Shown piece after piece: positions 1-64,000 of a stretch of 64,000 nt of DNA. The stretch is from Bugula neritina (Eukaryota > Animalia > Bryozoa), in assembly GCA_964035545.1 (NCBI GenBank), contig OZ037772.1, positions 4,121,538 through 4,185,537 on the forward strand, in the 5' to 3' direction. Both the position numbers and the translations under genes were made by a program. Under the pieces are notes generated by a model. That model was not told where the DNA came from, ran no database searches, and saw nothing but the letters and a program-made list of their open reading frames with translations. How positions within the stretch are numbered: the first letter of the stretch is position 1; the number at the start of each line of letters is the position of its first letter.

Positions 1-519
1 AAATAAAGAAATAGATATAGAGATTGAACTATCGCTATTTTTGCGGCAGTGCCCTGATTAACTGGGAGGAGATAAGTATAAAAAGACAAGTTTGCAAGAT
101 GAGGTAAAGCTATACGATTATTGCAGCTATAGGGAGACTTATACTGCTTGAACTGACTCGTATTAAAAAATGGCTATAAATACTAAACTAAAATTAATAG
201 TTTTAGGTTGTACTGCACATTCAATTTGCTACTTTATTTATGCTTCATTTTGACCATGGCGCTGAAGCTGCAGCAGGGTATATACTATTTTTTGATCAAA
301 TGTAAATAAGTAATCTTTCGAAATTTGTCTAGCTATAGCACCAGAATGTAATCAATAATGAATATTAACATTTCCCAGTGAAAAAATATCTTCAAAGTGT
401 TTTTTTAGCCCTAAAATAAAAAATAGGAGACAACCAACTACTAACCAAAAAAATACTTAAACGGACACTTCATCTAAATTTGTCAAGATAAAAAATAGTT
501 GTTGTAAACATGCGGCAAC

Positions 520-2065
520 TGCACAAGATGGTGCAGAGTTGTCCACCCAATGGTCCTGCTTCAAGGAAGAGTTCAACTGTTATCTAATAGCCTCAGAAAA
601 ATCTGATAAAGAGGATAAAATAAAAATGGCCATTCTAATGCGGACCATTAGACCGAGAGGTGTAGACATAGTTCAACTATTATCAACAAATATCTCTTTA
701 AACAACAAGAAGTATAATACGTGCAAAATTTTTAAGTTGATGCAGATTAAAAGAATTTATTTATGGGTTAAATAACAAGCAATTGATTTAAGCTTTTTCA
801 AATATAAGTATATTTCAATGATAGTAAAATGAATTTTACGTAAAATATATATTGTACGAAAATAAACAAATAGCATCTAACTGGGAAGGAAGCATCTAAC
901 TGAGATGATAACATGTTATGTTACATCACCTTATTGTGTATGATTTTAGTATCAAGAACTTTTCCTGGACCACCTATACTAACCAACTAACCAACTAACC
1001 ACCACAACCAGTTTACCAACTAGTCAAGAAGCAAATTATGGAGATAATCCAGAAGGTGCCTAATAAAAAAATTGTATATTTGGCGATAACCTCTAAATTT
1101 GTGATAGCTGTCATTATATTATCATACTTGCAAAAACATAATATTCAATTTTATCTATAAATAATAGTACAATAAAGTATGCTGCACTATAGTATCATGA
1201 TTATATTAGCTAAGAATGTACCTGATGTGGTATTGCTTAGAGTTTACAGCTTTGACATCAAAGGGGCTTTACTAATTTACATTTGTTTGATCAATGAATC
1301 GTAGCACTTACTATCATGCAGTTCAAATTTCTGTTCTGCATGCATCTTCAAATGAGATTTAAATGTTCAATTAGAATTACTGATAAGGAGGATAAAATAA
1401 AAATGGCCATTCTAATGTGGACCATTAGACCCAGAGGTGTAGACATATTCAAAAGTTTCAAGTTTGGGGAAGGAGAATATAAAGATGTTTACAAGGATAT
1501 CCTATATAGGAAAATTTGACAACTTTTGTAAAATGACCTCTAACAAAATAATCAAAAGACATCAACTGCTATCGACAAAATAGGAATGCTTATCAATAGA
1601 TGAGTATATGTCACCAACTTACATAGGATCGCCAGAAAATGTGACCTTGGTGACATGTATATGATGATTTTTTTATGCAGGCCTTTCTTCTTGGCATCAA
1701 CGACACGAACAACTTTGGAGAAAATTGTTCGAGGAGTCAGAAAGCATAGACCTCAAAAAAGCTATTAAAAGTGCAAAGTGGCTGAGAGCTCTCAGAGTAA
1801 TATGAAGACTATCAAAGTGGAAGGAGAATCAATTCATACACTTGGTCTCAAGGCCACTAAAGCAAACAAAAGTGTCAAACTGTACTTACGCACAACTGAC
1901 AAGGAAGCGAATAATCCTGCCAAGTCTAACTGTGGAAACTGTGGCAACTCTCATCCTCCCGAAAATGCTTACGGTAAACAGTGTAGAAACTGCAAGAAAT
2001 CCAACCACTTCAGAGCAGTCTGCAGATCCAGGAAAATTGGCAGAATAAATGCAGTCACTGGACAC
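520..2065 (+). pseudogene. Degenerate Mag-like Ty3/Gypsy gag remnant, related to element A gag
   Basis: Broken frames read QDGAELSTQWSCFKEEF..KIKMAILMRTIRPRGVDIF and CGNCGNSHPP..YGKQCRNCKKSNHFRAVC. These align with element A gag (QDGSDLSNQWARFKEEF..VAIMLRCIGPRGNDIF; CGNCGQSHPPRKCPAYGHQCHNCKKYNHWRSQC). It has stops, frameshifts and a ~710-bp interruption, and no pol follows. Confidence 0.85.
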
Positions 2066-5000
2066 ATAGCTAAAACATTAAAGCTTTAACTGCAATTTTT
2101 TTACCTTTTTTCTAGGTTAAATGCAATAAAAAGAAGTGCAGTGTCAAATATACATGTAGCTTCAAATAGACTTGCACTCATGGCAACTGAAATTCATGGA
2201 CAATAATAGTTCTATACTCAAAATACGTGCAGATAAGTCAGTAATAAGTCTAAAGTTGTGTTTATACCTCTCCTGAACAAAGTATTTGTGTTTCAGTTAA
2301 TAACACTCTTCAGAGTGAACCCTTATATAGTCTTACTGAAACTGTGACATTTCAACTTGAATTTAATTGCTGACTAAAAATTTGGAAGGTATAAATGCAA
2401 CTTAGCAAATATTACCTAAAAACTCCATCTAATAAAATTGTTGTGAAGTTTTAGCTACATGTAACATTTTAATAGGCAAAATTACAATCACCCACCTAGT
2501 GCTTACTAATCACAAAACCTGGTTTGATAACCGGGAATTTTAAATAACAATTCATTTTATCAAGATTAGAATTGAAGTAAATTTTTTATGGCATTCTCAC
2601 CAAATAAAGATCCACTGTCATTGTCCAACTTTGCTTTTTTAATCAAATTATTAAAAGCACTTTGAACGATAGAAGCTGAGTCTACAAAAGAAGAAAGATG
2701 CATGTAAATACAATTTTGTATCTGAGTGTTTTTCCGTGCATTTAATCCAAAAATGGTAATAAGAAAAACTGAAGGCTCTTGAGTGTGTGTTACAAAAATG
2801 TTATATAAAGCCTGAGATCATGCTTTAAAACACTTTAAATATTGCATAATATATAATAAATCAAATAAGTACAAGATCAAAATATATATAGATACTATAA
2901 TTTATTATATGTATAAATATACATGAAGTGCTAGCATAATGTAGCTAATATTTTATATCATGATAAGCCATAAGTGATCATTATAATTTTAAACAGTGTA
3001 TATGTTCGCAGTCTAAATACAATAAATAGATAACTGTTGTCCATATTTTCAATGCAAGCTGATTAAAAATTGCCAGTGCAGAGTGTGACAGCCGATACTG
3101 GCTGCTGTATCAGCTGATAATTGTTGCTGCGTCAGCACTGGTGCTGTTTGGCACGGATGCCTATGTGTTATGATTAACTTAACAAAGGGTGAATGAATTG
3201 AGGACACAGATGCAGGCCCCAACTCCATTTGTTGTTTATTGCCAACAGTATATTTTCTAAGTTAGACTTAGACTCGAACTCATACTGATGCTCATACTGT
3301 AACCTGTAACCATGAGAATTACAAACATCATGTTAACTCAACAATAATTACACAGCTGACAAAACATTTAGTTAATGAAGTTCAAAACAAAAGATAATAT
3401 AATACTTGATACTTACAATTAAGTATAGATTGCCTGCATCTTTAGCAGGAGGAAAATTGAGCTACAGTGACTCATTGAATAAAAATAGCCAGCAAATAGC
3501 TATCGAGAAAGCTTTCACAAATAGCTTTCATTTCACAATGGTTTTTGGAAAGCTGCCAAAACTCCTGCAACACAGAGATCTATTTATGGCATTCAAAGCT
3601 ATTAAAATATATTTTATAGAGTTCCAATCACCATTTAAACAAAGTTTGAGTATTTGTAAGCAATATAATTACTGAACAGATATACTTTAAATATATATTA
3701 ACGTAGGAGGTCTAACATTATTCTTAAAAACAAAGTAACAAAAGTAACAATTAGCTAAAGTTGCTTTTGAAACAAAATAATTATTTACAGGTATACATTA
3801 TTAAATTAAAATGTTTGGTATTAGATTACATCATATAGTTTTTTGGTAAGCATTATGCATGATTGTTTCCCCAATCAACAAGAAGTCATATTAAGCAGTT
3901 TGATGATTTTAATTATTTAAAAAAGATAATTGTATTTTTAGTAAATTGTTACATGAAACAAAATTGCCCATTTCCTCATAAATTTAACTACAGTTAAAAC
4001 AACATTATTATTTTTTGGTAAAACTGGAAGAAATTAAAATAATACTAAGAAGATACATACCTTTTGCTGTCTCCAACTTGCTGCTCAACTTTTTATTTTT
4101 GCTCCTGGTAGAAACAGGCATTTTTTCTAACAATTTAGTTATATAATGTTTAAAAGTACTATGGCTTCCCAACAAGCTTTATCTAGCTGAAATGTAACTT
4201 TCCAGTGTCAGAATAGCAGGTTTGACAAAATTTCTTATTTATATACTGCTATAGTAACAAAGAAAATTATCTGTTCCTGCAATTACTTCTACTAAGGTCT
4301 AGAGGGAGACTTTATCCCTATTATGCAAAAGATAATAGACCCCCTGTTGATCTGGGCCTAGTTTCTTTTCATCTTCATAATAATCAGGAAGCTTAAGTAA
4401 GCTTAAAAGTTTTTAATTAACTAAAAATGGCTGCCAAGAGTTGTACTTTAGTTTGAACCTTATAAGAAAATCCTGGAATTAGCCTATTTGGCCGCAACTT
4501 CAAAAGCACTGTCATAATTATAAATTCTTTTGAAGAAGTTTACCCTCAAATACTGTACAATAAAGAAAAATCTTCAAGCTAGCTGTTCTATTTTTCTTGG
4601 TTTTGTGTTATCTCAGTACATGCAAAGTTTATAGTTTCTATGAGAGACCTTCTTCAACTGACTGAGCATAATAGCTGAAAAATTTGTCTGCTGTCACTAC
4701 AACGTGAACTTTTATAATAGGAGATGTTAAGAAATGCTTGCAGGTTACTTTTGCGACTATAAATATTAGGCCCTGTAGCATATAAGATACACCAAGTTTC
4801 ATTCACAATAAACCTAATGGGTATCAAGAGATATTAAATTCAAAGTTATTAACACATATTATTGAAAACTATTTATACATGTCTTACTCTTTTCTTGTGT
4901 TGGTAGTAAAATCATATGACTAGCAAGAAATTTAGATTTTGATATTCATCCATTGCGTGAACAATATTTTTTCTAACTAAATTATTTTACTTGAAAAATT

Positions 5001-8000
5001 TTCAAAACAGGGAAACCAATTCAGCAACTAGTTCTAAAGTTTGAAAAAGGCATGTAGCACCAGTGCTACACTGGTCGTCTGTCTCTAAGAGTAACAATTC
5101 AGTTTAATTCCAATAGACCATGTAAAACTCAGCCAATCAGCGAAGTGTACCAGGTCAATGTCTTACCATTGTAACTGATATAAAATTCTGCAAGTTCAAT
5201 TGCAAAATGCATGCTTCTAAAAGCTAGTTGTGCAACTTTTTTTTCATGCATTATTTAATTTCATATCTTAAATTGATGAATCTTGAAACGAGAAAGGGCT
5301 GTAAAGCTACACAACTTTGAGAGATTTCTCATACAGACAGCTGTTCTATAAGAAGTGTTACATAAGAGTTGTGACTATTGACTATTATAGACAGGGTTGT
5401 AAGGATGGGGACACAGCTTTTAGGATTTATTATTTTAGGAATCCAATACTTTAGTTATGTTATGATAGCATTAACTTAGCAGAAGCTTTGGTGGAATTTG
5501 ATATAATGCTTAATTACTACTCAAAGCAGAATAGTTTAGTATTTTTTTTAAAAAGAACATAAAATTATATTTGTATTTTCTTATAAATAAATGTTTATTA
5601 TACACGCTGGTCATAAAAGTCAATTCATTATATGGTATACAAAATTACATCTGTAAATAAACATGTGCATGCTGCAGTTGAAGAATTACAAATAAAATGA
5701 GAAGGAAACAAAACGTATTCAACTGGATGGGTTATCAGATGACATTGCTGTATAAAATGACGGATTAGGAAAGAGAAAGCCTGTGGAAACAAAGCAACAC
5801 TGAACTACAATATGGCTAACAAATACTAGGTCAGCAGAAATAATATCAAAACCAATGAATAAAATACCAAGAGATGTAAAATGTCAATATAAGTACACAT
5901 AGAAAAAATAGGTGATATACAGAATAAAAAGTAACAGTTTAATATTGATAAAGCTTTCCATTTTCACACAAACATCTTTACAAGGCATTATTGTATATAT
6001 AACTATTTGTATTAGAAGAGAGAAACAATATAATTTAGTATGCTCACATGGAACTATAGAAGGAAATGTCAGCTAGAAGAGGAAGGAAATGGAGGTCAAG
6101 GCCAGCAACACAATGTCAAGGTCAACTGGGAAAAAAGTAGTTTTAGGTCACGACTTGTCATTCTCAAACATGGCGGCTAGTTTGAGCACACTTTTGGACT
6201 AGAAGAAGAAGGAGGCGAGGAGACCACAGAACTCTCTGGGGAGGGAGGTAAAACACGCTTCAGCTACAAAGCAAGAGTTGAAAAGAGAACTAATTGGAAA
6301 ACGTTGAAATTTTACTCAATTTGATCAAAAATGAACAGATAATAATAAAAAAATTCTACAGATTCTAACGCTGATAAGCCAGGACAACTATAGCATATTA
6401 TAATTATATTATCACCTCCATTATATAATAATCATATTACATAATATATTATATTGTTTATATGCCATATTATCATTATATTATATTATAATCATACTAT
6501 ATTATAAATATGGTATATTATTATATTATACTATCAATGTACATGACTTGCACCAAGTAGATGCCAAACGTTACCTTTTCTGTGTTGGCAACTTGGGGCA
6601 GAACTCTTTTGGGTGGAAGGTCTGAAATAGATGGGGAAGAGATGATTCACCGCCCCTAGCAGAGGCATGACGTCAGGAGAAAAATCCAAAACTAAGTTAC
6701 GACAACCTCTTCTCATGGTGTTGGCGGCTTTGAGAAAGATAGCTCTGTCGTACTCCTTGCCTGAAGACAGGAAACGGGTCATTGTACTTCCATAAAGGAA
6801 ACGTACATGAACTGTATCAGAAGCTCAAACTAACATATTATGTTAATAGTATTGGAAGATATAACAATCCTAATGAGAATTAAAGGCTCTATTAATAGTA
6901 ATCATTAGATATCTGAATTTGAATTGCGGGAGGCTAACGCACTCACCCTGAGTAAACATCAGTTTAAACAGAGCACTGAGGTTATCTCCAATACTGTTGA
7001 GACTAGCTATAGCCTGGGAGCACATATCATATTGCAGCCACGGGTCTACCTTGGTGAATTTCATACCTTCCAACTGTAAAAAGACGACAGAGCGAATAAA
7101 AATGAACTGAACAGAGGATACATTCAATAACAGGTGGTTGTCAGGTGGGTGATATTCACTACTGCTTCCCTCTGATCGCGTGATGTAACAGTCAAATATG
7201 ACATCACATGTCGACTCACTCTGCACTGCGGGTGGCTGTGACAAGCAGTGCTCCATACTCAGGCCACCCACAGTCCAAGCACCTGGAGCACTGCCCACTC
7301 ATGGCAACAAGTGACAAGACAAAGTGCGTGGGATAACTATAAACTCTATAACTGGTTAGAAAGGATTGCACTTGGTTGAGTACTCTGTTAACAGCACCAT
7401 AAATATCCTCTTCAGCGTGGCAGTTGCCGGCACCTGCACAACATGGAATAATTACCACCTGCTATTCGTTGACATATGTGAGACCAGTTGCTAGTGACAT
7501 CAAATGACAGGTACTTGGTTAGCAATTTTATACAAAAATGAGAGTTCTACTGTCACTTGATCAAAGCTTCTGACACTCTTCGCCTAGTGTGACTCATAAA
7601 TTATATATGACTTAGGCTAGCAGGTAAGCATGAGCTCATTTTATAAGCTATGTAGCTCAAAACTATGCAAGCATCGTACCATAAAGAGACACCACTATAC
7701 ACCACACCATTAGTATGAGAGTCTTCATAAGAACTAAAGCTACACTCAAGTCCCACAAACATGATAGAATATGTCACATACACTTCTATTGCACATATAG
7801 TCTATGGGTGAGAGGGTTGCAGTTAGCTTCTCTGTAGATGTATGGATACATTGATCAAGGGCACCTTGGGCACTTGGCATGGGCACATCTGTTGACAGCT
7901 GTCAAGTACATAACAGTACATACTGATGCACTGCCTTATTTATGTTACCCAGCAGTGCCTGCAAACAAATATGGAAATATTACTTAGGAAATGAGCAGAA

Positions 8001-8701
8001 TTATTTTTATTTTAGAGATTTTACATATTCTTACATTAACGAAGGCATAAATTTTGAACATCTACATAAAATATTGGAGATATCTTAAATTTTTCTGCAA
8101 AATCTGTGAGTTGAAAAATGAAAAACAAGTTTCTGCCCAACATAAAATGTCAACCATTGGAGAATCTTCTGGCTCTATAAGTTTGTATAATGAGGATATA
8201 TTTAATACAATGTTACGTGATTATATGGAGTTGTCATCACAATACAAAATAGTGATAGTTTTGAGCAACAAATCTTATATTATTATATGAACTTATTGAG
8301 AAACAGCATCTTGGGAACATAGGCTTTACATTACTACATTACAATACATACACATGTATAACAGAAGTTGAACAAAATATTTGTATATTCTTATCCTAAA
8401 AATTTCAATATTTTTTAAGTCAGTTGGGTTCTACCTTTTATATGTACACTGTTCAGTGGAATGCTTTTTTTAAACAAAGAAAGTGTTCTTTACATTCATT
8501 AATTATAGTTGCTAAGAGAGCTAAAGTTGCAGATAGTTCTTTTCCTTTCAGATAAAACGTGTTACATATGCATGTGAATATGTTCAACTGATGATAGCAA
8601 TTAAAATACAAAAACCTTGCAACATAAAATAACACAACACCTGCAAAATACTGCTTACAATCGAATTTGCAGTTCTAACTGTAATATTGAGTTTACCCTG
8701 T

Positions 8702-8729
8702 GGCTCCTGTGGTGTAATGGTAGCACGCC
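8702..8729 (+). repeat. tRNA-derived SINE head fragment (A-box only)
   Basis: GGCTCCTGTGGTGTAATGGTAGCACG resembles a tRNA 5' half and the head at 28436-28507; there is no B box or 3' half. Confidence 0.4.
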
Positions 8730-11700
8730 AGCGGGTGGAAAAGTTTTTAATTAAGTTTTGGGTTTGAAAAGAAATTAGGACTCACCTGCTGACGCTGCCT
8801 TGTAGCTCTCCAGAATGCTGCCAGCGGAGATTCTACACAACTCACACTGCTGCAGTATGCAGTCAAACACCTTCCTGCTCCCTACATCGGTTGCTATAAA
8901 CAGTACAGAGCTACACGTATGAGATAAGAGTGGACTAACAGAGTAGTCTCTGAGAATATATACGAGGTATATGATCAGAGAGGAGATTATTCCAAAACAG
9001 CAGAAACTAGGTTAGTGTGAAAATAATCCGACTTAATTAATGACTTTAGTAGTAAAACTACTGCTACTGTTGCAGGCACACTCAGCTCTCATGTGCCTCA
9101 CAGACGTCTCAGACATAAGGTAGTGAACTGCTTTAATAATTGAAATTTTTGTAAAAAGGGTGACAAACAATTGAGTGAAGACAAAAAACAGAAAAAGTAA
9201 CCGAATACCTTGATTTTTTGTAGACTGTAGGAGACGAAATCCTTGCACATGGAGAACATGGTACTGGAAGACATGAGCTTTGACCTTGACCTGCTTCTGA
9301 CCTTCATAGATGGACACTGTTGATTGGCTGAAGCAGAGTTGAAGACTAACTCCATAGAAGTGAGTTTATTCTCAGAGCTAAGGATCTCGCTCAGACTGTC
9401 AATAGAGAAACACAGAGATAGAGCTGCTCTACTCATATGTGGTGGAAGTTGATAAATGTCAAATAAATACCAAAAATATTACCTCATTTGTATTGGAAAT
9501 TGAATGAAATCAGTAAAAAGTAAACGACATATTTGAATTATCAAATAGCAAAGACGTTATGTTGTTGGCAATTTAATTAACTATTTTCTCAAAAAAATAT
9601 TATAAAGTATAAAACATAATCCCAGAAAAACTCCACTGACAGAAATTGAACTTAAATTGGTGATCGAGCCAGTCCTAACATGTAAACACTAGATTTATCC
9701 CAGTGATTAGGCCAACAAAACTAAACTATAAGATTCTTAGGCAGATGCGAGGAGTAGTTAGTGGAACTGTTATAGTGCAGACCATACTTAGCCTTAGTAG
9801 CTAGATTACCTGGTAACCTGCTGATTGAGGGGGGTCAAGGAACTCTTCCAGCTGTCACCTGGGTTGAAGAAGACAGCCAGACACTCCTCATGAGGTGTGT
9901 TGCTGTGGAGTAACTCTCGCATGTCTGCTAGTCTCTCCTCAAACTTGGACACAGTGAAGTGTGTGTATCTATTGAGTTGTTTATCCGTTACCTTGACAAT
10001 CATAACATTGTCCACTTCTTCCTGTTCAAATACCTAGAACAGACAGACACATGGTGTGTAAAATATTTACATAAATATTTATAAATTGATATAAATAAAT
10101 AAACAAGTGTATGTGTGGATGTGTGAGTGTGCGTGCGTGTGCGTGTGTGTATTATTGACACAATCAAAGGCAAAATTCAACCTAAACAATTTTATCAATA
10201 GCTGGCTAGAAAGTACGGATCACATAATTTTTGTGAAAAAAAAACTTTTACACACGATAATTAAAAAACTAAAATAAAAATGCATATTTTTAATATCATC
10301 TGGTACACGCTTTAATTATGGCAGACACAAGGGATGCACAGAGAAAGATAATTTCTTAAGTAGATACTGTGGGTAATGCTGATGTGGACACTATGAACAA
10401 TGCAAGTATTATACAGGAGTTGTGTACTCTTTGAAAACGGATAACTTTGTGTAAGCATTGACTTTAATTGACTCAGATTATTGCCTTCCCTTATAAGAAG
10501 AGCGACCTTATAAAGGTCAGTTTTACCCCGCTCTACAAAAAATAGGAGTAACTCAGACTAACATTATACTGGGTTATTTTATCATGTTGTTCTCTTATCA
10601 TACGATACAACTCATTAGGATATGGTAGTAGAAAAATATAAAAAATATATTTTAATTTAGGAGGAAAAACTGAAAAGTAATCAAAACCGAAGATGAGGTC
10701 TAGCGGAATAATAAGAAAATTCTCACAACAAAGTAATTTGCAATGAAGGGTCAGAGGTCAAGCATATACCAAATCTAGCAAATTTATTATCTTCAACAGC
10801 CTCTCAATGAAACCATACCATGCCTAGTTCACCTCATAGCAACACACCACTGACAGGGTGGGGGGGGGGAGCATGACTAGCAGAGACTTAGCAATTATAA
10901 ACTGGAAAAAGCTCTCAAAAACACAATCAAAATAAGCATATAGACAAACTATACCCTTTCTCCTATAATATATATAAATTAAACACATAAACTATAACTG
11001 CAGTCAGGAGAACATAACTCTGAAAATAAAACAATGAGCTGTGTAATTCTGTATGTTGATTTTCCAGGTACAGCAGGTGTAGAGCTCAAAGGGTTACCAA
11101 GTGACTGGTATTAATTTTTAATATTGATATAGAATGTAATATTGAGTTTTAAAAGCAGTCATAAAAATGAAAAAGAAATCAAAGTAATGGCGCTGTGATG
11201 AATACAGATAATTAAAGCTGAAACTTCTGGACTTTCTAAAACCACACTATGAGAGACTACGCCGCTGTTGAAATCAACAATCGCAAATAAATGTTGTAAA
11301 AACTCATATTTTTTTTTAATCGCTTCCACAACAATGCTGAAGGAGATGAAGACTATGAGTGAAAACAACACAACCCTTTCTTTCTGACAGATCTAAATTG
11401 AGTATAGATTCACCATAATCCATTAGCGGGTATCGAGACACCAAATTACCGACCCCTACTAACTGAAGCTCACCACTAGGAACTGAACCTAGGCTTTTCA
11501 CAGCCACTTCCTCTTTGCCTCCTTTTAGGTGTTCGAGTCCTGCAGACTGGAGAGGAAGTGCTGGGCCGAGGAGGTGGTAGGTAGAGAGTCCGTCAGTACG
11601 ACAGTATGTGTGCGCTGCTTTACCTACAACGGAGTATTTAGAAATATTCTCAGCAAAAACACTAACTTCTGTATTCAAACCAAGACTATATGACACCTTG

Positions 11701-12820
11701 TCAAGCCGCTGCTCTAAAGTATGCTGTGAGTAGAAATATAACTTAATGTAGAGAATCACAATAGATCAAAGTTCACACTTTGTATACAGTGGATATAAAT
11801 ATAATCATTGACATGACTAAACATATTGGAGTTGTTCCCTCGCTAAACTGAAAGATTTACAATACAACAGTCATCAAACTTCGGGAACAGCAAAGTGAAA
11901 GGAAATCGTTGGTGTTTACTAAAAGTGTTATTTTCTATCACTGACTGTGTAGTTACAGTGAAAGTATCATAATATATTAGTTATCATAACATTGAAGTAT
12001 ACAATGATCACTAAACATATATGCCGAGTGATGACCAATGTGCCTGGGAACATTAATAAATACGCATCGAATGACCAATATGCTTGGGGAATACTAATGA
12101 AGACATGACTGTACACAATAAACAGGCTTACCGATCATTATGCGCCTTCTCAATCTCAGCCTTGGCAAACAGGAAGTCCTTAGGAATGCCGGAGGACTTG
12201 CGTTTAGATGGGTCAACGCCGGCGGGGTGATTAAAGCGGAAATAGTGATCACCACCGATGATAACTCGGTCTACCTACAGACATGATAACAGGAAATGAT
12301 TCGAGATTGAAAATATTACGCTAAACAAGCATAGTAAATAAACTACAAACAATAATCTATCAGTTTCGTAAACAATTTTATCACCCATGTGATTGGATGG
12401 AATCAAGTAGAGTTTGCCTCCTAATGCACTTCACAATTGCTATAAAATCCAAAATACTACGCTGTAGAAATTTAGTAAGTAAATTAGAAATGTTAATTGA
12501 CAAGTTCTATACACAATTGCATCACACATGTAACTAAAAAAGAATTTAGCATGAGCGAGTGCATTCCACAATATCTTACAGGTTACTCTAATACTTAAAC
12601 ACCACAAGGTTCATATATACAGTATAAGTAATGCAGCCATACAGTGTCATAAGATGCACATAGCTAGCAGAATCTGGCCAGAAGAAAGAAAAAGTCAGAA
12701 CTCTGTTGGGTTATTTAAAATAAAAGATCATTCAAAGCATTAACAAGGTATCTCTGCCCCATGCTTCTCTATATTTAATGGTTTGATATCTTGGTATTGG
12801 CAGCAAGTCATATTTCACTA

Positions 12821-14141
12821 TAGGGGTAACGGGGGCACAACGGTCATAGGGGTACAAAAAGCCGGCCAAATTGTGAGAGAACTTATTGACTCAGAGTTGT
12901 GATTTTTTTTTTCATAAAAAGATATTGACATAATTATTCAGCCTCTGTAGTTTCAACACTTGCGAAACATTCGTGTTGAAAAGGCGAGTAAAAAACTGTT
13001 TTTACCTACTTTTTGTAAATTTCTTAGGATGTCGTTGAAGCCTTATAACTTTTTACACTCAAATGCAAGAAGCCTAAATTTGACTAATATTGTTGCCATT
13101 GCTTGTCTCTGCAATGCTTAACTAGTATAACAGCAAACACTGAAATAAATTTTCCTTGAGGCACATTTATTTTCGATTTGGCCACACGGGCACAATGGGC
13201 CACGCTGACCGGGGCACAATGGGCCACCTGATTATTGCACCCTAATCACTGTTATTAGTTTGTTTACCCAAAAAGTTGGTTGAACTGTTACTAAAATTTA
13301 TAAATATAGCCATTTCTGACCTTTTTGTAAAATATCAAAGACATCATGGTAAGACTACAAAACTACAAGTTGAAGCTCCCCTAATACATACATCTGGTGA
13401 GGTTAAAGCTTTGCCATTTTATACATAATACAAAACACTCTGCTGTTGCTACTAGTAGATAGTCATGATAATCATTATATATTACACCATTGAGGGAATA
13501 TACATGCATTTGACTGAAATAAATTGTGATTTGCTAATTTGCTCCCCCCTCTCCCTTCCGTATTCCAGTCACAAACCTCAGCCATGCATGCACCTTAGCT
13601 ACAGTTCATTGAAAAAAGTTCACTCAGAATTTTGTAGTACATTTTAGTAAAGTTTTTTTTAATAAACGTTGCTCTGAAGTGAATATAACAAAACATTTTT
13701 AGTTTTAAACAGTAATGATAATGACACTGCAGAACTGAGTGACGTGCGTTTGATTTTGCCTTCCTCTGCTATCCGTAGTGGCACAAACTGTACAGCTAAA
13801 ACATGAATTTTGCTGTAAATCTGAAAGAGTATCTTTATTTATTTGTATTATTAAATAAATAAAGATCAGATATAACAAAATACGCAAAATTTCAATATAT
13901 TTGTTGCGTTCCACCCAGTGGCCCATTGTACCCCGGTACCGGGGCAAAATGGGCCAATTTTTTCGTCATGAAAATTTCATTATTCTGAAAGTTGTGAAAA
14001 AGATAGAAACAACAAACTGGTACCTGTAATAGACAACAGATGTAGCATTAAGACTAGAGATTATTGAACTAGTAACTTGAAAAACAGACGAATGAGAGCA
14101 ACAAAGGCAAAATTCGGCCCGTTGTGCCCCCGTTACCCCTA
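12821..14141. mobile_element. Non-autonomous TIR DNA element (MITE-like, TA-flanked, Tc1/mariner-pogo type)
   Basis: Perfect 23-bp inverted repeat including the terminal TA: TAGGGGTAACGGGGGCACAACGG (12821-12843) and CCGTTGTGCCCCCGTTACCCCTA (14119-14141). Internal GGGCACAATGGGCCAC-type copies lie at ~13188-13228 and, inverted or palindromic, at ~13918-13957. No transposase ORF. Confidence 0.8.
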
Positions 14142-15204
14142 CTAATAAACTGAAACAAAGAGAATAAATGCAAATGTCAAATGACAAATCCTAATAGAAT
14201 TAATTAACTTTAACCAGAAATGCTATTTCACTTTCTATAGAAAAGTTACTGTTTAAGAGCAGACAATTACTAATACTCACCAGTATGTTTGAGGGCAGAT
14301 GCCTTTTCTCTCACTTTTTGCTCAGCCAACTTCAGTTTCAACTGCCAATCTCTCTGCTGATTTTCCAAGTTCAACTCTTTCTCCTAAACACAAGCATGAC
14401 TTGATATATTTAACTGTCCTACAGTAACAGCAGTAGTCACATGTATTGAGATACAAAAGAGGTATTATAAGTATAAACAACAACTTGGGAGTCAAACAGA
14501 TCTGAAATTTGTAGTCTTTGTCTGGTTTGTGGTCTAACATCAGCCCTAAATTAAATTAAAGAGAATGCATTTCGAAATGCAATACATAGTAACCGCCTAT
14601 GATTTATTTAGAATAGACTACATTATATATATTATTGTATACATTATATAATATCATATAACATGGCAAATATCACATAATACTGTATAAATTATACAGT
14701 ATTATATAGTATATAATATTACCCCGCCACACGCGCAGGACCACGGCGGTGAAAGGTGACCAAAGATGATCATAGTAAATAATATTACATATATTTTATA
14801 AAATTATATTATAAAATTACTATGATGTTTACGTAACGTCATAAAACAACCGACTACAGACACGAGAGGAAGTTGTATCACCTTCAGAGCTTTGCAAAGA
14901 TCCAGAATCCCCTGCATGGTGGAGAGACTGTCCCCGCCCTGATCTGATTGCTCGGCCCTCAGTCTACCTTTCTCAGCCAACAGCTCTCTGATCAACTTGA
15001 CCTTGGGATTTTTATTTACTCTTGCGAGGTTGACTATAGAACGGGCCTGCTTGGCATATCTGTAGATGTGAAGAAAACATGCTACCCAACACCAAGATTT
15101 ATACCCTCTATTATAACTTTTCAAAAGAAAGATAAAAAATGCAGAAACTTTGGAAATTAGATGTGTTTTTAAAACGTGAAGTAAAAAACACAATCCAAAA
15201 AGAA

Positions 15205-15335
15205 TATAACCGATCACATGACTTGTTGCATATTTAGACACAAGATTATATAACCAATCACATGACTTGTTGCATATTTAGACACATGATTATATAACCA
15301 ATCACCTGACTCGTTACATATTTAGTCACATAACC
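15205..15335. repeat. Intronic tandem repeat, ~44-bp unit x3
   Basis: TATAACC(G/A)ATCACATGACTTGTTGCATATTTAGACAC.. repeated three times. Confidence 0.8.
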
Positions 15336-17156
15336 ACTGCACAGCTGTTAAGACTGTTTTGTCACACAATTACCTGAGGGTAGACAAAGTTTCTTCAAGA
15401 TTGAGACTAGACTGACTAATAGTGGCAATCATTGCGGTACGAGAGTTACCACCCGAACTTTCTCTCAACAGCCAGCCATGTGAGAACTGAGTCTCTGTAT
15501 GGGACAAACAACTTCTTCTTTTTAGCCTGAGAACTCTGCCCAGTTAACACACTGATGACTTTACCGAGGGTTAGCAGAGACCTGCCACCATAAACTAAAT
15601 GTCAGTATAATATCTGGTAACAATTCAGTCAACAATATTCAAGTTTAAGGCAATTATTGGATCAAAACTAAGAGATTTTGAAACTTGAAATGCAAATCAT
15701 ATACCCAGGAAGTTGAAACTTATCAAATATTGTGATACATGTAAAGGTATGACTAAATGATAGGTAAAGTAAGGAATGTTATTTCCACGTTGCAGTAAAA
15801 TAATACTCTTATGACAATAAAATATAACTATTCAACATAATACAAAATAATATAATAATAATATAATAGTATTATGTCTACATTTAACACTCCAAAATTC
15901 ACTTAATGAAAGGAAGATACTTTTTCATCAGCTTTTTATTCCAATTTCTTATATTATGAAAGGTGAAGATTTAAACACAACAGCAGGACTAGCAGTACCT
16001 AGTAGCAGGTATGAAAGGTGAAGGTCATACTTGGTAATGCTGGCTCCCTCCTTCAGTCTCTCCCCAAACGTCTGCGCAGAAGACTGTCTCTCAGATCCAG
16101 CCATATCCACCAGGTTTATCTTACTGACTACCGAGTGCTCGTGCTGACCAGCCTCAAAGTCCATAGTCTACAGCGCATAGGAATCACGGGCTACACACAG
16201 CGGCTAATACAAACCTACAGGTTTGAGAACAGTGTAATCAGATAACTCCAAAATATATGTATAATAAACAGAAATTCACCATAAACTAGCTCAATGGCAT
16301 TTCATACAAACCGCATGTTTTATTCCTAAACAAAGATAATTTATTGATTTATGTCCATCAATTTTATTTTGTTTACAGCAAGTCTGAGGGACAGAATCTC
16401 TCAGGTCAACCAGTGCACCCAATATCTCATGTTTACTCAGGACAACCTGTTTGCTTAGCAGAATATTGGATATCCCATTCCTAACCTAGACTACACAATG
16501 TTCGCAAACCTATCACATGACACTAGTAAAACTATACAATCCAAGAAAATCAATGATGTATTTAAACATGAAAAATAACCCAATGTTGAGTCAACCGGCC
16601 TTTTAACTTGCAGTAAAACTTACTTGCACTCAATTCCCATAAAACAATGTTAAAATAAAAACTGTATGACCAGCAGTGTAAATAAATAAACCAATGTCTG
16701 GCAGATAAATGTAAGTAAAGTTACAGCTACAGACGCTGTACTGTTAGCATACATACTACAGATAATATGTTGAGTTGAGTAAATAAACAGGAAATAGTCA
16801 TACAGGAAGTAGTTGCACAGAAAGTGATGAAACAGGAAGTAGTTGCACAGGAAGTACTGATACCCTGCTCTGAGTGAGATAGAGTGTGAACACCGAGTGT
16901 GACCTTGAACTCTTGTCATGCATGCCGGTGGCATGCTGCCGATTACACGGAGTCAGCAGTTTCTACAGAACATGAAACACATTTGATTACCAGCTGCAGG
17001 AGTCTTGAGATGTTTGTAACGTCACAAATAATTAATAGATCGACAGTGAAACAATAAACAGTGTCTGTGATAGAAATAGATCTAAAAAAAGAACCATGCA
17101 TAGCGTAATAGTGCCTGCCTAAGGAGCCAAATAGAATGGAGATAGACCTATAAAAA

Positions 17157-17275
17157 GGACAGCTGTGGTGTACTGAGTAAAGTGCTGGCCTAGTAAACAT
17201 AAGGTCAGTGGTTGGAGTTCAAACACAGACAGTGATGTGAGAAAGAGCATCCAGTAACAATTGCTCCTGCTTCAC
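17157..17275 (+). mobile_element. tRNA-Thr(AGT)-derived SINE, copy 1 (degenerate)
   Basis: tRNA-like head with a CTAGTAAAC anticodon loop, followed by the GAAAGAGCATCCAGT block shared with the copies at 17313 and 46797. Confidence 0.6.
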
Positions 17276-17312
17276 AAGGTCAACATAAATAAAAAATAAC
17301 AAACAAAAAGAT

Positions 17313-17440
17313 GGAGCAGCTGAGGGCTAGTGGTTAGAGCGCTGGTTTAGTAAACACAAAGTCACAGGTTTGAACCCCAGTAAAGGCTATTGGTGATGTT
17401 AGGAAGAGCATCCAGTCATAATTGCTCTAATGTCCCACCT
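17313..17440 (+). mobile_element. tRNA-Thr(AGT)-derived SINE, copy 2
   Basis: A-box-like GGCTAGTGGTTAGAGCGC, TTAGTAAAC loop, B-box-like GGTTTGAACCC, then GGCTATTGGTGATGTTAGGAAGAGCATCCAGTC. Confidence 0.7.
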
Positions 17441-17618
17441 GAACATGTCCTTAGTCTGGTTTAGAAAAACTCTTTCCATCAGGGGTTTCTCACAGGGATA
17501 GTGACTATACACTCACAAAAGTTTTACAATTATTAAAGCAGCAGAATTAGCAGAACATCAGTGAATGTAAACTCAGGTGAATTTTTTAAAATTTATAACA
17601 TTAAACTAGGACACAGAC

Positions 17619-17780
17619 CTCTAACATAAACTCAAAGAGCCTCTTGCCAAAACCCTGCCGTTGCTTCCTCTCATGGACATGGAAGTCAAGGATACACAGT
17701 GGCTCCACCTCTCTCTGATTACCCTGGTGGTCGTAGAGAAACAACTTCTTGATAAAACCAACAGCTGTGCCTTTTTATTA
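17619..17780 (-). pseudogene. ATAT1: Isolated exon of alpha-tubulin N-acetyltransferase (ATAT1/MEC-17)
   Basis: Translates [52 protein letters not shown], matching the ATAT1 core ([36 protein letters not shown].YML). It is bounded by cag and gt. The VGxK residues are deleted, and I saw no other ATAT1 exons. Confidence 0.9.
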
Positions 17781-19290
17781 CTGCAACAGTATGAAATTAT
17801 CAGCAACTTGCAGACAGAGAAAGCTCAATCAAAAACGAAATTCAGTTTTCCAAATATATGTAAGCTTTCGAGGAAAAAAATAAAAATTGGCAGCCAATTA
17901 CAGAGCAAAATGTCACCTTACAATTTTTATACTTTCAGCTTAACGTGAACATCAAATATGCAAAATAGAAAACTCTATAGTCTGAGAATTTATAACTTTA
18001 GCCCAGTAAAATAGTGTGTATTTCGAGTGCTGTCTAACTGCCCTGCATACAGTAAAAGTATTAGAGTAGATGATGACTCACCTATTTGACTGACATTCAG
18101 TACAAGTGCTTCTGAGTGCTTGGGACACTAAAGGGAAATGTCATGACATCATTTCCTTCCATATTACAACAGTAAGTAGATATATGATCAATATCAAAAC
18201 TATGCCAACCCAATTTCCAAACTACCATTCAGATTTGGCATGTAAGCCAATAAATTAATATGAATAGACTCATTTCAAACTATCACAAAAGTTTGCTATT
18301 TTATGAAGCTGTAAGTAAACTGTGGTATGAAAATTAATGTAAAACACGCTTTTTAGTGACTGTAGTACATGTAGAACTAGTAGTAGTCTAACTTGAATCT
18401 CAAAATTTTATAATGCAAAGAACTCTCAAATTTTATGCTGATTCATTAACTTATATTTTAATGTAGAATACCTCTATCCTCTTTTCTAACTGTAGATCAC
18501 TCACTATCTATGTTTGTATACATAACATTTGTTAAAAAAACTCTCAATTTATCAGATTATTTAAAACTACATTTTTTCTTTATTTCACTTAAATTTCAAC
18601 ATAAAAATTCAATTGAGTATGAAATAACGTTAAAATTAACTTCAAGAATCTTGTTATGTTTTTAAAAATATAAAACTCTAATTCAAACATTGATAATTTA
18701 GAAAAAATTAGTTTAAAATCATTTGTATATAATTGCAGCAACAATTACTTTTAGGTAATTGAAAAAGGTTTTGATTTAGCTGACCTATGGCTAATAATAA
18801 ATTGTTCAAATTTTTGTACATGTGTCACCAACTTTAAATTACTTAGTTTACAAATACTTTTGCTGGTCTTAAGAGTCTATCGATGATAAAAATAGTCTTT
18901 CCTTCCACAAGTGAGCTAACATTGAAATCAAAATTTATTTGATCTTGTCTTCAGCTTCTGCCCAGATATGGCAATTTCAACTTGCTAAACCAAAACTGAA
19001 AAGTTCATTTCTATCATTATTGCATTTGAAATGAGCATTTCGCAGTTGAACTCATCAGAAATGACAGAATTAATATGAAAGAGAATGAAATACAGTTTAA
19101 ATTAGATCAAATTTGTTTGCAGTTTTACTGCATTGTCATGGCCCATGAGCATAATATTAACATGTATACAGCTAATAGCATGATTGTTTTACTACTACTA
19201 TTATAAGTTTTTACTTTTAGCATAATTGACTATTACACTTAATATAGCAATAGGCATGGTCAATGATCATAAATTGAGTGTTAGCATGGC

Positions 19291-19479
19291 TGTTTATGTT
19301 ATGGTTGTTTTATTAGATTCAGAGACCAGTCTAGGAGTTTAGAATAGTTTATTGCTTAAGCTATTAAAGGTCCACTCTGGATAGATCCAAAAGCACAAAC
19401 TCGCTCTGATTAATCACATTCATAACATAGTATAAATATTTTAAAACAAAGACAAAGCATATTCTGCATATCATCAACA
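19291..19479 (-). repeat. Element A 3' LTR (189 bp, TG..CA)
   Basis: Identical by eye to the reassembled 5' LTR; preceded on the minus strand by the purine tract GTAAAGGGGA. Confidence 0.95.
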
Positions 19480-19810
19480 TCCCCTTTACAAATCTTTGAC
19501 AATGTTGAGCAAACAAACAAACAAAAAACTAAACAACAAAATTAAGAGCTGATACATAAACAAGTAATATGATTTTGTTAATAGTATAGTAGATTAGCAT
19601 ATTATGATGAGATTGTCTCCCTAGTTAATTTAGAGTACATTATTTTCTGGGTTTGGGTTATTTAAATTTCTTTTCCTTTATTGTCCGATTGCCTTCGGGC
19701 AGATTAGGTATAATTCTCTAGTACATCTCATATTGTTCATATTTAGCTGGGGTTTTTGTTTGTCTGGACCGTTGCCATTTAACTGGAGTTGGATCAGGGT
19801 TTGTATTCAC

Positions 19811-22800
19811 TTAATCTGTAGGAATTGCTGCTGCGGCTGATTGAGTCGGTGCGTCTGGAACAGAATGACTGACTACTGGGTCGTTGGTGTCTGTTGGTAT
19901 TTCGACTGTAGTCAATGGCTGACTAGCTTGCACATCGCTCAGAGGGCGCAAATCTGCCCTGTTTCGCCTCACAGCAGTGTCTGTGTCTTTGCTTGAGACA
20001 AGGTATGATCGGTCCGACAGCTGTTCAACTACTCTGCCCTGCTGCCATCTAGTCTTTTGTGACACAAAGTCTCTCAGCAGCACTGGCGAGCCAATAGCCA
20101 ACTTTGTCAAATCTTTAGCTAATTTATTGTAGCTGCTCTGTACCACTTTTCTCTTGTTATCTTTTTGCTGTAAGACATTGTTCTTTGGCATGTCACCTGT
20201 AGGGAGAATAGATCTCGTGGAATGCCCAAACATCCTTTGAGCTGGTGATGAGGTCATCCCTGCAGTTGGGGTATTTCGATATTCTAGCAGAGCCAAATAT
20301 GGGTCTTCTGCTCTCTTCATCAGTCTTTTAATTATTTTAACTGCTGCTTCGGCTTTGCCATTTGACTGCTGATGTCCAGGAGATGAGGTTGTATGGCTGA
20401 AACCCCATTCAGTGCTGAATCGAGCAAAGTCGGCCGAGGTGAATTGTGGTCCATTGTCTGACTGAAGCTGGTGAGGGATTCCATACCTTGCAAAGGTTTT
20501 TTTGCAAGCGTTGATTACTGTTCTAGATTGTGTATCCGAGAGAGGTTCACATTCAAAGAAGTCAGAGTAATAATCTACCAGCATAAAATAATCCTTATGC
20601 TTGTAGGTTAGTATGTCCATTCCTACTTTACTCCAAGGTAAGTCTGGTATGTCATGGTTTTGTAGAGACTCATGCTGTTGTAAAGGTGCATCCATTGCAC
20701 ATGTGACACACTTGTCAGTTTTCATTCGAATATCCTCAGCCATTTGAGGCCAGAATACAGCATTGCGAGCTCTTCTGATAGTGGCAGCTGTTCCTTGATG
20801 GCTAGTGTGAAGCTTGTTGAGTATCTCACCTCTTGCAGCTATGGGCACAACCAGTCTAGATCCTTTATAAATAATTCCATCTAATACTGCAAGTTCATCT
20901 TTGTATGAATAGTACGGCTTCACCTCTTCTGGAAGTTGAAATAATTTGTTAGGCCATCCTGAGGTTATCAAAGATTGCAGCTGCACCATTACTGGATCAT
21001 TGCTTGTATGTTGTTGAATCAGTTTATAGGTCGCTTCTGACACTGGCAGGTCTTGCTTTAGACCCGTTGCGCTCAGGTCGGACATAAATGACTTCAATTG
21101 ATTAACTGTGAAAATTTGTTCTTCCGATGTATTGTTCTGGGGTTCACCAACAGGAGCACGAGACAGCATGTCTGCTGTAACTTGTTCGGAACCAGGTTTG
21201 TAGTGCACTTTAATTTGGTATCTTTGCAGAGCCAATAGCATTGACTGCAGGCGTTTAGGCGCTTTGTTCAGAGGTTTCTTAAATATTGTTTCTAAAGGGT
21301 GGTGATCCGTGTGTACAGTTACATCTGGGTTTCCAAAAACATACTGATCATGTTTCTGCATCCCATAGACTATGGCCAGAAGTTCTAGTTCAATAGGTGC
21401 ATAGTTTTTTTCACTATCTGTCAAGCTTCTAGAGCCATAGCTCACTGGTTGCCCCTCTTGCAAAAGTACAGCTCCGAGCCCTTCTAGGCTTGCATCAGTC
21501 TGTACAACCACTGGCTGGTTCATGTTGAAGTATTTGAGTGAAGAAGTTTTTGTGATCAGTTTTTTAATCTCCTCAAACGCCCTCTTTTGATCTTGGCCCC
21601 AGACAAACTCCTCATTGCTGACACCAATCAGTCGTCTTAGTGGTTCACACTCAGCAGAGCAGTGCGGTATGAACTTCGATAGATAGTTCACATGACCGAG
21701 AAACCTCTGTATTCCTTCACTGTTGACAGGGGGTTTCATGTTTGTTATGGCTTGGATTTTATTAGGATCGGGCTTCACTCCATCTCTTGTTATCAAATGA
21801 CCAATATAAGGTAGCTCTTCTAAAAGAAACTTACATTTTTCTTTGTTTAGTTTCAGATTAACTTTACGTGCTCTAGCCAAAAGTTTTTCGAGCTTTTGGT
21901 TATGGTCTTGAACTGCTTCCGCTTGAGTAGCTCCTTTCCCATAAATTAGGATGTCGTCTGCTACTACAGTTACTCCGCCGAGACCGCTAAGTGCATCTGA
22001 GAGTCTCCTCTGGAACTCTTCAGGACTTGAGGACAACCCAAAAGGCATTCTCAGCCACTTATATTTGCCAAATGGCGTCCAGAATGTAGTTAAGTCACTG
22101 GACTTTTTGCTGAGCTTTATCTGCAGAAAGCCGTCCTTTGCATCACACAATGAGAATACTTGAGCACCATCCAGCTCGCTAAGCACATCATCAAGCGTCG
22201 GCATTGGGAAGTGATTTCTTTGAATCACTTGGTTTAAGTTGCTTGGGTCCAAACATACTCTCAGTGTGCCATTGGGCTTTCTCACAGCCACATGATTGTT
22301 TATCCAAGCTGTTGGATAGTCTACTGGACTTAAGATACCCTTCTTAGTGTATGACTGCAACTTCTGTTTGAGATCAGCTACCATCAAGAGAGGCGTCTTT
22401 CTGTTGTGACTTTGTCTTGGGATAGACCTATCGTCTATTTCAATATGGTATTCCCCAGGCAAACATCCAATACCTTTAAAAACTTCTGGGTAACTTCTGA
22501 GAATGTCATCTAGGCTGGCATCGCTTATTAAGTTAACCCACTCCTTTTTAATGGTTATCAAACCAAGCTGAAGAGCAGCCTCACCAGATAGAAGGCTGTG
22601 ATTTCGTGTCTTGTGCATCAGAAAATATAGCTTCTCTCCAGCTACTTCCAGTTCACATTTTCCTAATGCTCGAGTGATAGAACCATCAAACTGCTTTAGT
22701 TCTGTCTGGTTGTTGTCAAGCTTTGGCTTACCAAGGTCAACAAAATCTTTGTGATTGAGAATGTTACAGGATGCTCCTGTGTCAATCTGAAACTGCGTCG

Positions 22801-23704
22801 GTTTGTGGCTATCATTCACACTGGCTCTTATAGTTGTCATCAATTTTTTGTTCTTTCTGACTACCTGTATGCTCAACAGGGATTCACCTGAACCATCACT
22901 GTCTTCTTCTACCACGTTTACTTGCTTTTTTGAGCGACATTGAGATCTCCAATGGTTGTACTTTTTGCAGTTATGACACTGGTGCCCATATGCAGGACAC
23001 TTTCTGGGAGGGTGAGACTGCCCACAGTTGCCACAACTTCCTTTTGATAAGTTTCCTGTTCGAGTGGACCTTACTGCATTATCATAATCATTTTTGTTTG
23101 GCTTACTTGGCTTTTTTCTGGAACCAATGAACTGCACTGACTCTTCAGACTGGATTGCAGCCATGTCATTTCTTGAATTCTCAGCAATACGACATTTCTT
23201 TATAGCTTCCTCCAGTCCTAAGCCAGTATCTCCGCTGGCATCATCAAATAGCTTCCTTCTTAGTTGGCCATCCTTGATGCCCAGGAGTAAAGCTTGAAGC
23301 ATGAAATCATCATACATCGTGTTCAGTTGACACTCTCGAGCAATTTTGTGAAGTGAGGTGACATATTCATCAATGTTCATGGTATTCTGCTTGGTGGAAA
23401 ACAGTTGATGTCTTTTGACTGGTTTATTTGTGCCTCGTTGACAAAAAGCATCAAACTTCTCTACAACATCAGCATAGACTTCTTTTGATTTACCATCTGA
23501 AAAGGTGAATGTTTTAAATATGTCGTTGCCTCTTGGGCCTATGCATCTTAACATAATGGCTACTTTGACTTTATCATCAGAATTTGCTTTCTCAGCTGCT
23601 GTGAGGAATAGCTCAAATTCTTCTTTGAATCTCGCCCACTGGTTGGACAAGTCAGAGCCATCTTGAATAGGCTTAGGGGCTAAAAAGTCAACACTGATAC
23701 TCAT
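19811..23704 (-). CDS. Element A Gag-Pol polyprotein (Gag with Cys/His knuckles, PR, RT, RNase H, IN)
   Basis: Single ORF from ATG MSISVDF. Motifs: CGNCGQSH..C and CHNCKKYNH..C, protease FQIDTGAS, RT VADDIL, RNase H QTDAS, integrase H-H-C-C and GMD/SDNG/KAE. The TAA at 19811-19813 looks premature because the frame continues to 19718. Confidence 0.95.
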   Translation of the reverse strand: MSISVDFLAPKPIQDGSDLSNQWARFKEEFELFLTAAEKANSDDKVKVAIMLRCIGPRGNDIFKTFTFSDGKSKEVYADVVEKFDAFCQRGTNKPVKRHQLFSTKQNTMNIDEYVTSLHKIARECQLNTMYDDFMLQALLLGIKDGQLRRKLFDDASGDTGLGLEEAIKKCRIAENSRNDMAAIQSEESVQFIGSRKKPSKPNKNDYDNAVRSTRTGNLSKGSCGNCGQSHPPRKCPAYGHQCHNCKKYNHWRSQCRSKKQVNVVEEDSDGSGESLLSIQVVRKNKKLMTTIRASVNDSHKPTQFQIDTGASCNILNHKDFVDLGKPKLDNNQTELKQFDGSITRALGKCELEVAGEKLYFLMHKTRNHSLLSGEAALQLGLITIKKEWVNLISDASLDDILRSYPEVFKGIGCLPGEYHIEIDDRSIPRQSHNRKTPLLMVADLKQKLQSYTKKGILSPVDYPTAWINNHVAVRKPNGTLRVCLDPSNLNQVIQRNHFPMPTLDDVLSELDGAQVFSLCDAKDGFLQIKLSKKSSDLTTFWTPFGKYKWLRMPFGLSSSPEEFQRRLSDALSGLGGVTVVADDILIYGKGATQAEAVQDHNQKLEKLLARARKVNLKLNKEKCKFLLEELPYIGHLITRDGVKPDPNKIQAITNMKPPVNSEGIQRFLGHVNYLSKFIPHCSAECEPLRRLIGVSNEEFVWGQDQKRAFEEIKKLITKTSSLKYFNMNQPVVVQTDASLEGLGAVLLQEGQPVSYGSRSLTDSEKNYAPIELELLAIVYGMQKHDQYVFGNPDVTVHTDHHPLETIFKKPLNKAPKRLQSMLLALQRYQIKVHYKPGSEQVTADMLSRAPVGEPQNNTSEEQIFTVNQLKSFMSDLSATGLKQDLPVSEATYKLIQQHTSNDPVMVQLQSLITSGWPNKLFQLPEEVKPYYSYKDELAVLDGIIYKGSRLVVPIAARGEILNKLHTSHQGTAATIRRARNAVFWPQMAEDIRMKTDKCVTCAMDAPLQQHESLQNHDIPDLPWSKVGMDILTYKHKDYFMLVDYYSDFFECEPLSDTQSRTVINACKKTFARYGIPHQLQSDNGPQFTSADFARFSTEWGFSHTTSSPGHQQSNGKAEAAVKIIKRLMKRAEDPYLALLEYRNTPTAGMTSSPAQRMFGHSTRSILPTGDMPKNNVLQQKDNKRKVVQSSYNKLAKDLTKLAIGSPVLLRDFVSQKTRWQQGRVVEQLSDRSYLVSSKDTDTAVRRNRADLRPLSDVQASQPLTTVEIPTDTNDPVVSHSVPDAPTQSAAAAIPTD

Positions 23705-23795
23705 CTTGATATTGTGAACTTTTGTTGTTGATTTAGTTCTGTATTGATTGTTGTCTTTCTTTCCAGCGAACACTTGTATTTTTAGTTTCTTTAAT

Positions 23796-23813
23796 TCCTC
23801 ACTCGGGGCACCA
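23796..23813 (-). promoter_or_regulatory. Element A primer-binding site, elongator tRNA-Met-like
   Basis: TGGTGCCCCGAGTGAGGA directly follows the LTR CA. It is complementary, with one difference, to the elongator tRNA-Met 3' end ..TCCTCACACGGGGCACCA as I recall it. Confidence 0.7.
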
Positions 23814-23947
23814 TGTTTATGTTATGGTTGTTTTATTAGATTCAGAGACCAGTCTAGGAGTTTAGAATAGTTTATTGCTTAAGCTATTAAAGGTCCACTC
23901 TGGATAGATCCAAAAGCACAAACTCGCTCTGATTAATCACATTCATA

Positions 23948-26900
23948 CACAGCATAGTTAAGGTCATCCCCAGTGAAATATCATCTCATAATCTAGTCTC
24001 AGTTCCTAGTTGCTATTGCTCTGTGGGCGGCACGCGTATTGCCTACTTGTCATAATTTAGCATGAGATATAACAATTGCCAACAGACCATGAAATTAGCT
24101 AGGGCTGCACCTGTTCGTATTACAACCATCGCTACAATCTATTGAGCAAGTATGTGGTCATGGCAAGCCTCAGCATCACCTCATTATTATTATTACAAGA
24201 GACCAGTGGTTTGTTTTATGTGCAATGTACTTGATGTACAAAGGAAGATAATTTTCATAACTGCTTTTTTAACAAACAATGTAAAACTATTTCAGATTCT
24301 GGAAGCAAGCTAAATGCTAATGCTAACTCAATGTTCTTCCATTTGGCTAGCCTAATAAAGTTGTTAATAATTACAGGCTTGACTACAACCTTTGAAATTT
24401 TATTGCAGTTATTATTTAAATACTGTAAAAGGCAGTCATAACAAATAATTTAGAGATGCTCTTTTCTCAAAGCATAATGTTTTTAGGCTAGACCATTAAT
24501 CTATCTGTTCACTACCATTGACTAACTTAAAACCAAAATTACCTTCTTCATTAAAATCCTCTTCTAGTTGTAAAAACACTTCTCACTGCTAAACTATTAC
24601 AATCAGTTACAGACTCTGCACAATAGATTAGAATAGTAAAGAGACTTGTATATAAGTTAGATAGTCATGTGCGAGATTTTGTTGGTAGCTGTGAAGGGCA
24701 GATATGCAGAATCTTGTGTGGCCACTTTGAGTTTAGATGGTTTGGGTAAAGGATTTGATTGCTGAAAATGTCTAATAAAGCTAGTAGGTACTTTTGTCGT
24801 CCCATTGTACATTAGTATATAAGCAATAATCAACACTTATTGAAGTGAGTTGGAACTTGGAACTATATAAAAGGTTAGACCATGAGCCTGTGCTTTAAGT
24901 ATATTCTATTTGCTCTCTGCTGTATACAGTCTAAACTTTTAAGGATCCAATCAAGCCTAAATGGCATCTATCTAAATGTCCAAAAATTGGCTATGAGCTG
25001 TATCTTGTTGCCTTGCACTGAGAAATGAATATGAGGCCAGCAAACACCTGGGCTCTTTTGTACTCCTGGCAACTACTATCAATAGTTGGTTATCATAGCT
25101 GCGGAGTGTTCACTCAAGCATGATATCATCGGCTTGTATAGCAACTCAGAGCCAAGATTATCAACTATTTTATGTTTCTAAATTTAGCATCTAATAGAAA
25201 AAGCTGTGTCTAGTTAGACTGACTGACCGACGCTATGCATGCTTGCCCGAGTGAAACATCCACGATGAAAAGTTTTAATCTTAGCTAGACAAATATTGAG
25301 AATTTGAAAAGAAAACCTCCTTAAGATAAAAACAGATGTCCAGTGAATTCAGTTTTGTTTCCAGACTGATAGGTGTCAGTTAATCAGCTCAGATATAACT
25401 AGCAATGCATTATCTAATATTTTGATGCTGCAGTTATAATATTCCATAACAAGAATTGACTTGAGAATTTAGGCATATGCAACAAATCATTCAGTTTTAT
25501 TCAAGTAAATACCAGATAGCCATTGCTCAAGATCACAACGAAAATCAGTTTGGATTTTCAAACATAATAGAATATATATACACGTATGATCAGGCATAGA
25601 AGTAGCAAGTTCAATGAATAATGTGAACATGCAGAAGGTGTAACAGGTGTGTACTATTGTGAAGGAATAAGTCAGGCTTTTTTATAGCAATACATCCTAT
25701 AAATATATTACAAACTTGGGGGAAATAATAGGTTAGTTCCCTAATTACTTTTCTTTAGCAAACATTACGATATTAAATGTCAAAACTGGCTTTGTAAAAA
25801 AGCAGAATTTATAAAAATTCAAGCTGCAAAAGCCTAACTAAAAGGCACATTGCTAGGGTAATTAGTCCTGTCAACTATTAATGATTTTAGTTTTTATATC
25901 CGTGGATAAAAGTCCTATTCTTGCAGGTAGAGTCTTGATATATAGGTGTCAATTGTAGAGTATTATGCTTTTTAAACATAAAAAGATATCGTCTTGCAAG
26001 AGTAGAAGATCAAAAAATCCTAAGAGCTGCAGCTGACATTGAAAAGATGTCCTGATTACACATACTATAGCATTTTGTTGGCAAAACTTAATCCTCTAGT
26101 ATAAGCCACTTGTTTTGGGGCATCATCTAAAAATACAAATAGCAGATTTCTCAATACATTCAAAAGTAATTTTCAACATTTGAAATTTGATTTAACATGT
26201 TCATACACCACAGCTAGTACAGGTACTATTATAGTAGTCTATATTCTGTAAAATCTACCTATACTGTAATCAGATCAAAGCTGCCTGCTGGTAACTTTAT
26301 AAAAGACACAGCTCATAATTACAATTAATATGTTGAATGCTCCCTTGAAATTGTATTTTTCAAATAATTTCTCAGTAGATATGATTGCCATGACCACTAC
26401 AATTTTTTTGAAACATATTATGCTTATAATGTGTTTCAAGTTGGTCACTCAAAGTAAATGTAGTTTGGTATGCAAGTAGTAGTACAATGAGAATTACTAA
26501 ACAAAAGCTCCTCAGTGCAATATTATATTTTCTATGTGCCTACTCAACTACAGAACTTTAAATATTCAAGAAAAAAAAAATAGTCAATAATAAATTTGGC
26601 AATTTTTCTTAAAGTTAATTACATAATGATGAAATGAACGAACAATTTAGATCTAGTTTTACAGTCTTTGTAATAGTTCTACCATTAATGAATGACTATA
26701 TTACTATACATTTTAATTTTTTTATGAATATAAAACTCAATTTTGAAGTTCAGTGATACTGTGCAATACAAATAATAATAAGAATAATAATAATAATATA
26801 GTAATACTAATAGTAATAGTAATACGCATGCAGTATAGGCCTACCGTAATACTAATAGTACAACTATACAAATACTATAAAATTAAATATATTATTGCTT

Positions 26901-29121
26901 GTAAGCAATATGAAATATGCGAATTTGCTGAAGGAAGCAGTATGTACTCACAGTCACTTACCCTTGAAGTTAAACTTTTTAAGTTAATCAAAGTACACTC
27001 TTTCATCCTAGGTTTGAGAGGTAAAAGACGTTTTTCACTCAATTTTATAATGATAATCCCACCGCCAGTTGGCAAGTTCACTTCACAGATTGCGTTTTAA
27101 CATCGAATATTTTATTTACCGAGATAGCTTTTACTAGTAACATCTCCAATACGGCAAGATGCAGCTACAACGTATGATATTACACAGAGCGGTTTGTTTG
27201 AGGACAGTGCACTGCAGCTGTGGCATGACTAGGGTAGGTTTTCCCGGGTGGGGGTGGATGTGAATTATAAACGTTCTACGTACTTTTTTGAAAGCATTAT
27301 GATATCATTTGCTTTAATAATTATTATACAAAATATAAATTATTGTTTTATAAATGATGATTTACTTGAAAAAAACAGCTATTTATTTATTTTACTATTT
27401 TGTTTTTAAAAGAAGATGATTGATAAAAATTTGAACACCCCCTTCATAATACCACAACTATACTCCACTCCTTTGGTTATAATTTAATTAGATTAGAAGT
27501 CACATATTCAATACAAACAAGCTAGGCCTATATAGCTATTCTGATGTCTACTGCTGGAATTAGCTTGAAACTGTAGTGAAGCTCTTACTGAGCTAGTAGA
27601 CTGAAAGTGCACAACATGTAGTAAGCTACCAACATTATAAATTGGTGTAAGCAGTAAAGGAAATTAGCAGTATATGTGTACAAAAACTTGTTCTCAAATG
27701 CTAGAACCCCATAGTTATGGTTATTTGAGATTCAGTCAGGTCCAAAAGAAATTGTGAAATTAAATACCCATAGACATTACATCATGCTGAATCTGGTTAC
27801 ATATTTGGCTATTTAAAGCTAATTGTAATTAAAACCATATTGCAATATAAAATAACCTGTCTAAGTTGCTCATTAGTGACAAGTAGTCTAGTTGGGCATT
27901 TAAGTTCAAATCATGAGCTCATTTCAGCTAAAAATAGCAGCACCTTGTCATTGCCTATGAATGGCTGTGTCAGTGCCAGAGGCATTAGCAAAATGGCTTA
28001 CTGCTATTTAGGTATTGAAACTTTAGCTCCTGCTCTAGAGATTACAACTTAGAGCTAAAGTTGTTAGTTCAAAGGCTCTAACTGTTTGAGTAAGCATGAG
28101 ACTAAATTATCAATTTGAATTGATACCACTAACGAGGTTTGCCAAACTTGTATTAATCTCTACATAAACATGTAAAGTGGGTGCGGAGGCTTAGTTTTGG
28201 CTTAGGCGTAATATTTTAACAACAACAAAGTGTATACGGATGCCACAATACTGAACTTTATAACTAATGTAACCTTCTTAAAATAGATAATTAAATTGTA
28301 AAGCTTTTTCTAAGGATAGCTATAGATTATATGTCATAGGGGGTTAAAAGTTGACAATTAGAAAGCTTGTTAGATGCAACTCAGGAAAGGCAGAGCAATT
28401 AATTGTATATATAGCTAAAAGAGATGTAAAAGAATTGCCACAACTGGGAATCGAACCCGAGTTCCCTGACTTGCAAGCAAATGTGCTACCATCACGCCAC
28501 GGAGACCACTGAGTAATGTAAACACTACAGGAGATTGCATGCACGCTGAGTAGTTAAACTAGCTAACGGGAAGCAGAGATGAACATTCCATATAATTATT
28601 ATAAACTACGAAGCTAGTAACTACTAATAACGTACGAGTGCGTGTCTTCCAACCTCTACGCGCTCACTGAAGCGCAAAGTGATGCGTAATGATGATTATA
28701 TAGAACAAAAAGATGGCATTTTCATCTTATAACTTACTAATTTATAGAAAATCTATAAAAGCTATTGGAAAGATTACAAAAACCGCGCTGCAGAAACTTC
28801 TGAGGATTCCAACAGTGTGTTTCTTATTTAGATATCATGTTTTCCTGCTGAGATATTTTACTGGGACTGACATGATGTTATTTTGGAAAAAAATAGGCTA
28901 AAATAGGCAGTTTTTTGCCTGTAGCTTTGCCAAAAAATAGAAAATTGAAAGTTCCAAAAAAACCGCGCTGAGGAAGAAAGCTATCTATAACATAGTTTTT
29001 AAATTTTGATTCTAGCCCAATTAGGTGATGATTTATTTTACTGGGACTGAATTCATATATAATTACAATGCATCATCAGCATAGCAGCTAGAAGGAAAAT
29101 GTTGCCCTTATCTATCCTGTG
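23948..29121. mobile_element. 5.17-kb non-autonomous DNA transposon with CAC..GTG ends and a 2-bp TA duplication (CACTA/CMC-like)
   Basis: It interrupts element A's LTR exactly: CATTCA-TA|CACAG..CTGTG|TA-ACATAG. Imperfect TIRs CACAGCATAGTTAAGGTCATC and CACAGGATAGATAAGGGCAAC match at 17/21. Subterminal direct repeats AAAACCGCGCTG and TTTTACTGGGACTGA recur 180 bp apart (~28779-29050). No long ORF. Confidence 0.85.
28436..28507 (-). repeat. tRNA-like sequence (SINE head or tRNA pseudogene) inside the DNA element
   Basis: GGTCTCCGTGGCGTGATGGTAGCAC..CTTGCAA..GGGTTCGATTCCC has A and B boxes, but the acceptor stem does not pair, so I do not call it a functional tRNA. Confidence 0.65.
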
Positions 29122-29549
29122 TAACATAGTATAAATATTTTAAAACAAAGACAAAGCATATTGTAGTGAGTAGTGCAAAGTACAAATACGGGAATCGCCC
29201 TCTCCCTACTCTTGGAATACTTAGCCCCTTATGTAGCAACCAATTAGCAGCTCCGGAAGATATACTTCCGATTCACGTGACACTTCCCGGGTTATTAACA
29301 TTTTATCACGTTGTTGTAAGCGGAGGCTTGAAGGAGAAACATGTATTAGTAGTTGACTGATGTTTAGGATAATTTGATGTGATGTTTATTTTATGCTTTA
29401 TTGTGGATAATAAATATAATTACTCGACAGCTACCCTAGTAATTACTAGCAGGATAACTAACTAACTATACGCAAGTAGATAACTCACGCACAGTAATTG
29501 CACGAATTACTACAGTGGTGGCAGCAGTGGGATCTTGCGTATAGCAGTC

Positions 29550-30500
29550 ATGGCAGAAGACGGCACGGAGCTACCCATTCCACTGAATGAAGGTGAGAGA
29601 GATAAAGTTGATATACCTGAGGAACCAGTGGTGTTAGATGAAGAAGTGAGAATTCCTAGAGAGCATGGTAAAGACAGATACCGGCTGAAGGCGCCCACCT
29701 TCACAGGCGAAGAAGCAGTGGAGCAGTTTATCCAAGAATTTCAAGATGTGATGGAGATTGCACAGTGGCCACCAAGGGTGGCGTTGCTCAAGCTCAGGAT
29801 GGCGCTGAGAGACAAAGCTAAGCCGTACGGAGCGGGACCTGACATAGACGGAATCTTTGCTTCTCTGCGGGCCCGCTTTGGCATCTCCCCCATAGATGCG
29901 CGGGCCCGTCTACAAAGGATGCGGCGTGATCCTCACACGTCGCTACGAGAGGAAGCTGCCACGGTGTACCCACTAGCGCAGATCGCGTTCCGCGATCTGC
30001 CTCCAGTACACCGTGAGAGGTATACTTATGATGCTTTTGTGCAGTCCATCAACGACTTGGTGCTCCACCATCAATTCCAAGCGAGGGGAGTCACCACGGT
30101 CGAAGATGCACTTGCGGTGGGAGAAGCCTACCTCATGGCGACTCATATGCACCGCAACCGCGTGGCCTCCCGCCAGGTGACCACGGAGCACACTACTGCT
30201 CATGCTGAACCAAACGCGGAACCCTCCGCGGTGGCTAATGTAAACCAGATGTCACTAGCGTCAAAAGTTGCACAGATGACTGACATGCAAGATAAACTGG
30301 TCGCCACATTATCTCCCCCAAGCCAGGTAGATACTGCCCGTGAGCCTTGCGGGCCGCAGGTACAATCACCAGGCATGGGGCACAACTTCTGCTGGGGATG
30401 CGGAAGGCCAGGACATTTCCAGAGGAACTGCCCTCAACTCCCACAAGGGTTAAACTACCACAGCCCGCAGATGTTCCCACCTCCTGCGGGCCGTCTGTGA
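29550..30500 (+). CDS. Element B Gag with an intact CCHC knuckle
   Basis: Starts at ATG MAEDG; capsid-like region YRLKAPTFTGEE..WPPRVALLKL; knuckle CWGCGRPGHFQRNC; closely similar to element C Gag. Confidence 0.92.
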   Translation: MAEDGTELPIPLNEGERDKVDIPEEPVVLDEEVRIPREHGKDRYRLKAPTFTGEEAVEQFIQEFQDVMEIAQWPPRVALLKLRMALRDKAKPYGAGPDIDGIFASLRARFGISPIDARARLQRMRRDPHTSLREEAATVYPLAQIAFRDLPPVHRERYTYDAFVQSINDLVLHHQFQARGVTTVEDALAVGEAYLMATHMHRNRVASRQVTTEHTTAHAEPNAEPSAVANVNQMSLASKVAQMTDMQDKLVATLSPPSQVDTAREPCGPQVQSPGMGHNFCWGCGRPGHFQRNCPQLPQGLNYHSPQMFPPPAGRL

Positions 30501-32794
30501 ATCACCCAGAGAGGCCCGCGCGTCTGTCGCCCCGCTGGGCGCCGCACGGAGATGCTGTGAAGTGGCGACCCCCGCGGCAAGTAGGCTCAAGCCACTCGCC
30601 GCCTGGGTCCTCTACGCCACTCCAACACCAACACGGAGCCGGCAGACGGTTGACCTCAGAGCCTGCGAGGGAAACGGTACAGGCGCCACAAGGCGTACCG
30701 CCCCAACCTCGGCAGCTGGTCAATAGTCGTCGCCAACCGTGGACCCCTCGACCTACAGCGAGGGAGGTGCAACCACGGCACACACAGCTGCAGCTACACG
30801 GAAGTAGCTACTTCCTGCCAGGAAAGCTAGCCGGCAAGCCTGCCAACTTCCTCCTGGACTCAGGCTGCACCACCAACCTCCTTAGCCGTCAATTCTTTGA
30901 CACCCTCAGCGCTAAGGTCAAGGACGGGTTGGCACCGTATGAGGGGGATCATGGCACCCTGGCAGACGGGTCGTGCATTCCCTTCTACGGCATTATTGAG
31001 CTAACTGGTTACGTCCGTAACCAGGCCATCCAAGAGACGTTTATCGTCGGGCAGCTCAACGAGGACGCTATCCTCGGGATGCCATTCTTACAACGACACG
31101 GATGTCGCATCGATTTCAGTAAATCTGCGATGATCATGGGCGACAGGGAGCTCGCTTGTGTCGATAAGTTTGGTCGCCCTCTAGCGGGAGCAGTGCAGGT
31201 GGTACGGAGCTGTACTATACCAGGCCACTCCCGGGCTACCGTCCGCTGCAAGGTAGACGGTGGCCAAACCTCTAAGTTGGGAGTTGTCGAAAGTACGCAC
31301 TCGAGAGTCCAACTTGCCCATAGCTTTAGCCGGCTTACGGGACAAGGAGAGATCTCAGTGCAGTGTGTCAACCCCTCTTCAGAGACAGTAGACCTACCAC
31401 CCAGATCCATGCTGGGCCGCTTCCATCCTGTCCAGGAGGAAGCCATTGGGCCGTCGTCGGGAGCTACGACGGAAGGTCCTCAGCAGAGCCCGTCTCAAGG
31501 GCGGAGGACCGTCCCAACCCACGCCTCCCATCCTCCAGGGACGCGTGGCTGCACAGGCAACAGAAAGCGCCAGGCTATGGCTAGGTTGCCACATGGGTAC
31601 AGTGAGGCGTTCCGCCACACGGACCACGACGCCCGCCTAAATAGAGCAGGCTGTCGTGAGGTACCACGGGCGGCGAAGACCGCCCCTGCTCAGCCACTCC
31701 AACAGTGGGCTGACACGCCCCCGGAGGCTGCCCAGAGCCTCCGCGCCAAACCTGTATGGGCTGGTAACATTAGGGAGCTGCCAAAGCTCCAGGAAAGCCT
31801 TCCTGGGGTGGTAGCCGACGTGTACCGAGCGAAACAGGAAGGGCGACGACGCAGTAGTAAACAAAGGCGACAGGGATGCGCCGAGTTACGGCTGTACTGT
31901 CAACGTTGGAGCTCTCTGCGGGTCGGGCCAGATGGTCTGCTGACCATGACCTTGGCCGCCAACAGCAGACAGCCAGCCAGGAAGAGGGCCGTCTGCCCAG
32001 TTGCCATCCGCCGGAAGTTGATACAAGACACCCACGAGGAGACTCACCGAGGAGTCCAAGGGGTGGTCACCAAGCTACAACTCCGGTGGTACTGGCCCAA
32101 CATGGAGCGGGATATCCGGCGCAGAGTGAGACGGTGCAAAGTTTGCCAGACCAACAAGCATAGCCGTCTCCCTGGTGAAGCAGGGCGGCAGACGCATTGT
32201 GCGAAAAGGTCTCGGCAAGCGGAGACTGTCATCCTGGCCGGAAACACCTCCATGACACGTCAGGAAGACTTGGCGAGGCGAGAAAGGCCACTTCCGTCCT
32301 TGAAAGTGCGCCCACCGCCCCCAACGTCAAGCCTGCCATCACCACCACTTCCGGAACCAGAAACGGGTCCGGAAGTGCAAAAACCCCCCGTGGGAGGGGC
32401 TCCGCAAGGAGATACCAACATAGGAACAAACGTCACAAACAGGCTGGAAAAACCACCCGTGAGACATAACAGTCCACAGGTGAGCACACCGCCTCCCACA
32501 GTGACGACGCCTCCAGGACCACACACTAGGCAACTTCCAGCGTGTCTCAGAGACTGTGTACGTGACCGCGGTATAAGCGGCAGTAACGAAAGTCTAGAGA
32601 AGCCTCGCATGGGAAAACAGGCAAAGAGCCGTGGGAGTTGTGAACACCACGGAAATCTCAACTTTTGCCTCGGCGGAATCTCACACGAGATTCATCCGCT
32701 GGAAGTGAAAAGCCCTAGTCACGTTTCACAACCACGCTGTCCGGTCTTTTCCTACGTTGATGCAGTCAAGAGTAGACGTGCCACTAAACAGTAA
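30347..32794 (+). CDS. Element B internally deleted Pol (protease, RT stub, IN HHCC domain, Pro-rich tail), open throughout
   Basis: Protease FLLDSGCTTNLL is present; there is no YxDD, RNase H or DDE core; HEETH..CKVC is retained. In-frame deletion junctions relative to C and E lie near 31700 and 32255. Confidence 0.9.
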   Translation: MRAAGTITRHGAQLLLGMRKARTFPEELPSTPTRVKLPQPADVPTSCGPSVNHPERPARLSPRWAPHGDAVKWRPPRQVGSSHSPPGSSTPLQHQHGAGRRLTSEPARETVQAPQGVPPQPRQLVNSRRQPWTPRPTAREVQPRHTQLQLHGSSYFLPGKLAGKPANFLLDSGCTTNLLSRQFFDTLSAKVKDGLAPYEGDHGTLADGSCIPFYGIIELTGYVRNQAIQETFIVGQLNEDAILGMPFLQRHGCRIDFSKSAMIMGDRELACVDKFGRPLAGAVQVVRSCTIPGHSRATVRCKVDGGQTSKLGVVESTHSRVQLAHSFSRLTGQGEISVQCVNPSSETVDLPPRSMLGRFHPVQEEAIGPSSGATTEGPQQSPSQGRRTVPTHASHPPGTRGCTGNRKRQAMARLPHGYSEAFRHTDHDARLNRAGCREVPRAAKTAPAQPLQQWADTPPEAAQSLRAKPVWAGNIRELPKLQESLPGVVADVYRAKQEGRRRSSKQRRQGCAELRLYCQRWSSLRVGPDGLLTMTLAANSRQPARKRAVCPVAIRRKLIQDTHEETHRGVQGVVTKLQLRWYWPNMERDIRRRVRRCKVCQTNKHSRLPGEAGRQTHCAKRSRQAETVILAGNTSMTRQEDLARRERPLPSLKVRPPPPTSSLPSPPLPEPETGPEVQKPPVGGAPQGDTNIGTNVTNRLEKPPVRHNSPQVSTPPPTVTTPPGPHTRQLPACLRDCVRDRGISGSNESLEKPRMGKQAKSRGSCEHHGNLNFCLGGISHEIHPLEVKSPSHVSQPRCPVFSYVDAVKSRRATKQ
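30449..30491 (+). promoter_or_regulatory. Putative -1 ribosomal frameshift signal (G_TTA_AAC plus stem-loop), element B
   Basis: The heptamer is in the gag frame, followed by a 7-nt spacer and an 8-bp stem GCCCGCAG/CTGCGGGC. The pol ORF is in the -1 frame and the signal is conserved in element C. Confidence 0.75.
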
Positions 32795-32817
32795 TCATTT
32801 ACCGCTCTCATTCCAAA

Positions 32818-33875
32818 ATGTCTTACTATTCTGGATCGAAGGGTGAGTTAATTATGTTTTTGGTACGATAACTAGACTGCATCAGTCAGCTTCAGCTACA
32901 CTAACTAGCAAGCTGGAGATTCGATAATGATAAACAGTGGTGGGAATACACGTCGACTTTGATTTTAAATAATCTGCCATAGCGAGTGTGTTCTCCATCA
33001 ACTATTCATTAGCCTGAATCTCACGAGTGTAACTGAACAGAGTACCGGTCAGGCTGTACACGCCGACGGTACCTCAGTGTATAATCTTTAACACTGCTAC
33101 TCTTTCAGATCACACTCGAGTGACCACCTCCCGGTCACGGGACCAGCCAACTTCTCTGCCTATGGAAGAGGAACCTGTAATGGAGAATGGCATACCCGTG
33201 GTGCTCTGTCGACGACACCGCTGGGTGTCACCCACGACGGAAAGGAGAATTGAGGAAGCCTGGGGACCCAGCGGACCCCACCGAACCTGCCAGGTCTGCT
33301 TTGAGGAGTGCCCGTCACACCGCTCCCTGCGTCTACATGTAGACGCCCATTTTCTACTCCACTTCTGTCCGTGCAGGTTCCACGACGTATGCCCGTATCC
33401 CGTGACAGTCCATAAGCTGAGCTGCTTCGCTGGAGAGAACCATACTGTCGATGAGGACAGTTTCCCCCAATACCTATATACCATCAAGCCAGTCATCAGG
33501 AAGGCTATCACCCTGGCCGCACTAGCGTCAGGGTTCCACGTACTGCTGCTATCCGCCCGCCATAAGTCCCCTATGGTTCAGGGCCCGTCTCCTACCTCCG
33601 TCAACCCTAGCAACACCCCCGAAGTAGAAAGAACAACAATACCCCCTCTAACAGAGACTACTACAACCCCGCCAAGACCTAGCCAGCTGGCTAATGTAGA
33701 AGAGCGGCTTGTAAGACTACAAGCCGAGTTCACACAACTTGCCCCTGACTTGCTGGATATGACGACAGGTCTATACCAGTTGAAGGACTCAGTGGGGCGA
33801 CTGAAGAGGCGGCTACGTGCCCGACAGGCTCGACACAGAGCACGCTCGCTACAAGAGTCGGAGTCCACCCAATGA
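32818..33875 (+). CDS. Element B ORF3: two-exon C2H2/C2HC zinc-finger and coiled-coil protein (263 aa; exons 32818-32842 and 33109-33875)
   Basis: ATGTCTTACTATTCTGGATCGAAGG|GTGAGT...TCTTTCAG|AT joins in phase 1 to give MSYYSGSKDHTR. Motifs C-x2-C-x12-H-x3-H and C-x-C-x12-H-x3-C, with a C-terminal heptad-like helix. Element C has the same structure. Confidence 0.85.
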
Positions 33876-34844
33876 GTATGCCTGGGGTAGGCACCTTTCG
33901 TTGAGCTGTATTTCGTCTGGAAAGTGACGAGTGCTCCGACATTGGCCCGCGTGCTGGTAAGCACCCTCTCTCTTTATAGCTGATTAGATGTGTGTGATCG
34001 ATCACCCTGTTTACTTCTGTATATAAATGTTGTCGTGCTCAACTATTTCTTTTCTTCCTCTTTGTGGGTTTACTTATGTATGTTTTTCTTCTTGGATTAT
34101 TGTATAGTTTTTCATTATGTGTTTTTTTTATTGTGTTATCAGAAAGTAGGGCTTTCTGCTGGGGGGGGGGCGGTGTAGTGAGTAGTGCAAAGTACAAATA
34201 CGGGAATCGCCCTCTCCCTACTCTTGGAATACTTAGCCCCTTATGTAGCAACCAATTAGCAGCTCCGGAAGATATGCTTCCGATTCACGTGACACTTCCC
34301 GGGTTATTAACATTTTATCACGTTGTTGTAAGCGGAGGCTTGAAGGAGAAACATGTATTAGTAGTTGACTGATGTTTAGGATAATTTGATGTGATGTTTA
34401 TTTTATGCTTTATTGTGGATAATAAATATAATTACTCGACAGCTACCCTAGTAATTACTAGCAGGATAACTAACTAACTATACGCAAGTAGATAACTCAC
34501 GCACAGTAATTGCACGAATTACTACAATATTCTGCATATCATCAACAATGGCTATCAGTAATAAGTACAGCATAATAGATTATTATTATAAATGTATTTA
34601 TACAAATAGTGACAGTAATACTAAAAGTAATATTTTTAGCTATAATTGGTATCCACCAGTTTGCACTACAATTATGAATTTTAAATTACATACAACTTCA
34701 ATTTAAAACTAAAAGTAAGAGTGAAACGCTTAATAGTTATTACTATAACTATGACTATTAAGATTAGTATAATATGGTAAAATGTGAGACTGAGTACCAG
34801 TATAAAACTGATATTTAACCTATTTGTAGATTCTAAACTTTTAA

Positions 34845-35170
34845 ATTAGACCTAATAGTAGTAGCAGCAACCTTGCAGTAACTTCTACAGTTAATCCTAG
34901 TTCTATCATCTATCAGTATCACTATGATTATCATTATGATTATGATTATTACTATCAGTATCACCATCACCATGACTTCACGTCTAAAACTATGAGTATC
35001 AGTATGACTGACTGTGAGAGTATCACCACCACTATGAGTGGTGGTGATAGTGAGTATCACTATCACTACAATACTTAATTAGTTACTTATAGTTATACTT
35101 ATACTATGAGTTACACTACTATCACTATTAGTATCACTACGACTATCACTATCACTATCAGTATAACTAT
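34845..35170. repeat. Low-complexity (ACT/ATC/AGT)n tract that continues at 42675-42727 after element C
   Basis: Degenerate trinucleotide repeats on both sides of element C. Confidence 0.75.
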
Positions 35171-35763
35171 TGTTATAATTTTCAGATTTAGGGTTGATGT
35201 GCTATCCAGAGAGTCTATTTATTTACTATAAAACTGCACCAGGATAAGTCGAGTGAACGAGTATATTTTACACACAATTATACATTATAAAAACGATACA
35301 TTATTTCCAGACAAGTTACACATCTAATCTATTTCACACTCTAGCTTCGACTGAGTTAGCAGCGGGAAACTACAATTGCTGTTAACTATCAACTACGCTA
35401 ATTGGTTATCCATTGTTCCGGGTCAATTGCGCGACCCTACATGTTGTGCTGCTGGTAGTTCCACGAACCACCACACCGCCCCCACCAGCAGAAAGCCATC
35501 TTTCTGATATATATATAAAAAAAACATTCATTGGTAACCGCATACATCAGTGGACAAAATAATACATAATATACAGGAAGAGACATAATAATAGACAGAA
35601 TCATTATAACGATCCGTTGCATACAATTGGCCAGCTGTAGATAGACGAGGAATACTAGCTAGCTGTGGTGTTAGACAGGGGATAACCTGTTAAGCAGTCA
35701 AACATTTACATGACATCTTGGCTTCTCCCAAGAGGCGGAGTTGGAGTACTCCGGGTAGTCTAA

Positions 35764-36841
35764 CTAGAGTCCTTGTTGGGCACGCCGGTGCTTGGCTTGG
35801 CATGTACGCAGTTTCCTTTTCATACGGCATACGGATCCCTTTAGCTGGAAGAGTCCTGTTGTAGTGTTAAGTAGATCTGGTGCCAGCTGGGTGAACTCTT
35901 CTTGTAATCGTAGGAGGTGTTCTTCTACTGTGGCTAGGCGTACTGGGTCTGGGGACGGTGTCCGTCTGCGGCGCAAGGGTGGACTGGGGGACCTGGTTCG
36001 TCTCTTCGTCAGAGTAGGGGAGATCTCTCCTTCTTCTGGATATGTAGTTTCTTCGGGGGTGTATGTAATTTGAGGGCGGTCAGACACCAACGGAGATTGT
36101 TGGCGGGCGTTGTCTAACACACGTTGGAACCCCGAGGACAGAACGGCTAATAGCATGGCCTTCTTCACCAGAGGTCGTATAAGTGTGAGGAACTCCGGGT
36201 ATAGCTTAGCGTCGACCACGTAGTTTTCTCCAGGGAAACAGCCCGCCGCTCTGTGTCTGGTGACGGGGTAGGGATACACGTCATTGTACCCGCAGGGGCA
36301 GAATGTTAGTAGGAGATGAGCATTGACGTGTAAATTAAGGGAGCAATGAGAGGCGCAGTCTTCACCACAGATCTGGCATCTCGTCCGTCCTCTGGACCCC
36401 CAGGCTGTTTCTATTTCTTCTTCTGTTTGTGGAGACACCCACCGCCAACGGCGGCGTAGTGGCTCAGGCCGGTCACCACTAGCATACTCCTCTGGATACG
36501 GAGCGGGAAGTGTTCTATCCCGTACCCTGGTTGTAGCGGGTCGAGTGTAATCTGAAAAAGTTTCAACAGTGTTAATACAGTACACTGCTGTGTTGTCAGC
36601 TTGAACAGCTTGGCAACTCCTAATTCAGTTACCTCGTAGAGATTTATGGTAGTGAATAGTCAGATAGAACACGTATTGCAATGAGATTATAAAAATCTCT
36701 AAGTCAAACTGAGTTCTTACTACGGTATTTCACTAACCTATCTCCAGCTCGATTGACTCGGTGAGTCAGAGCTGAGCGATGCAATCTAGTTTCGTATTAA
36801 GATATAGTTAACTCACCCCACGATCTGTTGTCGTAAGACAT
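35764..36841 (-). CDS. Element C ORF3: two-exon zinc-finger and coiled-coil protein (270 aa; exons 36817-36841 and 35764-36551)
   Basis: ATGTCTTACGACAACAGATCGTGGG|GTGAGT...TTTTTCAG|AT gives MSYDNRSWDYTR. Motifs CQIC-x12-HVNAH and CPC-x12-H-x4-C, then RRTRSPSPPLRRRRTPSP and the helix RLATVEEHLLRLQEEFTQLAPDLL. Confidence 0.85.
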
Positions 36842-36865
36842 ACTGAATGTGTGAAATGGTTTGAA

Positions 36866-39800
36866 CTACTGCTTAGAAACACGTCTACTCCTGACTGCAT
36901 CAGCGTATGAAAAGATCGAGCAACGTGGTTGGGGTGCGTGATTAAGACTTTGTGCACCCGGCGGATGAATTTTGTTTCTATTTCCGCCGATGCAAAAGTT
37001 GATATTTCCGTGGTGTTGACAACTCCCACATTTGCTCGATTCTTTTCTCGTACGGTTTTCCCCTAGACTTTCATGCGTGCCGCTTTTAACGCAGTCACAT
37101 ACGAAGTCCTTCAAGTATGCGGGGGGTTGCCTCGTACGCTGTCCCCTTTCTAGGGGGGGTGACACGCTTGCCGGTTCGTTAGTAGGGGCCTCTAATGGCG
37201 TCTCTACTTCACCGTCAGCGGTCACCTCTTCTTGTTCTCCGGATGGAGCCCCTCCCTCCGTGGGGGTTTGCACTTCCGGAACCGGCTCGGTTTCTGGAAG
37301 TGATGGAATTAGACTTGGCGGTGGCGGACACGCTTCTGTTGACAAAAGCTGCCGCTCCTCTCTCACCAAGGTTTCTTCCCGCGGTATGACCACTTCGTAT
37401 TCAGGTCCATGCCGCCGTCGCCCGCGCGTTGTTGTCTGCCTCCTGGGCTCTAACAACGGGGGGGCTTCTCCCACTCCGTCGGGGCTAGCCCAATACGGTT
37501 TCAAGCGAGACTCGTTCTGGATAGACACCTGTCCTGAGCGCTCGATCTTGTACGTATGATTGGGCATAGCCTCGACGACCACGTAGGGCCCTACGAACTT
37601 AGGCTTCAGCTTATCAGCCTGTCCGCGGCGCCTACGGTAATTGACCATCCACACCTTATCTCCCATTTGATAGAGAGGTGGTTCATCGGAATCTTCGTGC
37701 CGCACCTTCCACTGCTGTTGGCGCAGTATATCGTGTGCGGCCTTCATCCGTTCCACTAGTTCACTGGCATACTCGTGGACTGAGTTATCTTGCTCTGGAA
37801 CGTGATAGGTGAGATGGTCAGGGACACGAGTCTCTCTCCCGAGCATCAAGAGGTTTGGGGTCTCACCAGTACTGGTGTGTGGGGTGCTACGGTATGCACG
37901 CATGACTTGCGGCAACACCGTATCCCATTCCTCTTGACCTCGTCCAAGGAGGAGACTCCGGAGTGCTTCACCTAGCATCCGGTTGTTGCGCTCCACCACC
38001 CCGTTACCTTGAGGGTGGTAGGGGGTGGTCCTGCTCTGATTTACTCCCCAGAGGTGGCAAAGGTCGCTCATCAGTTGAGACTGGAATTGAGCGCCTTGAT
38101 CAGAGTGTATCTGTTCGGGGAGCCCAAAATAACAGAATACATGTTGGTCTAGTGCCCTGGCCACTGTTGGGGCTGATGCATCTGGGATAGCCAGAGCATC
38201 CGCCCACCTAGTAAAGTGGTCGGTTAGTACTAGGATCCAATTATTGCCTCTGGGGGTCAGGGGCATGGGTCCGACCAGGTCTACAGCGACTACTTGCCAG
38301 GGCCTACCAGCGTATAGCCTCCGCCGTCCTGCTTCACCAGGGGGGCGGCTATGCTTACTGGCCTGGCAGATCTCACACTGTTTGACTCTGAGCCGGACAT
38401 CACGCTCCATTTGTGGCCAATACCACCGAAGTCGTAATTTGGACATCACTCGCTTGACCCCTGCGTGGGCCTGCTTGTGAGTATCCCAAATCAACTCACG
38501 GCGGATGGCTGTGGGGCAGACTACCCTCTTCTTTTCCGGGTGTCTGCCGCTGGCAGCTAGAGAGATGGTTAGCAACCCATCCTGCCCGATCCGCAGCGAG
38601 TCCCAACGCTGACAGTATAGCCGGAATTCGGCGCAACCCTGTCGTATGCGTTCCTCGCTGGGTCGTCGCCCTTCCCTTTTGGCCCGGTATATGTCTGCCA
38701 CGACTCCAGGCAGCTCTTCTTGGAGCTTTTTCAGCTCTCGAACATTACCGGCCAGTACAGGGTTGGCGCGGAGGTTTTGTACATCCTCCGGGGACTCATC
38801 AACTCTTTGCCTGAGTTGACCTTGATCCCAGTCAAACGGTGCTCCGTGGTGAGCCAGCATCTCCAACTCGCATCGCGGGGACCTCCATCCCTCCTCTCGA
38901 TGTTGAGACACTGTTTGCAACCTCCGTCAGGTCGGCGACTCAACCCATCTGCATTGCTGTGTCTCTTGCCCGGTTGATGTTCGATCCGGTATGAGAATTC
39001 AGCTAGGATTTCGAGCCACCGGGCGACCTGACTAGAGGGCTCTGCTCTCCTGCACAACCAGATCAGCGAGGCATGATCCGTACGCAGCCGGAACTTCCTG
39101 CCGTATAGGTATGGTCTGAAGTGCTTCACTGACTTGATTACTGCCAGCAGCTCCTTGCGGGTAGTGCAGTAATTTCGTTCAGCGGGTGAGAGAGACTTGC
39201 TGTAGTAGGCTACTACTACCTCTCGGCCTTCCTGCACTTGTGACAGCACAGCGCCAACATTTTGGTCACTGGCGTCCGTGTCTAGGATGTACTCCAGAGT
39301 GGGGTCTGGGTAGGCCAAGATGGGCGCCGTTAGTAGGCAGCCCTTGAGGCGGTCGAACGCTTCTTGTTCGACTGGAGTCCACTGCCATGTCACTCCCTTT
39401 GCGGTGAGCCGGTTTAACGGCTGGGCTATGCCCGCAAAGTCTGGTATGTATTGCCTGTAATACCCTACCAGCCCCAAGAAAGCCCGGAGTCCGGTCAAGT
39501 CTTGGGGGGTGACCCAGTCTTCTACTGCCCGTACCTTTTCGGGATCCGTTGCCACGCCGTTTCGACCGACAACGTGCCCCAGGTACTTGACCTCCGGCTG
39601 CAATAGAGCGCACTTGGAAGGTTTGAGCTTAAGACCGGCACCTCGGAGTCTCTCGAAAACCTCCTGCAGAGGACTGACATGTGTCTCGAAGTCTGGAGAG
39701 ATTACGATGACATCATCGAGGTAGACCAGCAGTGTCTTCCAATGGAGTCCGCTAAGGACTTGTTCCATCAGCCTCTGGAAGGTGGCTGGGGCGGAGGTTA

Positions 39801-41436
39801 ACCCGAAGGGCAGCACCCTCCACTTCCACAAACCGTCCCGTGTGATAAACGCCGCTTTCTCTTGGGCGTCGGGACTCAGAGGAACCTGCCAATAGCCGCT
39901 TAGCAAGTCTAACGTACTGAAGTACTTGCTGCCGGCTAGGGCGTCCAATGACTCGTCAATACGAGGTAGAGGGTAGGCGTCCTGTATGGTTACGCTATTG
40001 AGTTTGCGGTAGTCCACACAGAACCGCCAACTGCCGTCTTTCTTCCGGACTAGTACGACTGGCGAGCTCCACGCACTATGGGCGGGCTCTATCAGTCCCC
40101 GGTCCAGAAGATCCCGTACTTGTCGGCTAACCTCCTTCTCTTTCTCCGGCCCCAGCCTGCGTGTGGGCTGCCGGACAGGGACTGTCCCTGCAGTCAGCGG
40201 TATTTCGTGTCTGACAATTCCAGTCAGTCCCACGTCATGCTCTCCGCTGCTGAACACATCACCGTAGTCGCGTAGTAACTTAGCCATAGCTTGGCGTTCT
40301 CTGTTACTCGCGCAGCCGCCACTGGCTGTTTCGTATAACTCCCGGAGATGTGTTGGGACTGCCCCTCGTCCCTGAATAGGGCACTGAGGGAGTGCCTCTG
40401 TCGCATCACCCAGCGACGGGCCTACGTCTCCCTCCTGAACAGAGTGAAAACGGCCCAGCATCGACCCAGCCGGGAGCTTGATAGGCTCGGTAAAGGGGTT
40501 GACGCACTGCACTAAGATCTCCCCTTGCTCAGTCAGCTGATTCAGACTGCTGGCAAGTTGGATCTTTTCGTGCGCGCCTTCAACCACCTCGAGTCCAGAG
40601 ATCCGGCTATTATTCACCCTGCAGTGAATGGTAGCCCGGGAGCGGCCTGGTATGATACGGTTGCGTACCACTTGCACACCTCCCACTAAAGGGCGGCCGA
40701 ACTTGTCGACGCAGGCGAGTTCCCGCCCGGACATCATCATTGCAGATCTGCTAAAATCTATGTGACATCCGTGCCGTTTAAGGAACGGCATCCCGAGGAT
40801 AGCATCCTCCTTGAGCTGACTGACGATGAACATCTCTTGGATCGTTTGATCACGGACTCGTCCCGTCAGCTCAATTATACCATAGAAGGGAAGGCACGAC
40901 CCGTCAGCTAGGGTGCCATATTCCCCTTCGTATGCCTCCATCTCGCCCCTGACCCTAGCACTGAGGGTGTCGAAGAGTTGGCGGCTTAAGAGGTTCGTGG
41001 TACAGCCCGAATCAATGAGGAAAGTAACAGCTTTGCCTTCCAGTTTGCCGGGCAAAAAATAGCTGTTCCCATGGGGCTGCACCTGAACTCTCTCTTCAGG
41101 CCTTACTCTCGCAGGGAGTACCTTCCTCGCTTTGGGTCGCGAAGAAGGTCTCTTAGGGCGGTGGTAGGTAGGCCTCGGGGGTGCCGAGGCTAGATTCTCA
41201 GCTACCTTTGTGTGCTCCCATCCAGATTCTTGGACTTGTAGCCTTGTGAATCTGTTGTGAAGGAGCATAGAAAAGGCAGCCGCGGGGCGAAGCCCCTTGC
41301 TGGTCCGTCGTGGCTGTTGCCACTGTTGGTTGCCAGTACGCGGTACCCGTCTGGGTGACCTGCGTTTCTTCTTCCCTGGGGGTTTCATCGTCGGCCCGCG
41401 GAAGGCGGGAACATCTGCGGGCCGCGGTAGTTTAAC
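36866..41436 (-). CDS. Element C Pol (PR-RT-RNase H-IN) with a 1-nt frameshift at ~38877-38880
   Basis: FLIDSGCT, YLDD and DTDAS lie in ORF 38731-41496; HKQAH..CEIC, VDLVGP, HSDQG, VERNN and GPY lie in ORF 36866-38920. The frames join if one base is restored in the G run, by comparison with element E. Confidence 0.92.
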
Positions 41437-42338
41437 CCCTGATTTAGGTAGGGACAGTATCGGCGGAAATGTCCTTGATTTCCGCACTCCCAGCAAAAAC
41501 TGACTGTTTCTCCTTGTGGTGGCGCCGATGGCCGCATGGGCTCAGGGGCGGTACTCACTGGGGTTTGTGGTGTCAGTGTTGCTATCAGCTTGGCTAGCAT
41601 GTCCGTCAATTGAGTGACTTTTGATGCCGTCGCCAACTGAGACACGGCAGCCGCGGCGGGAGTTTCCTCCCCTTGTCCTGCGGCCGTGTCCGCGCGGTCT
41701 ATCTCCACTTGACGGGAGCTCCCGCGACTTTTATGCATTTGATTAGCTAGGAGGTAAGCTTCCCCCTCAGTCAGAGCATCTTCAACGGTGGTGACTCCCC
41801 TAGCTAGAAACTGGTGGTGGAGACCCAGATCATCGACAGATGCTATGAAAGCGTCGAGGGTATACCTCTCGCGGTTGACTGGGGGCAAGTCGCTGTATGC
41901 GATCTGTGCCAGCTTCATGACCGCAGCGGCATGCTCCCGCAGCGGGGTGCGGGGATCACGCCGCAACCTCTGCAATCGGGCCCTGGCATCTGTAGCAGAG
42001 AGGCCAAAGCGGGCCCGCAGAGAAGCAAAGATATTATCAATGTCTACGCCCAGCCCATAGGGCTTGGCTTTGTCCATCAATGCCATTCTAAGCTTCAGCA
42101 AGGCCACCCTAGGGGGCCACTGGGCGACGTCCATTACGTCGCTAAACTCTTGGATAAATTGTTCCACCTCCTCTTCACCCGTGAAGGTGGGCGCCTTTAA
42201 CCGGTAACGGTCCTCAGCTAGTTCTCGCGGAACCCTTCGCTCTTCTACTACATGGTTAACAGGCATTGTCTCTACAGCATTGTCTCTACGCTCACCTTCT
42301 ATTGCCGGTGGTTGAGTTCCAGCATTCTCAGTCTCCAT
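41385..42338 (-). CDS. Element C Gag with CCHC knuckle
   Basis: 317-aa ORF with CWECGNQGHFRRYC; GTTAAAC slippery site at 41430-41436 followed by a GGCCCGC/GCGGGCC stem. Confidence 0.93.
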   Translation of the reverse strand: METENAGTQPPAIEGERRDNAVETMPVNHVVEERRVPRELAEDRYRLKAPTFTGEEEVEQFIQEFSDVMDVAQWPPRVALLKLRMALMDKAKPYGLGVDIDNIFASLRARFGLSATDARARLQRLRRDPRTPLREHAAAVMKLAQIAYSDLPPVNRERYTLDAFIASVDDLGLHHQFLARGVTTVEDALTEGEAYLLANQMHKSRGSSRQVEIDRADTAAGQGEETPAAAAVSQLATASKVTQLTDMLAKLIATLTPQTPVSTAPEPMRPSAPPQGETVSFCWECGNQGHFRRYCPYLNQGLNYRGPQMFPPSAGRR

Positions 42339-44766
42339 CTTGGATGCACAATCCCACCCCTGCCACCACTGTTATAATTTTCAGATTTAGGGTTGATGTG
42401 CTATCCAGAGAGTCTATTTATTTACTATAGAACTGCACCAGGATAAGTCGAGTGAACGAGTATATTTTACACACAATTATACATTATAAAAACGATACAT
42501 TATTTCCAGACAAGTTACACATCTAATCTATTTCACACTCTAGCTTCGACTGAGTTAGCAGCGGGAAACTACAATTGCTGCTAACTATCAACTACGCTAA
42601 TTGGTTATCCATTGTTCCGGGTCAATTGCGCGACCCTACATGTTGTGCTGCTGGTAGTTCCACAAACCACCACACTATGACTATCAGTATAACTATGACT
42701 ATCAGTATTAGTATGAGTATCAGTATCCGTCTTCTTGGGTTAGGCAAATTTTCAACTTCTGCGCTGGGATGAAAATTCAACTAATTTTATTTTCAAAGCT
42801 CACGTTTAAAAAACTACAGTGCAAGCAAAAATTATCTAATATCGATGCTTAAAAACAAAAAGAAAACCTATCCATTTCAATTCAACTAATGCCTTGGGCT
42901 TGTAGCTTACTCAATGTTGCCTAACAATTTACAACATCCGCTGCGTCTTTATTGTTAGCTAGGGAACCAAAAATCCGAACAGCCTACATAACGTTTTTCA
43001 GACTAGGGGGCTTGTTTTTTGTGTTATGTATTAGAATCTTTTCCACCGATCTTCTCAATTTGTTTTTATGACCATGGGCAAGGCCAAGGTTTCTCCCGCG
43101 GATCTGCAGCAAAAATGAAGAGGATTGTTGTGAAACAGAAGTTGCATTTGTGTAGTTTATCATTAATATTATTATTAATGATATTAATTATTGATAATAT
43201 TAATTATTATTATTAATCTCTTGAATTTTTTACTCATAATGATATGATTATGTCTATTTATTATTATATCCATATAATTACCATAATATCAATTATAATG
43301 ATACTCATAATCATAATGATAATGATAGTTAGTGTTACCTCCAGTTACCTCCAGATTACGATCATGCTAGACCACTAGGTAGCAGAAGCGGCATGCCTCA
43401 TATGTTTACGGTTGGTCAGAAAGTAAAATGCATACAATAGATCATAAATTGGTTGCAGTGTGTGTTGCATTATTGTTTATTAGTACGGGTAAGTTAACCT
43501 GTCAATGTTTAGATTATTCTGTGTGTAAATTAGTCTTGCAAGGATTGTTCCCTTTAAGGTCACGGATTGTCCGTGGCAGGAAGCTGTTATAATAGCAGTT
43601 ATTATTGGTGCTGACTGATCTTGGCTGTCCTAGTGTTTGGGCCCTAGTTTGGATAAAAACTTTCCGAGGTATTTATTAGTTCGTCATACGCTGCAGAGAG
43701 TGCTGGGTGATATTCTTCCTTTTGGCGTATCCTCATAAGGAGTCTTAGTCGTTGAGTTCTTCTTCTTTCATCGAGGGCGGCCTCGTTAATGATAATGTCA
43801 ATCACCAATGATAATCATAGTCATAATGATTATTATTTATATTTATAAATTATTATTAATATTGATATTATAATTTTATGTTTATATTTTTGAGTTATAC
43901 TTTAATAACAATATAACTATAATGATTGTCATATATCGTTGAATTTGACATTTGATTTGTCATTTGATCAATATTGACATCGATAATTTGATAATAAATA
44001 TTATTAACATAATGATAATTTTCTTGTTGGTGTATTTTAAATAATAAAATCTTAATAGTAATAGTTGTAGCATAAGTATAACTTTAAGTTAACGTCTAGG
44101 CACGTCTTGAGTTTGTGATGTAACTAAATCAATATCAAGTTCAAGTTGTGATACCCTCATGATTATGATTATAATGATCTTTGTACTTTATAGAGCATGA
44201 TTACTCGATATTTCTTACTCTTATTCTAAAACAAATGTTCATTTTCATACTTGTGTTGTTATTAAACTATATTAATAGCTAAAGGCCTGCTTCTAGTTTT
44301 GAATGTTTAAAACGTACTTAACATACTGCACTTGCAGCTCTATTTTTCAAAATTCATCCTTCAGTTGATAATGCTATATTACTAGTAACTTCTGCTACTT
44401 AGTAAGAATTTGCATACCATGCATTAAATCAACTTCATTGCAACTTTGAGCAAAGTAAAGCTACATCTGTTATACTAATACCTTGGTGATGTTTTCTGGC
44501 ATATCACTTTTTTTGCTAAGAAAGTTTCTACGGCCATGTAATTGCCAACTTGTAGAAGGCATGCAGTACTAACTTTTCTCTTTCGTTTATTACAGGAATA
44601 TTTGACACTATCTTCCTATTGCTTTCAATTTTTTGTATTCATATTTTTTTAGATTTGTAATTACGACTACACTACTGTTGATAGGTTTGGATTTTCTCCC
44701 ACATTTACAATGACAAAAATGGATTTGATTTTCACACTGAGTCTGATATGCTGTTTAGTTGTTTAG

Positions 44767-45837
44767 CTGTGAAGGAACTGTTAGCTGCGGCACAAAACCA
44801 CTTGAGGAAATTCTCCTGGCAGATGCACCCTCAAGGCAGATGGAAAATCGTCTCGAATCAAACAAGTCGTTGCGAAATGATTTGAATTTTTCAAACAAGT
44901 GTGGTAACCAAACCTTGCACCTACTCAATGAAGTGTCTAATAGATCCATGTGGGCCTTCAAAGTGAGTTGGCTAACTTGTTTGATATTTATTTTTATTCA
45001 TTTGACATCTAGTGAAGCTATTTGCAGTATGATTTGGTCGCCATGTTGCAACTTAGAGTAACTATAACTTTGAGATTGTAAGCTAAAATCTACACAATAT
45101 GTTCATTAAAACTGTTCTCTGCTTGTCACCAATTGCAATATTAACTTTCTATATAACCCTGGATTATATTAGCTCAGTATAATTTTTTAGGCTCAGTTCC
45201 TTAGAATATAGTGTTTTATGGTTAGTTCAACTTAGCATGTTATGCAACGTCTGCTAATTTTTGGATATATGAGACATTTTTAGAGGTGTGAGCTATGATC
45301 AAAAAGTCAATCTTTTTTTACTTTGCTCTCTGCTATTCTTTCACCATATTCTACACTATTTTACCTTATTCTTGCACACCATTTTTTACATTACATTACA
45401 TTCTTATTTTTTACCTACTCTTACACCACATTCTACCTTATTTCACCTTATTCTTGCACCATATTCTACATTATTCTACCTTATTCTTGCACCATATTAT
45501 ACATTATTCTACCTTATTCTTGCATCATATTCTACATTATTTCACCTTATTCTTGCACTATATTTTATATTATTTCACCTCTTTCTTACACCATATTCTA
45601 CCTTATTCTTAGACCATATTCTATCTTATTCTTACACCATATTCTATTCAAGTGTTGGATGCTTGGGAAAATCCACCGACCGGATTTTTCACTAGAATAC
45701 TCAACTGGGCTGGTGACTACCAGAAGTGTGTTGCCATCAGATCTACCTACGGAGAGAATGATGACCCGAGTATGATGCTCTATCAGGGGAGGTACTGCTC
45801 CGAGATACACCCTAGCATGGCGGCCAATGACGGACAG
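44767..45837 (+). pseudogene. NRF-6 (nose resistant to fluoxetine)-like N-terminal domain fragment, two exons (44767-44962 and 45653-45837)
   Basis: ..SMWAFK| and |LDAWENPPTGFFTRILNWAGDYQKCVAI..YQGRYC match the NRF-domain pattern WAxKMLDAWGKxPxG..NWxGxYxEC..GxYC. The exon phases are incompatible (0 vs 1), conserved Gly residues are replaced, and no acyltransferase exons follow. Confidence 0.75.
45343..45647. repeat. Intronic minisatellite, ~33-bp unit
   Basis: TTCTTGCACCATATTCTACATTATTTCACCTTA-like units, which produce the spurious ORFs in all three frames. Confidence 0.85.
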
Positions 45838-45993
45838 GTACTAAGTCTATTTTAAGGTCACATCAGGTTTCTAAATCCAATTGCAGCTGCAATTTCTTTC
45901 CAACTTTCAGTGTTTACAGGATAATGTGAGTTTTGGCAGCCTTCGCTGTCGGTATTTTGACCTTGATGAAAATTAGGTGGTGGAGAAATGAAT

Positions 45994-46190
45994 AGCTCCA
46001 ATATATGAGATGTCTTGTAGCTTCAATATATGAGATGTTTTGTAGCTTCAATATATGATATTTTTTGTAGCTTCAGTATATGAGATTTTTGTAGCTTCAA
46101 TATATGATATTTTTTGTAGCTTCAGTATATGAGATTTTTGTAGCTTCAATATATGATATGTCTTGTAGCTTCAATATATGAGATTTTTGT
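45994..46190. repeat. Minisatellite, ~25-bp unit
   Basis: TGTAGCTTCAATATATGAGATxTxT repeated about 8 times. Confidence 0.85.
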
Positions 46191-46308
46191 GTGTCATAAA
46201 TATGAAAGGTTAAATCTTACATCAGTAGACTGGATAGTTGATGCTGTCAGATTTTGAAACATAAATAAATTAGCCATGACTGTATAAAGCTTATACTATA
46301 CTAATCAG

Positions 46309-46371
46309 ATCTGTGTTAACGAGGTGTGCACACTGACATGTAAAAGTTACTCTGAGTGTGCATCCAACCAG
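46309..46371 (+). pseudogene. Isolated 63-nt phase-0 exon encoding one Cys-rich repeat unit
   Basis: cag|ICVNEVCTLTCKSYSECASNQ|gt; the Cys spacing resembles repeat modules of Cys-rich extracellular proteins. The parent gene is not identifiable. Confidence 0.5.
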
Positions 46372-46884
46372 GTTAGACACTGCATACATGTCTCTATCCT
46401 AGCAGCTAATTGCACGACCATATATGGAAGTATGCAATTCTATGTCTATATATGGAAGTATTTATCTCTGTGGCCATATATGGTAGCAAATGTCCTTGTG
46501 CATGTCCATATTTGGCAATATGTATATCCGTGACCATATATGGTATGAACATATTTTATGACAAACTGTTTCTATGATGCATGTAGCTGTATGCGTTTTT
46601 ATGACCATATTATATAACAGCAATGTGAATAACAGTTGATGAATGTATGCATTTCTATGACCTTATAGCTGTATATTTCTTCATGACTGTATTTAGTAGT
46701 AAACTATCTCCATGATCATGATATAATATCTATTAGGCAGACTTTCTATTACACATCAGGTCTACTCTGACAGTAGCCTGTATACGTATAGATATCATTT
46801 ACTGACTGGATGTTTTTCCTAACATCGCCCATAGCCTTTTTCGTGGCTCGAACCTATTATTTCGTGTTTACTAGGCAAACCCTC

Positions 46885-49800
46885 TGTTACATATGCAACG
46901 GATGCTGCTACAGTCCTGACTATGAGAATTATATCATACCATAAAGTCATAAAGCCATAAAGCCATATAGCCATATAGCCATATAGCCATATAGCCATGA
47001 AGCATCTATTATAATTTTGTATTATGACCGGCTATCACTAAAAAGCTATGTAATATTTTTGTATATAAACAGTGAATTTTCTCTGAGCTAATTGTATTTT
47101 TCTAGAACTAAAATATACTACATTTTATGATATCTACATAAATTATCCTTTCTACTCAAGAATACAACAGGAAAAATTGGCGACGAGGATGGGATTTCTC
47201 TTTTCAGTGGACAAAGTTACCAGTGGAGTTCTACATCTACTTCAGAGTTTAACAGATAGAACTACTTACAGCAGAGGAATCTCGGACTGTTCAGAACAAT
47301 ACCAGGCTAGGCAATATCTACACTCTAATCGCCTTGTGAGTAACACAAATTAATTTTCAAAAATTTTCATAATGGCAGAAGTTGCGGAGTTAGTAGCCAT
47401 GCTTAAACAGACACAGGAAAACAATAGAAAACTAATGCAAATGCTAATGGAAGGGAGAAATGAACCTAAAGCATTACCGACAGTTTCTATACCTAATTTT
47501 CCGGCATTTGATTCGACATTAGAATTGTGGACGAACTACTGGGCTAGGTTTAACACTTTTGTAGCTGCACACGCTATTCCAGAAGACCGCAACCCAAAGA
47601 TCTTCCTAACCTCTCAGTCAGCTGCAACATATAAGATTCTAGGAAACTTATCAGCTCAGATGACACCACCAAAAGGCATCAATGAACTTACAATAGCAGA
47701 AATAACAGAATTCATGAAGGACCAGTTCGACCCAAAGAAGTTCATCATAAGAGAGCGATTCAAATTTTGGAGTGAAATGCGACGTAAACCAAGCGAGACT
47801 GTTCAGGAATTAGCTGCACGGATTCGTCAGGACGCCACAACTTGTGATTTTGCTTCTATCACCAATCCACTAGATGAAAATATGTGGACAAAATTCATTT
47901 GTTCTGTTAGCAATGAAGCAGTTCTAAAAGCGTTATTCAAAATTAAAGATGATGAATTGACCTTCACCAGAGCTGTGGAAATTGCAATTGAAACTGAAGA
48001 TGCAGCAAAGGTAGCCAAGGAAACTGCGCATGAAGTTAAGGCTACAGGTGTTAGCAAAGTTCAGACTGACAAAAGATCAACAAACAATGCTAGCAGCGTT
48101 TCTTCAACAAAGAAAGAAGATACTCAACAAAAAACCAGCTGTTACAGATGTGGAAAAATACATTCACCAAGTATTTGCAATTATAAAAATGCTCAATGCA
48201 ATTTTTGCAAAAAACTAGGTCACATAGAATCAGCATGCCGACTTAAGAAGAAATCAACATCAACATCACAACCTGTCAAAGTTATCACTTCTACCGTAAG
48301 AAGGATTGAATCTCTATCACAGTTACAACAGAAGTTACAGATAGAGAGTGTGGAATTCACTACGGAATTGGATACCGGAGCATGGGAAAATTTCATCACT
48401 GCCGAAATTTGGGAGAAACTTGATCGACCGAATTTGGAGCCAACAGAAGCACAGTACGAGTCAGCATCTAAACATCCTATTAATGTAATGGGACAATTCC
48501 AACGAGTTGCCAACATTCCTGATAAAGCCAGTGGACAGATGTTGAACTTCGTAGTCACAGAAATACCACAACTAAATCTTCTAGGACGTGACGCTATACA
48601 TAGGCTACAGATATCTATAGACGACAAGATGAAGATTCCATGTACATCATCGCCTACAAGTAATCCAGTGAACACAGTTTTCCAAGATCTTAAACCTGAC
48701 TACTCATTACAGAAAGCTTGCGAACAAGTTTGTCAAGAATTTCCAGATCTTTTCAAACCAGAACTGGGTTGTCTCAAAGATTTTGAGTTGGAGATTGAAT
48801 TCAAACCTGACTTGAAACCAGTATTCTGCAAAGCCAGACCAGTTCCATTCGCTATGCAAGACGATCTTGTCCAAGAATATGAAGCAGGAATAAGAAGAGG
48901 AGTCTGAAAACCTGTTCAGTTCAACAACTATGGCACACCAGTAGTACCAATCAGGAAAGCCGCACTCCCCGATCAACAGAAAAGAAAGCTCAGAGTGTGC
49001 GGAGATTACTCGGTGTCTATCAACAGCCAACTTGAAACTCACCGCCAACCAATGCCCTTACCAGGAGACTTGATGCAGAAGCTCAGAGGAGGATATGGAT
49101 TCACCAAAATAAACTTGGCGGATGCCTACAACCAGATTCTGTTAGCTCCAGAAAGTCAAAGAAGACTGGCTCTGAACACCCATCGAGGAGTACTTCTTCA
49201 GATGAGACTTCCTTTTGGCATTAGTTCGGCACCAGGGTACTTTCAAGAAATCATGGAGAAACTCACTAGCAACCTAGAAGGTGTGGCAGTGTATCTAGAT
49301 GATATCCTGGTCAGCGGATCAACAGCAGAGGAACACTTAAACAACCTCAGAAGACTTCTACAACGCCTAGATGAGAAAGGACTAAGATGTCGTAGAGAGA
49401 AGTGTGAATTTACAAAGCCAGCAATCCACTACCTAGGACATCTCCTCTCTAACCATGGCATAGCTAAAGGAAAGAAGGCAGACGCTGTTAAAACTATGCC
49501 GGTACCAACAGATGTATCATCACTCAAGTCATTTCTTAGATCGGTAGTATTCTACGGCAAATTCTTACCAAATTTATCTACAGTTACAGAGCCGCTACAC
49601 CATCTGACTAAAAAGAACGCTGTTTGGAAGTGGGGATCTGAAAAAGAGTCAAGCTTTCAGAAACTTAAAGAGATATTATGCTCGGACACAGTACTAGCTC
49701 ATTTTGACCCTACCTTGGAAGTCGGGATTTCCTGTGATGCCTCATCAGTGGGAATAGGAGCTGTTCTTTTTCATCGATACCCAGATAAATCAGAAAGACC

Positions 49801-51844
49801 AATCTTCAACGTTTCAAAGACACTATCTGGAACTCAGAAGAAATACGGACAGATACAGAAAGAGGCTCTAGCTATAGTGTTCGCACTAAAGAAGTTTCAT
49901 CAATACCTCTACGGCCGGCGGTTTATCTTGGTTACCGATCACCGACCATTATTGCCACTATTTGGACCTACAAAGGAGACACCAGCTTTAGCAGCCAACA
50001 GACTAGCAAGATGGGCACTGCAACTGAGTCAATACGATTATAGTATTGAGTATCGCACGACCAGCAAACACGGCAATGCAGATGCACTTAGTCGTCTGCC
50101 AGTTGGCCCAGACTTCAAGTTTGATGAGGAGGAAGATGGCGATGATATGGACACGATATGCACGATACGACTGATTTCTCAACAATTAAAGCCAACAGAT
50201 CCAAAAGTACTCCTAAAAGAAACCTTGAAAGACCCCGTTCTGTCTACAGTAATTTGCTATACAAGAGAAGGATGGCCTAAAACACTAGAAGAGACAAACA
50301 CAGAAGATGAGGACCAAGCTCATAGTGCAGCTTACAACATACAGTGTTTCAAGAAGGTGTCTGGCTCACTCTCTATCTTAGATGGATGCTTGCTGTACGG
50401 TTCAAGAGTTGTAATACCGCTTACCCTTCAGCCACAAGTTCTGCAGATTCTTCATCTAGGACACTTTGGCATGCAGCGGATGAAAAAACTCACACGTTCT
50501 GCTGTTTATTGGCCAAGAATAGACGCAGACATCATGGATGCTTGTAAATAGTGCAACTCTTGCACTGACCACCAGAAACAACCAGCCAAAGCTCCTCTCC
50601 ATCCTTGGATGATTCCAGAAAAGCCATGGAGTCGTATTCACATCGACCATGCAATCAACTTTATGGGAAGCAACTGGCTAGTAATTGTGGATGCATACTC
50701 AAAGTATCCCTGCATACATTCAACTACATCAACATCTTTGAAGAAAACTACAGAGCTTCTAGAACAAGACTTTGCACACTTTGGATATCCACACAGAATT
50801 GTATCCGACAATGCAAGCACATTCAAGTCTGAAGAGTTTCAAAGCTAGTGCCGGGATCGTGGAATAGTTCATCTATCTGGAGCCCGTTATCACCCTGCCA
50901 CAAATGGAGCAGCTGAAAGACTAGTGCAATCATTTAAACAGGCTCTAAGAAAATATAATTTACCACCAAATCTAGCTTTGACTGAATTCCTGATGCACTA
51001 TCGACGCACACCCTTGATAGGAGGATACTCGCCCAGTGAACTGCTGAATGGGAGACTGATTCGTTGCAAATTTGATGTTCTGCTACCATCACCAGCACAC
51101 CAAGCCCAAGGACGACAATCAAAAGAAGTGGAAAAGTCTACAGACCAGAAATCCACTGTATCCAAAGTTCACACCTATACAGTTGGAAGTCCTTGCTACG
51201 CATTCTATTGTGGACCCCGAAGAGACAGAGAACCACGATGGGTCCTTGCCATTGTCACAAAAGTATTGGGACCAAGAAGTATAAATGTCAAAGTCACACC
51301 AAGAGGACCAATATGGAGACGTCATATTGAACAACTATTACCACGCTACGGAGTTGAGGAAGATTCTGAACCAGCAGACGATGTGAAATCTGAAGTTCAA
51401 ATGGCTGATGTTTCAAATGACGATAGTACTGCTAACCAAACACCTCAACCATGGAGAAATCCCAGACTACCCACAGGCGGAGAGTATGGACCTGAAAATC
51501 TTAAATGGTCAAAGAGATTGGCAGCTCACCAAAATACATAGATGCATCAAAGGCTAGTGGGGAGATGTTACATATGCAACGGATGCTGCTACAGCCCTGA
51601 GAATTATATCATACCATAAAGTCATAAAGTCATAAAGCCATAAAGCCATATAGCCATATAGCCATATAGCCATGAAGCATCTATTATAATTTTGTATTAT
51701 GACCGGCTATCACTAAAAAGCTATGTAATATTTTTGTATATAAACAGTGAATTTTCTCTGAGCTAATTGTATTTTTCTAGAACTCAAATATACTACATTG
51801 TATGATATCTACATAAATTATCCTTTCTACTCAAGAATGCAACA
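46885..51844 (+). mobile_element. LTR retrotransposon D (Ty3/Gypsy, Mag-like), full length but inactivated
   Basis: LTRs at 46885-47169 and 51566-51844 differ by several substitutions and a 6-bp indel and contain an internal 8-bp tandem array. TSD CCCTC; tRNA-Ser(GCT) PBS TGGCGACGAGGATGGGAT at 47178-47195; PPT AGTGGGGAGA. Confidence 0.95.
47372..51541 (+). pseudogene. Element D gag-pol, a single frame broken by three nonsense codons
   Basis: ORFs starting at 47372, 48995, 50609 and 50924 share one frame, with stops at 48905, 50549 and 50846. Motifs: CYRC/CNFC knuckles, LDTGA, YLDD, CDAS, HLGH, SDN. The first RT Asp reads Asn (KINLADAY). Confidence 0.92.
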
Positions 51845-52593
51845 CCCTCGAAAACCCCTAGAACATGTCTGCTGTATATTATATATTTATGTGGGTGTCA
51901 GTGTGAAGTTCTGGTTTGTAAGAGAACCTGGTTTAATTGGACCACAGGGACCCAGTGGACGAGACAGAGAAAATGGAGCTCCTGGTTAACAGGTATTTCA
52001 CAAACTATTTTGAAACTCATACTTTTATTGTTCATTGTCTATGTATTCTCCACCATGTTTTTACTAGAAGTAAACTTTAATTCAGTAATAAGTTTAAAAT
52101 AAATTGTTATTTGGCATTGTACAGTTTATTATTGCCTGAATCTTGTAATACGAATATTGACAATATTAGAGCAGCAATGTGATTGGCTTAACTATACCAG
52201 AGCAGGGATTTGATTGGCTTAGCAATATCAGTGCAGCGATGTGATTAGTTTTACAATATCAGAGCAGGGATGTTATTGGTTACTCTGTTCTGTTCTGCAG
52301 GGCTTCAGAGGAGACGAGGGGAAACGGGATTGCCCTGTGCTGTAGGGGATGCTGGAAAACCCGGACCTCAATGTCCAATGGGAGAGAGCCGGTCGACTGG
52401 GCTCAAGAGATTCCTCGGACCAGCCGGTGCTCCTGGTAATCCTGGCCTGCAAGAACCGAGGTTGGTGAATAGTATCTTTGTGGGGCTCACTGCTTGTGTG
52501 GGAGTTGTCTCCTCTGAAATATTTGGAAGTGTAGCTTGAGTTCCTTGCCTTGTGTTATCAGTTAGCCACGCCTAGGTGTTTCACAGTTTATTA

Positions 52594-52948
52594 CAGGGTT
52601 GGGGTAATTGTAATTTGTAATTGTAATTGGTTGTATTTAATTACATTTTTTCAAGTAATTGAATGTAATTTGTGATTGATGTATAAAAATGTAATTGTAA
52701 TTGTAATTAATTACATATCTAATGTAATTGATTTTTACAATAACTTTACAATTACATATCAATTACTTCAACCTTTTAAATCTTAAAAAATTCATTTTTT
52801 TAACATGCCTACTGTTAAAGAACAAGTTCAGATTAAGTCAATGTAGTATAGTATCAGTGTTGAGAACAAAGGAGGTTCCCCCCTGTCAAAAATGCCCCTG
52901 TTAGTTGGACCCTAGAAGTGAAATTGCATGTGATTGACCCCAACCCTG
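52594..52948. mobile_element. hAT-type MITE (355 bp)
   Basis: TIRs CAGGGTTGGGGT and ACCCCAACCCTG; 8-bp TSD GTTTATTA at 52586-52593 and 52949-52956; internal (GTAATT)n repeats. Confidence 0.9.
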
Positions 52949-53526
52949 GTTTATTATGGAGCTCATACTTTTATTGTTCAAGGTCTAGATGTATTCTCCA
53001 CCATGTTTTTACTAGAAGTAAACTTTAATTTGGTAATAAGTTTACAATAAATTGTTGTTTGGCATTGTACAGTTTATTGTTGCCTGAATATTGTTACGAG
53101 AGTATTGACTGGCTTGATAATATCAGAGTAGTGATGTGATTGGCTACTCTGTTCTGTTCTGCAGGGCCATGCCTACTTGTATTATAAGTTAATCTTGTTT
53201 TGCAGTGAACAGAAAGGGGTAATGGGTCCCAAAAGACATCCGGGATCTTACCATGGAGAGGAAGGGTTCACCCGATGGTGATGGCCTGCCTGGTATATCC
53301 GGCAATCCTGGAGGTGCAGGAGAAAGGAGACCACCTGGTTTTGCAGGAGATACCGGACTTTTTGGAGAACCAGGTAATATTTATGCTCAATCGAGTTTAA
53401 TCTGTCAAGTTAAGTTGAGTACTTTTTCGTTTTCGTTATTTTATGTTTGTTACGTGGAAAAGGGAAAAAACTCTGTCTTGGAGCATTTTTGTTTTTTCAG
53501 AGAGCTTTGGATTATTTGATTATGGT

Positions 53527-54167
53527 CTACACAGGGGTGTAGACAGACAAAACTACACAGTGGTGTAGACAGACTAAACTACATAGGGGTGTAAACAGAC
53601 AAAACTACACAGTGGTGTAGACAGACTAAACTAGACAGGGGTGTAGACAGACTAAACTACGCAGGGGTGTAGACAGAATAAACTACACAGGGGTGTAAAC
53701 AGACAAAACTACACAGTGGTGTAGACAGACTAAACTAGACAGGGGTGTAGACAGACTAAACTACACAGTGGTGTAGACAGACTAAACTACACAGGGGTGT
53801 AAACAGACAAAACTACACAGTGGTGTAGACAGACTAAACTAGACAGGGGTGTAGACAGACTAAACTACATAGGGGTGTAGACAGACTAAACTACACAGTG
53901 ATGTAGACAGACTAAACTACATAGGGGTGTAAACAGACAAAACTACACAGTGGTGTTGACAGACTAAACTAGACAGGGGTGTAGACAGACTAAACTACAT
54001 AGGGGTGTAGACAGACTAAACTACACAGTGGTGTAGACAGACTAAACTACATAGGGATGTAAACAGACAAAACTACACAGTGGTGTAGACAGACTAAACT
54101 AGACAGGGGTGTAGACAGACTAAACTACGCAGGGGTGTAGACAGAATAAACTACGCAGGGGTGTAAA
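53527..54167. repeat. Intronic minisatellite, 26-bp unit, ~24 copies
   Basis: CTACACAG(G/T)GGTGTAGACAGACTAAA head-to-tail with no spacers. Confidence 0.95.
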
Positions 54168-54495
54168 CTTACTACGAACGTATAACTACCCTGTGTCATG
54201 CTGTCATGACGTCTCTATTCTCTCCTATAATTTGACTTTTATTTACTGAGCAGATTTCAAGTGGGCTATTCTATAGTGACCAGTCACACTGTTTATTATA
54301 GCAACATAGAAATCAAGTTGAAAACTAGTTGCACCTGTTGTGATGCTATCAATGGGTGCTTACAGGTAGAGACGGAGTACCTGGACCTGTTGAGATCGGT
54401 TATCAGGTAAACAAGGAGATCAAGGTCCTGCAGGTAAGAATGAGGAGTTACTCACTCTTGTTTGGGTATTTCTATTCTTTTTAGGTATTCTATAA

Positions 54496-54633
54496 TATGC
54501 TGGGGTTCCCCTCACACCTATGCTATATGCTGGGATTTCCCTCACACCTATGCTGTATGCTGGGATTTCCCTCACACTTATGCTATATGCTGGGATTCCC
54601 CTCACACTTATGCTATATGCTGGGGTTCTCCTC
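54496..54633. repeat. Minisatellite, 30-bp unit x~4.5
   Basis: ATGCTGGGATTxCCCTCACACxTATGCTAT repeats. Confidence 0.9.
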
Positions 54634-57600
54634 GCAGCTAGTCTGCACTAAACCAGGGTGTAGGCTAAGTAATCATACTGAATCCCAGCAGTGCTTGTTA
54701 CTTCAACTGACAGGATTACTGTGTATGATAGTTACTCTGACTGGTCTCCATGGATCATTTTTACCATACTGTTTACCACATGATGCATTGTCTGAGTAAA
54801 AACAAGGAAACAAAGAAATATACCAGAAATGTTGAGAAATTTTGTGTTCCAGAATTAATAAATGACTACTTGTAATGCATACTGGTGCTGCTTGGTTCAT
54901 AGGACAAGCCGGACAAGCTGGAGAACCCGGTCTGAATGGCAGAAATGGAAAGACAGGAGAAACTGGACCAGCTGGTATGCCTGGTCGAACTGGCTCAATG
55001 GGATTCACAGGAGAACTCGGATCTGATGGAAGGTATTTTTTGTGCTTTACTTCGCCCTATTCAGCTTCTTGGAACTTTTTATTTGATTTAGTTTTTATAA
55101 TTTGTTGTCAATTTTTTCAGAGACGGTTTACCTGGAGTACCGGGTGCTGATGGTAGACCTGGGGAGCAGGGTGATCAAGGACCTCCTGACCCCACGGGTC
55201 CAGTGGGAATCCCCGGTAACCAGGGACCTGAAGGTGCTCAAGGAGACAAGGGTGATAAGGCAGGAACATTCTTTATTCAGTTTTCTATTTATTTCAGTTC
55301 TCTGGTTTTCCACTAGTCAATCCTTTAGTTGTTTATTTGTTTTAGTTTATTTATGTTAATACTAGAGTTGCTTCAGTGACACCACATCATGTAATATATT
55401 ACATAACAATACAGTATAATACACCATAATATAATATGTTATACAATACAATAATATTGCAGAAAATATAATTCAATAATATCTCACAGCTAAGGTGTCT
55501 CCTAAATATATTCTATACTATAGGGGCCAGCTGGGCCACAGGGTGCTTCTGGACCAACTGGATTGTCTGGACCAGCGGGTCCACGTGGGCCAACTGGTCC
55601 TCAAGGACCCCAGGGAGCTTCCGGGAATTCCCGGCGAACAAGGACCTAAAGGTATAAATTAAGTTGAACCAATCTTTGTCCTTAGTTATTGGCCATGAAC
55701 AAAATCATGGCTCTAAGAGTTATCCTTCTTGGTAAGAAGATAAGGCAATTCCTAAGTCATGATAATATGAATATCATCTGCTGTTGTAGGACCCACTGGT
55801 TTCCAGGGACCTCAGGGATTCCTCGGAGCTCCTGTTATTGATGGTGAAAGGGGAGATGTTGGATCAGTTGGCATTGCTGGACCACCCGGGCTACGGGGTG
55901 CTGATGGCAAAGAAGGAATAACTGGATCTTCTGGTGCTACGGGGCCACCTGGACCTGATGGTGCTGAGGTAAACACTTACACTGCTAACAGGTTATTGTT
56001 ATTCATCTTGTTGGTTTAGTGGTAATAAACCAATAGTCTGTAGGGCCTATTTCTAGGGTGAGCAAAGGAGAGATGGGGAGATGGGTAGTCTTGGCAGACC
56101 TGGACCTCCTGGTGAAGCCCCAGTATTTGGTTAGTTATAAGCAAAACCAAGTTATCGTTCATCACTTGTATCTTTTTCATTCTCTTTCAACTGTGTATTG
56201 GTAATATTTTGGGAATTTCATCCATAGCTTGTGATTGAAGCTTTTATTTTATTCTACCATGGGTTATGTTAGGTGCGCCCCCTATGATGATGAGTGCAAT
56301 GATGTCCAACTGTAAAGGTGTACAAGCTGATGATGCAGGCGCCAACAATCAGCTCTATAATATGTACCTCAGTGAGTAATGGTCATGATGTGATTTGATG
56401 TTGCCTGCTTTGTAGCGGAAAGGCTCTTTTTGAATGCTGTTTTGGAACTCAATTGACAGACTTGTTTCAAATTGTTTGTATATTTTTGCAGACAAACATT
56501 TTTTTAATTAACGGCTAGAAACTATTGTAATAAAAATATAGACAGCTGTTGTAATGTATTTCTCCTCCTAGCATTGATGATTGACATTCTTGTTTGATGA
56601 GTCACCTATTTAGTTCGCTTCTCCAGTCAAATGTTGCTACATTCTGACATATTATATAATGTTGGTTTTATTGCTGTTAGCTTACATTACTACTTCCACC
56701 TTATTTCTCTAGAAACAAAAGTAAGGGACGGGTCCAAAGACAGCCCTGTTAGAGACTGTAGAGAACTTTTCACTGAAAACCCAGAGTTCAAGAGTGGAAC
56801 CTAATGGGTGAGAGAAGATGCTGATATGTTTCTTTTTTCTCTGCTCAGAGGAAATCTGCATCCAAGTCTAATGACTGAAATTTTGTGAACATGTTTTACA
56901 TTCTACAATTACTACTCCTGAGATGTCAATATAATGTCATGTGAAGTTTCCACAGATATTTAATGAATTGTTGTTTAGGAAGAAGAGTTTTCCCATGAGT
57001 TGCCTGTAATATATAATTCTGTAGATTCAACAGCTGAACATGTTTTAGTAGTTTTATTTGATATTAGCATTGTGTTAGTGTGAAATAGAGAAGTTGTATT
57101 CTCTATTGTTTGTTGTCAGGTGGATCCAGATGGTGGCTCCATAGCTAATGCTATCCAGGCTTACTGTCGCAAGGAAAGGAAGAGCACTTGCATCAATGCC
57201 AAGACCTCTGAGTTTGCCACCAAATCGTACGTCACCCAGCAGCTAGATAATCAGCCATTCGTTGCTAAACACATGGGAACAGCACTCGTGAGTGTTTATC
57301 TTGTATCAACCATGACTGTCTTAGTAATAGTAAAGAATATCCAAGAGTTTTATGTTGAGAATTGTCGCTATAGTAACATATTTGTTTACTGTATGGATGT
57401 TGATAAGTGTTGCTATAGTAACATGTTGGTTTCCTGTATGGATTGTAGTTTGAGTATCAGGCAGAGTTTTCCCAACTCAACTTCCTTCGAATTCACTCTG
57501 AGAGAGCAAAGCAAACCCTGACTTACAGGTAATAGTCACTGCTAGCAGTTTATCAAATAGTCACTAGTTGCTAGTCGCTAATCAGGTAATATTCACTACC

Positions 57601-57909
57601 AACAGTTTACCAAATAGTCACTAGTCAGTATTCACTAGTCACTAGTTGCCAATCACCAGATACTAGTCCTCTACTATGTTGCAAGTCACTTGATAATCTG
57701 AACAATTACTGGCTTCTTCTTAAGCTGAGCGAGTTGTTGGCATGACTATTCCTTTTGCTGATTGTAGATGTATAAACTCAGTGGCAGTACAAGATGCATA
57801 CGGTAGGAAGAATAAGTCAGTCATTTTATATACAGCTGGTGATAAAGAAAACACAGCGACAGTCAGCAGGCTCCAATCTTCAGTGCTGCAGGTTGATTGC
57901 AAGGTATGT

Positions 57910-58020
57910 AAATCTGACCTGTATAATATAAATCTGATCTATATAGTGTAATTTTGACCTATATAGTGTAAACCTGATCTATATAGTGTAAATCTGACTT
58001 ACATAGTGTAAATATGACCT
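57910..58020. repeat. Minisatellite, 20-bp unit x~5
   Basis: AAATCTGACCTATATAGTGT-like repeats in a collagen intron. Confidence 0.8.
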
Positions 58021-59010
58021 GCATATGCGCATGATTGCGATAGTTGCATCTTTTGTTCTATTAATTTACTGTGGAGCTTGCTTTTGAGGCTTGTAATAAA
58101 TGTTTACGAGTTCAACCCAAAAGCCACTTTGAGTGCTGTACGAGTTTAGAGTTTTGAGTTTGCCGTCTGCCATTTTGTAGTATGCCAAATCATCAGAAGC
58201 TCAGACAGTGATTGAGATTGACACCAAGACCGCCACCCACTTGCCTATTATTGACATTGCTCCTGGTGACATCGGGACCACCCACAAAGAGTTTGGGGTT
58301 CAGCTTGGAGAAGTCTGCTTTTCATAGACTCATATCTAACAACAGTTTTATTTGTCTGATTTGTAAGACTGTCCCTGATTAGATAATTAGTGGCCAATCA
58401 GAGAATGCAATCAATGTTTGGTTGGCTGAGACCAGCGGTCTGATTTTTATATAACCTAATTTTTAAATGAAAGATTTGATTACTCTAAATGAATTTATCC
58501 GAGACTTCCAAGGCAGTGATGGTGATTTTTGCACATATAAATTTGAAGGAGTTTAGCTATAGGGTTTATGCTGTTTTTTAATTATTCCACCATAACCTGA
58601 GATTGTGAGTAGTAATTCTAGAATGAGATAGGGAGGGTGTTATGCCCCTCCCTATGATTTTATATATTTAGAAACTGTTGTTAATTTAGTAATTCTGTTG
58701 GTGCTACATTTTTGAATTTATTTAATCCAATCATTTCTCTAATATTGCAAAATATATTTTACCATACAGCACTACACAACTTATTTCTCAGCTTGTAAAT
58801 TTCATCATCAAAATTATTGCAGTTTTCAGATCTGATTATTTAACCTATTTATCCTGAAATTAGACATTGTTAGTTTAAAATGGAATTTTACATATATTTT
58901 AGTTACTTAGTTCCAACTGTGTTGACCATATCAACATTTTAAATTTTACTTTGGCTGCTATGAAGTATATAAGCAAATGGCATTAAGTTATTAATATATA
59001 ATAAGGTTTG

Positions 59011-59336
59011 CAAAGACTTAATATACCAAGCAACTGTGACAAGACATGACAATAACTCCAGCCAATCATACATAGGACTTTGTTCAACTACCTTCAAAGC
59101 CAGACTCAACAACCATAAAGCCTCTTTCCTACATGCAGATAAAGCCAACAGCACACAACTCAGCAGACAATACCGGGATTTAGAACAAAACACGAAATTC
59201 AGCCTAAAATGGATTATTTTAAAAAATTTGTAGATCATACTCAAACCTAATCAACAGATGTAACTCATGTAGCTATGAGAAATATGTAATTTTGAAACAA
59301 CCGGAGTTATCCACTCTCAACAAACGCAAAGAGTGA
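59011..59336 (+). mobile_element. Penelope-like element fragment: degenerate GIY-YIG endonuclease
   Basis: LIYQATV..SYIGLCSTTFKARLNNHKASF..STQLS..KWIIL, then after a lesion RCNSCSYEKYVIL..TLNKRKE, which is the C-terminal pattern of Penelope-type endonucleases. Confidence 0.85.
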
Positions 59337-59535
59337 AGTGTGAGAATTCCACGCTAGTGACCTGCCACACACAGTGCGTGTGTTGCGAGTGCAAAATATT
59401 ATTAGCAAATGATGTTAGCGTTAAACTTTACTGCTCGCCTACAGACGTTTGTTTTTAAACAGCGTCACCGGGCAAAGTAATTTGGATATTCTAAAAGCGG
59501 AAATGCAAAATATATAAAACTGTTTTAATTCAGCT

Positions 59536-59689
59536 CAGTATATTATGTTATACAGTATATTATGTCATACAGTATATTATGTTATACAGTATACTATGTT
59601 ATACAGTATATTATGTTATACAGTATACTATGTTATACAGAATATTATGTTATACAGTATACTATGTTATACAGTATATTATGTTATAT
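59536..59689. repeat. Minisatellite, 17-bp unit x~9, interrupted by element E
   Basis: CAGTATA(T/C)TATGTTATA repeats end exactly at the LTR TG. Confidence 0.9.
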
Positions 59690-60023
59690 TGTAGTGAGGA
59701 CGTAATACGCGCGTCCCCCAAACCCCTTCAGCCTATCCGAGTGCGTCACGTGATAACCCTCAGCTAGTAGTAGTTTGTCAGTAGAGAGAGCGTACTAACT
59801 AAGCGAAGATGTAATCTCTAATCTGTGTACGTGCTGTATCTTTTATATAATTAGTAGCGAATAAACTTTGGAAACTCTTACTTAAATACTTTATTGATGT
59901 GGATAAATAGACTATAATTACAAGCTAGGAACCCACGCATAGTAATTACACAAATTACTACAGTGGTGGCAGCAGTGGGATTTCTAGCTACTGTATAAGA
60001 ACAATGAGAAGTATTAGAACATC

Positions 60024-60845
60024 ATGGACGAGAGAGTAACTTCAATGGAAGGAGGTGAGCGAAACATTATTATAGGCCCTCTCGGAGCTGGAGAGGAGGT
60101 ATATAGGAACACATTAGAGGTTCCCGTGTTCACGGGCCTCGAGGATGTTGAACAGTTCGTTCAAGAGTTCCGTGAAGTTGCAGCCATTACAAGATGGCCG
60201 CCAAGAGTAACTCTTACGAAACTGCGGATGGCACTGACGGAAGAAGCCAAGCCGTACGGGTGGAAGCCTAGCGTAAACGGGATCATTGCTACACTACGGG
60301 CCCGTTTTGGCATGCCCGTTGCCGTCGCCAAGTCCAGGCTGCGAGGATTACTCCGCAGGACATGTACACCGCTTCCTGACCACGCCACTCTGGTGCAGAG
60401 ACTGGCACGGACCGCGTATAGCGATCTGCCAGAAACACACAGACGGCACTACACATTCGAAGCCTTTGTACAGTCTCTCAACTCTTTGGACTTCCACCAC
60501 CAGTTACAAGCCAAGGGAGTGACCACGATCGAGGCTGCAATCCAGGAGAACAAGGCCTACGCTGGAGCCGAGCAACTCTATAAGACGGAAGAGGCCACTC
60601 CCCAGACCTCTAGGGAACCAGACCATCCGATCCGCATAGCTGCCGCGACCATTCAACCCCCCATAGAGATGGAGATAAGCCGCTTGATGACTAGACTGGG
60701 ACAATTGGTGGCGACGATAACATACAACCACTCAAAGAAGAGTAAGAGGACGGCCGCAAAACCCCCCAGACCTATGATGCGACGCTGGGAAAGCGTCAAC
60801 CAGGGGCACCGCCACCCGAGCGGCTCAGTTGCTACAAGATTATAG
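60024..60845 (+). CDS. Element E Gag-like ORF with a decayed zinc knuckle
   Basis: Aligns with B and C Gag (PVFTGLEDVEQFVQEF..WPPRV..LRARFG), but CWECGNQGH reads RWESVNQGH and the rest is deleted. Confidence 0.85.
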   Translation: MDERVTSMEGGERNIIIGPLGAGEEVYRNTLEVPVFTGLEDVEQFVQEFREVAAITRWPPRVTLTKLRMALTEEAKPYGWKPSVNGIIATLRARFGMPVAVAKSRLRGLLRRTCTPLPDHATLVQRLARTAYSDLPETHRRHYTFEAFVQSLNSLDFHHQLQAKGVTTIEAAIQENKAYAGAEQLYKTEEATPQTSREPDHPIRIAAATIQPPIEMEISRLMTRLGQLVATITYNHSKKSKRTAAKPPRPMMRRWESVNQGHRHPSGSVATRL

Positions 60846-63681
60846 CGACGTGTTCAGCAGTGGGGACCATGACGTCGGCCTGACCACGGCCGTCCGTCAT
60901 GAGATACCGCTAGCTGCAGGGACTACCCCTATTCGGCAGCCCACTAGGAGGCTGGGACCCGAGAAGGAAAAGGAGGTCAGCCAACAAGTCCGGGATCTTT
61001 TGGACCGCGGCCTCATCGAGCCAGCACATAGTGCGTGGAGTTCACCGGTCGTTCTGGTCCGAAAGAAAGACGGTAGTTGGCGGTTCTGTGTGGATTATCG
61101 CAAGCTCAATAGCGTGACCATACAGGACGCCTACCCCTTACCCAGGATCGACGAATCTCTGGACGCCTTAGCCGGCAGCAAGTACTTCAGTACGCTAGAC
61201 TTGTTGAGCGGCTATTGGCAGGTCCCCCTCAGCCCAGACGCCCAGGAGAAGGCGGCGTTCATCACGCGGGACGGCTTATGGAAGTGGAAGGTCCTCCCCT
61301 TCGGACTGACTTCTGCCCCCGCCACGTTCCAGCGGCTCATGGAACAGGTCCTCAGTGGACTCTACTGGAAGACACTGCTAGTATACCTCGACGACGTCAT
61401 CGTGATCTCCCCAGACTTTCAGACACACGTCAGCCGTCTGCGGGAGGTCTTCGATCGACTCCGAGGCGCCAATCTGAAGCTCAAACCCTCCAAGTGCGCT
61501 CTCTTGCAGCCAGAGGTGAAGTACCTGGGGCACGTCGTCGGCCGTCACGGTGTGGTGACGGATCCTGAAAAGGTACGAGCTATAGAAGATTGGGTAGCCC
61601 CCCAGGATTTGACTGGGCTACGGGCTTTCCTGGGGCTGGTAGGGTATTACAGGCAATACATACCAGACTTTGCGGGGGTAGCGCAGCCGTTAAACCGGCT
61701 CACCGCAAAGGGGGTGACCTGGCAGTGGACTCCCGTCGAACAGAGAGCGTTCGACTGCCTCAAGGGCCGCCTGCTGGAGGCCCCTATCCTGGCCTATCCA
61801 GACCCTGCCCTGGAGTACATCCTCGATACTGACGCCAGTGACCAAAATGTCGGCGCTGTGCTGTCCCAGGTGCAGGAGGGCCGCGAAGTAGTCGTGGCCT
61901 ACTACAGTAAGTCTCTCTCGCCCACTGAACGAAATTACCTCACTACCCGAAAGGAATTACTGGCAGTAATCAAGTCAGTGAAGCATTTCAGACCTTATCT
62001 ATACGGCAGGAAGTTCCGCTTGCGGACCGACCACGCCACCTTGATTTGGTTATGTAAGAGAGCAGAACCGTCCAGCCAAGTCGCCCGATGGCTCGAGGTC
62101 CTGGCCGAGTTCTCTTACCGGATCGAGCACCGACCCGGTAAGAAACACGGCAATGCTGATGGACTGAGCCGGCGACCGGACGAGAGGTGTAAACAGTGCC
62201 TCAACATCGAGAAGAGGGACGGAGGTCCTCCAAAATCCGAGTTGAGAGCACTGAACCACTCTGAAACGGAGTATGACTGGGACCAGGGTCAACTCCTACA
62301 GAAGGCCGCTACGCCCCCGGAGGCTATCCAACGCCTCCGTGCCAATCCTGTCTTGGCTGATAACGTTAGGGAGCTACGAAGACTCCAGGAGGACCTCCCT
62401 GGAGTGGTAGCCGACGTATATCGTGCCAAAAAGGAGGGGCGACGACCCAGTAAAGAACAACTGCGACAGGGATGCACCGAGTTACGGTCGTACTGTCAAC
62501 GTTGGGACTCCCTGCGGATCGGGCCAGATGGTCTGCTGACCATCACAGTGGCTGCTCACAACAACCAGTACGGCAGGAAAAGAGTGATCTGCCCAGCCGC
62601 CATACGCCGGGAGTTAGTATGGGACACCCACAAACAGGCCCACGCCGGGGTGAGCAGGGTGCTCTCCAAGCTACAACTCCGGTGGTACTGGCCCGGCATG
62701 GAGCGTGAGGTGCGGCGTAGAGTCAAACAATGCGAAATCTGCCAGGCCAGCAAGCATGGCCGTCTCCCTGGCGAAGCGGGACGGCGTAGGCTATATGCTG
62801 GGAGGCCGTGGCAGGTGGTAGCTATCGACCTAGTCGGACCCATGCCCGTCACCCCCAGAGGAAACAGTTGGATCCTAGTATTAACCGACCACTTTACACG
62901 GTGGGCGGACGCCCTGGCTATTCCAGATGCGTCCGCCCCCACGGTGGCCAGGGTGCTGGACCAAAATGTATTCTGCTATCTTGGACTACCTGAGCAAATA
63001 CATTCGGACCAGGGGGCTCAATTCCAGTCCCAACTGTTGAGCGACCTCTGCCGCCTCTGGGGAGTAAACCAAAGCAGGACCACCCCGTACCATCCTCAGG
63101 GCAACGGGGTGGTGGAACGCAACAACCCCATGTTGGGCGATGCACTGCACAGTCTGCTCCTCGGCCGGGGTCAGGAGGAGTGGGATACGGTACTGCCGCA
63201 AGTCATGCGGGCCTACCGTAGTACACCACACACCAGTACGGGGGAAACCCCTTACCTCCTGATGCCTGGTCGAGAGACGCGAGTGCCTGACCACCTCACA
63301 TACCACATCCCAGAGCAGGACTATACCATCCACGAGTATGCCAGTAAATTGATAGAGGACCTGAGGGCCGCACACGAAATACTTCGGGCGAAGCAGTGGC
63401 AGGTACGGCGAGAGGACTCTCAGGAACCACCTCTCTATCAAACTGGGGACTGGGTGTGGATGGTCAACTACCGTAGGCGTCGAGGACAAGCGGCTAAGCT
63501 CCAGCCTAAGTTTGTGGGACCCTACGTAGTAGTTGAGGCTATGCCCAATCATACGTACAAGTTGGAGCGATCTGGACAGGTCTCTGTCCAGAACGAAGCC
63601 CGCTTGAAACCGTATTGGGCTAGCTCAGGAGCAGCAGGAGCAGCCCCCCCCCGTTGTTGGAGCCCAGGAGGCAGACAGTAA
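60778..63681 (+). CDS. Element E RT-RNase H-integrase ORF (no protease, no ATG of its own; +1 frame relative to gag)
   Basis: The frame opens after the TGA at 60775-60777. YLDD, DTDAS, HKQAH..CEIC, IDLVGP, HSDQG, VER and GPY are all present. The Pro-rich tail continues in other frames after C-run indels at ~63645 and ~63851. Confidence 0.9.
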   Translation, partial: CDAGKASTRGTATRAAQLLQDYSDVFSSGDHDVGLTTAVRHEIPLAAGTTPIRQPTRRLGPEKEKEVSQQVRDLLDRGLIEPAHSAWSSPVVLVRKKDGSWRFCVDYRKLNSVTIQDAYPLPRIDESLDALAGSKYFSTLDLLSGYWQVPLSPDAQEKAAFITRDGLWKWKVLPFGLTSAPATFQRLMEQVLSGLYWKTLLVYLDDVIVISPDFQTHVSRLREVFDRLRGANLKLKPSKCALLQPEVKYLGHVVGRHGVVTDPEKVRAIEDWVAPQDLTGLRAFLGLVGYYRQYIPDFAGVAQPLNRLTAKGVTWQWTPVEQRAFDCLKGRLLEAPILAYPDPALEYILDTDASDQNVGAVLSQVQEGREVVVAYYSKSLSPTERNYLTTRKELLAVIKSVKHFRPYLYGRKFRLRTDHATLIWLCKRAEPSSQVARWLEVLAEFSYRIEHRPGKKHGNADGLSRRPDERCKQCLNIEKRDGGPPKSELRALNHSETEYDWDQGQLLQKAATPPEAIQRLRANPVLADNVRELRRLQEDLPGVVADVYRAKKEGRRPSKEQLRQGCTELRSYCQRWDSLRIGPDGLLTITVAAHNNQYGRKRVICPAAIRRELVWDTHKQAHAGVSRVLSKLQLRWYWPGMEREVRRRVKQCEICQASKHGRLPGEAGRRRLYAGRPWQVVAIDLVGPMPVTPRGNSWILVLTDHFTRWADALAIPDASAPTVARVLDQNVFCYLGLPEQIHSDQGAQFQSQLLSDLCRLWGVNQSRTTPYHPQGNGVVERNNPMLGDALHSLLLGRGQEEWDTVLPQVMRAYRSTPHTSTGETPYLLMPGRETRVPDHLTYHIPEQDYTIHEYASKLIEDLRAAHEILRAKQWQVRREDSQEPPLYQTGDWVWMVNYRRRRGQAAKLQPKFVGPYVVVEAMPNHTYKLERSGQVSVQNEARLKPYWASSGAAGAAPPRCWSPGGRQ

Positions 63682-64000
63682 CGCGCGGGCGGCAACGGCA
63701 CGGACCAGAATACGAAGTGGTTGTGCCGCGGGGAGAGGACTTGGTGAGGCAGGAGACGCCACTCCCACCAACGGAAGTGCGCCTACCGCCCCCAGTACCA
63801 AGTCTACCCCCACCACTTCCGGTTCCGCATCCGCGTCCGGAAGTGCAAAACCCCCCCCCGTGGGAGGGGCTCCATCTGGAGACAACAGCGGAGAGGGGAA
63901 CACCACCACCAACGGCGGGCCAGAAACACCACAGGTGGAGCAAAATAGCCCACCAGTGAGTACGCCGCCCCAACCAACAGCTACAACTCCCTCTCCAGCT

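Follow-up and report, generated by a model that had tools for sequence, protein, structure and literature searches.

Among the described systems closest to the locus studied here, RLG_Sabrina_SA and RLG_WHAM of wheat encode GAG and protease only and depend on RLG_Wilma; they reach very high copy numbers, and their partner was identified from co-varying populations (PMC9744471). In maize, Cinful/Zeon and 25 maize families place GAG and POL on separate copies; the members of a pair are subtypes of a single family whose LTRs have been homogenised, and complete copies make up fewer than 1% (PMC8547701). Mouse IAP 1-delta-1, a subtype of recent origin, is a betaretrovirus-like ERV that carries a single 1.9-kb deletion in gag-pol (PMC6466679). 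The barley Copia element BARE2, as summarised in PMC9744471, keeps pol, is without GAG and relies on the protein of its relative BARE1.

A sequence-only reading of a 64,000-nucleotide stretch of Bugula neritina DNA (the window) had proposed that two of its elements, B and E, carry complementary halves of one Gypsy genome and replicate by complementing each other, a third element, C, being their complete relative. Our analysis points to a different relationship. We consider it probable that B is a recent copy belonging to an old 'semi-autonomous' sublineage within a bryozoan Ty3/Gypsy clade that parasitises autonomous relatives, and that E is a defective copy of such a relative.

Element B (29162–34526, forward strand, as are all its features) is bounded by the target-site duplication ATAT (29158–29161 and 34527–34530) and by LTRs of 353 bp (29162–29514 and 34174–34526) that run from TGTAGTGAG to AATTACTACA. 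As claimed, the LTRs differ at one site (LTR position 103), and this single mismatch together with the duplication identifies B as a young, properly integrated copy. A 19-nt PBS (29515–29533) precedes gag (29550–30500; 316 amino acids counted from the first ATG), which has a CCHC knuckle at ~30390–30431. The −1 frameshift signal (30449–30491), which is common to B, C and the metagenome relatives L001 and L006, consists of GUUAAAC (30449–30455), a 7-nt spacer and a GC-rich hairpin (~30463–30491). ORF2, in the −1 frame (30344–32794), is stop-free over its 816 codons and encodes, in order, a protease with DSG kept (~30818–31096), the PR-RT linker or 'stub', junction 1, the RH tail plus IN H2C2 finger (~31997–32164), junction 2 and a C-terminal tail. 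Relative to C, RT and RNase H have been lost in-frame at junction 1 (31691–31699; ~1.35 kb), and the integrase core and SH3-like domain have been lost in-frame at junction 2 (approximately 32255–32330; ~0.86 kb), close to the ~1.4 and ~0.9 kb proposed earlier. ORF3 (a 280-codon open frame, 33033–33875, first ATG 33162) encodes a C2H2-like finger and a basic helical C-terminus; it has 49% identity to ORF3 of C and no Pfam match. The polypurine tract region (34149–34173) is close to identical in C. A domain search of B returned gag with CCHC, protease and the integrase H2C2 finger, and no RVT_1, RNase H or rve match, so that the anatomy originally described for B stands.

The two deletions are not peculiar to this copy. 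Searches of protein and metagenome collections yielded a second copy, L001, which has 95% nucleotide identity to B (the closest among the metagenome relatives) and carries both junctions in a different flank, and ten further proteins with the same two junctions at 50–63% amino acid identity; junctions 1 and 2 recur in P0002, P0003, P0004, P0005, P0006, P0008, P0009, P0012 and P0016. The relatives are Bugula neritina metagenome contigs of 2–18 kb, probably from a related population or species and not from the source genome. All 11 RT-less sequences formed one clade (SH-aLRT 98 in the PR tree and 97 in the IN-finger tree), with no RT-bearing member inside it in either tree and with synonymous divergence reaching pS 0.35–0.53 within it. 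Pairwise dN/dS in this clade, which for genomic copies blends selection with post-insertion decay, was 0.22–0.30 for gag, 0.03–0.30 for PR and 0.32–0.55 for the stub; for the IN finger its median was ~0.4, as against 0.06–0.27 in RT-bearing relatives. Every RT-less member covering them retained the DSG motif and the H2C2 ligands. LTR relatives of B were found at 94% (L001), 77% (L002) and 72% (L009). These comparisons indicate that gag and protease of B's lineage are under purifying selection, and that the lineage is old, monophyletic and RT-less, with its own LTRs and the same two in-frame deletions. The shared junctions, the single clade, the different flank of L001 and the constraint on gag and PR also bear out the proposal that B transposed in deleted form, and show it to represent a non-autonomous lineage that propagates and is still mobile.

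Element E (59690 to the window end, forward strand) adjoins nine copies of a 17-bp tandem repeat (59536–59688), the source of the ATAT found at its 5′ side. Its 5′ LTR (59690–59962, 273 bp) is assigned from TG...CA ends, the neighbouring PBS (59963–59981) and a 52-nt similarity to the U5 end of B, the 'LTR' call resting on a single copy because a second copy is absent from the window. Gag (60024–60845; 273 amino acids) is stop-free over 275 codons and ends in a junction (60805–60822) that joins the knuckle to the pre-RT region, with ~1.2 kb missing relative to C. The deletion was correctly described as removing the frameshift signal and protease (and also removes the linker) while sparing RT, RNase H and IN, but the knuckle is not wholly lost: the first half is still there, although substitutions have removed both first Cys, and it breaks off after GH. 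The following open frame (60778–63678; 967 codons, the first ATG being codon 188) contains RT (~61057–61536, RVT_1), RNase H (61726–62112), H2C2 (62593–62757), the integrase core (62803–63096, rve) and an SH3-like C-terminal domain (63445–63567). Relative to gag this pol frame lies at +1; no start codon precedes RT, and there is neither a slippery site nor, in the gag overlap, the frameshift signal. The −1 mechanism of the clade cannot yield a Gag-Pol from it. The integrase tail is broken as well (63640–63681): at ~63644 E differs from C in length by 2 nt, and the frame then stops at 63678, past which homology resumes in another frame up to the window end. E is cut off there, and its visible part is without ORF3, PPT, 3′ LTR or 3′ TSD.

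Among 5.8 billion proteins, no match to E-type gag exceeded 66% identity and none to E-type pol exceeded 84%, and no collection searched yielded a second copy of E. Other deletion copies of the one-off kind were common (L003, P0035 and element D). The parts of B and E said to be redundant are indeed free of stops (B ORF2 and E gag), but E gag is not relaxed: its pN/pS was 0.31, compared with 0.30 for L003–L005, an ordinary constraint consistent with a functional ancestor in the recent past. E is best read as a single defective copy of an autonomous relative and not as a co-adapted second half, although the loss of knuckle Cys in an otherwise stop-free E may be a sign that, once the deletion had arisen, E-type elements went on replicating for a while. 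With E read as a single broken copy, the idea of two halves of one genome loses its support.

Element C (35171–42674, reverse strand) is full-length, as had been stated, with LTRs of ~305 bp that differ at 3 sites, the TSD ATAG, gag, GUUAAAC (41436–41430), a PR-RT-RH frame (41541–38734), IN in a separate frame (38926–36869) and ORF3 (36624–35767). C is no longer intact, however: within 38859–38924 its length is off by a net one base, which puts IN in another frame.

Comparison of the three elements gave different affinities for different parts. Over a 546-nt RH-tail/IN-finger stretch, nucleotide identity was 76.2% for B and E, 74.9% for C and E and 72.0% for B and C; third codon positions in this stretch agreed at 45 sites for B and E, 26 for B and C and 16 for C and E; and the 29-mer offered as an example is indeed identical in B and E and differs at 6 positions in C. 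The asserted closeness of B and E held for these nucleotides only: at the protein level C and E are the closest pair in the finger, and in gag (the largest overlap) B has 65% amino acid identity to C and 41% to E, the gag tree joining B to C and not to the E subgroup (support 99). A DNA tree of the shared region placed the RT-less clade with E, L005 and L008, and C and L007 outside; with values of 85/91, we regard the support for this placement as moderate. The same division is seen in the LTR-end hairpin GTAATT-N-AATTAC(T/A)ACA. B and E are identical in the LTR start, the LTR end and the PBS, and have ATAT beside them, all as reported. That C matches none of these was true of its LTR termini, which differ at both ends, and overstated otherwise, its PBS agreeing at 17 of 19 positions (B and E have the variant CAG rather than CGG), its TSD being ATAG and its PPT region being nearly that of B. 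The PBS itself is generic, recurring in unrelated retrotransposons (27 unrelated metagenome contigs). Overall the LTRs of B and E are ~58% alike, scoring z ~7.6 against shuffles (~5.3 for both B-C and E-C).

On the reading we favour, two in-frame deletions that arose once in the sublineage would have removed RT/RNase H and the integrase core, and the sublineage would since have split into several families with LTRs of their own. It retains gag, the −1 frameshift signal, a protease bearing its active site, the integrase zinc finger and ORF3. B RNA would yield Gag and, through GUUAAAC and the hairpin, a Gag-PR-finger fusion, which together would assemble and mature particles around that RNA. RT, RNase H and integrase would be supplied in trans by a co-expressed autonomous relative that uses the same host tRNA for priming and recognises the same LTR ends, most likely a member of the subgroup including E, L005 and L008, and integration would produce the 4-bp duplication at ATA(T/G)-like sites. 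The likeness of B and E in LTR termini, PBS and synonymous sites would then reflect common subgroup ancestry and probably a helper-parasite tie with intact kin of E. L005 has the LTR-end hairpin plus PR, RT, RH and IN; L005 and L008 carry PR, RT and IN yet are decayed, the L008 contig has no LTR, and we saw no intact helper with B/E-type termini.

The grouping of B gag with C means that the helper may instead be C-like, or that the B lineage is a mosaic. A C-type autonomous helper, with B otherwise as above, would fit the gag identity, the nearly identical PPT region and the presence of C itself, young by its LTRs and at an ATA-type site 640 bp from B. We nevertheless think a C-type helper unlikely, given LTR termini unlike B's at both ends, a PBS differing at 2 positions, a pol-derived region that places B away from C, and the frame break ahead of IN in this copy. 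Far less probable still is the proposal that B-type elements (Gag, protease) and E-type elements (RT, RNase H, integrase) are co-adapted lineages in mutual complementation, an animal counterpart of Cinful/Zeon. Their coding capacities are complementary, their LTR termini are identical over 9–10 nt, and the PBS variant, the ATAT flank and the third codon positions unite them; E has lost knuckle Cys with its frames otherwise open, B is young with no intact helper visible within the window, and such systems are known in maize (PMC8547701). Against this stand the lack of a second E-type copy, a pol that is out of frame with gag and broken in its IN tail, and a normally constrained E gag. Gags only 41% identical make co-assembly doubtful; the LTRs have not been homogenised, unlike those of Cinful/Zeon-type pairs, whose members are subtypes of a single family; the PBS is generic; and the LTR-end hairpin is common to relatives that carry PR, RT and IN, L005 included. 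As the searches covered protein and metagenome collections, we regard the bipartite idea as weakened rather than refuted.

We give equally little credence to the suggestion that the E junction and the C and E frame breaks are assembly or sequencing artefacts (repeat collapse, indel errors) and that E and C are really intact autonomous elements. The breaks are 1–2 nt length differences of the kind that long-read assemblies produce, and the region is dense in repeats, but the gag and RT sides of E meet at one point, on either side of which the element-specific sequence runs on without interruption, its knuckle remnant is substituted and not merely truncated, and similar deletion copies occur in independent assemblies.

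The maize Cinful/Zeon pairs embody the bipartite idea itself, in that the proteins needed for transposition are encoded by different copies; unlike them, B and E differ in their LTRs and gags, E keeps a gag of its own, one E copy is known, and relatives with PR, RT and IN share the LTR-end motif. BARE2, as summarised in PMC9744471, is an element type that is missing a single function and borrows a relative's protein; it would be a parallel for E, were E functional, rather than for B. Like B, mouse IAP 1-delta-1 is non-autonomous, arose by deletion in an animal host and has an ORF fused in-frame over the deleted part; it is mobilised in trans and is more active than its full-length kin (PMC6466679); the B lineage differs in having two deletions, whole gag and protease, and deep diversification. 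RLG_Sabrina_SA and RLG_WHAM share with the B lineage GAG and protease without RT or integrase, long persistence and diversification, and reliance on an autonomous partner with which only short motifs are shared (PMC9744471). They belong to a plant and have very high copy numbers and a known partner, whereas the B lineage belongs to a bryozoan animal, has a predicted helper only, and, unlike the wheat families, retains an integrase zinc finger, in frame, together with a C-terminal tail and a third ORF. The wheat GAG-protease Gypsy families provide a precedent for a semi-autonomous lineage of the B type (PMC9744471).

Self-comparison of the window revealed five LTR elements, three of which (B, C and E) are related to one another. 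B (29162–34526, plus strand) has 353-bp LTRs that differ at a single position, with TG...CA ends and an ATAT TSD on both sides, and integrated recently. The LTRs of C (35171–42674, minus strand) are about 305 bp long, with three mismatches between them, and its TSD is ATAG. E (plus strand) runs from 59690 to the window end at 64000, with only its 5′ LTR in view and its 3′ part beyond the window. The direct TG...CA LTRs and 4–5 bp target duplications of B and C, together with a PBS adjoining the 5′ LTR and a PPT adjoining the 3′ LTR, are those of Ty3/Gypsy elements, and the interiors of all three elements are 52–60% G+C versus 30–37% in the background. The Gypsy order gag–PR–RT–RNase H–IN is present in C and in a more distant metagenome relative (L006), and E carries RT–RNase H–IN. 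The two other elements are also Gypsy. Element A (19291–23956, minus strand), of a different type, has 144-bp LTRs that are 97.9% identical and an uninterrupted 1320-aa gag-PR-RT-RH-IN ORF, making it the sole window element with an intact polyprotein. Element D (46885–51844; 4.96 kb) has LTRs of about 285 bp that are 96% identical, a 511-aa gag-PR ORF and a 518-aa partial RT-RH-H2C2 ORF, with no match to the integrase core; D is a further internally deleted copy, and deletions therefore affect three of the window's five LTR elements. The window also holds tandem arrays at 53527–54165 (26 bp × 24.6), 45993–46190 (25 bp × 8), 45419–45607 (33 bp × 5.7) and 59536–59688 (17 bp × 9), the last of which directly abuts the 5′ LTR of E.

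Pfam searches bore out the domain assignments of the sequence-only reading. B encodes gag with a CCHC knuckle, an aspartyl protease and the H2C2 finger of integrase, and lacks RT, RNase H and the integrase core; C encodes PR, RT, RNase H, H2C2, the core and an SH3-like domain; and E encodes RT, RNase H, H2C2, the core and the SH3-like domain, with the protease absent. Relative to C, about 1.35 kb and about 0.86 kb are missing from B and about 1.2 kb from E. Because both deletions in B are in frame, its ORF2 remains open for 816 codons. B also retains the gag-pol signal (GUUAAAC, a 7-nt spacer and a GC-rich hairpin), as do C, the distant L006 and the B-family locus L001. With its RT and integrase catalytic domains gone and its LTRs, PBS and PPT retained, B has the structure of a semi-autonomous element.

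B belongs to a lineage that shares its deletions. L001, a second copy of the B family, is 95% identical to B over 3.3 kb at the nucleotide level, with both junctions, intact frames and a different flank. In ten further proteins that are 50–63% identical to B ORF2, the pre-RT region is joined straight to the RNase H tail (junction 1), and in those long enough to tell, the start of the integrase core is joined to the C-terminal tail (junction 2) at the same positions as in B. In all, the junctions of B recur in five metagenome loci (L001, L002, L009, L010 and L011) and in proteins of the P0002–P0016 set, although at junction 1 B and L001 are short of about 30 more residues than the other RT-less members. 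The 11 RT-less sequences were monophyletic in a tree of the protease and linker (SH-aLRT 98), in which the clade also held two proteins of unknown architecture and zero RT-bearing sequences, and a tree of the finger region gave the same split between RT-less and RT-bearing sequences (97). Within the RT-less clade pS reached 0.35–0.53, and the lineage therefore covers much of the divergence found across the entire Bugula clade. The lineage also owns its LTRs, which are 94% (L001), 77% (L002) and 72% (L009) identical to those of B. The 5′ flank of L001 (positions 1–151) contains, some 30 bp away from the LTR, a B-type PPT and LTR start in reverse-complement orientation, which may represent either a second copy in head-to-head orientation or a chimera of the metagenome assembly.

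Constraint has been maintained in coding regions that the RT-less lineage kept. The purifying selection expected of gag and protease was found, with dN/dS of 0.22–0.30 for gag and 0.03–0.30 for the protease, and the protease DSG motif and the four zinc ligands of the finger were retained in all RT-less members covering those sites. The linker stub that remains between protease and the former RT gave 0.32–0.55, the finger about 0.4 (0.11–0.84) as compared with 0.06–0.27 in RT-bearing relatives, and the C-terminal tail appeared neutral; these are pairwise values from genomic copies, in which decay dilutes the signal.

The relatives of B, C and E found by protein searches were almost confined to two JGI samples, whose records are prefixed AY690838, under which GenBank lists the mitochondrial genome of Bugula neritina, and one of the relative-bearing contigs also carries a metazoan CC2D1-type gene; the host is accordingly taken to be a bryozoan, Bugula or a close relative. 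All the relatives are metagenome contigs of short length that probably derive from a related population, and the source genome itself lay outside the searches. A metagenome scan with the B/E LTR end plus the PBS gave 0 matches and likewise missed L001's own sequence, and because of that miss the scanned collection must have been without Bugula samples. An exact look-up of the B gag product in public assemblies returned no record, and a search of a library of representatives at 50% identity gave mainly fragments without context, several of which cross a B junction. From another sample, L006 (ENA assembly ERZ27264286) is a complete relative. Its LTRs are about 96% identical, and it has the same PBS, gag with CCHC and the GUUAAAC signal; PR, RT, RH and IN lie in one ORF of 1676 aa, with 72% identity to the pol of E. 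L006 shows the intact architecture of the wider clade.

The fixation of junctions across independent copies that held for B was not seen for E among the sequences searched. Among E-like gag proteins of the metagenome relatives, with the source genome outside the search, we found no fusion of gag to RT. With the same scope, no protein matched E gag at more than 52% identity over its full length or 66% over part of it, and nothing matched E pol at more than 84%. One-off deletions are common in the clade, because two of its other members each carry a different one: in P0035, an E-like gag protein, the knuckle is fused to mid-protease, and in L003 (9900–13450) mid-RT is joined to the C-terminal part of integrase; element D is a further example. 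The pol frame of E lies at +1 to gag and opens only 65 nt ahead of the gag stop, GUUAAAC is absent from the overlap, and the first ATG is 187 codons in. The frame ends at 63678, after a 2-nt length difference at about 63644, and the tail homology goes on in another frame. Over 967 codons this frame has a dN/dS of 0.05–0.10 relative to C, with dS near 1, which reflects selection in the functional ancestors of E, and the absence of stops shows only the youth of the copy. From these searches and sequence features, E looks like a single defective copy.

The gag of E calls for separate comment. The sequence-only reading had taken its knuckle as lost, but half of it remains (60780–60822), with the W and GH kept and both first cysteines replaced by R and S. 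That loss of cysteines, without other decay or stops, is unexplained and leans toward the earlier proposal; it could mean that a protease-less form replicated for a while. We rejected the idea that the diverged gag is a redundant and therefore relaxed part, as pN/pS between E and L003 (0.31) equals that between L003 and L005 (0.30). E gag simply represents a distinct gag lineage. We also considered whether E might be a recombinant that joined a foreign gag (38–42% identical to C) to a C-like pol (92% identical in RT). This was unnecessary because dS between E and C is saturated in pol too (about 1), RT being simply conserved. The relatives of E in gag, L003 and L005, are likewise close to E in pol.

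The greater closeness of B to E than of either to C held only in part. In the nucleotides of a 546-nt stretch spanning the RNase H tail and finger, identity was 76.2% for B and E, 72.0% for B and C and 74.9% for C and E, with the B–E excess at third codon positions; in gag the relation was reversed (65% for B and C, 41% for B and E). Trees agreed with this split: a DNA tree of the shared region placed the RT-less clade with E, L005 and L008, leaving C and L007 outside (85/91), whereas the gag tree grouped the RT-less clade with C (99). The LTR ends follow the first pattern. A hairpin, GTAATT-N-AATTAC(T/A)ACA, ends the LTRs of B, L001, E, L002 and L009 and also of L005, an element with PR, RT, RNase H and IN, while the LTR end in C and L007 is ATTATAACA. 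The conflict between gag on the one side and the RNase H tail, finger and LTR-end motif on the other thus implies that modules were exchanged between lineages, as happens to co-packaged retroelement RNAs, and it suggests past recombination of this kind among B, C, E and the loci L001–L009.

Other cis features proved less particular to B and E. The 19-nt PBS occurs throughout the clade, usually in a CGG form, with CAG in B and E and GGG in C; the CAG variant also occurs in L019 and L035. The same PBS following an LTR-like ACA was present in 27 contigs (L012–L038) from many unrelated metagenome samples, some groups of which had identical LTR ends. For most of these contigs no similarity to proteins of B, C or E could be detected, and the few matches obtained were distant (25–47% at the amino-acid level). 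The PBS is generic, a site for a host tRNA whose widely conserved 3′ end evidently primes many unrelated LTR elements. The primer is presumably tRNA-Leu; neither ARAGORN nor Rfam returned a usable match for it. The tetramer ATAT makes up 1.2% of background 4-mers, and this frequency together with the ATAG of C points to a clade-wide target preference, not one specific to B and E. Nor does C match none of the B/E features, as had been stated: compared with B it agrees at 17 of 19 PBS positions and three of four TSD positions and almost completely in the PPT region.

C, too, is not intact, contrary to the earlier description of it as complete. A net one-base length difference within 38859–38924 shifts its integrase frame off that of RT and RNase H, at a site where the frame is unbroken in E, B and L006; relative to E, this difference is either a mutation in a young copy (the LTRs of C are 99% identical) or an assembly indel. 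Downstream of pol, ORF3 (33033–33875 in B; 35767–36624, minus strand, in C, where the early ATG is absent) is 49% identical between B and C at the amino-acid level and persists as remnants in L002, L007 and L008. It encodes a C2H2-like zinc-finger motif and a basic, helical C terminus. It had no Pfam match and neither a strong hydrophobic segment nor a clear transmembrane segment (maximum Kyte-Doolittle 19-residue mean, 1.56). Judged by these properties ORF3 is not env-like, lacking the membrane glycoprotein of env-bearing Gypsy elements.

The sequence-only reading had proposed that B and E are complementary halves of one Gypsy genome that replicate by mutual complementation, like a segmented virus. 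Their domain contents are indeed complementary by Pfam; E nonetheless carries a gag of its own, as well as a pol that is broken and not in frame. Complementary deletions in neighbors, a common PBS and common LTR tips are expected within one clade and alone are no sign of partnership. A single homogenized LTR family, as a bipartite element of the Cinful/Zeon type would have, is contradicted by the LTRs themselves, which are 353 bp in B and 273 bp in E and about 58% alike, scarcely above the likeness of either to C; the B–E match is confined to a 9-nt start and roughly the last 30 nt (52 nt counting the PBS). Nor are both subtypes multi-copy with fixed junctions: this was true of B but not of E, for which no E-type gag exceeded 66% identity in searches that had the source genome outside their scope. 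Moreover, an element with PR, RT and IN and the B/E LTR-end motif exists among the relatives: L005, with an LTR end one base off the B/E type, has all three, in decayed form. We consider it highly improbable that a protease-less E type propagates as a lineage in an obligate two-component Gypsy with the Gag–PR lineage of B, its pol being expressed by a +1 or re-initiation route and matured by the protease of B, which would make the pair the first animal counterpart of Cinful/Zeon.

Our preferred reading is instead that B is semi-autonomous. B would make its own Gag and a Gag–PR–finger fusion, while an autonomous relative would supply RT, RNase H and integrase. Given the match in LTR termini, this helper most likely belongs to the E subgroup, and E would be a damaged copy of such a relative. 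The architecture, the lineage, the selection and the recent integration of B are shown by the sequences, whereas we infer this source of the enzymes, the co-assembly of particles and any role of the retained finger. Why a parasitic element that lost the catalytic core of integrase should retain the zinc finger, in frame and partly constrained, is a question that the lineage raises; the finger may, for example, dock onto the integrase or Gag-Pol of the helper.

Semi-autonomous GAG–protease LTR retrotransposons that coevolve with helpers are known mainly from cereal genomes, and a deep, selected bryozoan lineage of this kind would extend the strategy to animals. B fits the type of the wheat elements RLG_Sabrina_SA and RLG_WHAM, whose coding capacity is limited to GAG and protease and which rely on RLG_Wilma, an autonomous element (PMC9744471), and it also recalls IAP 1-delta-1 of mice, a fusion-ORF derivative (PMC6466679). 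A real bipartite precedent is provided by Cinful/Zeon of maize, in which complete copies are nearly absent and the partners share one LTR family, a test that B and E fail (PMC8547701).

Follow-up and report, generated by a model that had tools for sequence, protein, structure and literature searches.

Elements B and C of the window (the 64,000 nucleotides, or 64 kb, of Bugula neritina DNA analysed here) carry an intact, selected accessory gene after pol, ORF3, which is not an env gene. In infectious relatives, the slot held here by ORF3 is occupied by the envelope gene. Our best reading, which we favour tentatively and at somewhat less than an even chance, is that ORF3 encodes a nuclear, oligomeric DNA-binding regulator that activates its own LTR or keeps it unsilenced. 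No description of the protein family was found in the published literature.

Carrier elements and structure of the ORF3 gene

B and C are recent Ty3/Gypsy insertions and bear the structural marks of that group: LTRs, a primer-binding site, a polypurine tract and a target duplication (Table 1). The pol of C has the order PR-RT-RH-IN, as in Ty3/Gypsy; B retains only PR and the integrase zinc finger, in the same order. RT, RNase H and the integrase core are missing from the B remnant, and its tblastx alignment to C jumps C 40170-38817 and C 38255-37142. Beside this stripped pol, ORF3 is a 263-aa open gene, in agreement with the earlier note, which had described it as retained in a stripped-down element. 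The primer-binding site of B is presumably of the tRNA-Leu type. An empty copy of the B target, with a single ATAT, lies at 19423-19478. The related element D leaves the window ahead of its ORF3 slot, and the gene is known inside a Gypsy element from B and C alone. Locus scans for further copies in metagenome contigs, viral contigs and prokaryote genomes were empty.

Table 1. Positions of the features of elements B, C and D in the window.
Feature	Position	Strand	Remarks
B target duplication	29158-29161 and 34527-34530		ATAT, 4 nt
B 5' LTR	29162..29514	+	353 nt, TG...CA; 99.7% identity with 34174-34526
B primer-binding site	29516..29533	+	directly 3' of LTR
B gag with zinc knuckle	29550..30500	+	PF00098, E 4e-4
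B probable alternative first exon of ORF3	29550..29592	+	first 43 nt of gag; phase-1 donor AG/GTGAG at 29593
B pol remnant	30344..32794	+	single open frame; protease, integrase zinc finger and C-terminal tail remain (Pfam)
B ORF3 mini-exon	32818..32842	+	25 nt; own ATG (A at -3), 23 nt past pol stop
B intron	32843..33108	+	266 nt; donor GTGAGTTAA, GTGAGT...TTTCAG acceptor
B intron hairpin	33075-33096		short; over TTAAC, a putative branch-point-like motif
B ORF3 exon 2	33109..33875	+	total 263 aa, no internal stop
B zinc domain	~33195-33563		exon 2; followed by Pro/Thr-rich linker
B coiled coil and basic tail	~33675-33848		exon 2
B 3' LTR	34174..34526	+	G-rich polypurine tract just before
C target duplication	42675-42678 and 35167-35170		ATAG
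C 5' LTR	42370..42674	-	305 nt; 99.0% identity with C 3' LTR
C primer-binding site	42368-42351	-	
C gag	41385..42338	-	
C predicted alternative first exon of ORF3	42296..42338	-	first 43 nt of gag; phase-1 donor at 42295
C pol (PR-RT-RH-IN)	36866..41541	-	two frames, split by frameshift near 38.9 kb
C ORF3 mini-exon	36841-36817	-	25 nt; own ATG (A at -3), 24 nt past pol stop
C intron	36816-36552	-	265 nt, GT-AG
C intron hairpin	36567-36587		counterpart of the B hairpin, near acceptor
C ORF3 exon 2	36551-35764	-	total 270 aa
C zinc domain	~36465-36097		exon 2; followed by SP/TP- and Arg-rich linker
C coiled coil	~35952-35776		exon 2
C 3' LTR	35171..35475	-	polypurine tract just before
D gag start region	60024..60062	+	first 31 nt of gag; phase-1 donor at 60055

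The arrangement of mini-exon, intron and exon 2 proposed in the earlier note is borne out in both elements, and every coordinate given there holds. GGTGAGT occurs once per element, at the mini-exon donor. A coding intron was rejected, given that stops fall in all frames of both strands (5-8 in each sense frame, 4-9 in each antisense frame), yet one homolog, P0024, reads through. Also set aside was the mini-exon as an internal exon after gag: an AG lies just upstream of it in C, none does in B, and such a join would break the frame.

The intron folds better than its shuffles (z -3.2 in B and -3.5 in C), and a long stem and the acceptor hairpin are common to both elements. Values of z below -3 are also reached by 5 of 19 tiles of B and 7 of 28 tiles of C, so this folding is not special. 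Intron identity between B and C (69%) is at the level of the silent sites of pol (86/141), and a specially conserved response element is thus unsupported. The 14 compensatory pairs in the fold come from two sequences only; Rfam gave no match.

ORF3 is under purifying selection in both elements. The exon-2 proteins of B and C share 49% identity across 257 columns (E 4e-79), and silent sites are saturated: across 247 aligned codons, pS is 0.81 and pN 0.35, and the differences at the three codon positions number 103, 78 and 164 (positions 1 and 2 versus 3, p 2e-14). We judged selection by pS and pN, as resampled dN/dS intervals are biased, most resamples being saturated. A dN/dS near 1, which the earlier note had named, together with a lack of spliced reads, as evidence against its view, was not found; the ratio is far below 1. 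ORF3 (21 of 72 fourfold sites identical) and the LTRs (53%) are the most diverged parts of the two elements.

Two candidate splice routes

ORF3 is likely spliced. One contig of X2, a run that is probably genomic DNA, skips 266 nt with GT..AG ends (32841>33108), which is exactly the B intron. This is the sole GT..AG joint among the 15 of 179 joints listed. Its depth is 843, against about 50-120 for diverged single pieces; it stands in a single contig, whose short side spans 28 nt with 85% likeness, in a class flagged by the tool. Intron-less B copies seem to have multiplied. X1 (RNA, share 0.07) yielded one 219-nt contig in C exon 2, none over a junction, and no sign of expression. Of the two junctions that the earlier note had proposed to seek in RNA-seq reads, that of B is thus present in one contig, probably of DNA, and neither appears in the X1 RNA contigs. 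The C intron junction is absent among the 15 of 96 joints listed, and both gag-route junctions are absent among the joints listed in either set (15 of 96 and 15 of 179).

A second, env-type route from gag probably exists. The earlier note had described a single route; its mini-exon donor stands, and it had missed another donor early in gag. All three related elements have a phase-1 donor there, 43, 43 and 31 nt past the gag ATG in B, C and D, and its AGGTGAG is the sole occurrence in C (7.5 kb) and in D. The gag exon would join exon 2 in frame in both elements, giving 269 aa in B and 276 aa in C. A homolog known as protein only, P0019, consists of 14 gag-like residues, an Asp and exon 2, and is identical to the predicted gag-route product of B at 17 of 20 residues across the junction. 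It is the one homolog with a gag start fused to exon 2 among the 16 whose exon-2 start is readable; the mini-exon peptide stands at the protein start in none of the 221 stored proteins. The layout is Env-like, with a third ORF after pol and a donor near the gag start, the junction itself being seen in the P0019 protein only.

The ORF3 protein and its relatives

The zinc domain (C2H2 and C2HC, about 130 aa) is predicted to fold as one unit, with a pLDDT of 93.8 and a pTM of 0.86. Finger 1 had been called canonical. Its spacing, C-x2-C-x12-H-x3-H, holds, the four ligands being kept in 82, 85, 82 and 84 of 87 aligned sequences; the aromatic residue does not, as B and C have Cys at this position, where 39 of the 87 homologs have Phe. 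Across the domain, each zinc ligand is kept in 75-87 of the 87. In the helix of finger 1, positions 2 and 5 are Arg or Lys in 69 and 75 sequences, respectively; element C has non-basic residues at both. In canonical fingers, helix position 6 reads bases. Here, it is Val or Leu in 72 of 87, which renders canonical DNA reading doubtful. The finger pair overlays tandem DNA-binding fingers weakly, below the level that the tool treats as meaningful (Kaiso 5vmu, Z 3.6, rmsd 3.0, 57 aligned; SALL4 7y3k, Z 3.4). Foldseek gave no match at E 0.001 against PDB or BFVD; VIA gave a best Z of 3.7 for the zinc domain and generic helices for the full model, which does not imply a new fold.

Searches of Pfam, NCBIfam and PDB sequences returned generic C2H2 or coiled-coil matches only, and no clear match to a characterized retrotransposon ORF family, which the earlier note had held would count against its view, was found. 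PF00096 matched neither B nor C; 14 of 87 members match it at E 0.1 (best E 0.0012), all below cut-off among the scores listed. A zf-POGZ match in one of nine proteins at E 0.09 was dropped. The top ESM Atlas matches are unnamed clusters (0.95-0.96, 135-155 shared features), which serve as leads only.

The basic C-terminal coiled coil is predicted to self-associate. A three-chain model of the helix scored 0.65 (best control, 0.02), with contact agreement of at least 92% and pLDDT of at least 79; three copies were our choice, and the score may reflect memory of solved coiled coils. Of 29 eukaryotic proteins solved as pairs, 17 attained the mark for self-association; of 30 single chains, none did. 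By our own crude score, a coiled-coil-like tail is present in 66 of 118 homologs of at least 210 aa and in none of 118 shuffled sequences. The tail could be read in 43 of 49 near homologs and is basic in every one of them, with 5-9 Arg or Lys per 20 residues.

About 200 relatives were found, the named ones being uncharacterized bryozoan proteins only: XP_067940964.1 and XP_067944745.1 of Watersipora subatra, and KAF6037488.1 and KAF6040923.1 of Bugula neritina. Known from protein sequence, they share with ORF3 the zinc domain of about 120 aa, in one or two copies, and often a C-terminal coiled coil; they are longer and about 24-32% identical to it. Some are probably host genes. The earlier note had allowed for a recently captured host gene, for which these probable host genes are too distant. 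P0105 and P0212 are 24-26% identical to the C domain. By eye, these two have a further N-terminal region in common. The P0209 cluster comprises four near-identical members from three sources, and the multi-copy P0137 subfamily, with 62 members at 62% identity, is presumed mobile. In a tree of 160 domains reduced to 39 rows, B and C group with multi-copy sequences in a clade that is starred (100/99), apart from P0105 and P0212; the root is a midpoint root only, which leaves the direction of host-element exchange unset. No fusion protein was seen among 5,954 candidates of 971-2770 aa, which is weak evidence.

Function and known systems

On the reading we favour, a single acceptor after pol would be joined either from the phase-1 donor at codon 15 of gag or from that of a private ATG mini-exon past the pol stop. 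Use of the gag donor would yield a subgenomic RNA of the env type, transcribed from the LTR. Transcription of the mini-exon would begin at an internal promoter close to the pol end and could provide the protein at an early stage, when LTR activity is still incomplete; the codon pattern of the pol tail is flat, without a significant difference from the remainder of pol (p 0.11). A zinc domain folded as a unit and a self-associating helix would together form a multivalent binder, in which the basic face of finger 1 may bind DNA in the cognate LTR or the internal promoter, and the basic tail may mediate nuclear import. The order of zinc domain, Pro-rich linker and coiled coil is the layout of THAP- and BEAF-32-type DNA-binding factors. 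The B family, while borrowing RT and integrase, would have retained ORF3 because every family depends on a matching factor of its own. More doubtful is a wider picture, that of a 'complex' Gypsy lineage encoding a zinc-finger transcription factor whose domain family is undescribed. Its expression would follow two routes, as in foamy viruses, from the internal-promoter mini-exon early and by the LTR-gag splice late; the factor would co-evolve with the LTR and be exchanged with the genome of the host, in which the domain would be a bryozoan gene family.

A rather unlikely alternative is a post-transcriptional regulator of the Rev or CERV kind, which would form oligomers on the unspliced RNA of the element and either license export of that RNA or prevent its splicing. 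The near-consensus donors in the genomic RNA are apparently used, so unspliced RNA must escape; the basic tail, the non-canonical finger position 6 and an intron that outfolds its shuffles in B and C are all in line with such a role. CERV would be a precedent, being described in the available part of its study as spliced, sharing its N-terminus with Gag and needed for export (PMC10309623). However, the folding of the intron is not special and its identity equals that of pol silent sites, leaving extra constraint unsupported; NES-like patterns occur only within the folded domain, Rfam is silent, and the apparent multiplication of intron-less B copies would make the intron non-essential in cis for them. 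Action on the DNA of its own LTR is more likely than RNA export.

We regard as improbable that ORF3 is a particle or integration factor, either a trimeric nucleic-acid chaperone or a tether steering the integration complex to chosen sites. A trimeric coiled coil with a basic tail, as predicted here, resembles the outline of LINE-1 ORF1p, and the targets of B and C (ATAT and ATAG) are alike, but Gag already has a zinc knuckle, integrase alone can give a 4-nt AT-rich preference, and a separately spliced gene, possibly with an early promoter, fits a regulator better. We give still less credence to a captured host zinc-finger gene, carried as a passenger or for host benefit and without a role in element replication. 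It would account for the domain in annotated genes of Bugula neritina and Watersipora subatra, the N-terminal region common to P0105 and P0212 and the host-gene-like P0209 cluster; it is countered by the low identity of P0105 and P0212 to the C domain, by the separate multi-copy clade of B and C, and by purifying selection with saturated silent sites and retention in B, which favour element benefit. Least probable is an atypical envelope or fusogen, despite the env slot, the gag-donor route and the predicted three-chain coiled coil. Maximum 19-residue hydropathy is 1.56 and 1.51 in the two proteins, within the folded domain, and 1.6 is reached by 13 of 206 homologs; the N-terminus is non-hydrophobic by both routes, the zinc ligands are of the intracellular type, and a Foldseek search of viral models found nothing at E 0.001 or below. 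F-type or gB-type glycoproteins were not among the sequence or fold matches listed. With this low hydropathy and a model in which membrane helices are lacking outside the globular domain, the earlier claim that neither an env-like anchor nor a signal peptide is evident in ORF3 stands.

An env-slot zinc-finger protein kept without RT and the integrase core points to a life-cycle step under the element's own control, be it escape from silencing or RNA export. Its confidently modelled domain, which has no Pfam family, connects mobile elements with probable bryozoan host genes, and one protein, one LTR and two splice junctions make a small, testable system. In foamy viruses, the transactivator gene tas lies near the 3' LTR and has an internal promoter. 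The logic proposed for ORF3 is that of Tas (PMC7828637); foamy viruses, unlike the elements here, are retroviruses with env, and no sequence or fold match between Tas and ORF3 was found.

In the sources as available to us, LTR retrotransposons have few known regulatory proteins, with CERV and sORF1 as the Gypsy examples, and spliced accessory genes have precedents in Cer1 CERV, the rotifer ORF3s and the Tor env promoters. CERV, of C. elegans Cer1, is described there as a Gypsy/Ty3 accessory protein made from a spliced mRNA, with an N-terminus in common with Gag (PMC10309623). Like ORF3, it has a Cys-rich zinc site, a leucine zipper and a predicted oligomer; unlike ORF3, it has 517 aa, five exons, H, M and G-protein-like domains and a C4-type loop (PMC10309623). 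ORF3, by comparison with that description only, has 263-276 aa and C2H2 and C2HC fingers and lies after pol; no G-protein fold was among the structure matches listed for its model. sORF1 of the Drosophila MDG1 group is a nuclear accessory protein of a Gypsy lineage, given in the accessible text as made from a separate short transcript and of unknown function; it differs from ORF3 in its size (about 110 aa), predicted helix-turn-helix, position upstream of gag and unspliced transcript (bioRxiv 10.1101/2025.03.14.642691).

Bdelloid rotifer LTR elements, as far as their study is available, carry family-specific non-Env ORF3s of GDSL esterase, DEDDy nuclease, coiled-coil and TM types (PMC5408684). 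They resemble the ORF3 described here in their lophotrochozoan host, their place after pol and their not being Env; the present ORF3 lacks an enzyme domain, unlike the enzyme types, and the terms 'zinc finger' and 'intron' are both absent from the main text of that paper (PMC5408684). The Gypsy-type Tor elements of Oikopleura set a precedent for both expression routes: by the available account, their third ORF is expressed through splicing from donors near the gag start in Tor3a, and in Tor3b/4b from an internal promoter that lies within or past pol (PMC4402516). Its product is a membrane Env, unlike ORF3, and the downstream route here differs in having its own coding mini-exon and intron; while the two Tor routes belong to different groups (PMC4402516), both seem to be present in one element here.

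Structure, selection and carriers of ORF3

In elements B and C, the two Ty3/Gypsy copies that carry the third gene (ORF3), its ATG lies 23 nt (B) or 24 nt (C) after the pol stop. The earlier note had described a 25-nt mini-exon with a GTGAGTTAA donor in both elements, a 266-nt (B) or 265-nt (C) intron with a TTTCAG acceptor, and spliced products of 263 and 270 aa; all of this was borne out. In B and in C alike, stop codons interrupt the intron in each of the six frames. Because the exon-2 proteins share 49% identity while pS is well above pN (0.81 and 0.35 over 247 codons; 0.90 and 0.22 in the coiled-coil part), exon 2 is under purifying selection. ORF3 is shown to be intact, under selection and not an env gene.

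Five LTR elements lie in the window, whose DNA is AT-rich and eukaryotic. The two LTRs are 99.7% identical in B and 99.0% in C, and each element is flanked by a 4-nt target duplication (ATAT for B, ATAG for C); the site into which B inserted also occurs empty and uninterrupted, at the inner edge of the LTR of element A. The pol of C comprises PR-RT-RH-IN and is divided by a frameshift at about 38.9 kb. In B, RT, RNase H and the integrase core are missing; a single open frame holds what remains, namely gag, protease, integrase zinc finger and pol tail. For D, a third relative, the window ends before the ORF3 slot; within the window, elements A and E show no trace of the zinc domain. A has 144-nt LTRs and one uninterrupted gag-pol frame of 1336 codons.

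Pol of B and C lies in the -1 frame, with a 157-nt gag/pol overlap that contains GGGTTAAACTACC in both and a standard slippery heptamer in neither. One gag tile of B has a much more stable fold than its shuffles (z -7.1) and may be an RNA structure with a role in packaging or regulation. Although B has lost the integrase core, it keeps the final 85 codons of pol, which include a Cys/His cluster; their identity between B and C is nearly flat by codon position (64/63/58 of 85), a possible sign of a DNA- or RNA-level element there.

Coordinates of features in the window
Feature	Position	Strand	Remark
Element B	29162-34526	+	Ty3/Gypsy, related to C
Element C	42674-35171	-	Ty3/Gypsy, related to B
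Gypsy-type element	19291-23956	-	unrelated
Gypsy-type element	46885-51844	+	unrelated
Empty copy of B's target	19423-19478		uninterrupted
B's insertion-site flanks	29122-29161, 34527-34545		sequence also at the empty copy
Gag/pol overlap, B	30344-30500		
Gag/pol overlap, C	41385-41541		
Gag tile, B	29917-30182	+	RNA fold
Pol tail, B	32528-32794	+	
Pol tail, C	37132-36866	-	
LTRs in mosaic comparison	29162-29514, 42370-42674, 59690-59962		with gag/pol of B, C, D
Tandem array	53397-54294		26-nt period
Tandem array	45301-45642		33-nt period
Tandem array	59502-59710		17-nt period

Two probable splice routes to exon 2

In sequencing run X2, one contig (depth 843) skips exactly the 266 nt of B's intron, with GT..AG ends, although its short side is 28 nt and joints with a side below 30 can stem from repeats. 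Such ends occur in no other of the 15 joints listed, of 179. A longest contig of 59 kb, coverage of all 30 bins, the flanks among them, and diverged pieces at depth ~50-120 suggest that X2 is genomic DNA. If so, several genomic copies would have lost the intron precisely, as would be expected if a spliced RNA had been reverse-transcribed. C's junction is not among the 15 joints listed of 96 (lowest depth 105), and RNA run X1 yielded no junction-spanning contig. The mini-exon ATG has an A at -3 in both elements; its peptide starts none of 221 stored proteins. To use this ATG, an RNA must start or re-initiate close to the pol terminus. Such an RNA could come from an internal promoter there, a route for which Tor3b/4b offer a precedent (PMC4402516).

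A second donor lies in gag. The homolog P0019, from a 5320-nt contig, consists of 14 gag-like residues and an Asp followed by exon 2. A phase-1 AG/GTGAG follows the gag ATG at 43 nt in B, 43 nt in C and 31 nt in D; the gag N-termini differ, yet all three have this donor. AGGTGAG occurs once each in C and D and twice in B. Splicing the gag donor to the ORF3 acceptor would keep the frame in both B and C; around the junction, 17 of 20 residues of B's predicted product agree with P0019. These sequences support an env-type subgenomic splice; exon 2 begins legibly in 16 homologs, and of these P0019 alone (known as protein only) shows it. Splicing of ORF3 is thereby supported by two routes, from the mini-exon and gag donors.

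The zinc domain and its homologs

Searches returned 49 near homologs, 90 representatives at 50% clustering and 81 matches with a distant-member profile; 160 domains passed the HMM filter. Each of the eight zinc ligands is present in 75-87 of the 87 sequences; a Trp on their N-terminal side and a Val-Asp on their C-terminal side are also conserved, and the finger 1 helix carries Arg/Lys at positions 2 and 5 and Val/Leu at 6. AlphaFold places a compact domain at residues ~22-152 (pLDDT 93.8, pTM 0.86), followed by a linker modelled as disordered and then a helix of 59 residues. Three helix copies are modelled as a coiled coil (score 0.65 against 0.02 for the best control; agreement at least 92%, pLDDT at least 79), which may reflect the model's memory of solved coils. 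The protein is thus predicted to combine a folded zinc domain with a self-associating helix. No Pfam or NCBIfam family exceeds its cut-off among the scores listed, Foldseek gave no match at E 0.001, and VIA yielded nothing beyond weak overlays on tandem fingers that bind DNA (Z 3.6).

Named homologs come from bryozoans alone, so the host of the elements is probably a bryozoan or something closely related. Proteins annotated in Bugula and Watersipora contain one or two copies of the domain; P0105, P0212, P0057 and P0096, with one or two domains each, are probable host genes. P0105 (Watersipora) and P0212 (Bugula) apparently share a further N-terminal region. In an unrooted tree, B and C belong to a clade with good support that lies away from the annotated bryozoan proteins. 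A large second subfamily (P0137-P0208, ~365 aa) has the same domain and coiled coil, its own conserved Met start and apparently one open frame. In P0036 and P0060, probably deletion products, pol-tail sequence directly precedes the ORF3 domain.

Divergence pattern and possible function

The ORF3 introns fold better than shuffles (z -3.2 in B, -3.5 in C) and share a stem, with a hairpin covering the putative branch point. The data do not support the intron as a special control element, since other tiles fold comparably well (5 of 19 in B and 7 of 28 in C lie below z -3) and its 69% identity between B and C (shuffle mean 49%) equals that of pol fourfold sites (86/141). Fourfold sites of exon 2 are the outlier (21/72 identical, p 1e-5 versus pol); LTR identity (53%) and gag identity (about 40%) are low too. 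The closest pair changes by region (gag, B and C; pol segment, C and D; LTR end, B and D), and the three elements look mosaic.

We infer that the ORF3 protein would act in the nucleus on its own element. Our leading but tentative reading is that, at the DNA level, it activates the LTR or keeps it from being silenced. ORF3 diverges in step with the LTR and not with the intron, which points weakly to the LTR as its target; this pattern would also follow if silent sites in pol were under stronger constraint. A Rev/CERV-like role in RNA export seems somewhat unlikely, and a particle or targeting factor more doubtful. That ORF3 is a mere passenger is improbable, and an Env hardly credible, as no transmembrane segment is evident in the ORF3 proteins.

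A survey of Gypsy elements that carry env describes bryozoan ones whose gB-type env lies in the order gag-env-pol; the term 'zinc finger' does not occur in its main text (PMC13524379). In a search of mainly open-access literature, no publication describing an ORF3 with C2H2/C2HC fingers and a coiled coil was found. We conclude that ORF3 is a real feature with an apparently undescribed zinc domain, although Repbase or Dfam may already annotate it. Its kind is familiar, spliced accessory genes in Gypsy elements being already known: CERV is described as one (PMC10309623), sORF1/2 are reported as accessory genes of Gypsy elements (bioRxiv 10.1101/2025.03.14.642691), and the rotifer ORF3s as accessory genes of LTR elements (PMC5408684).
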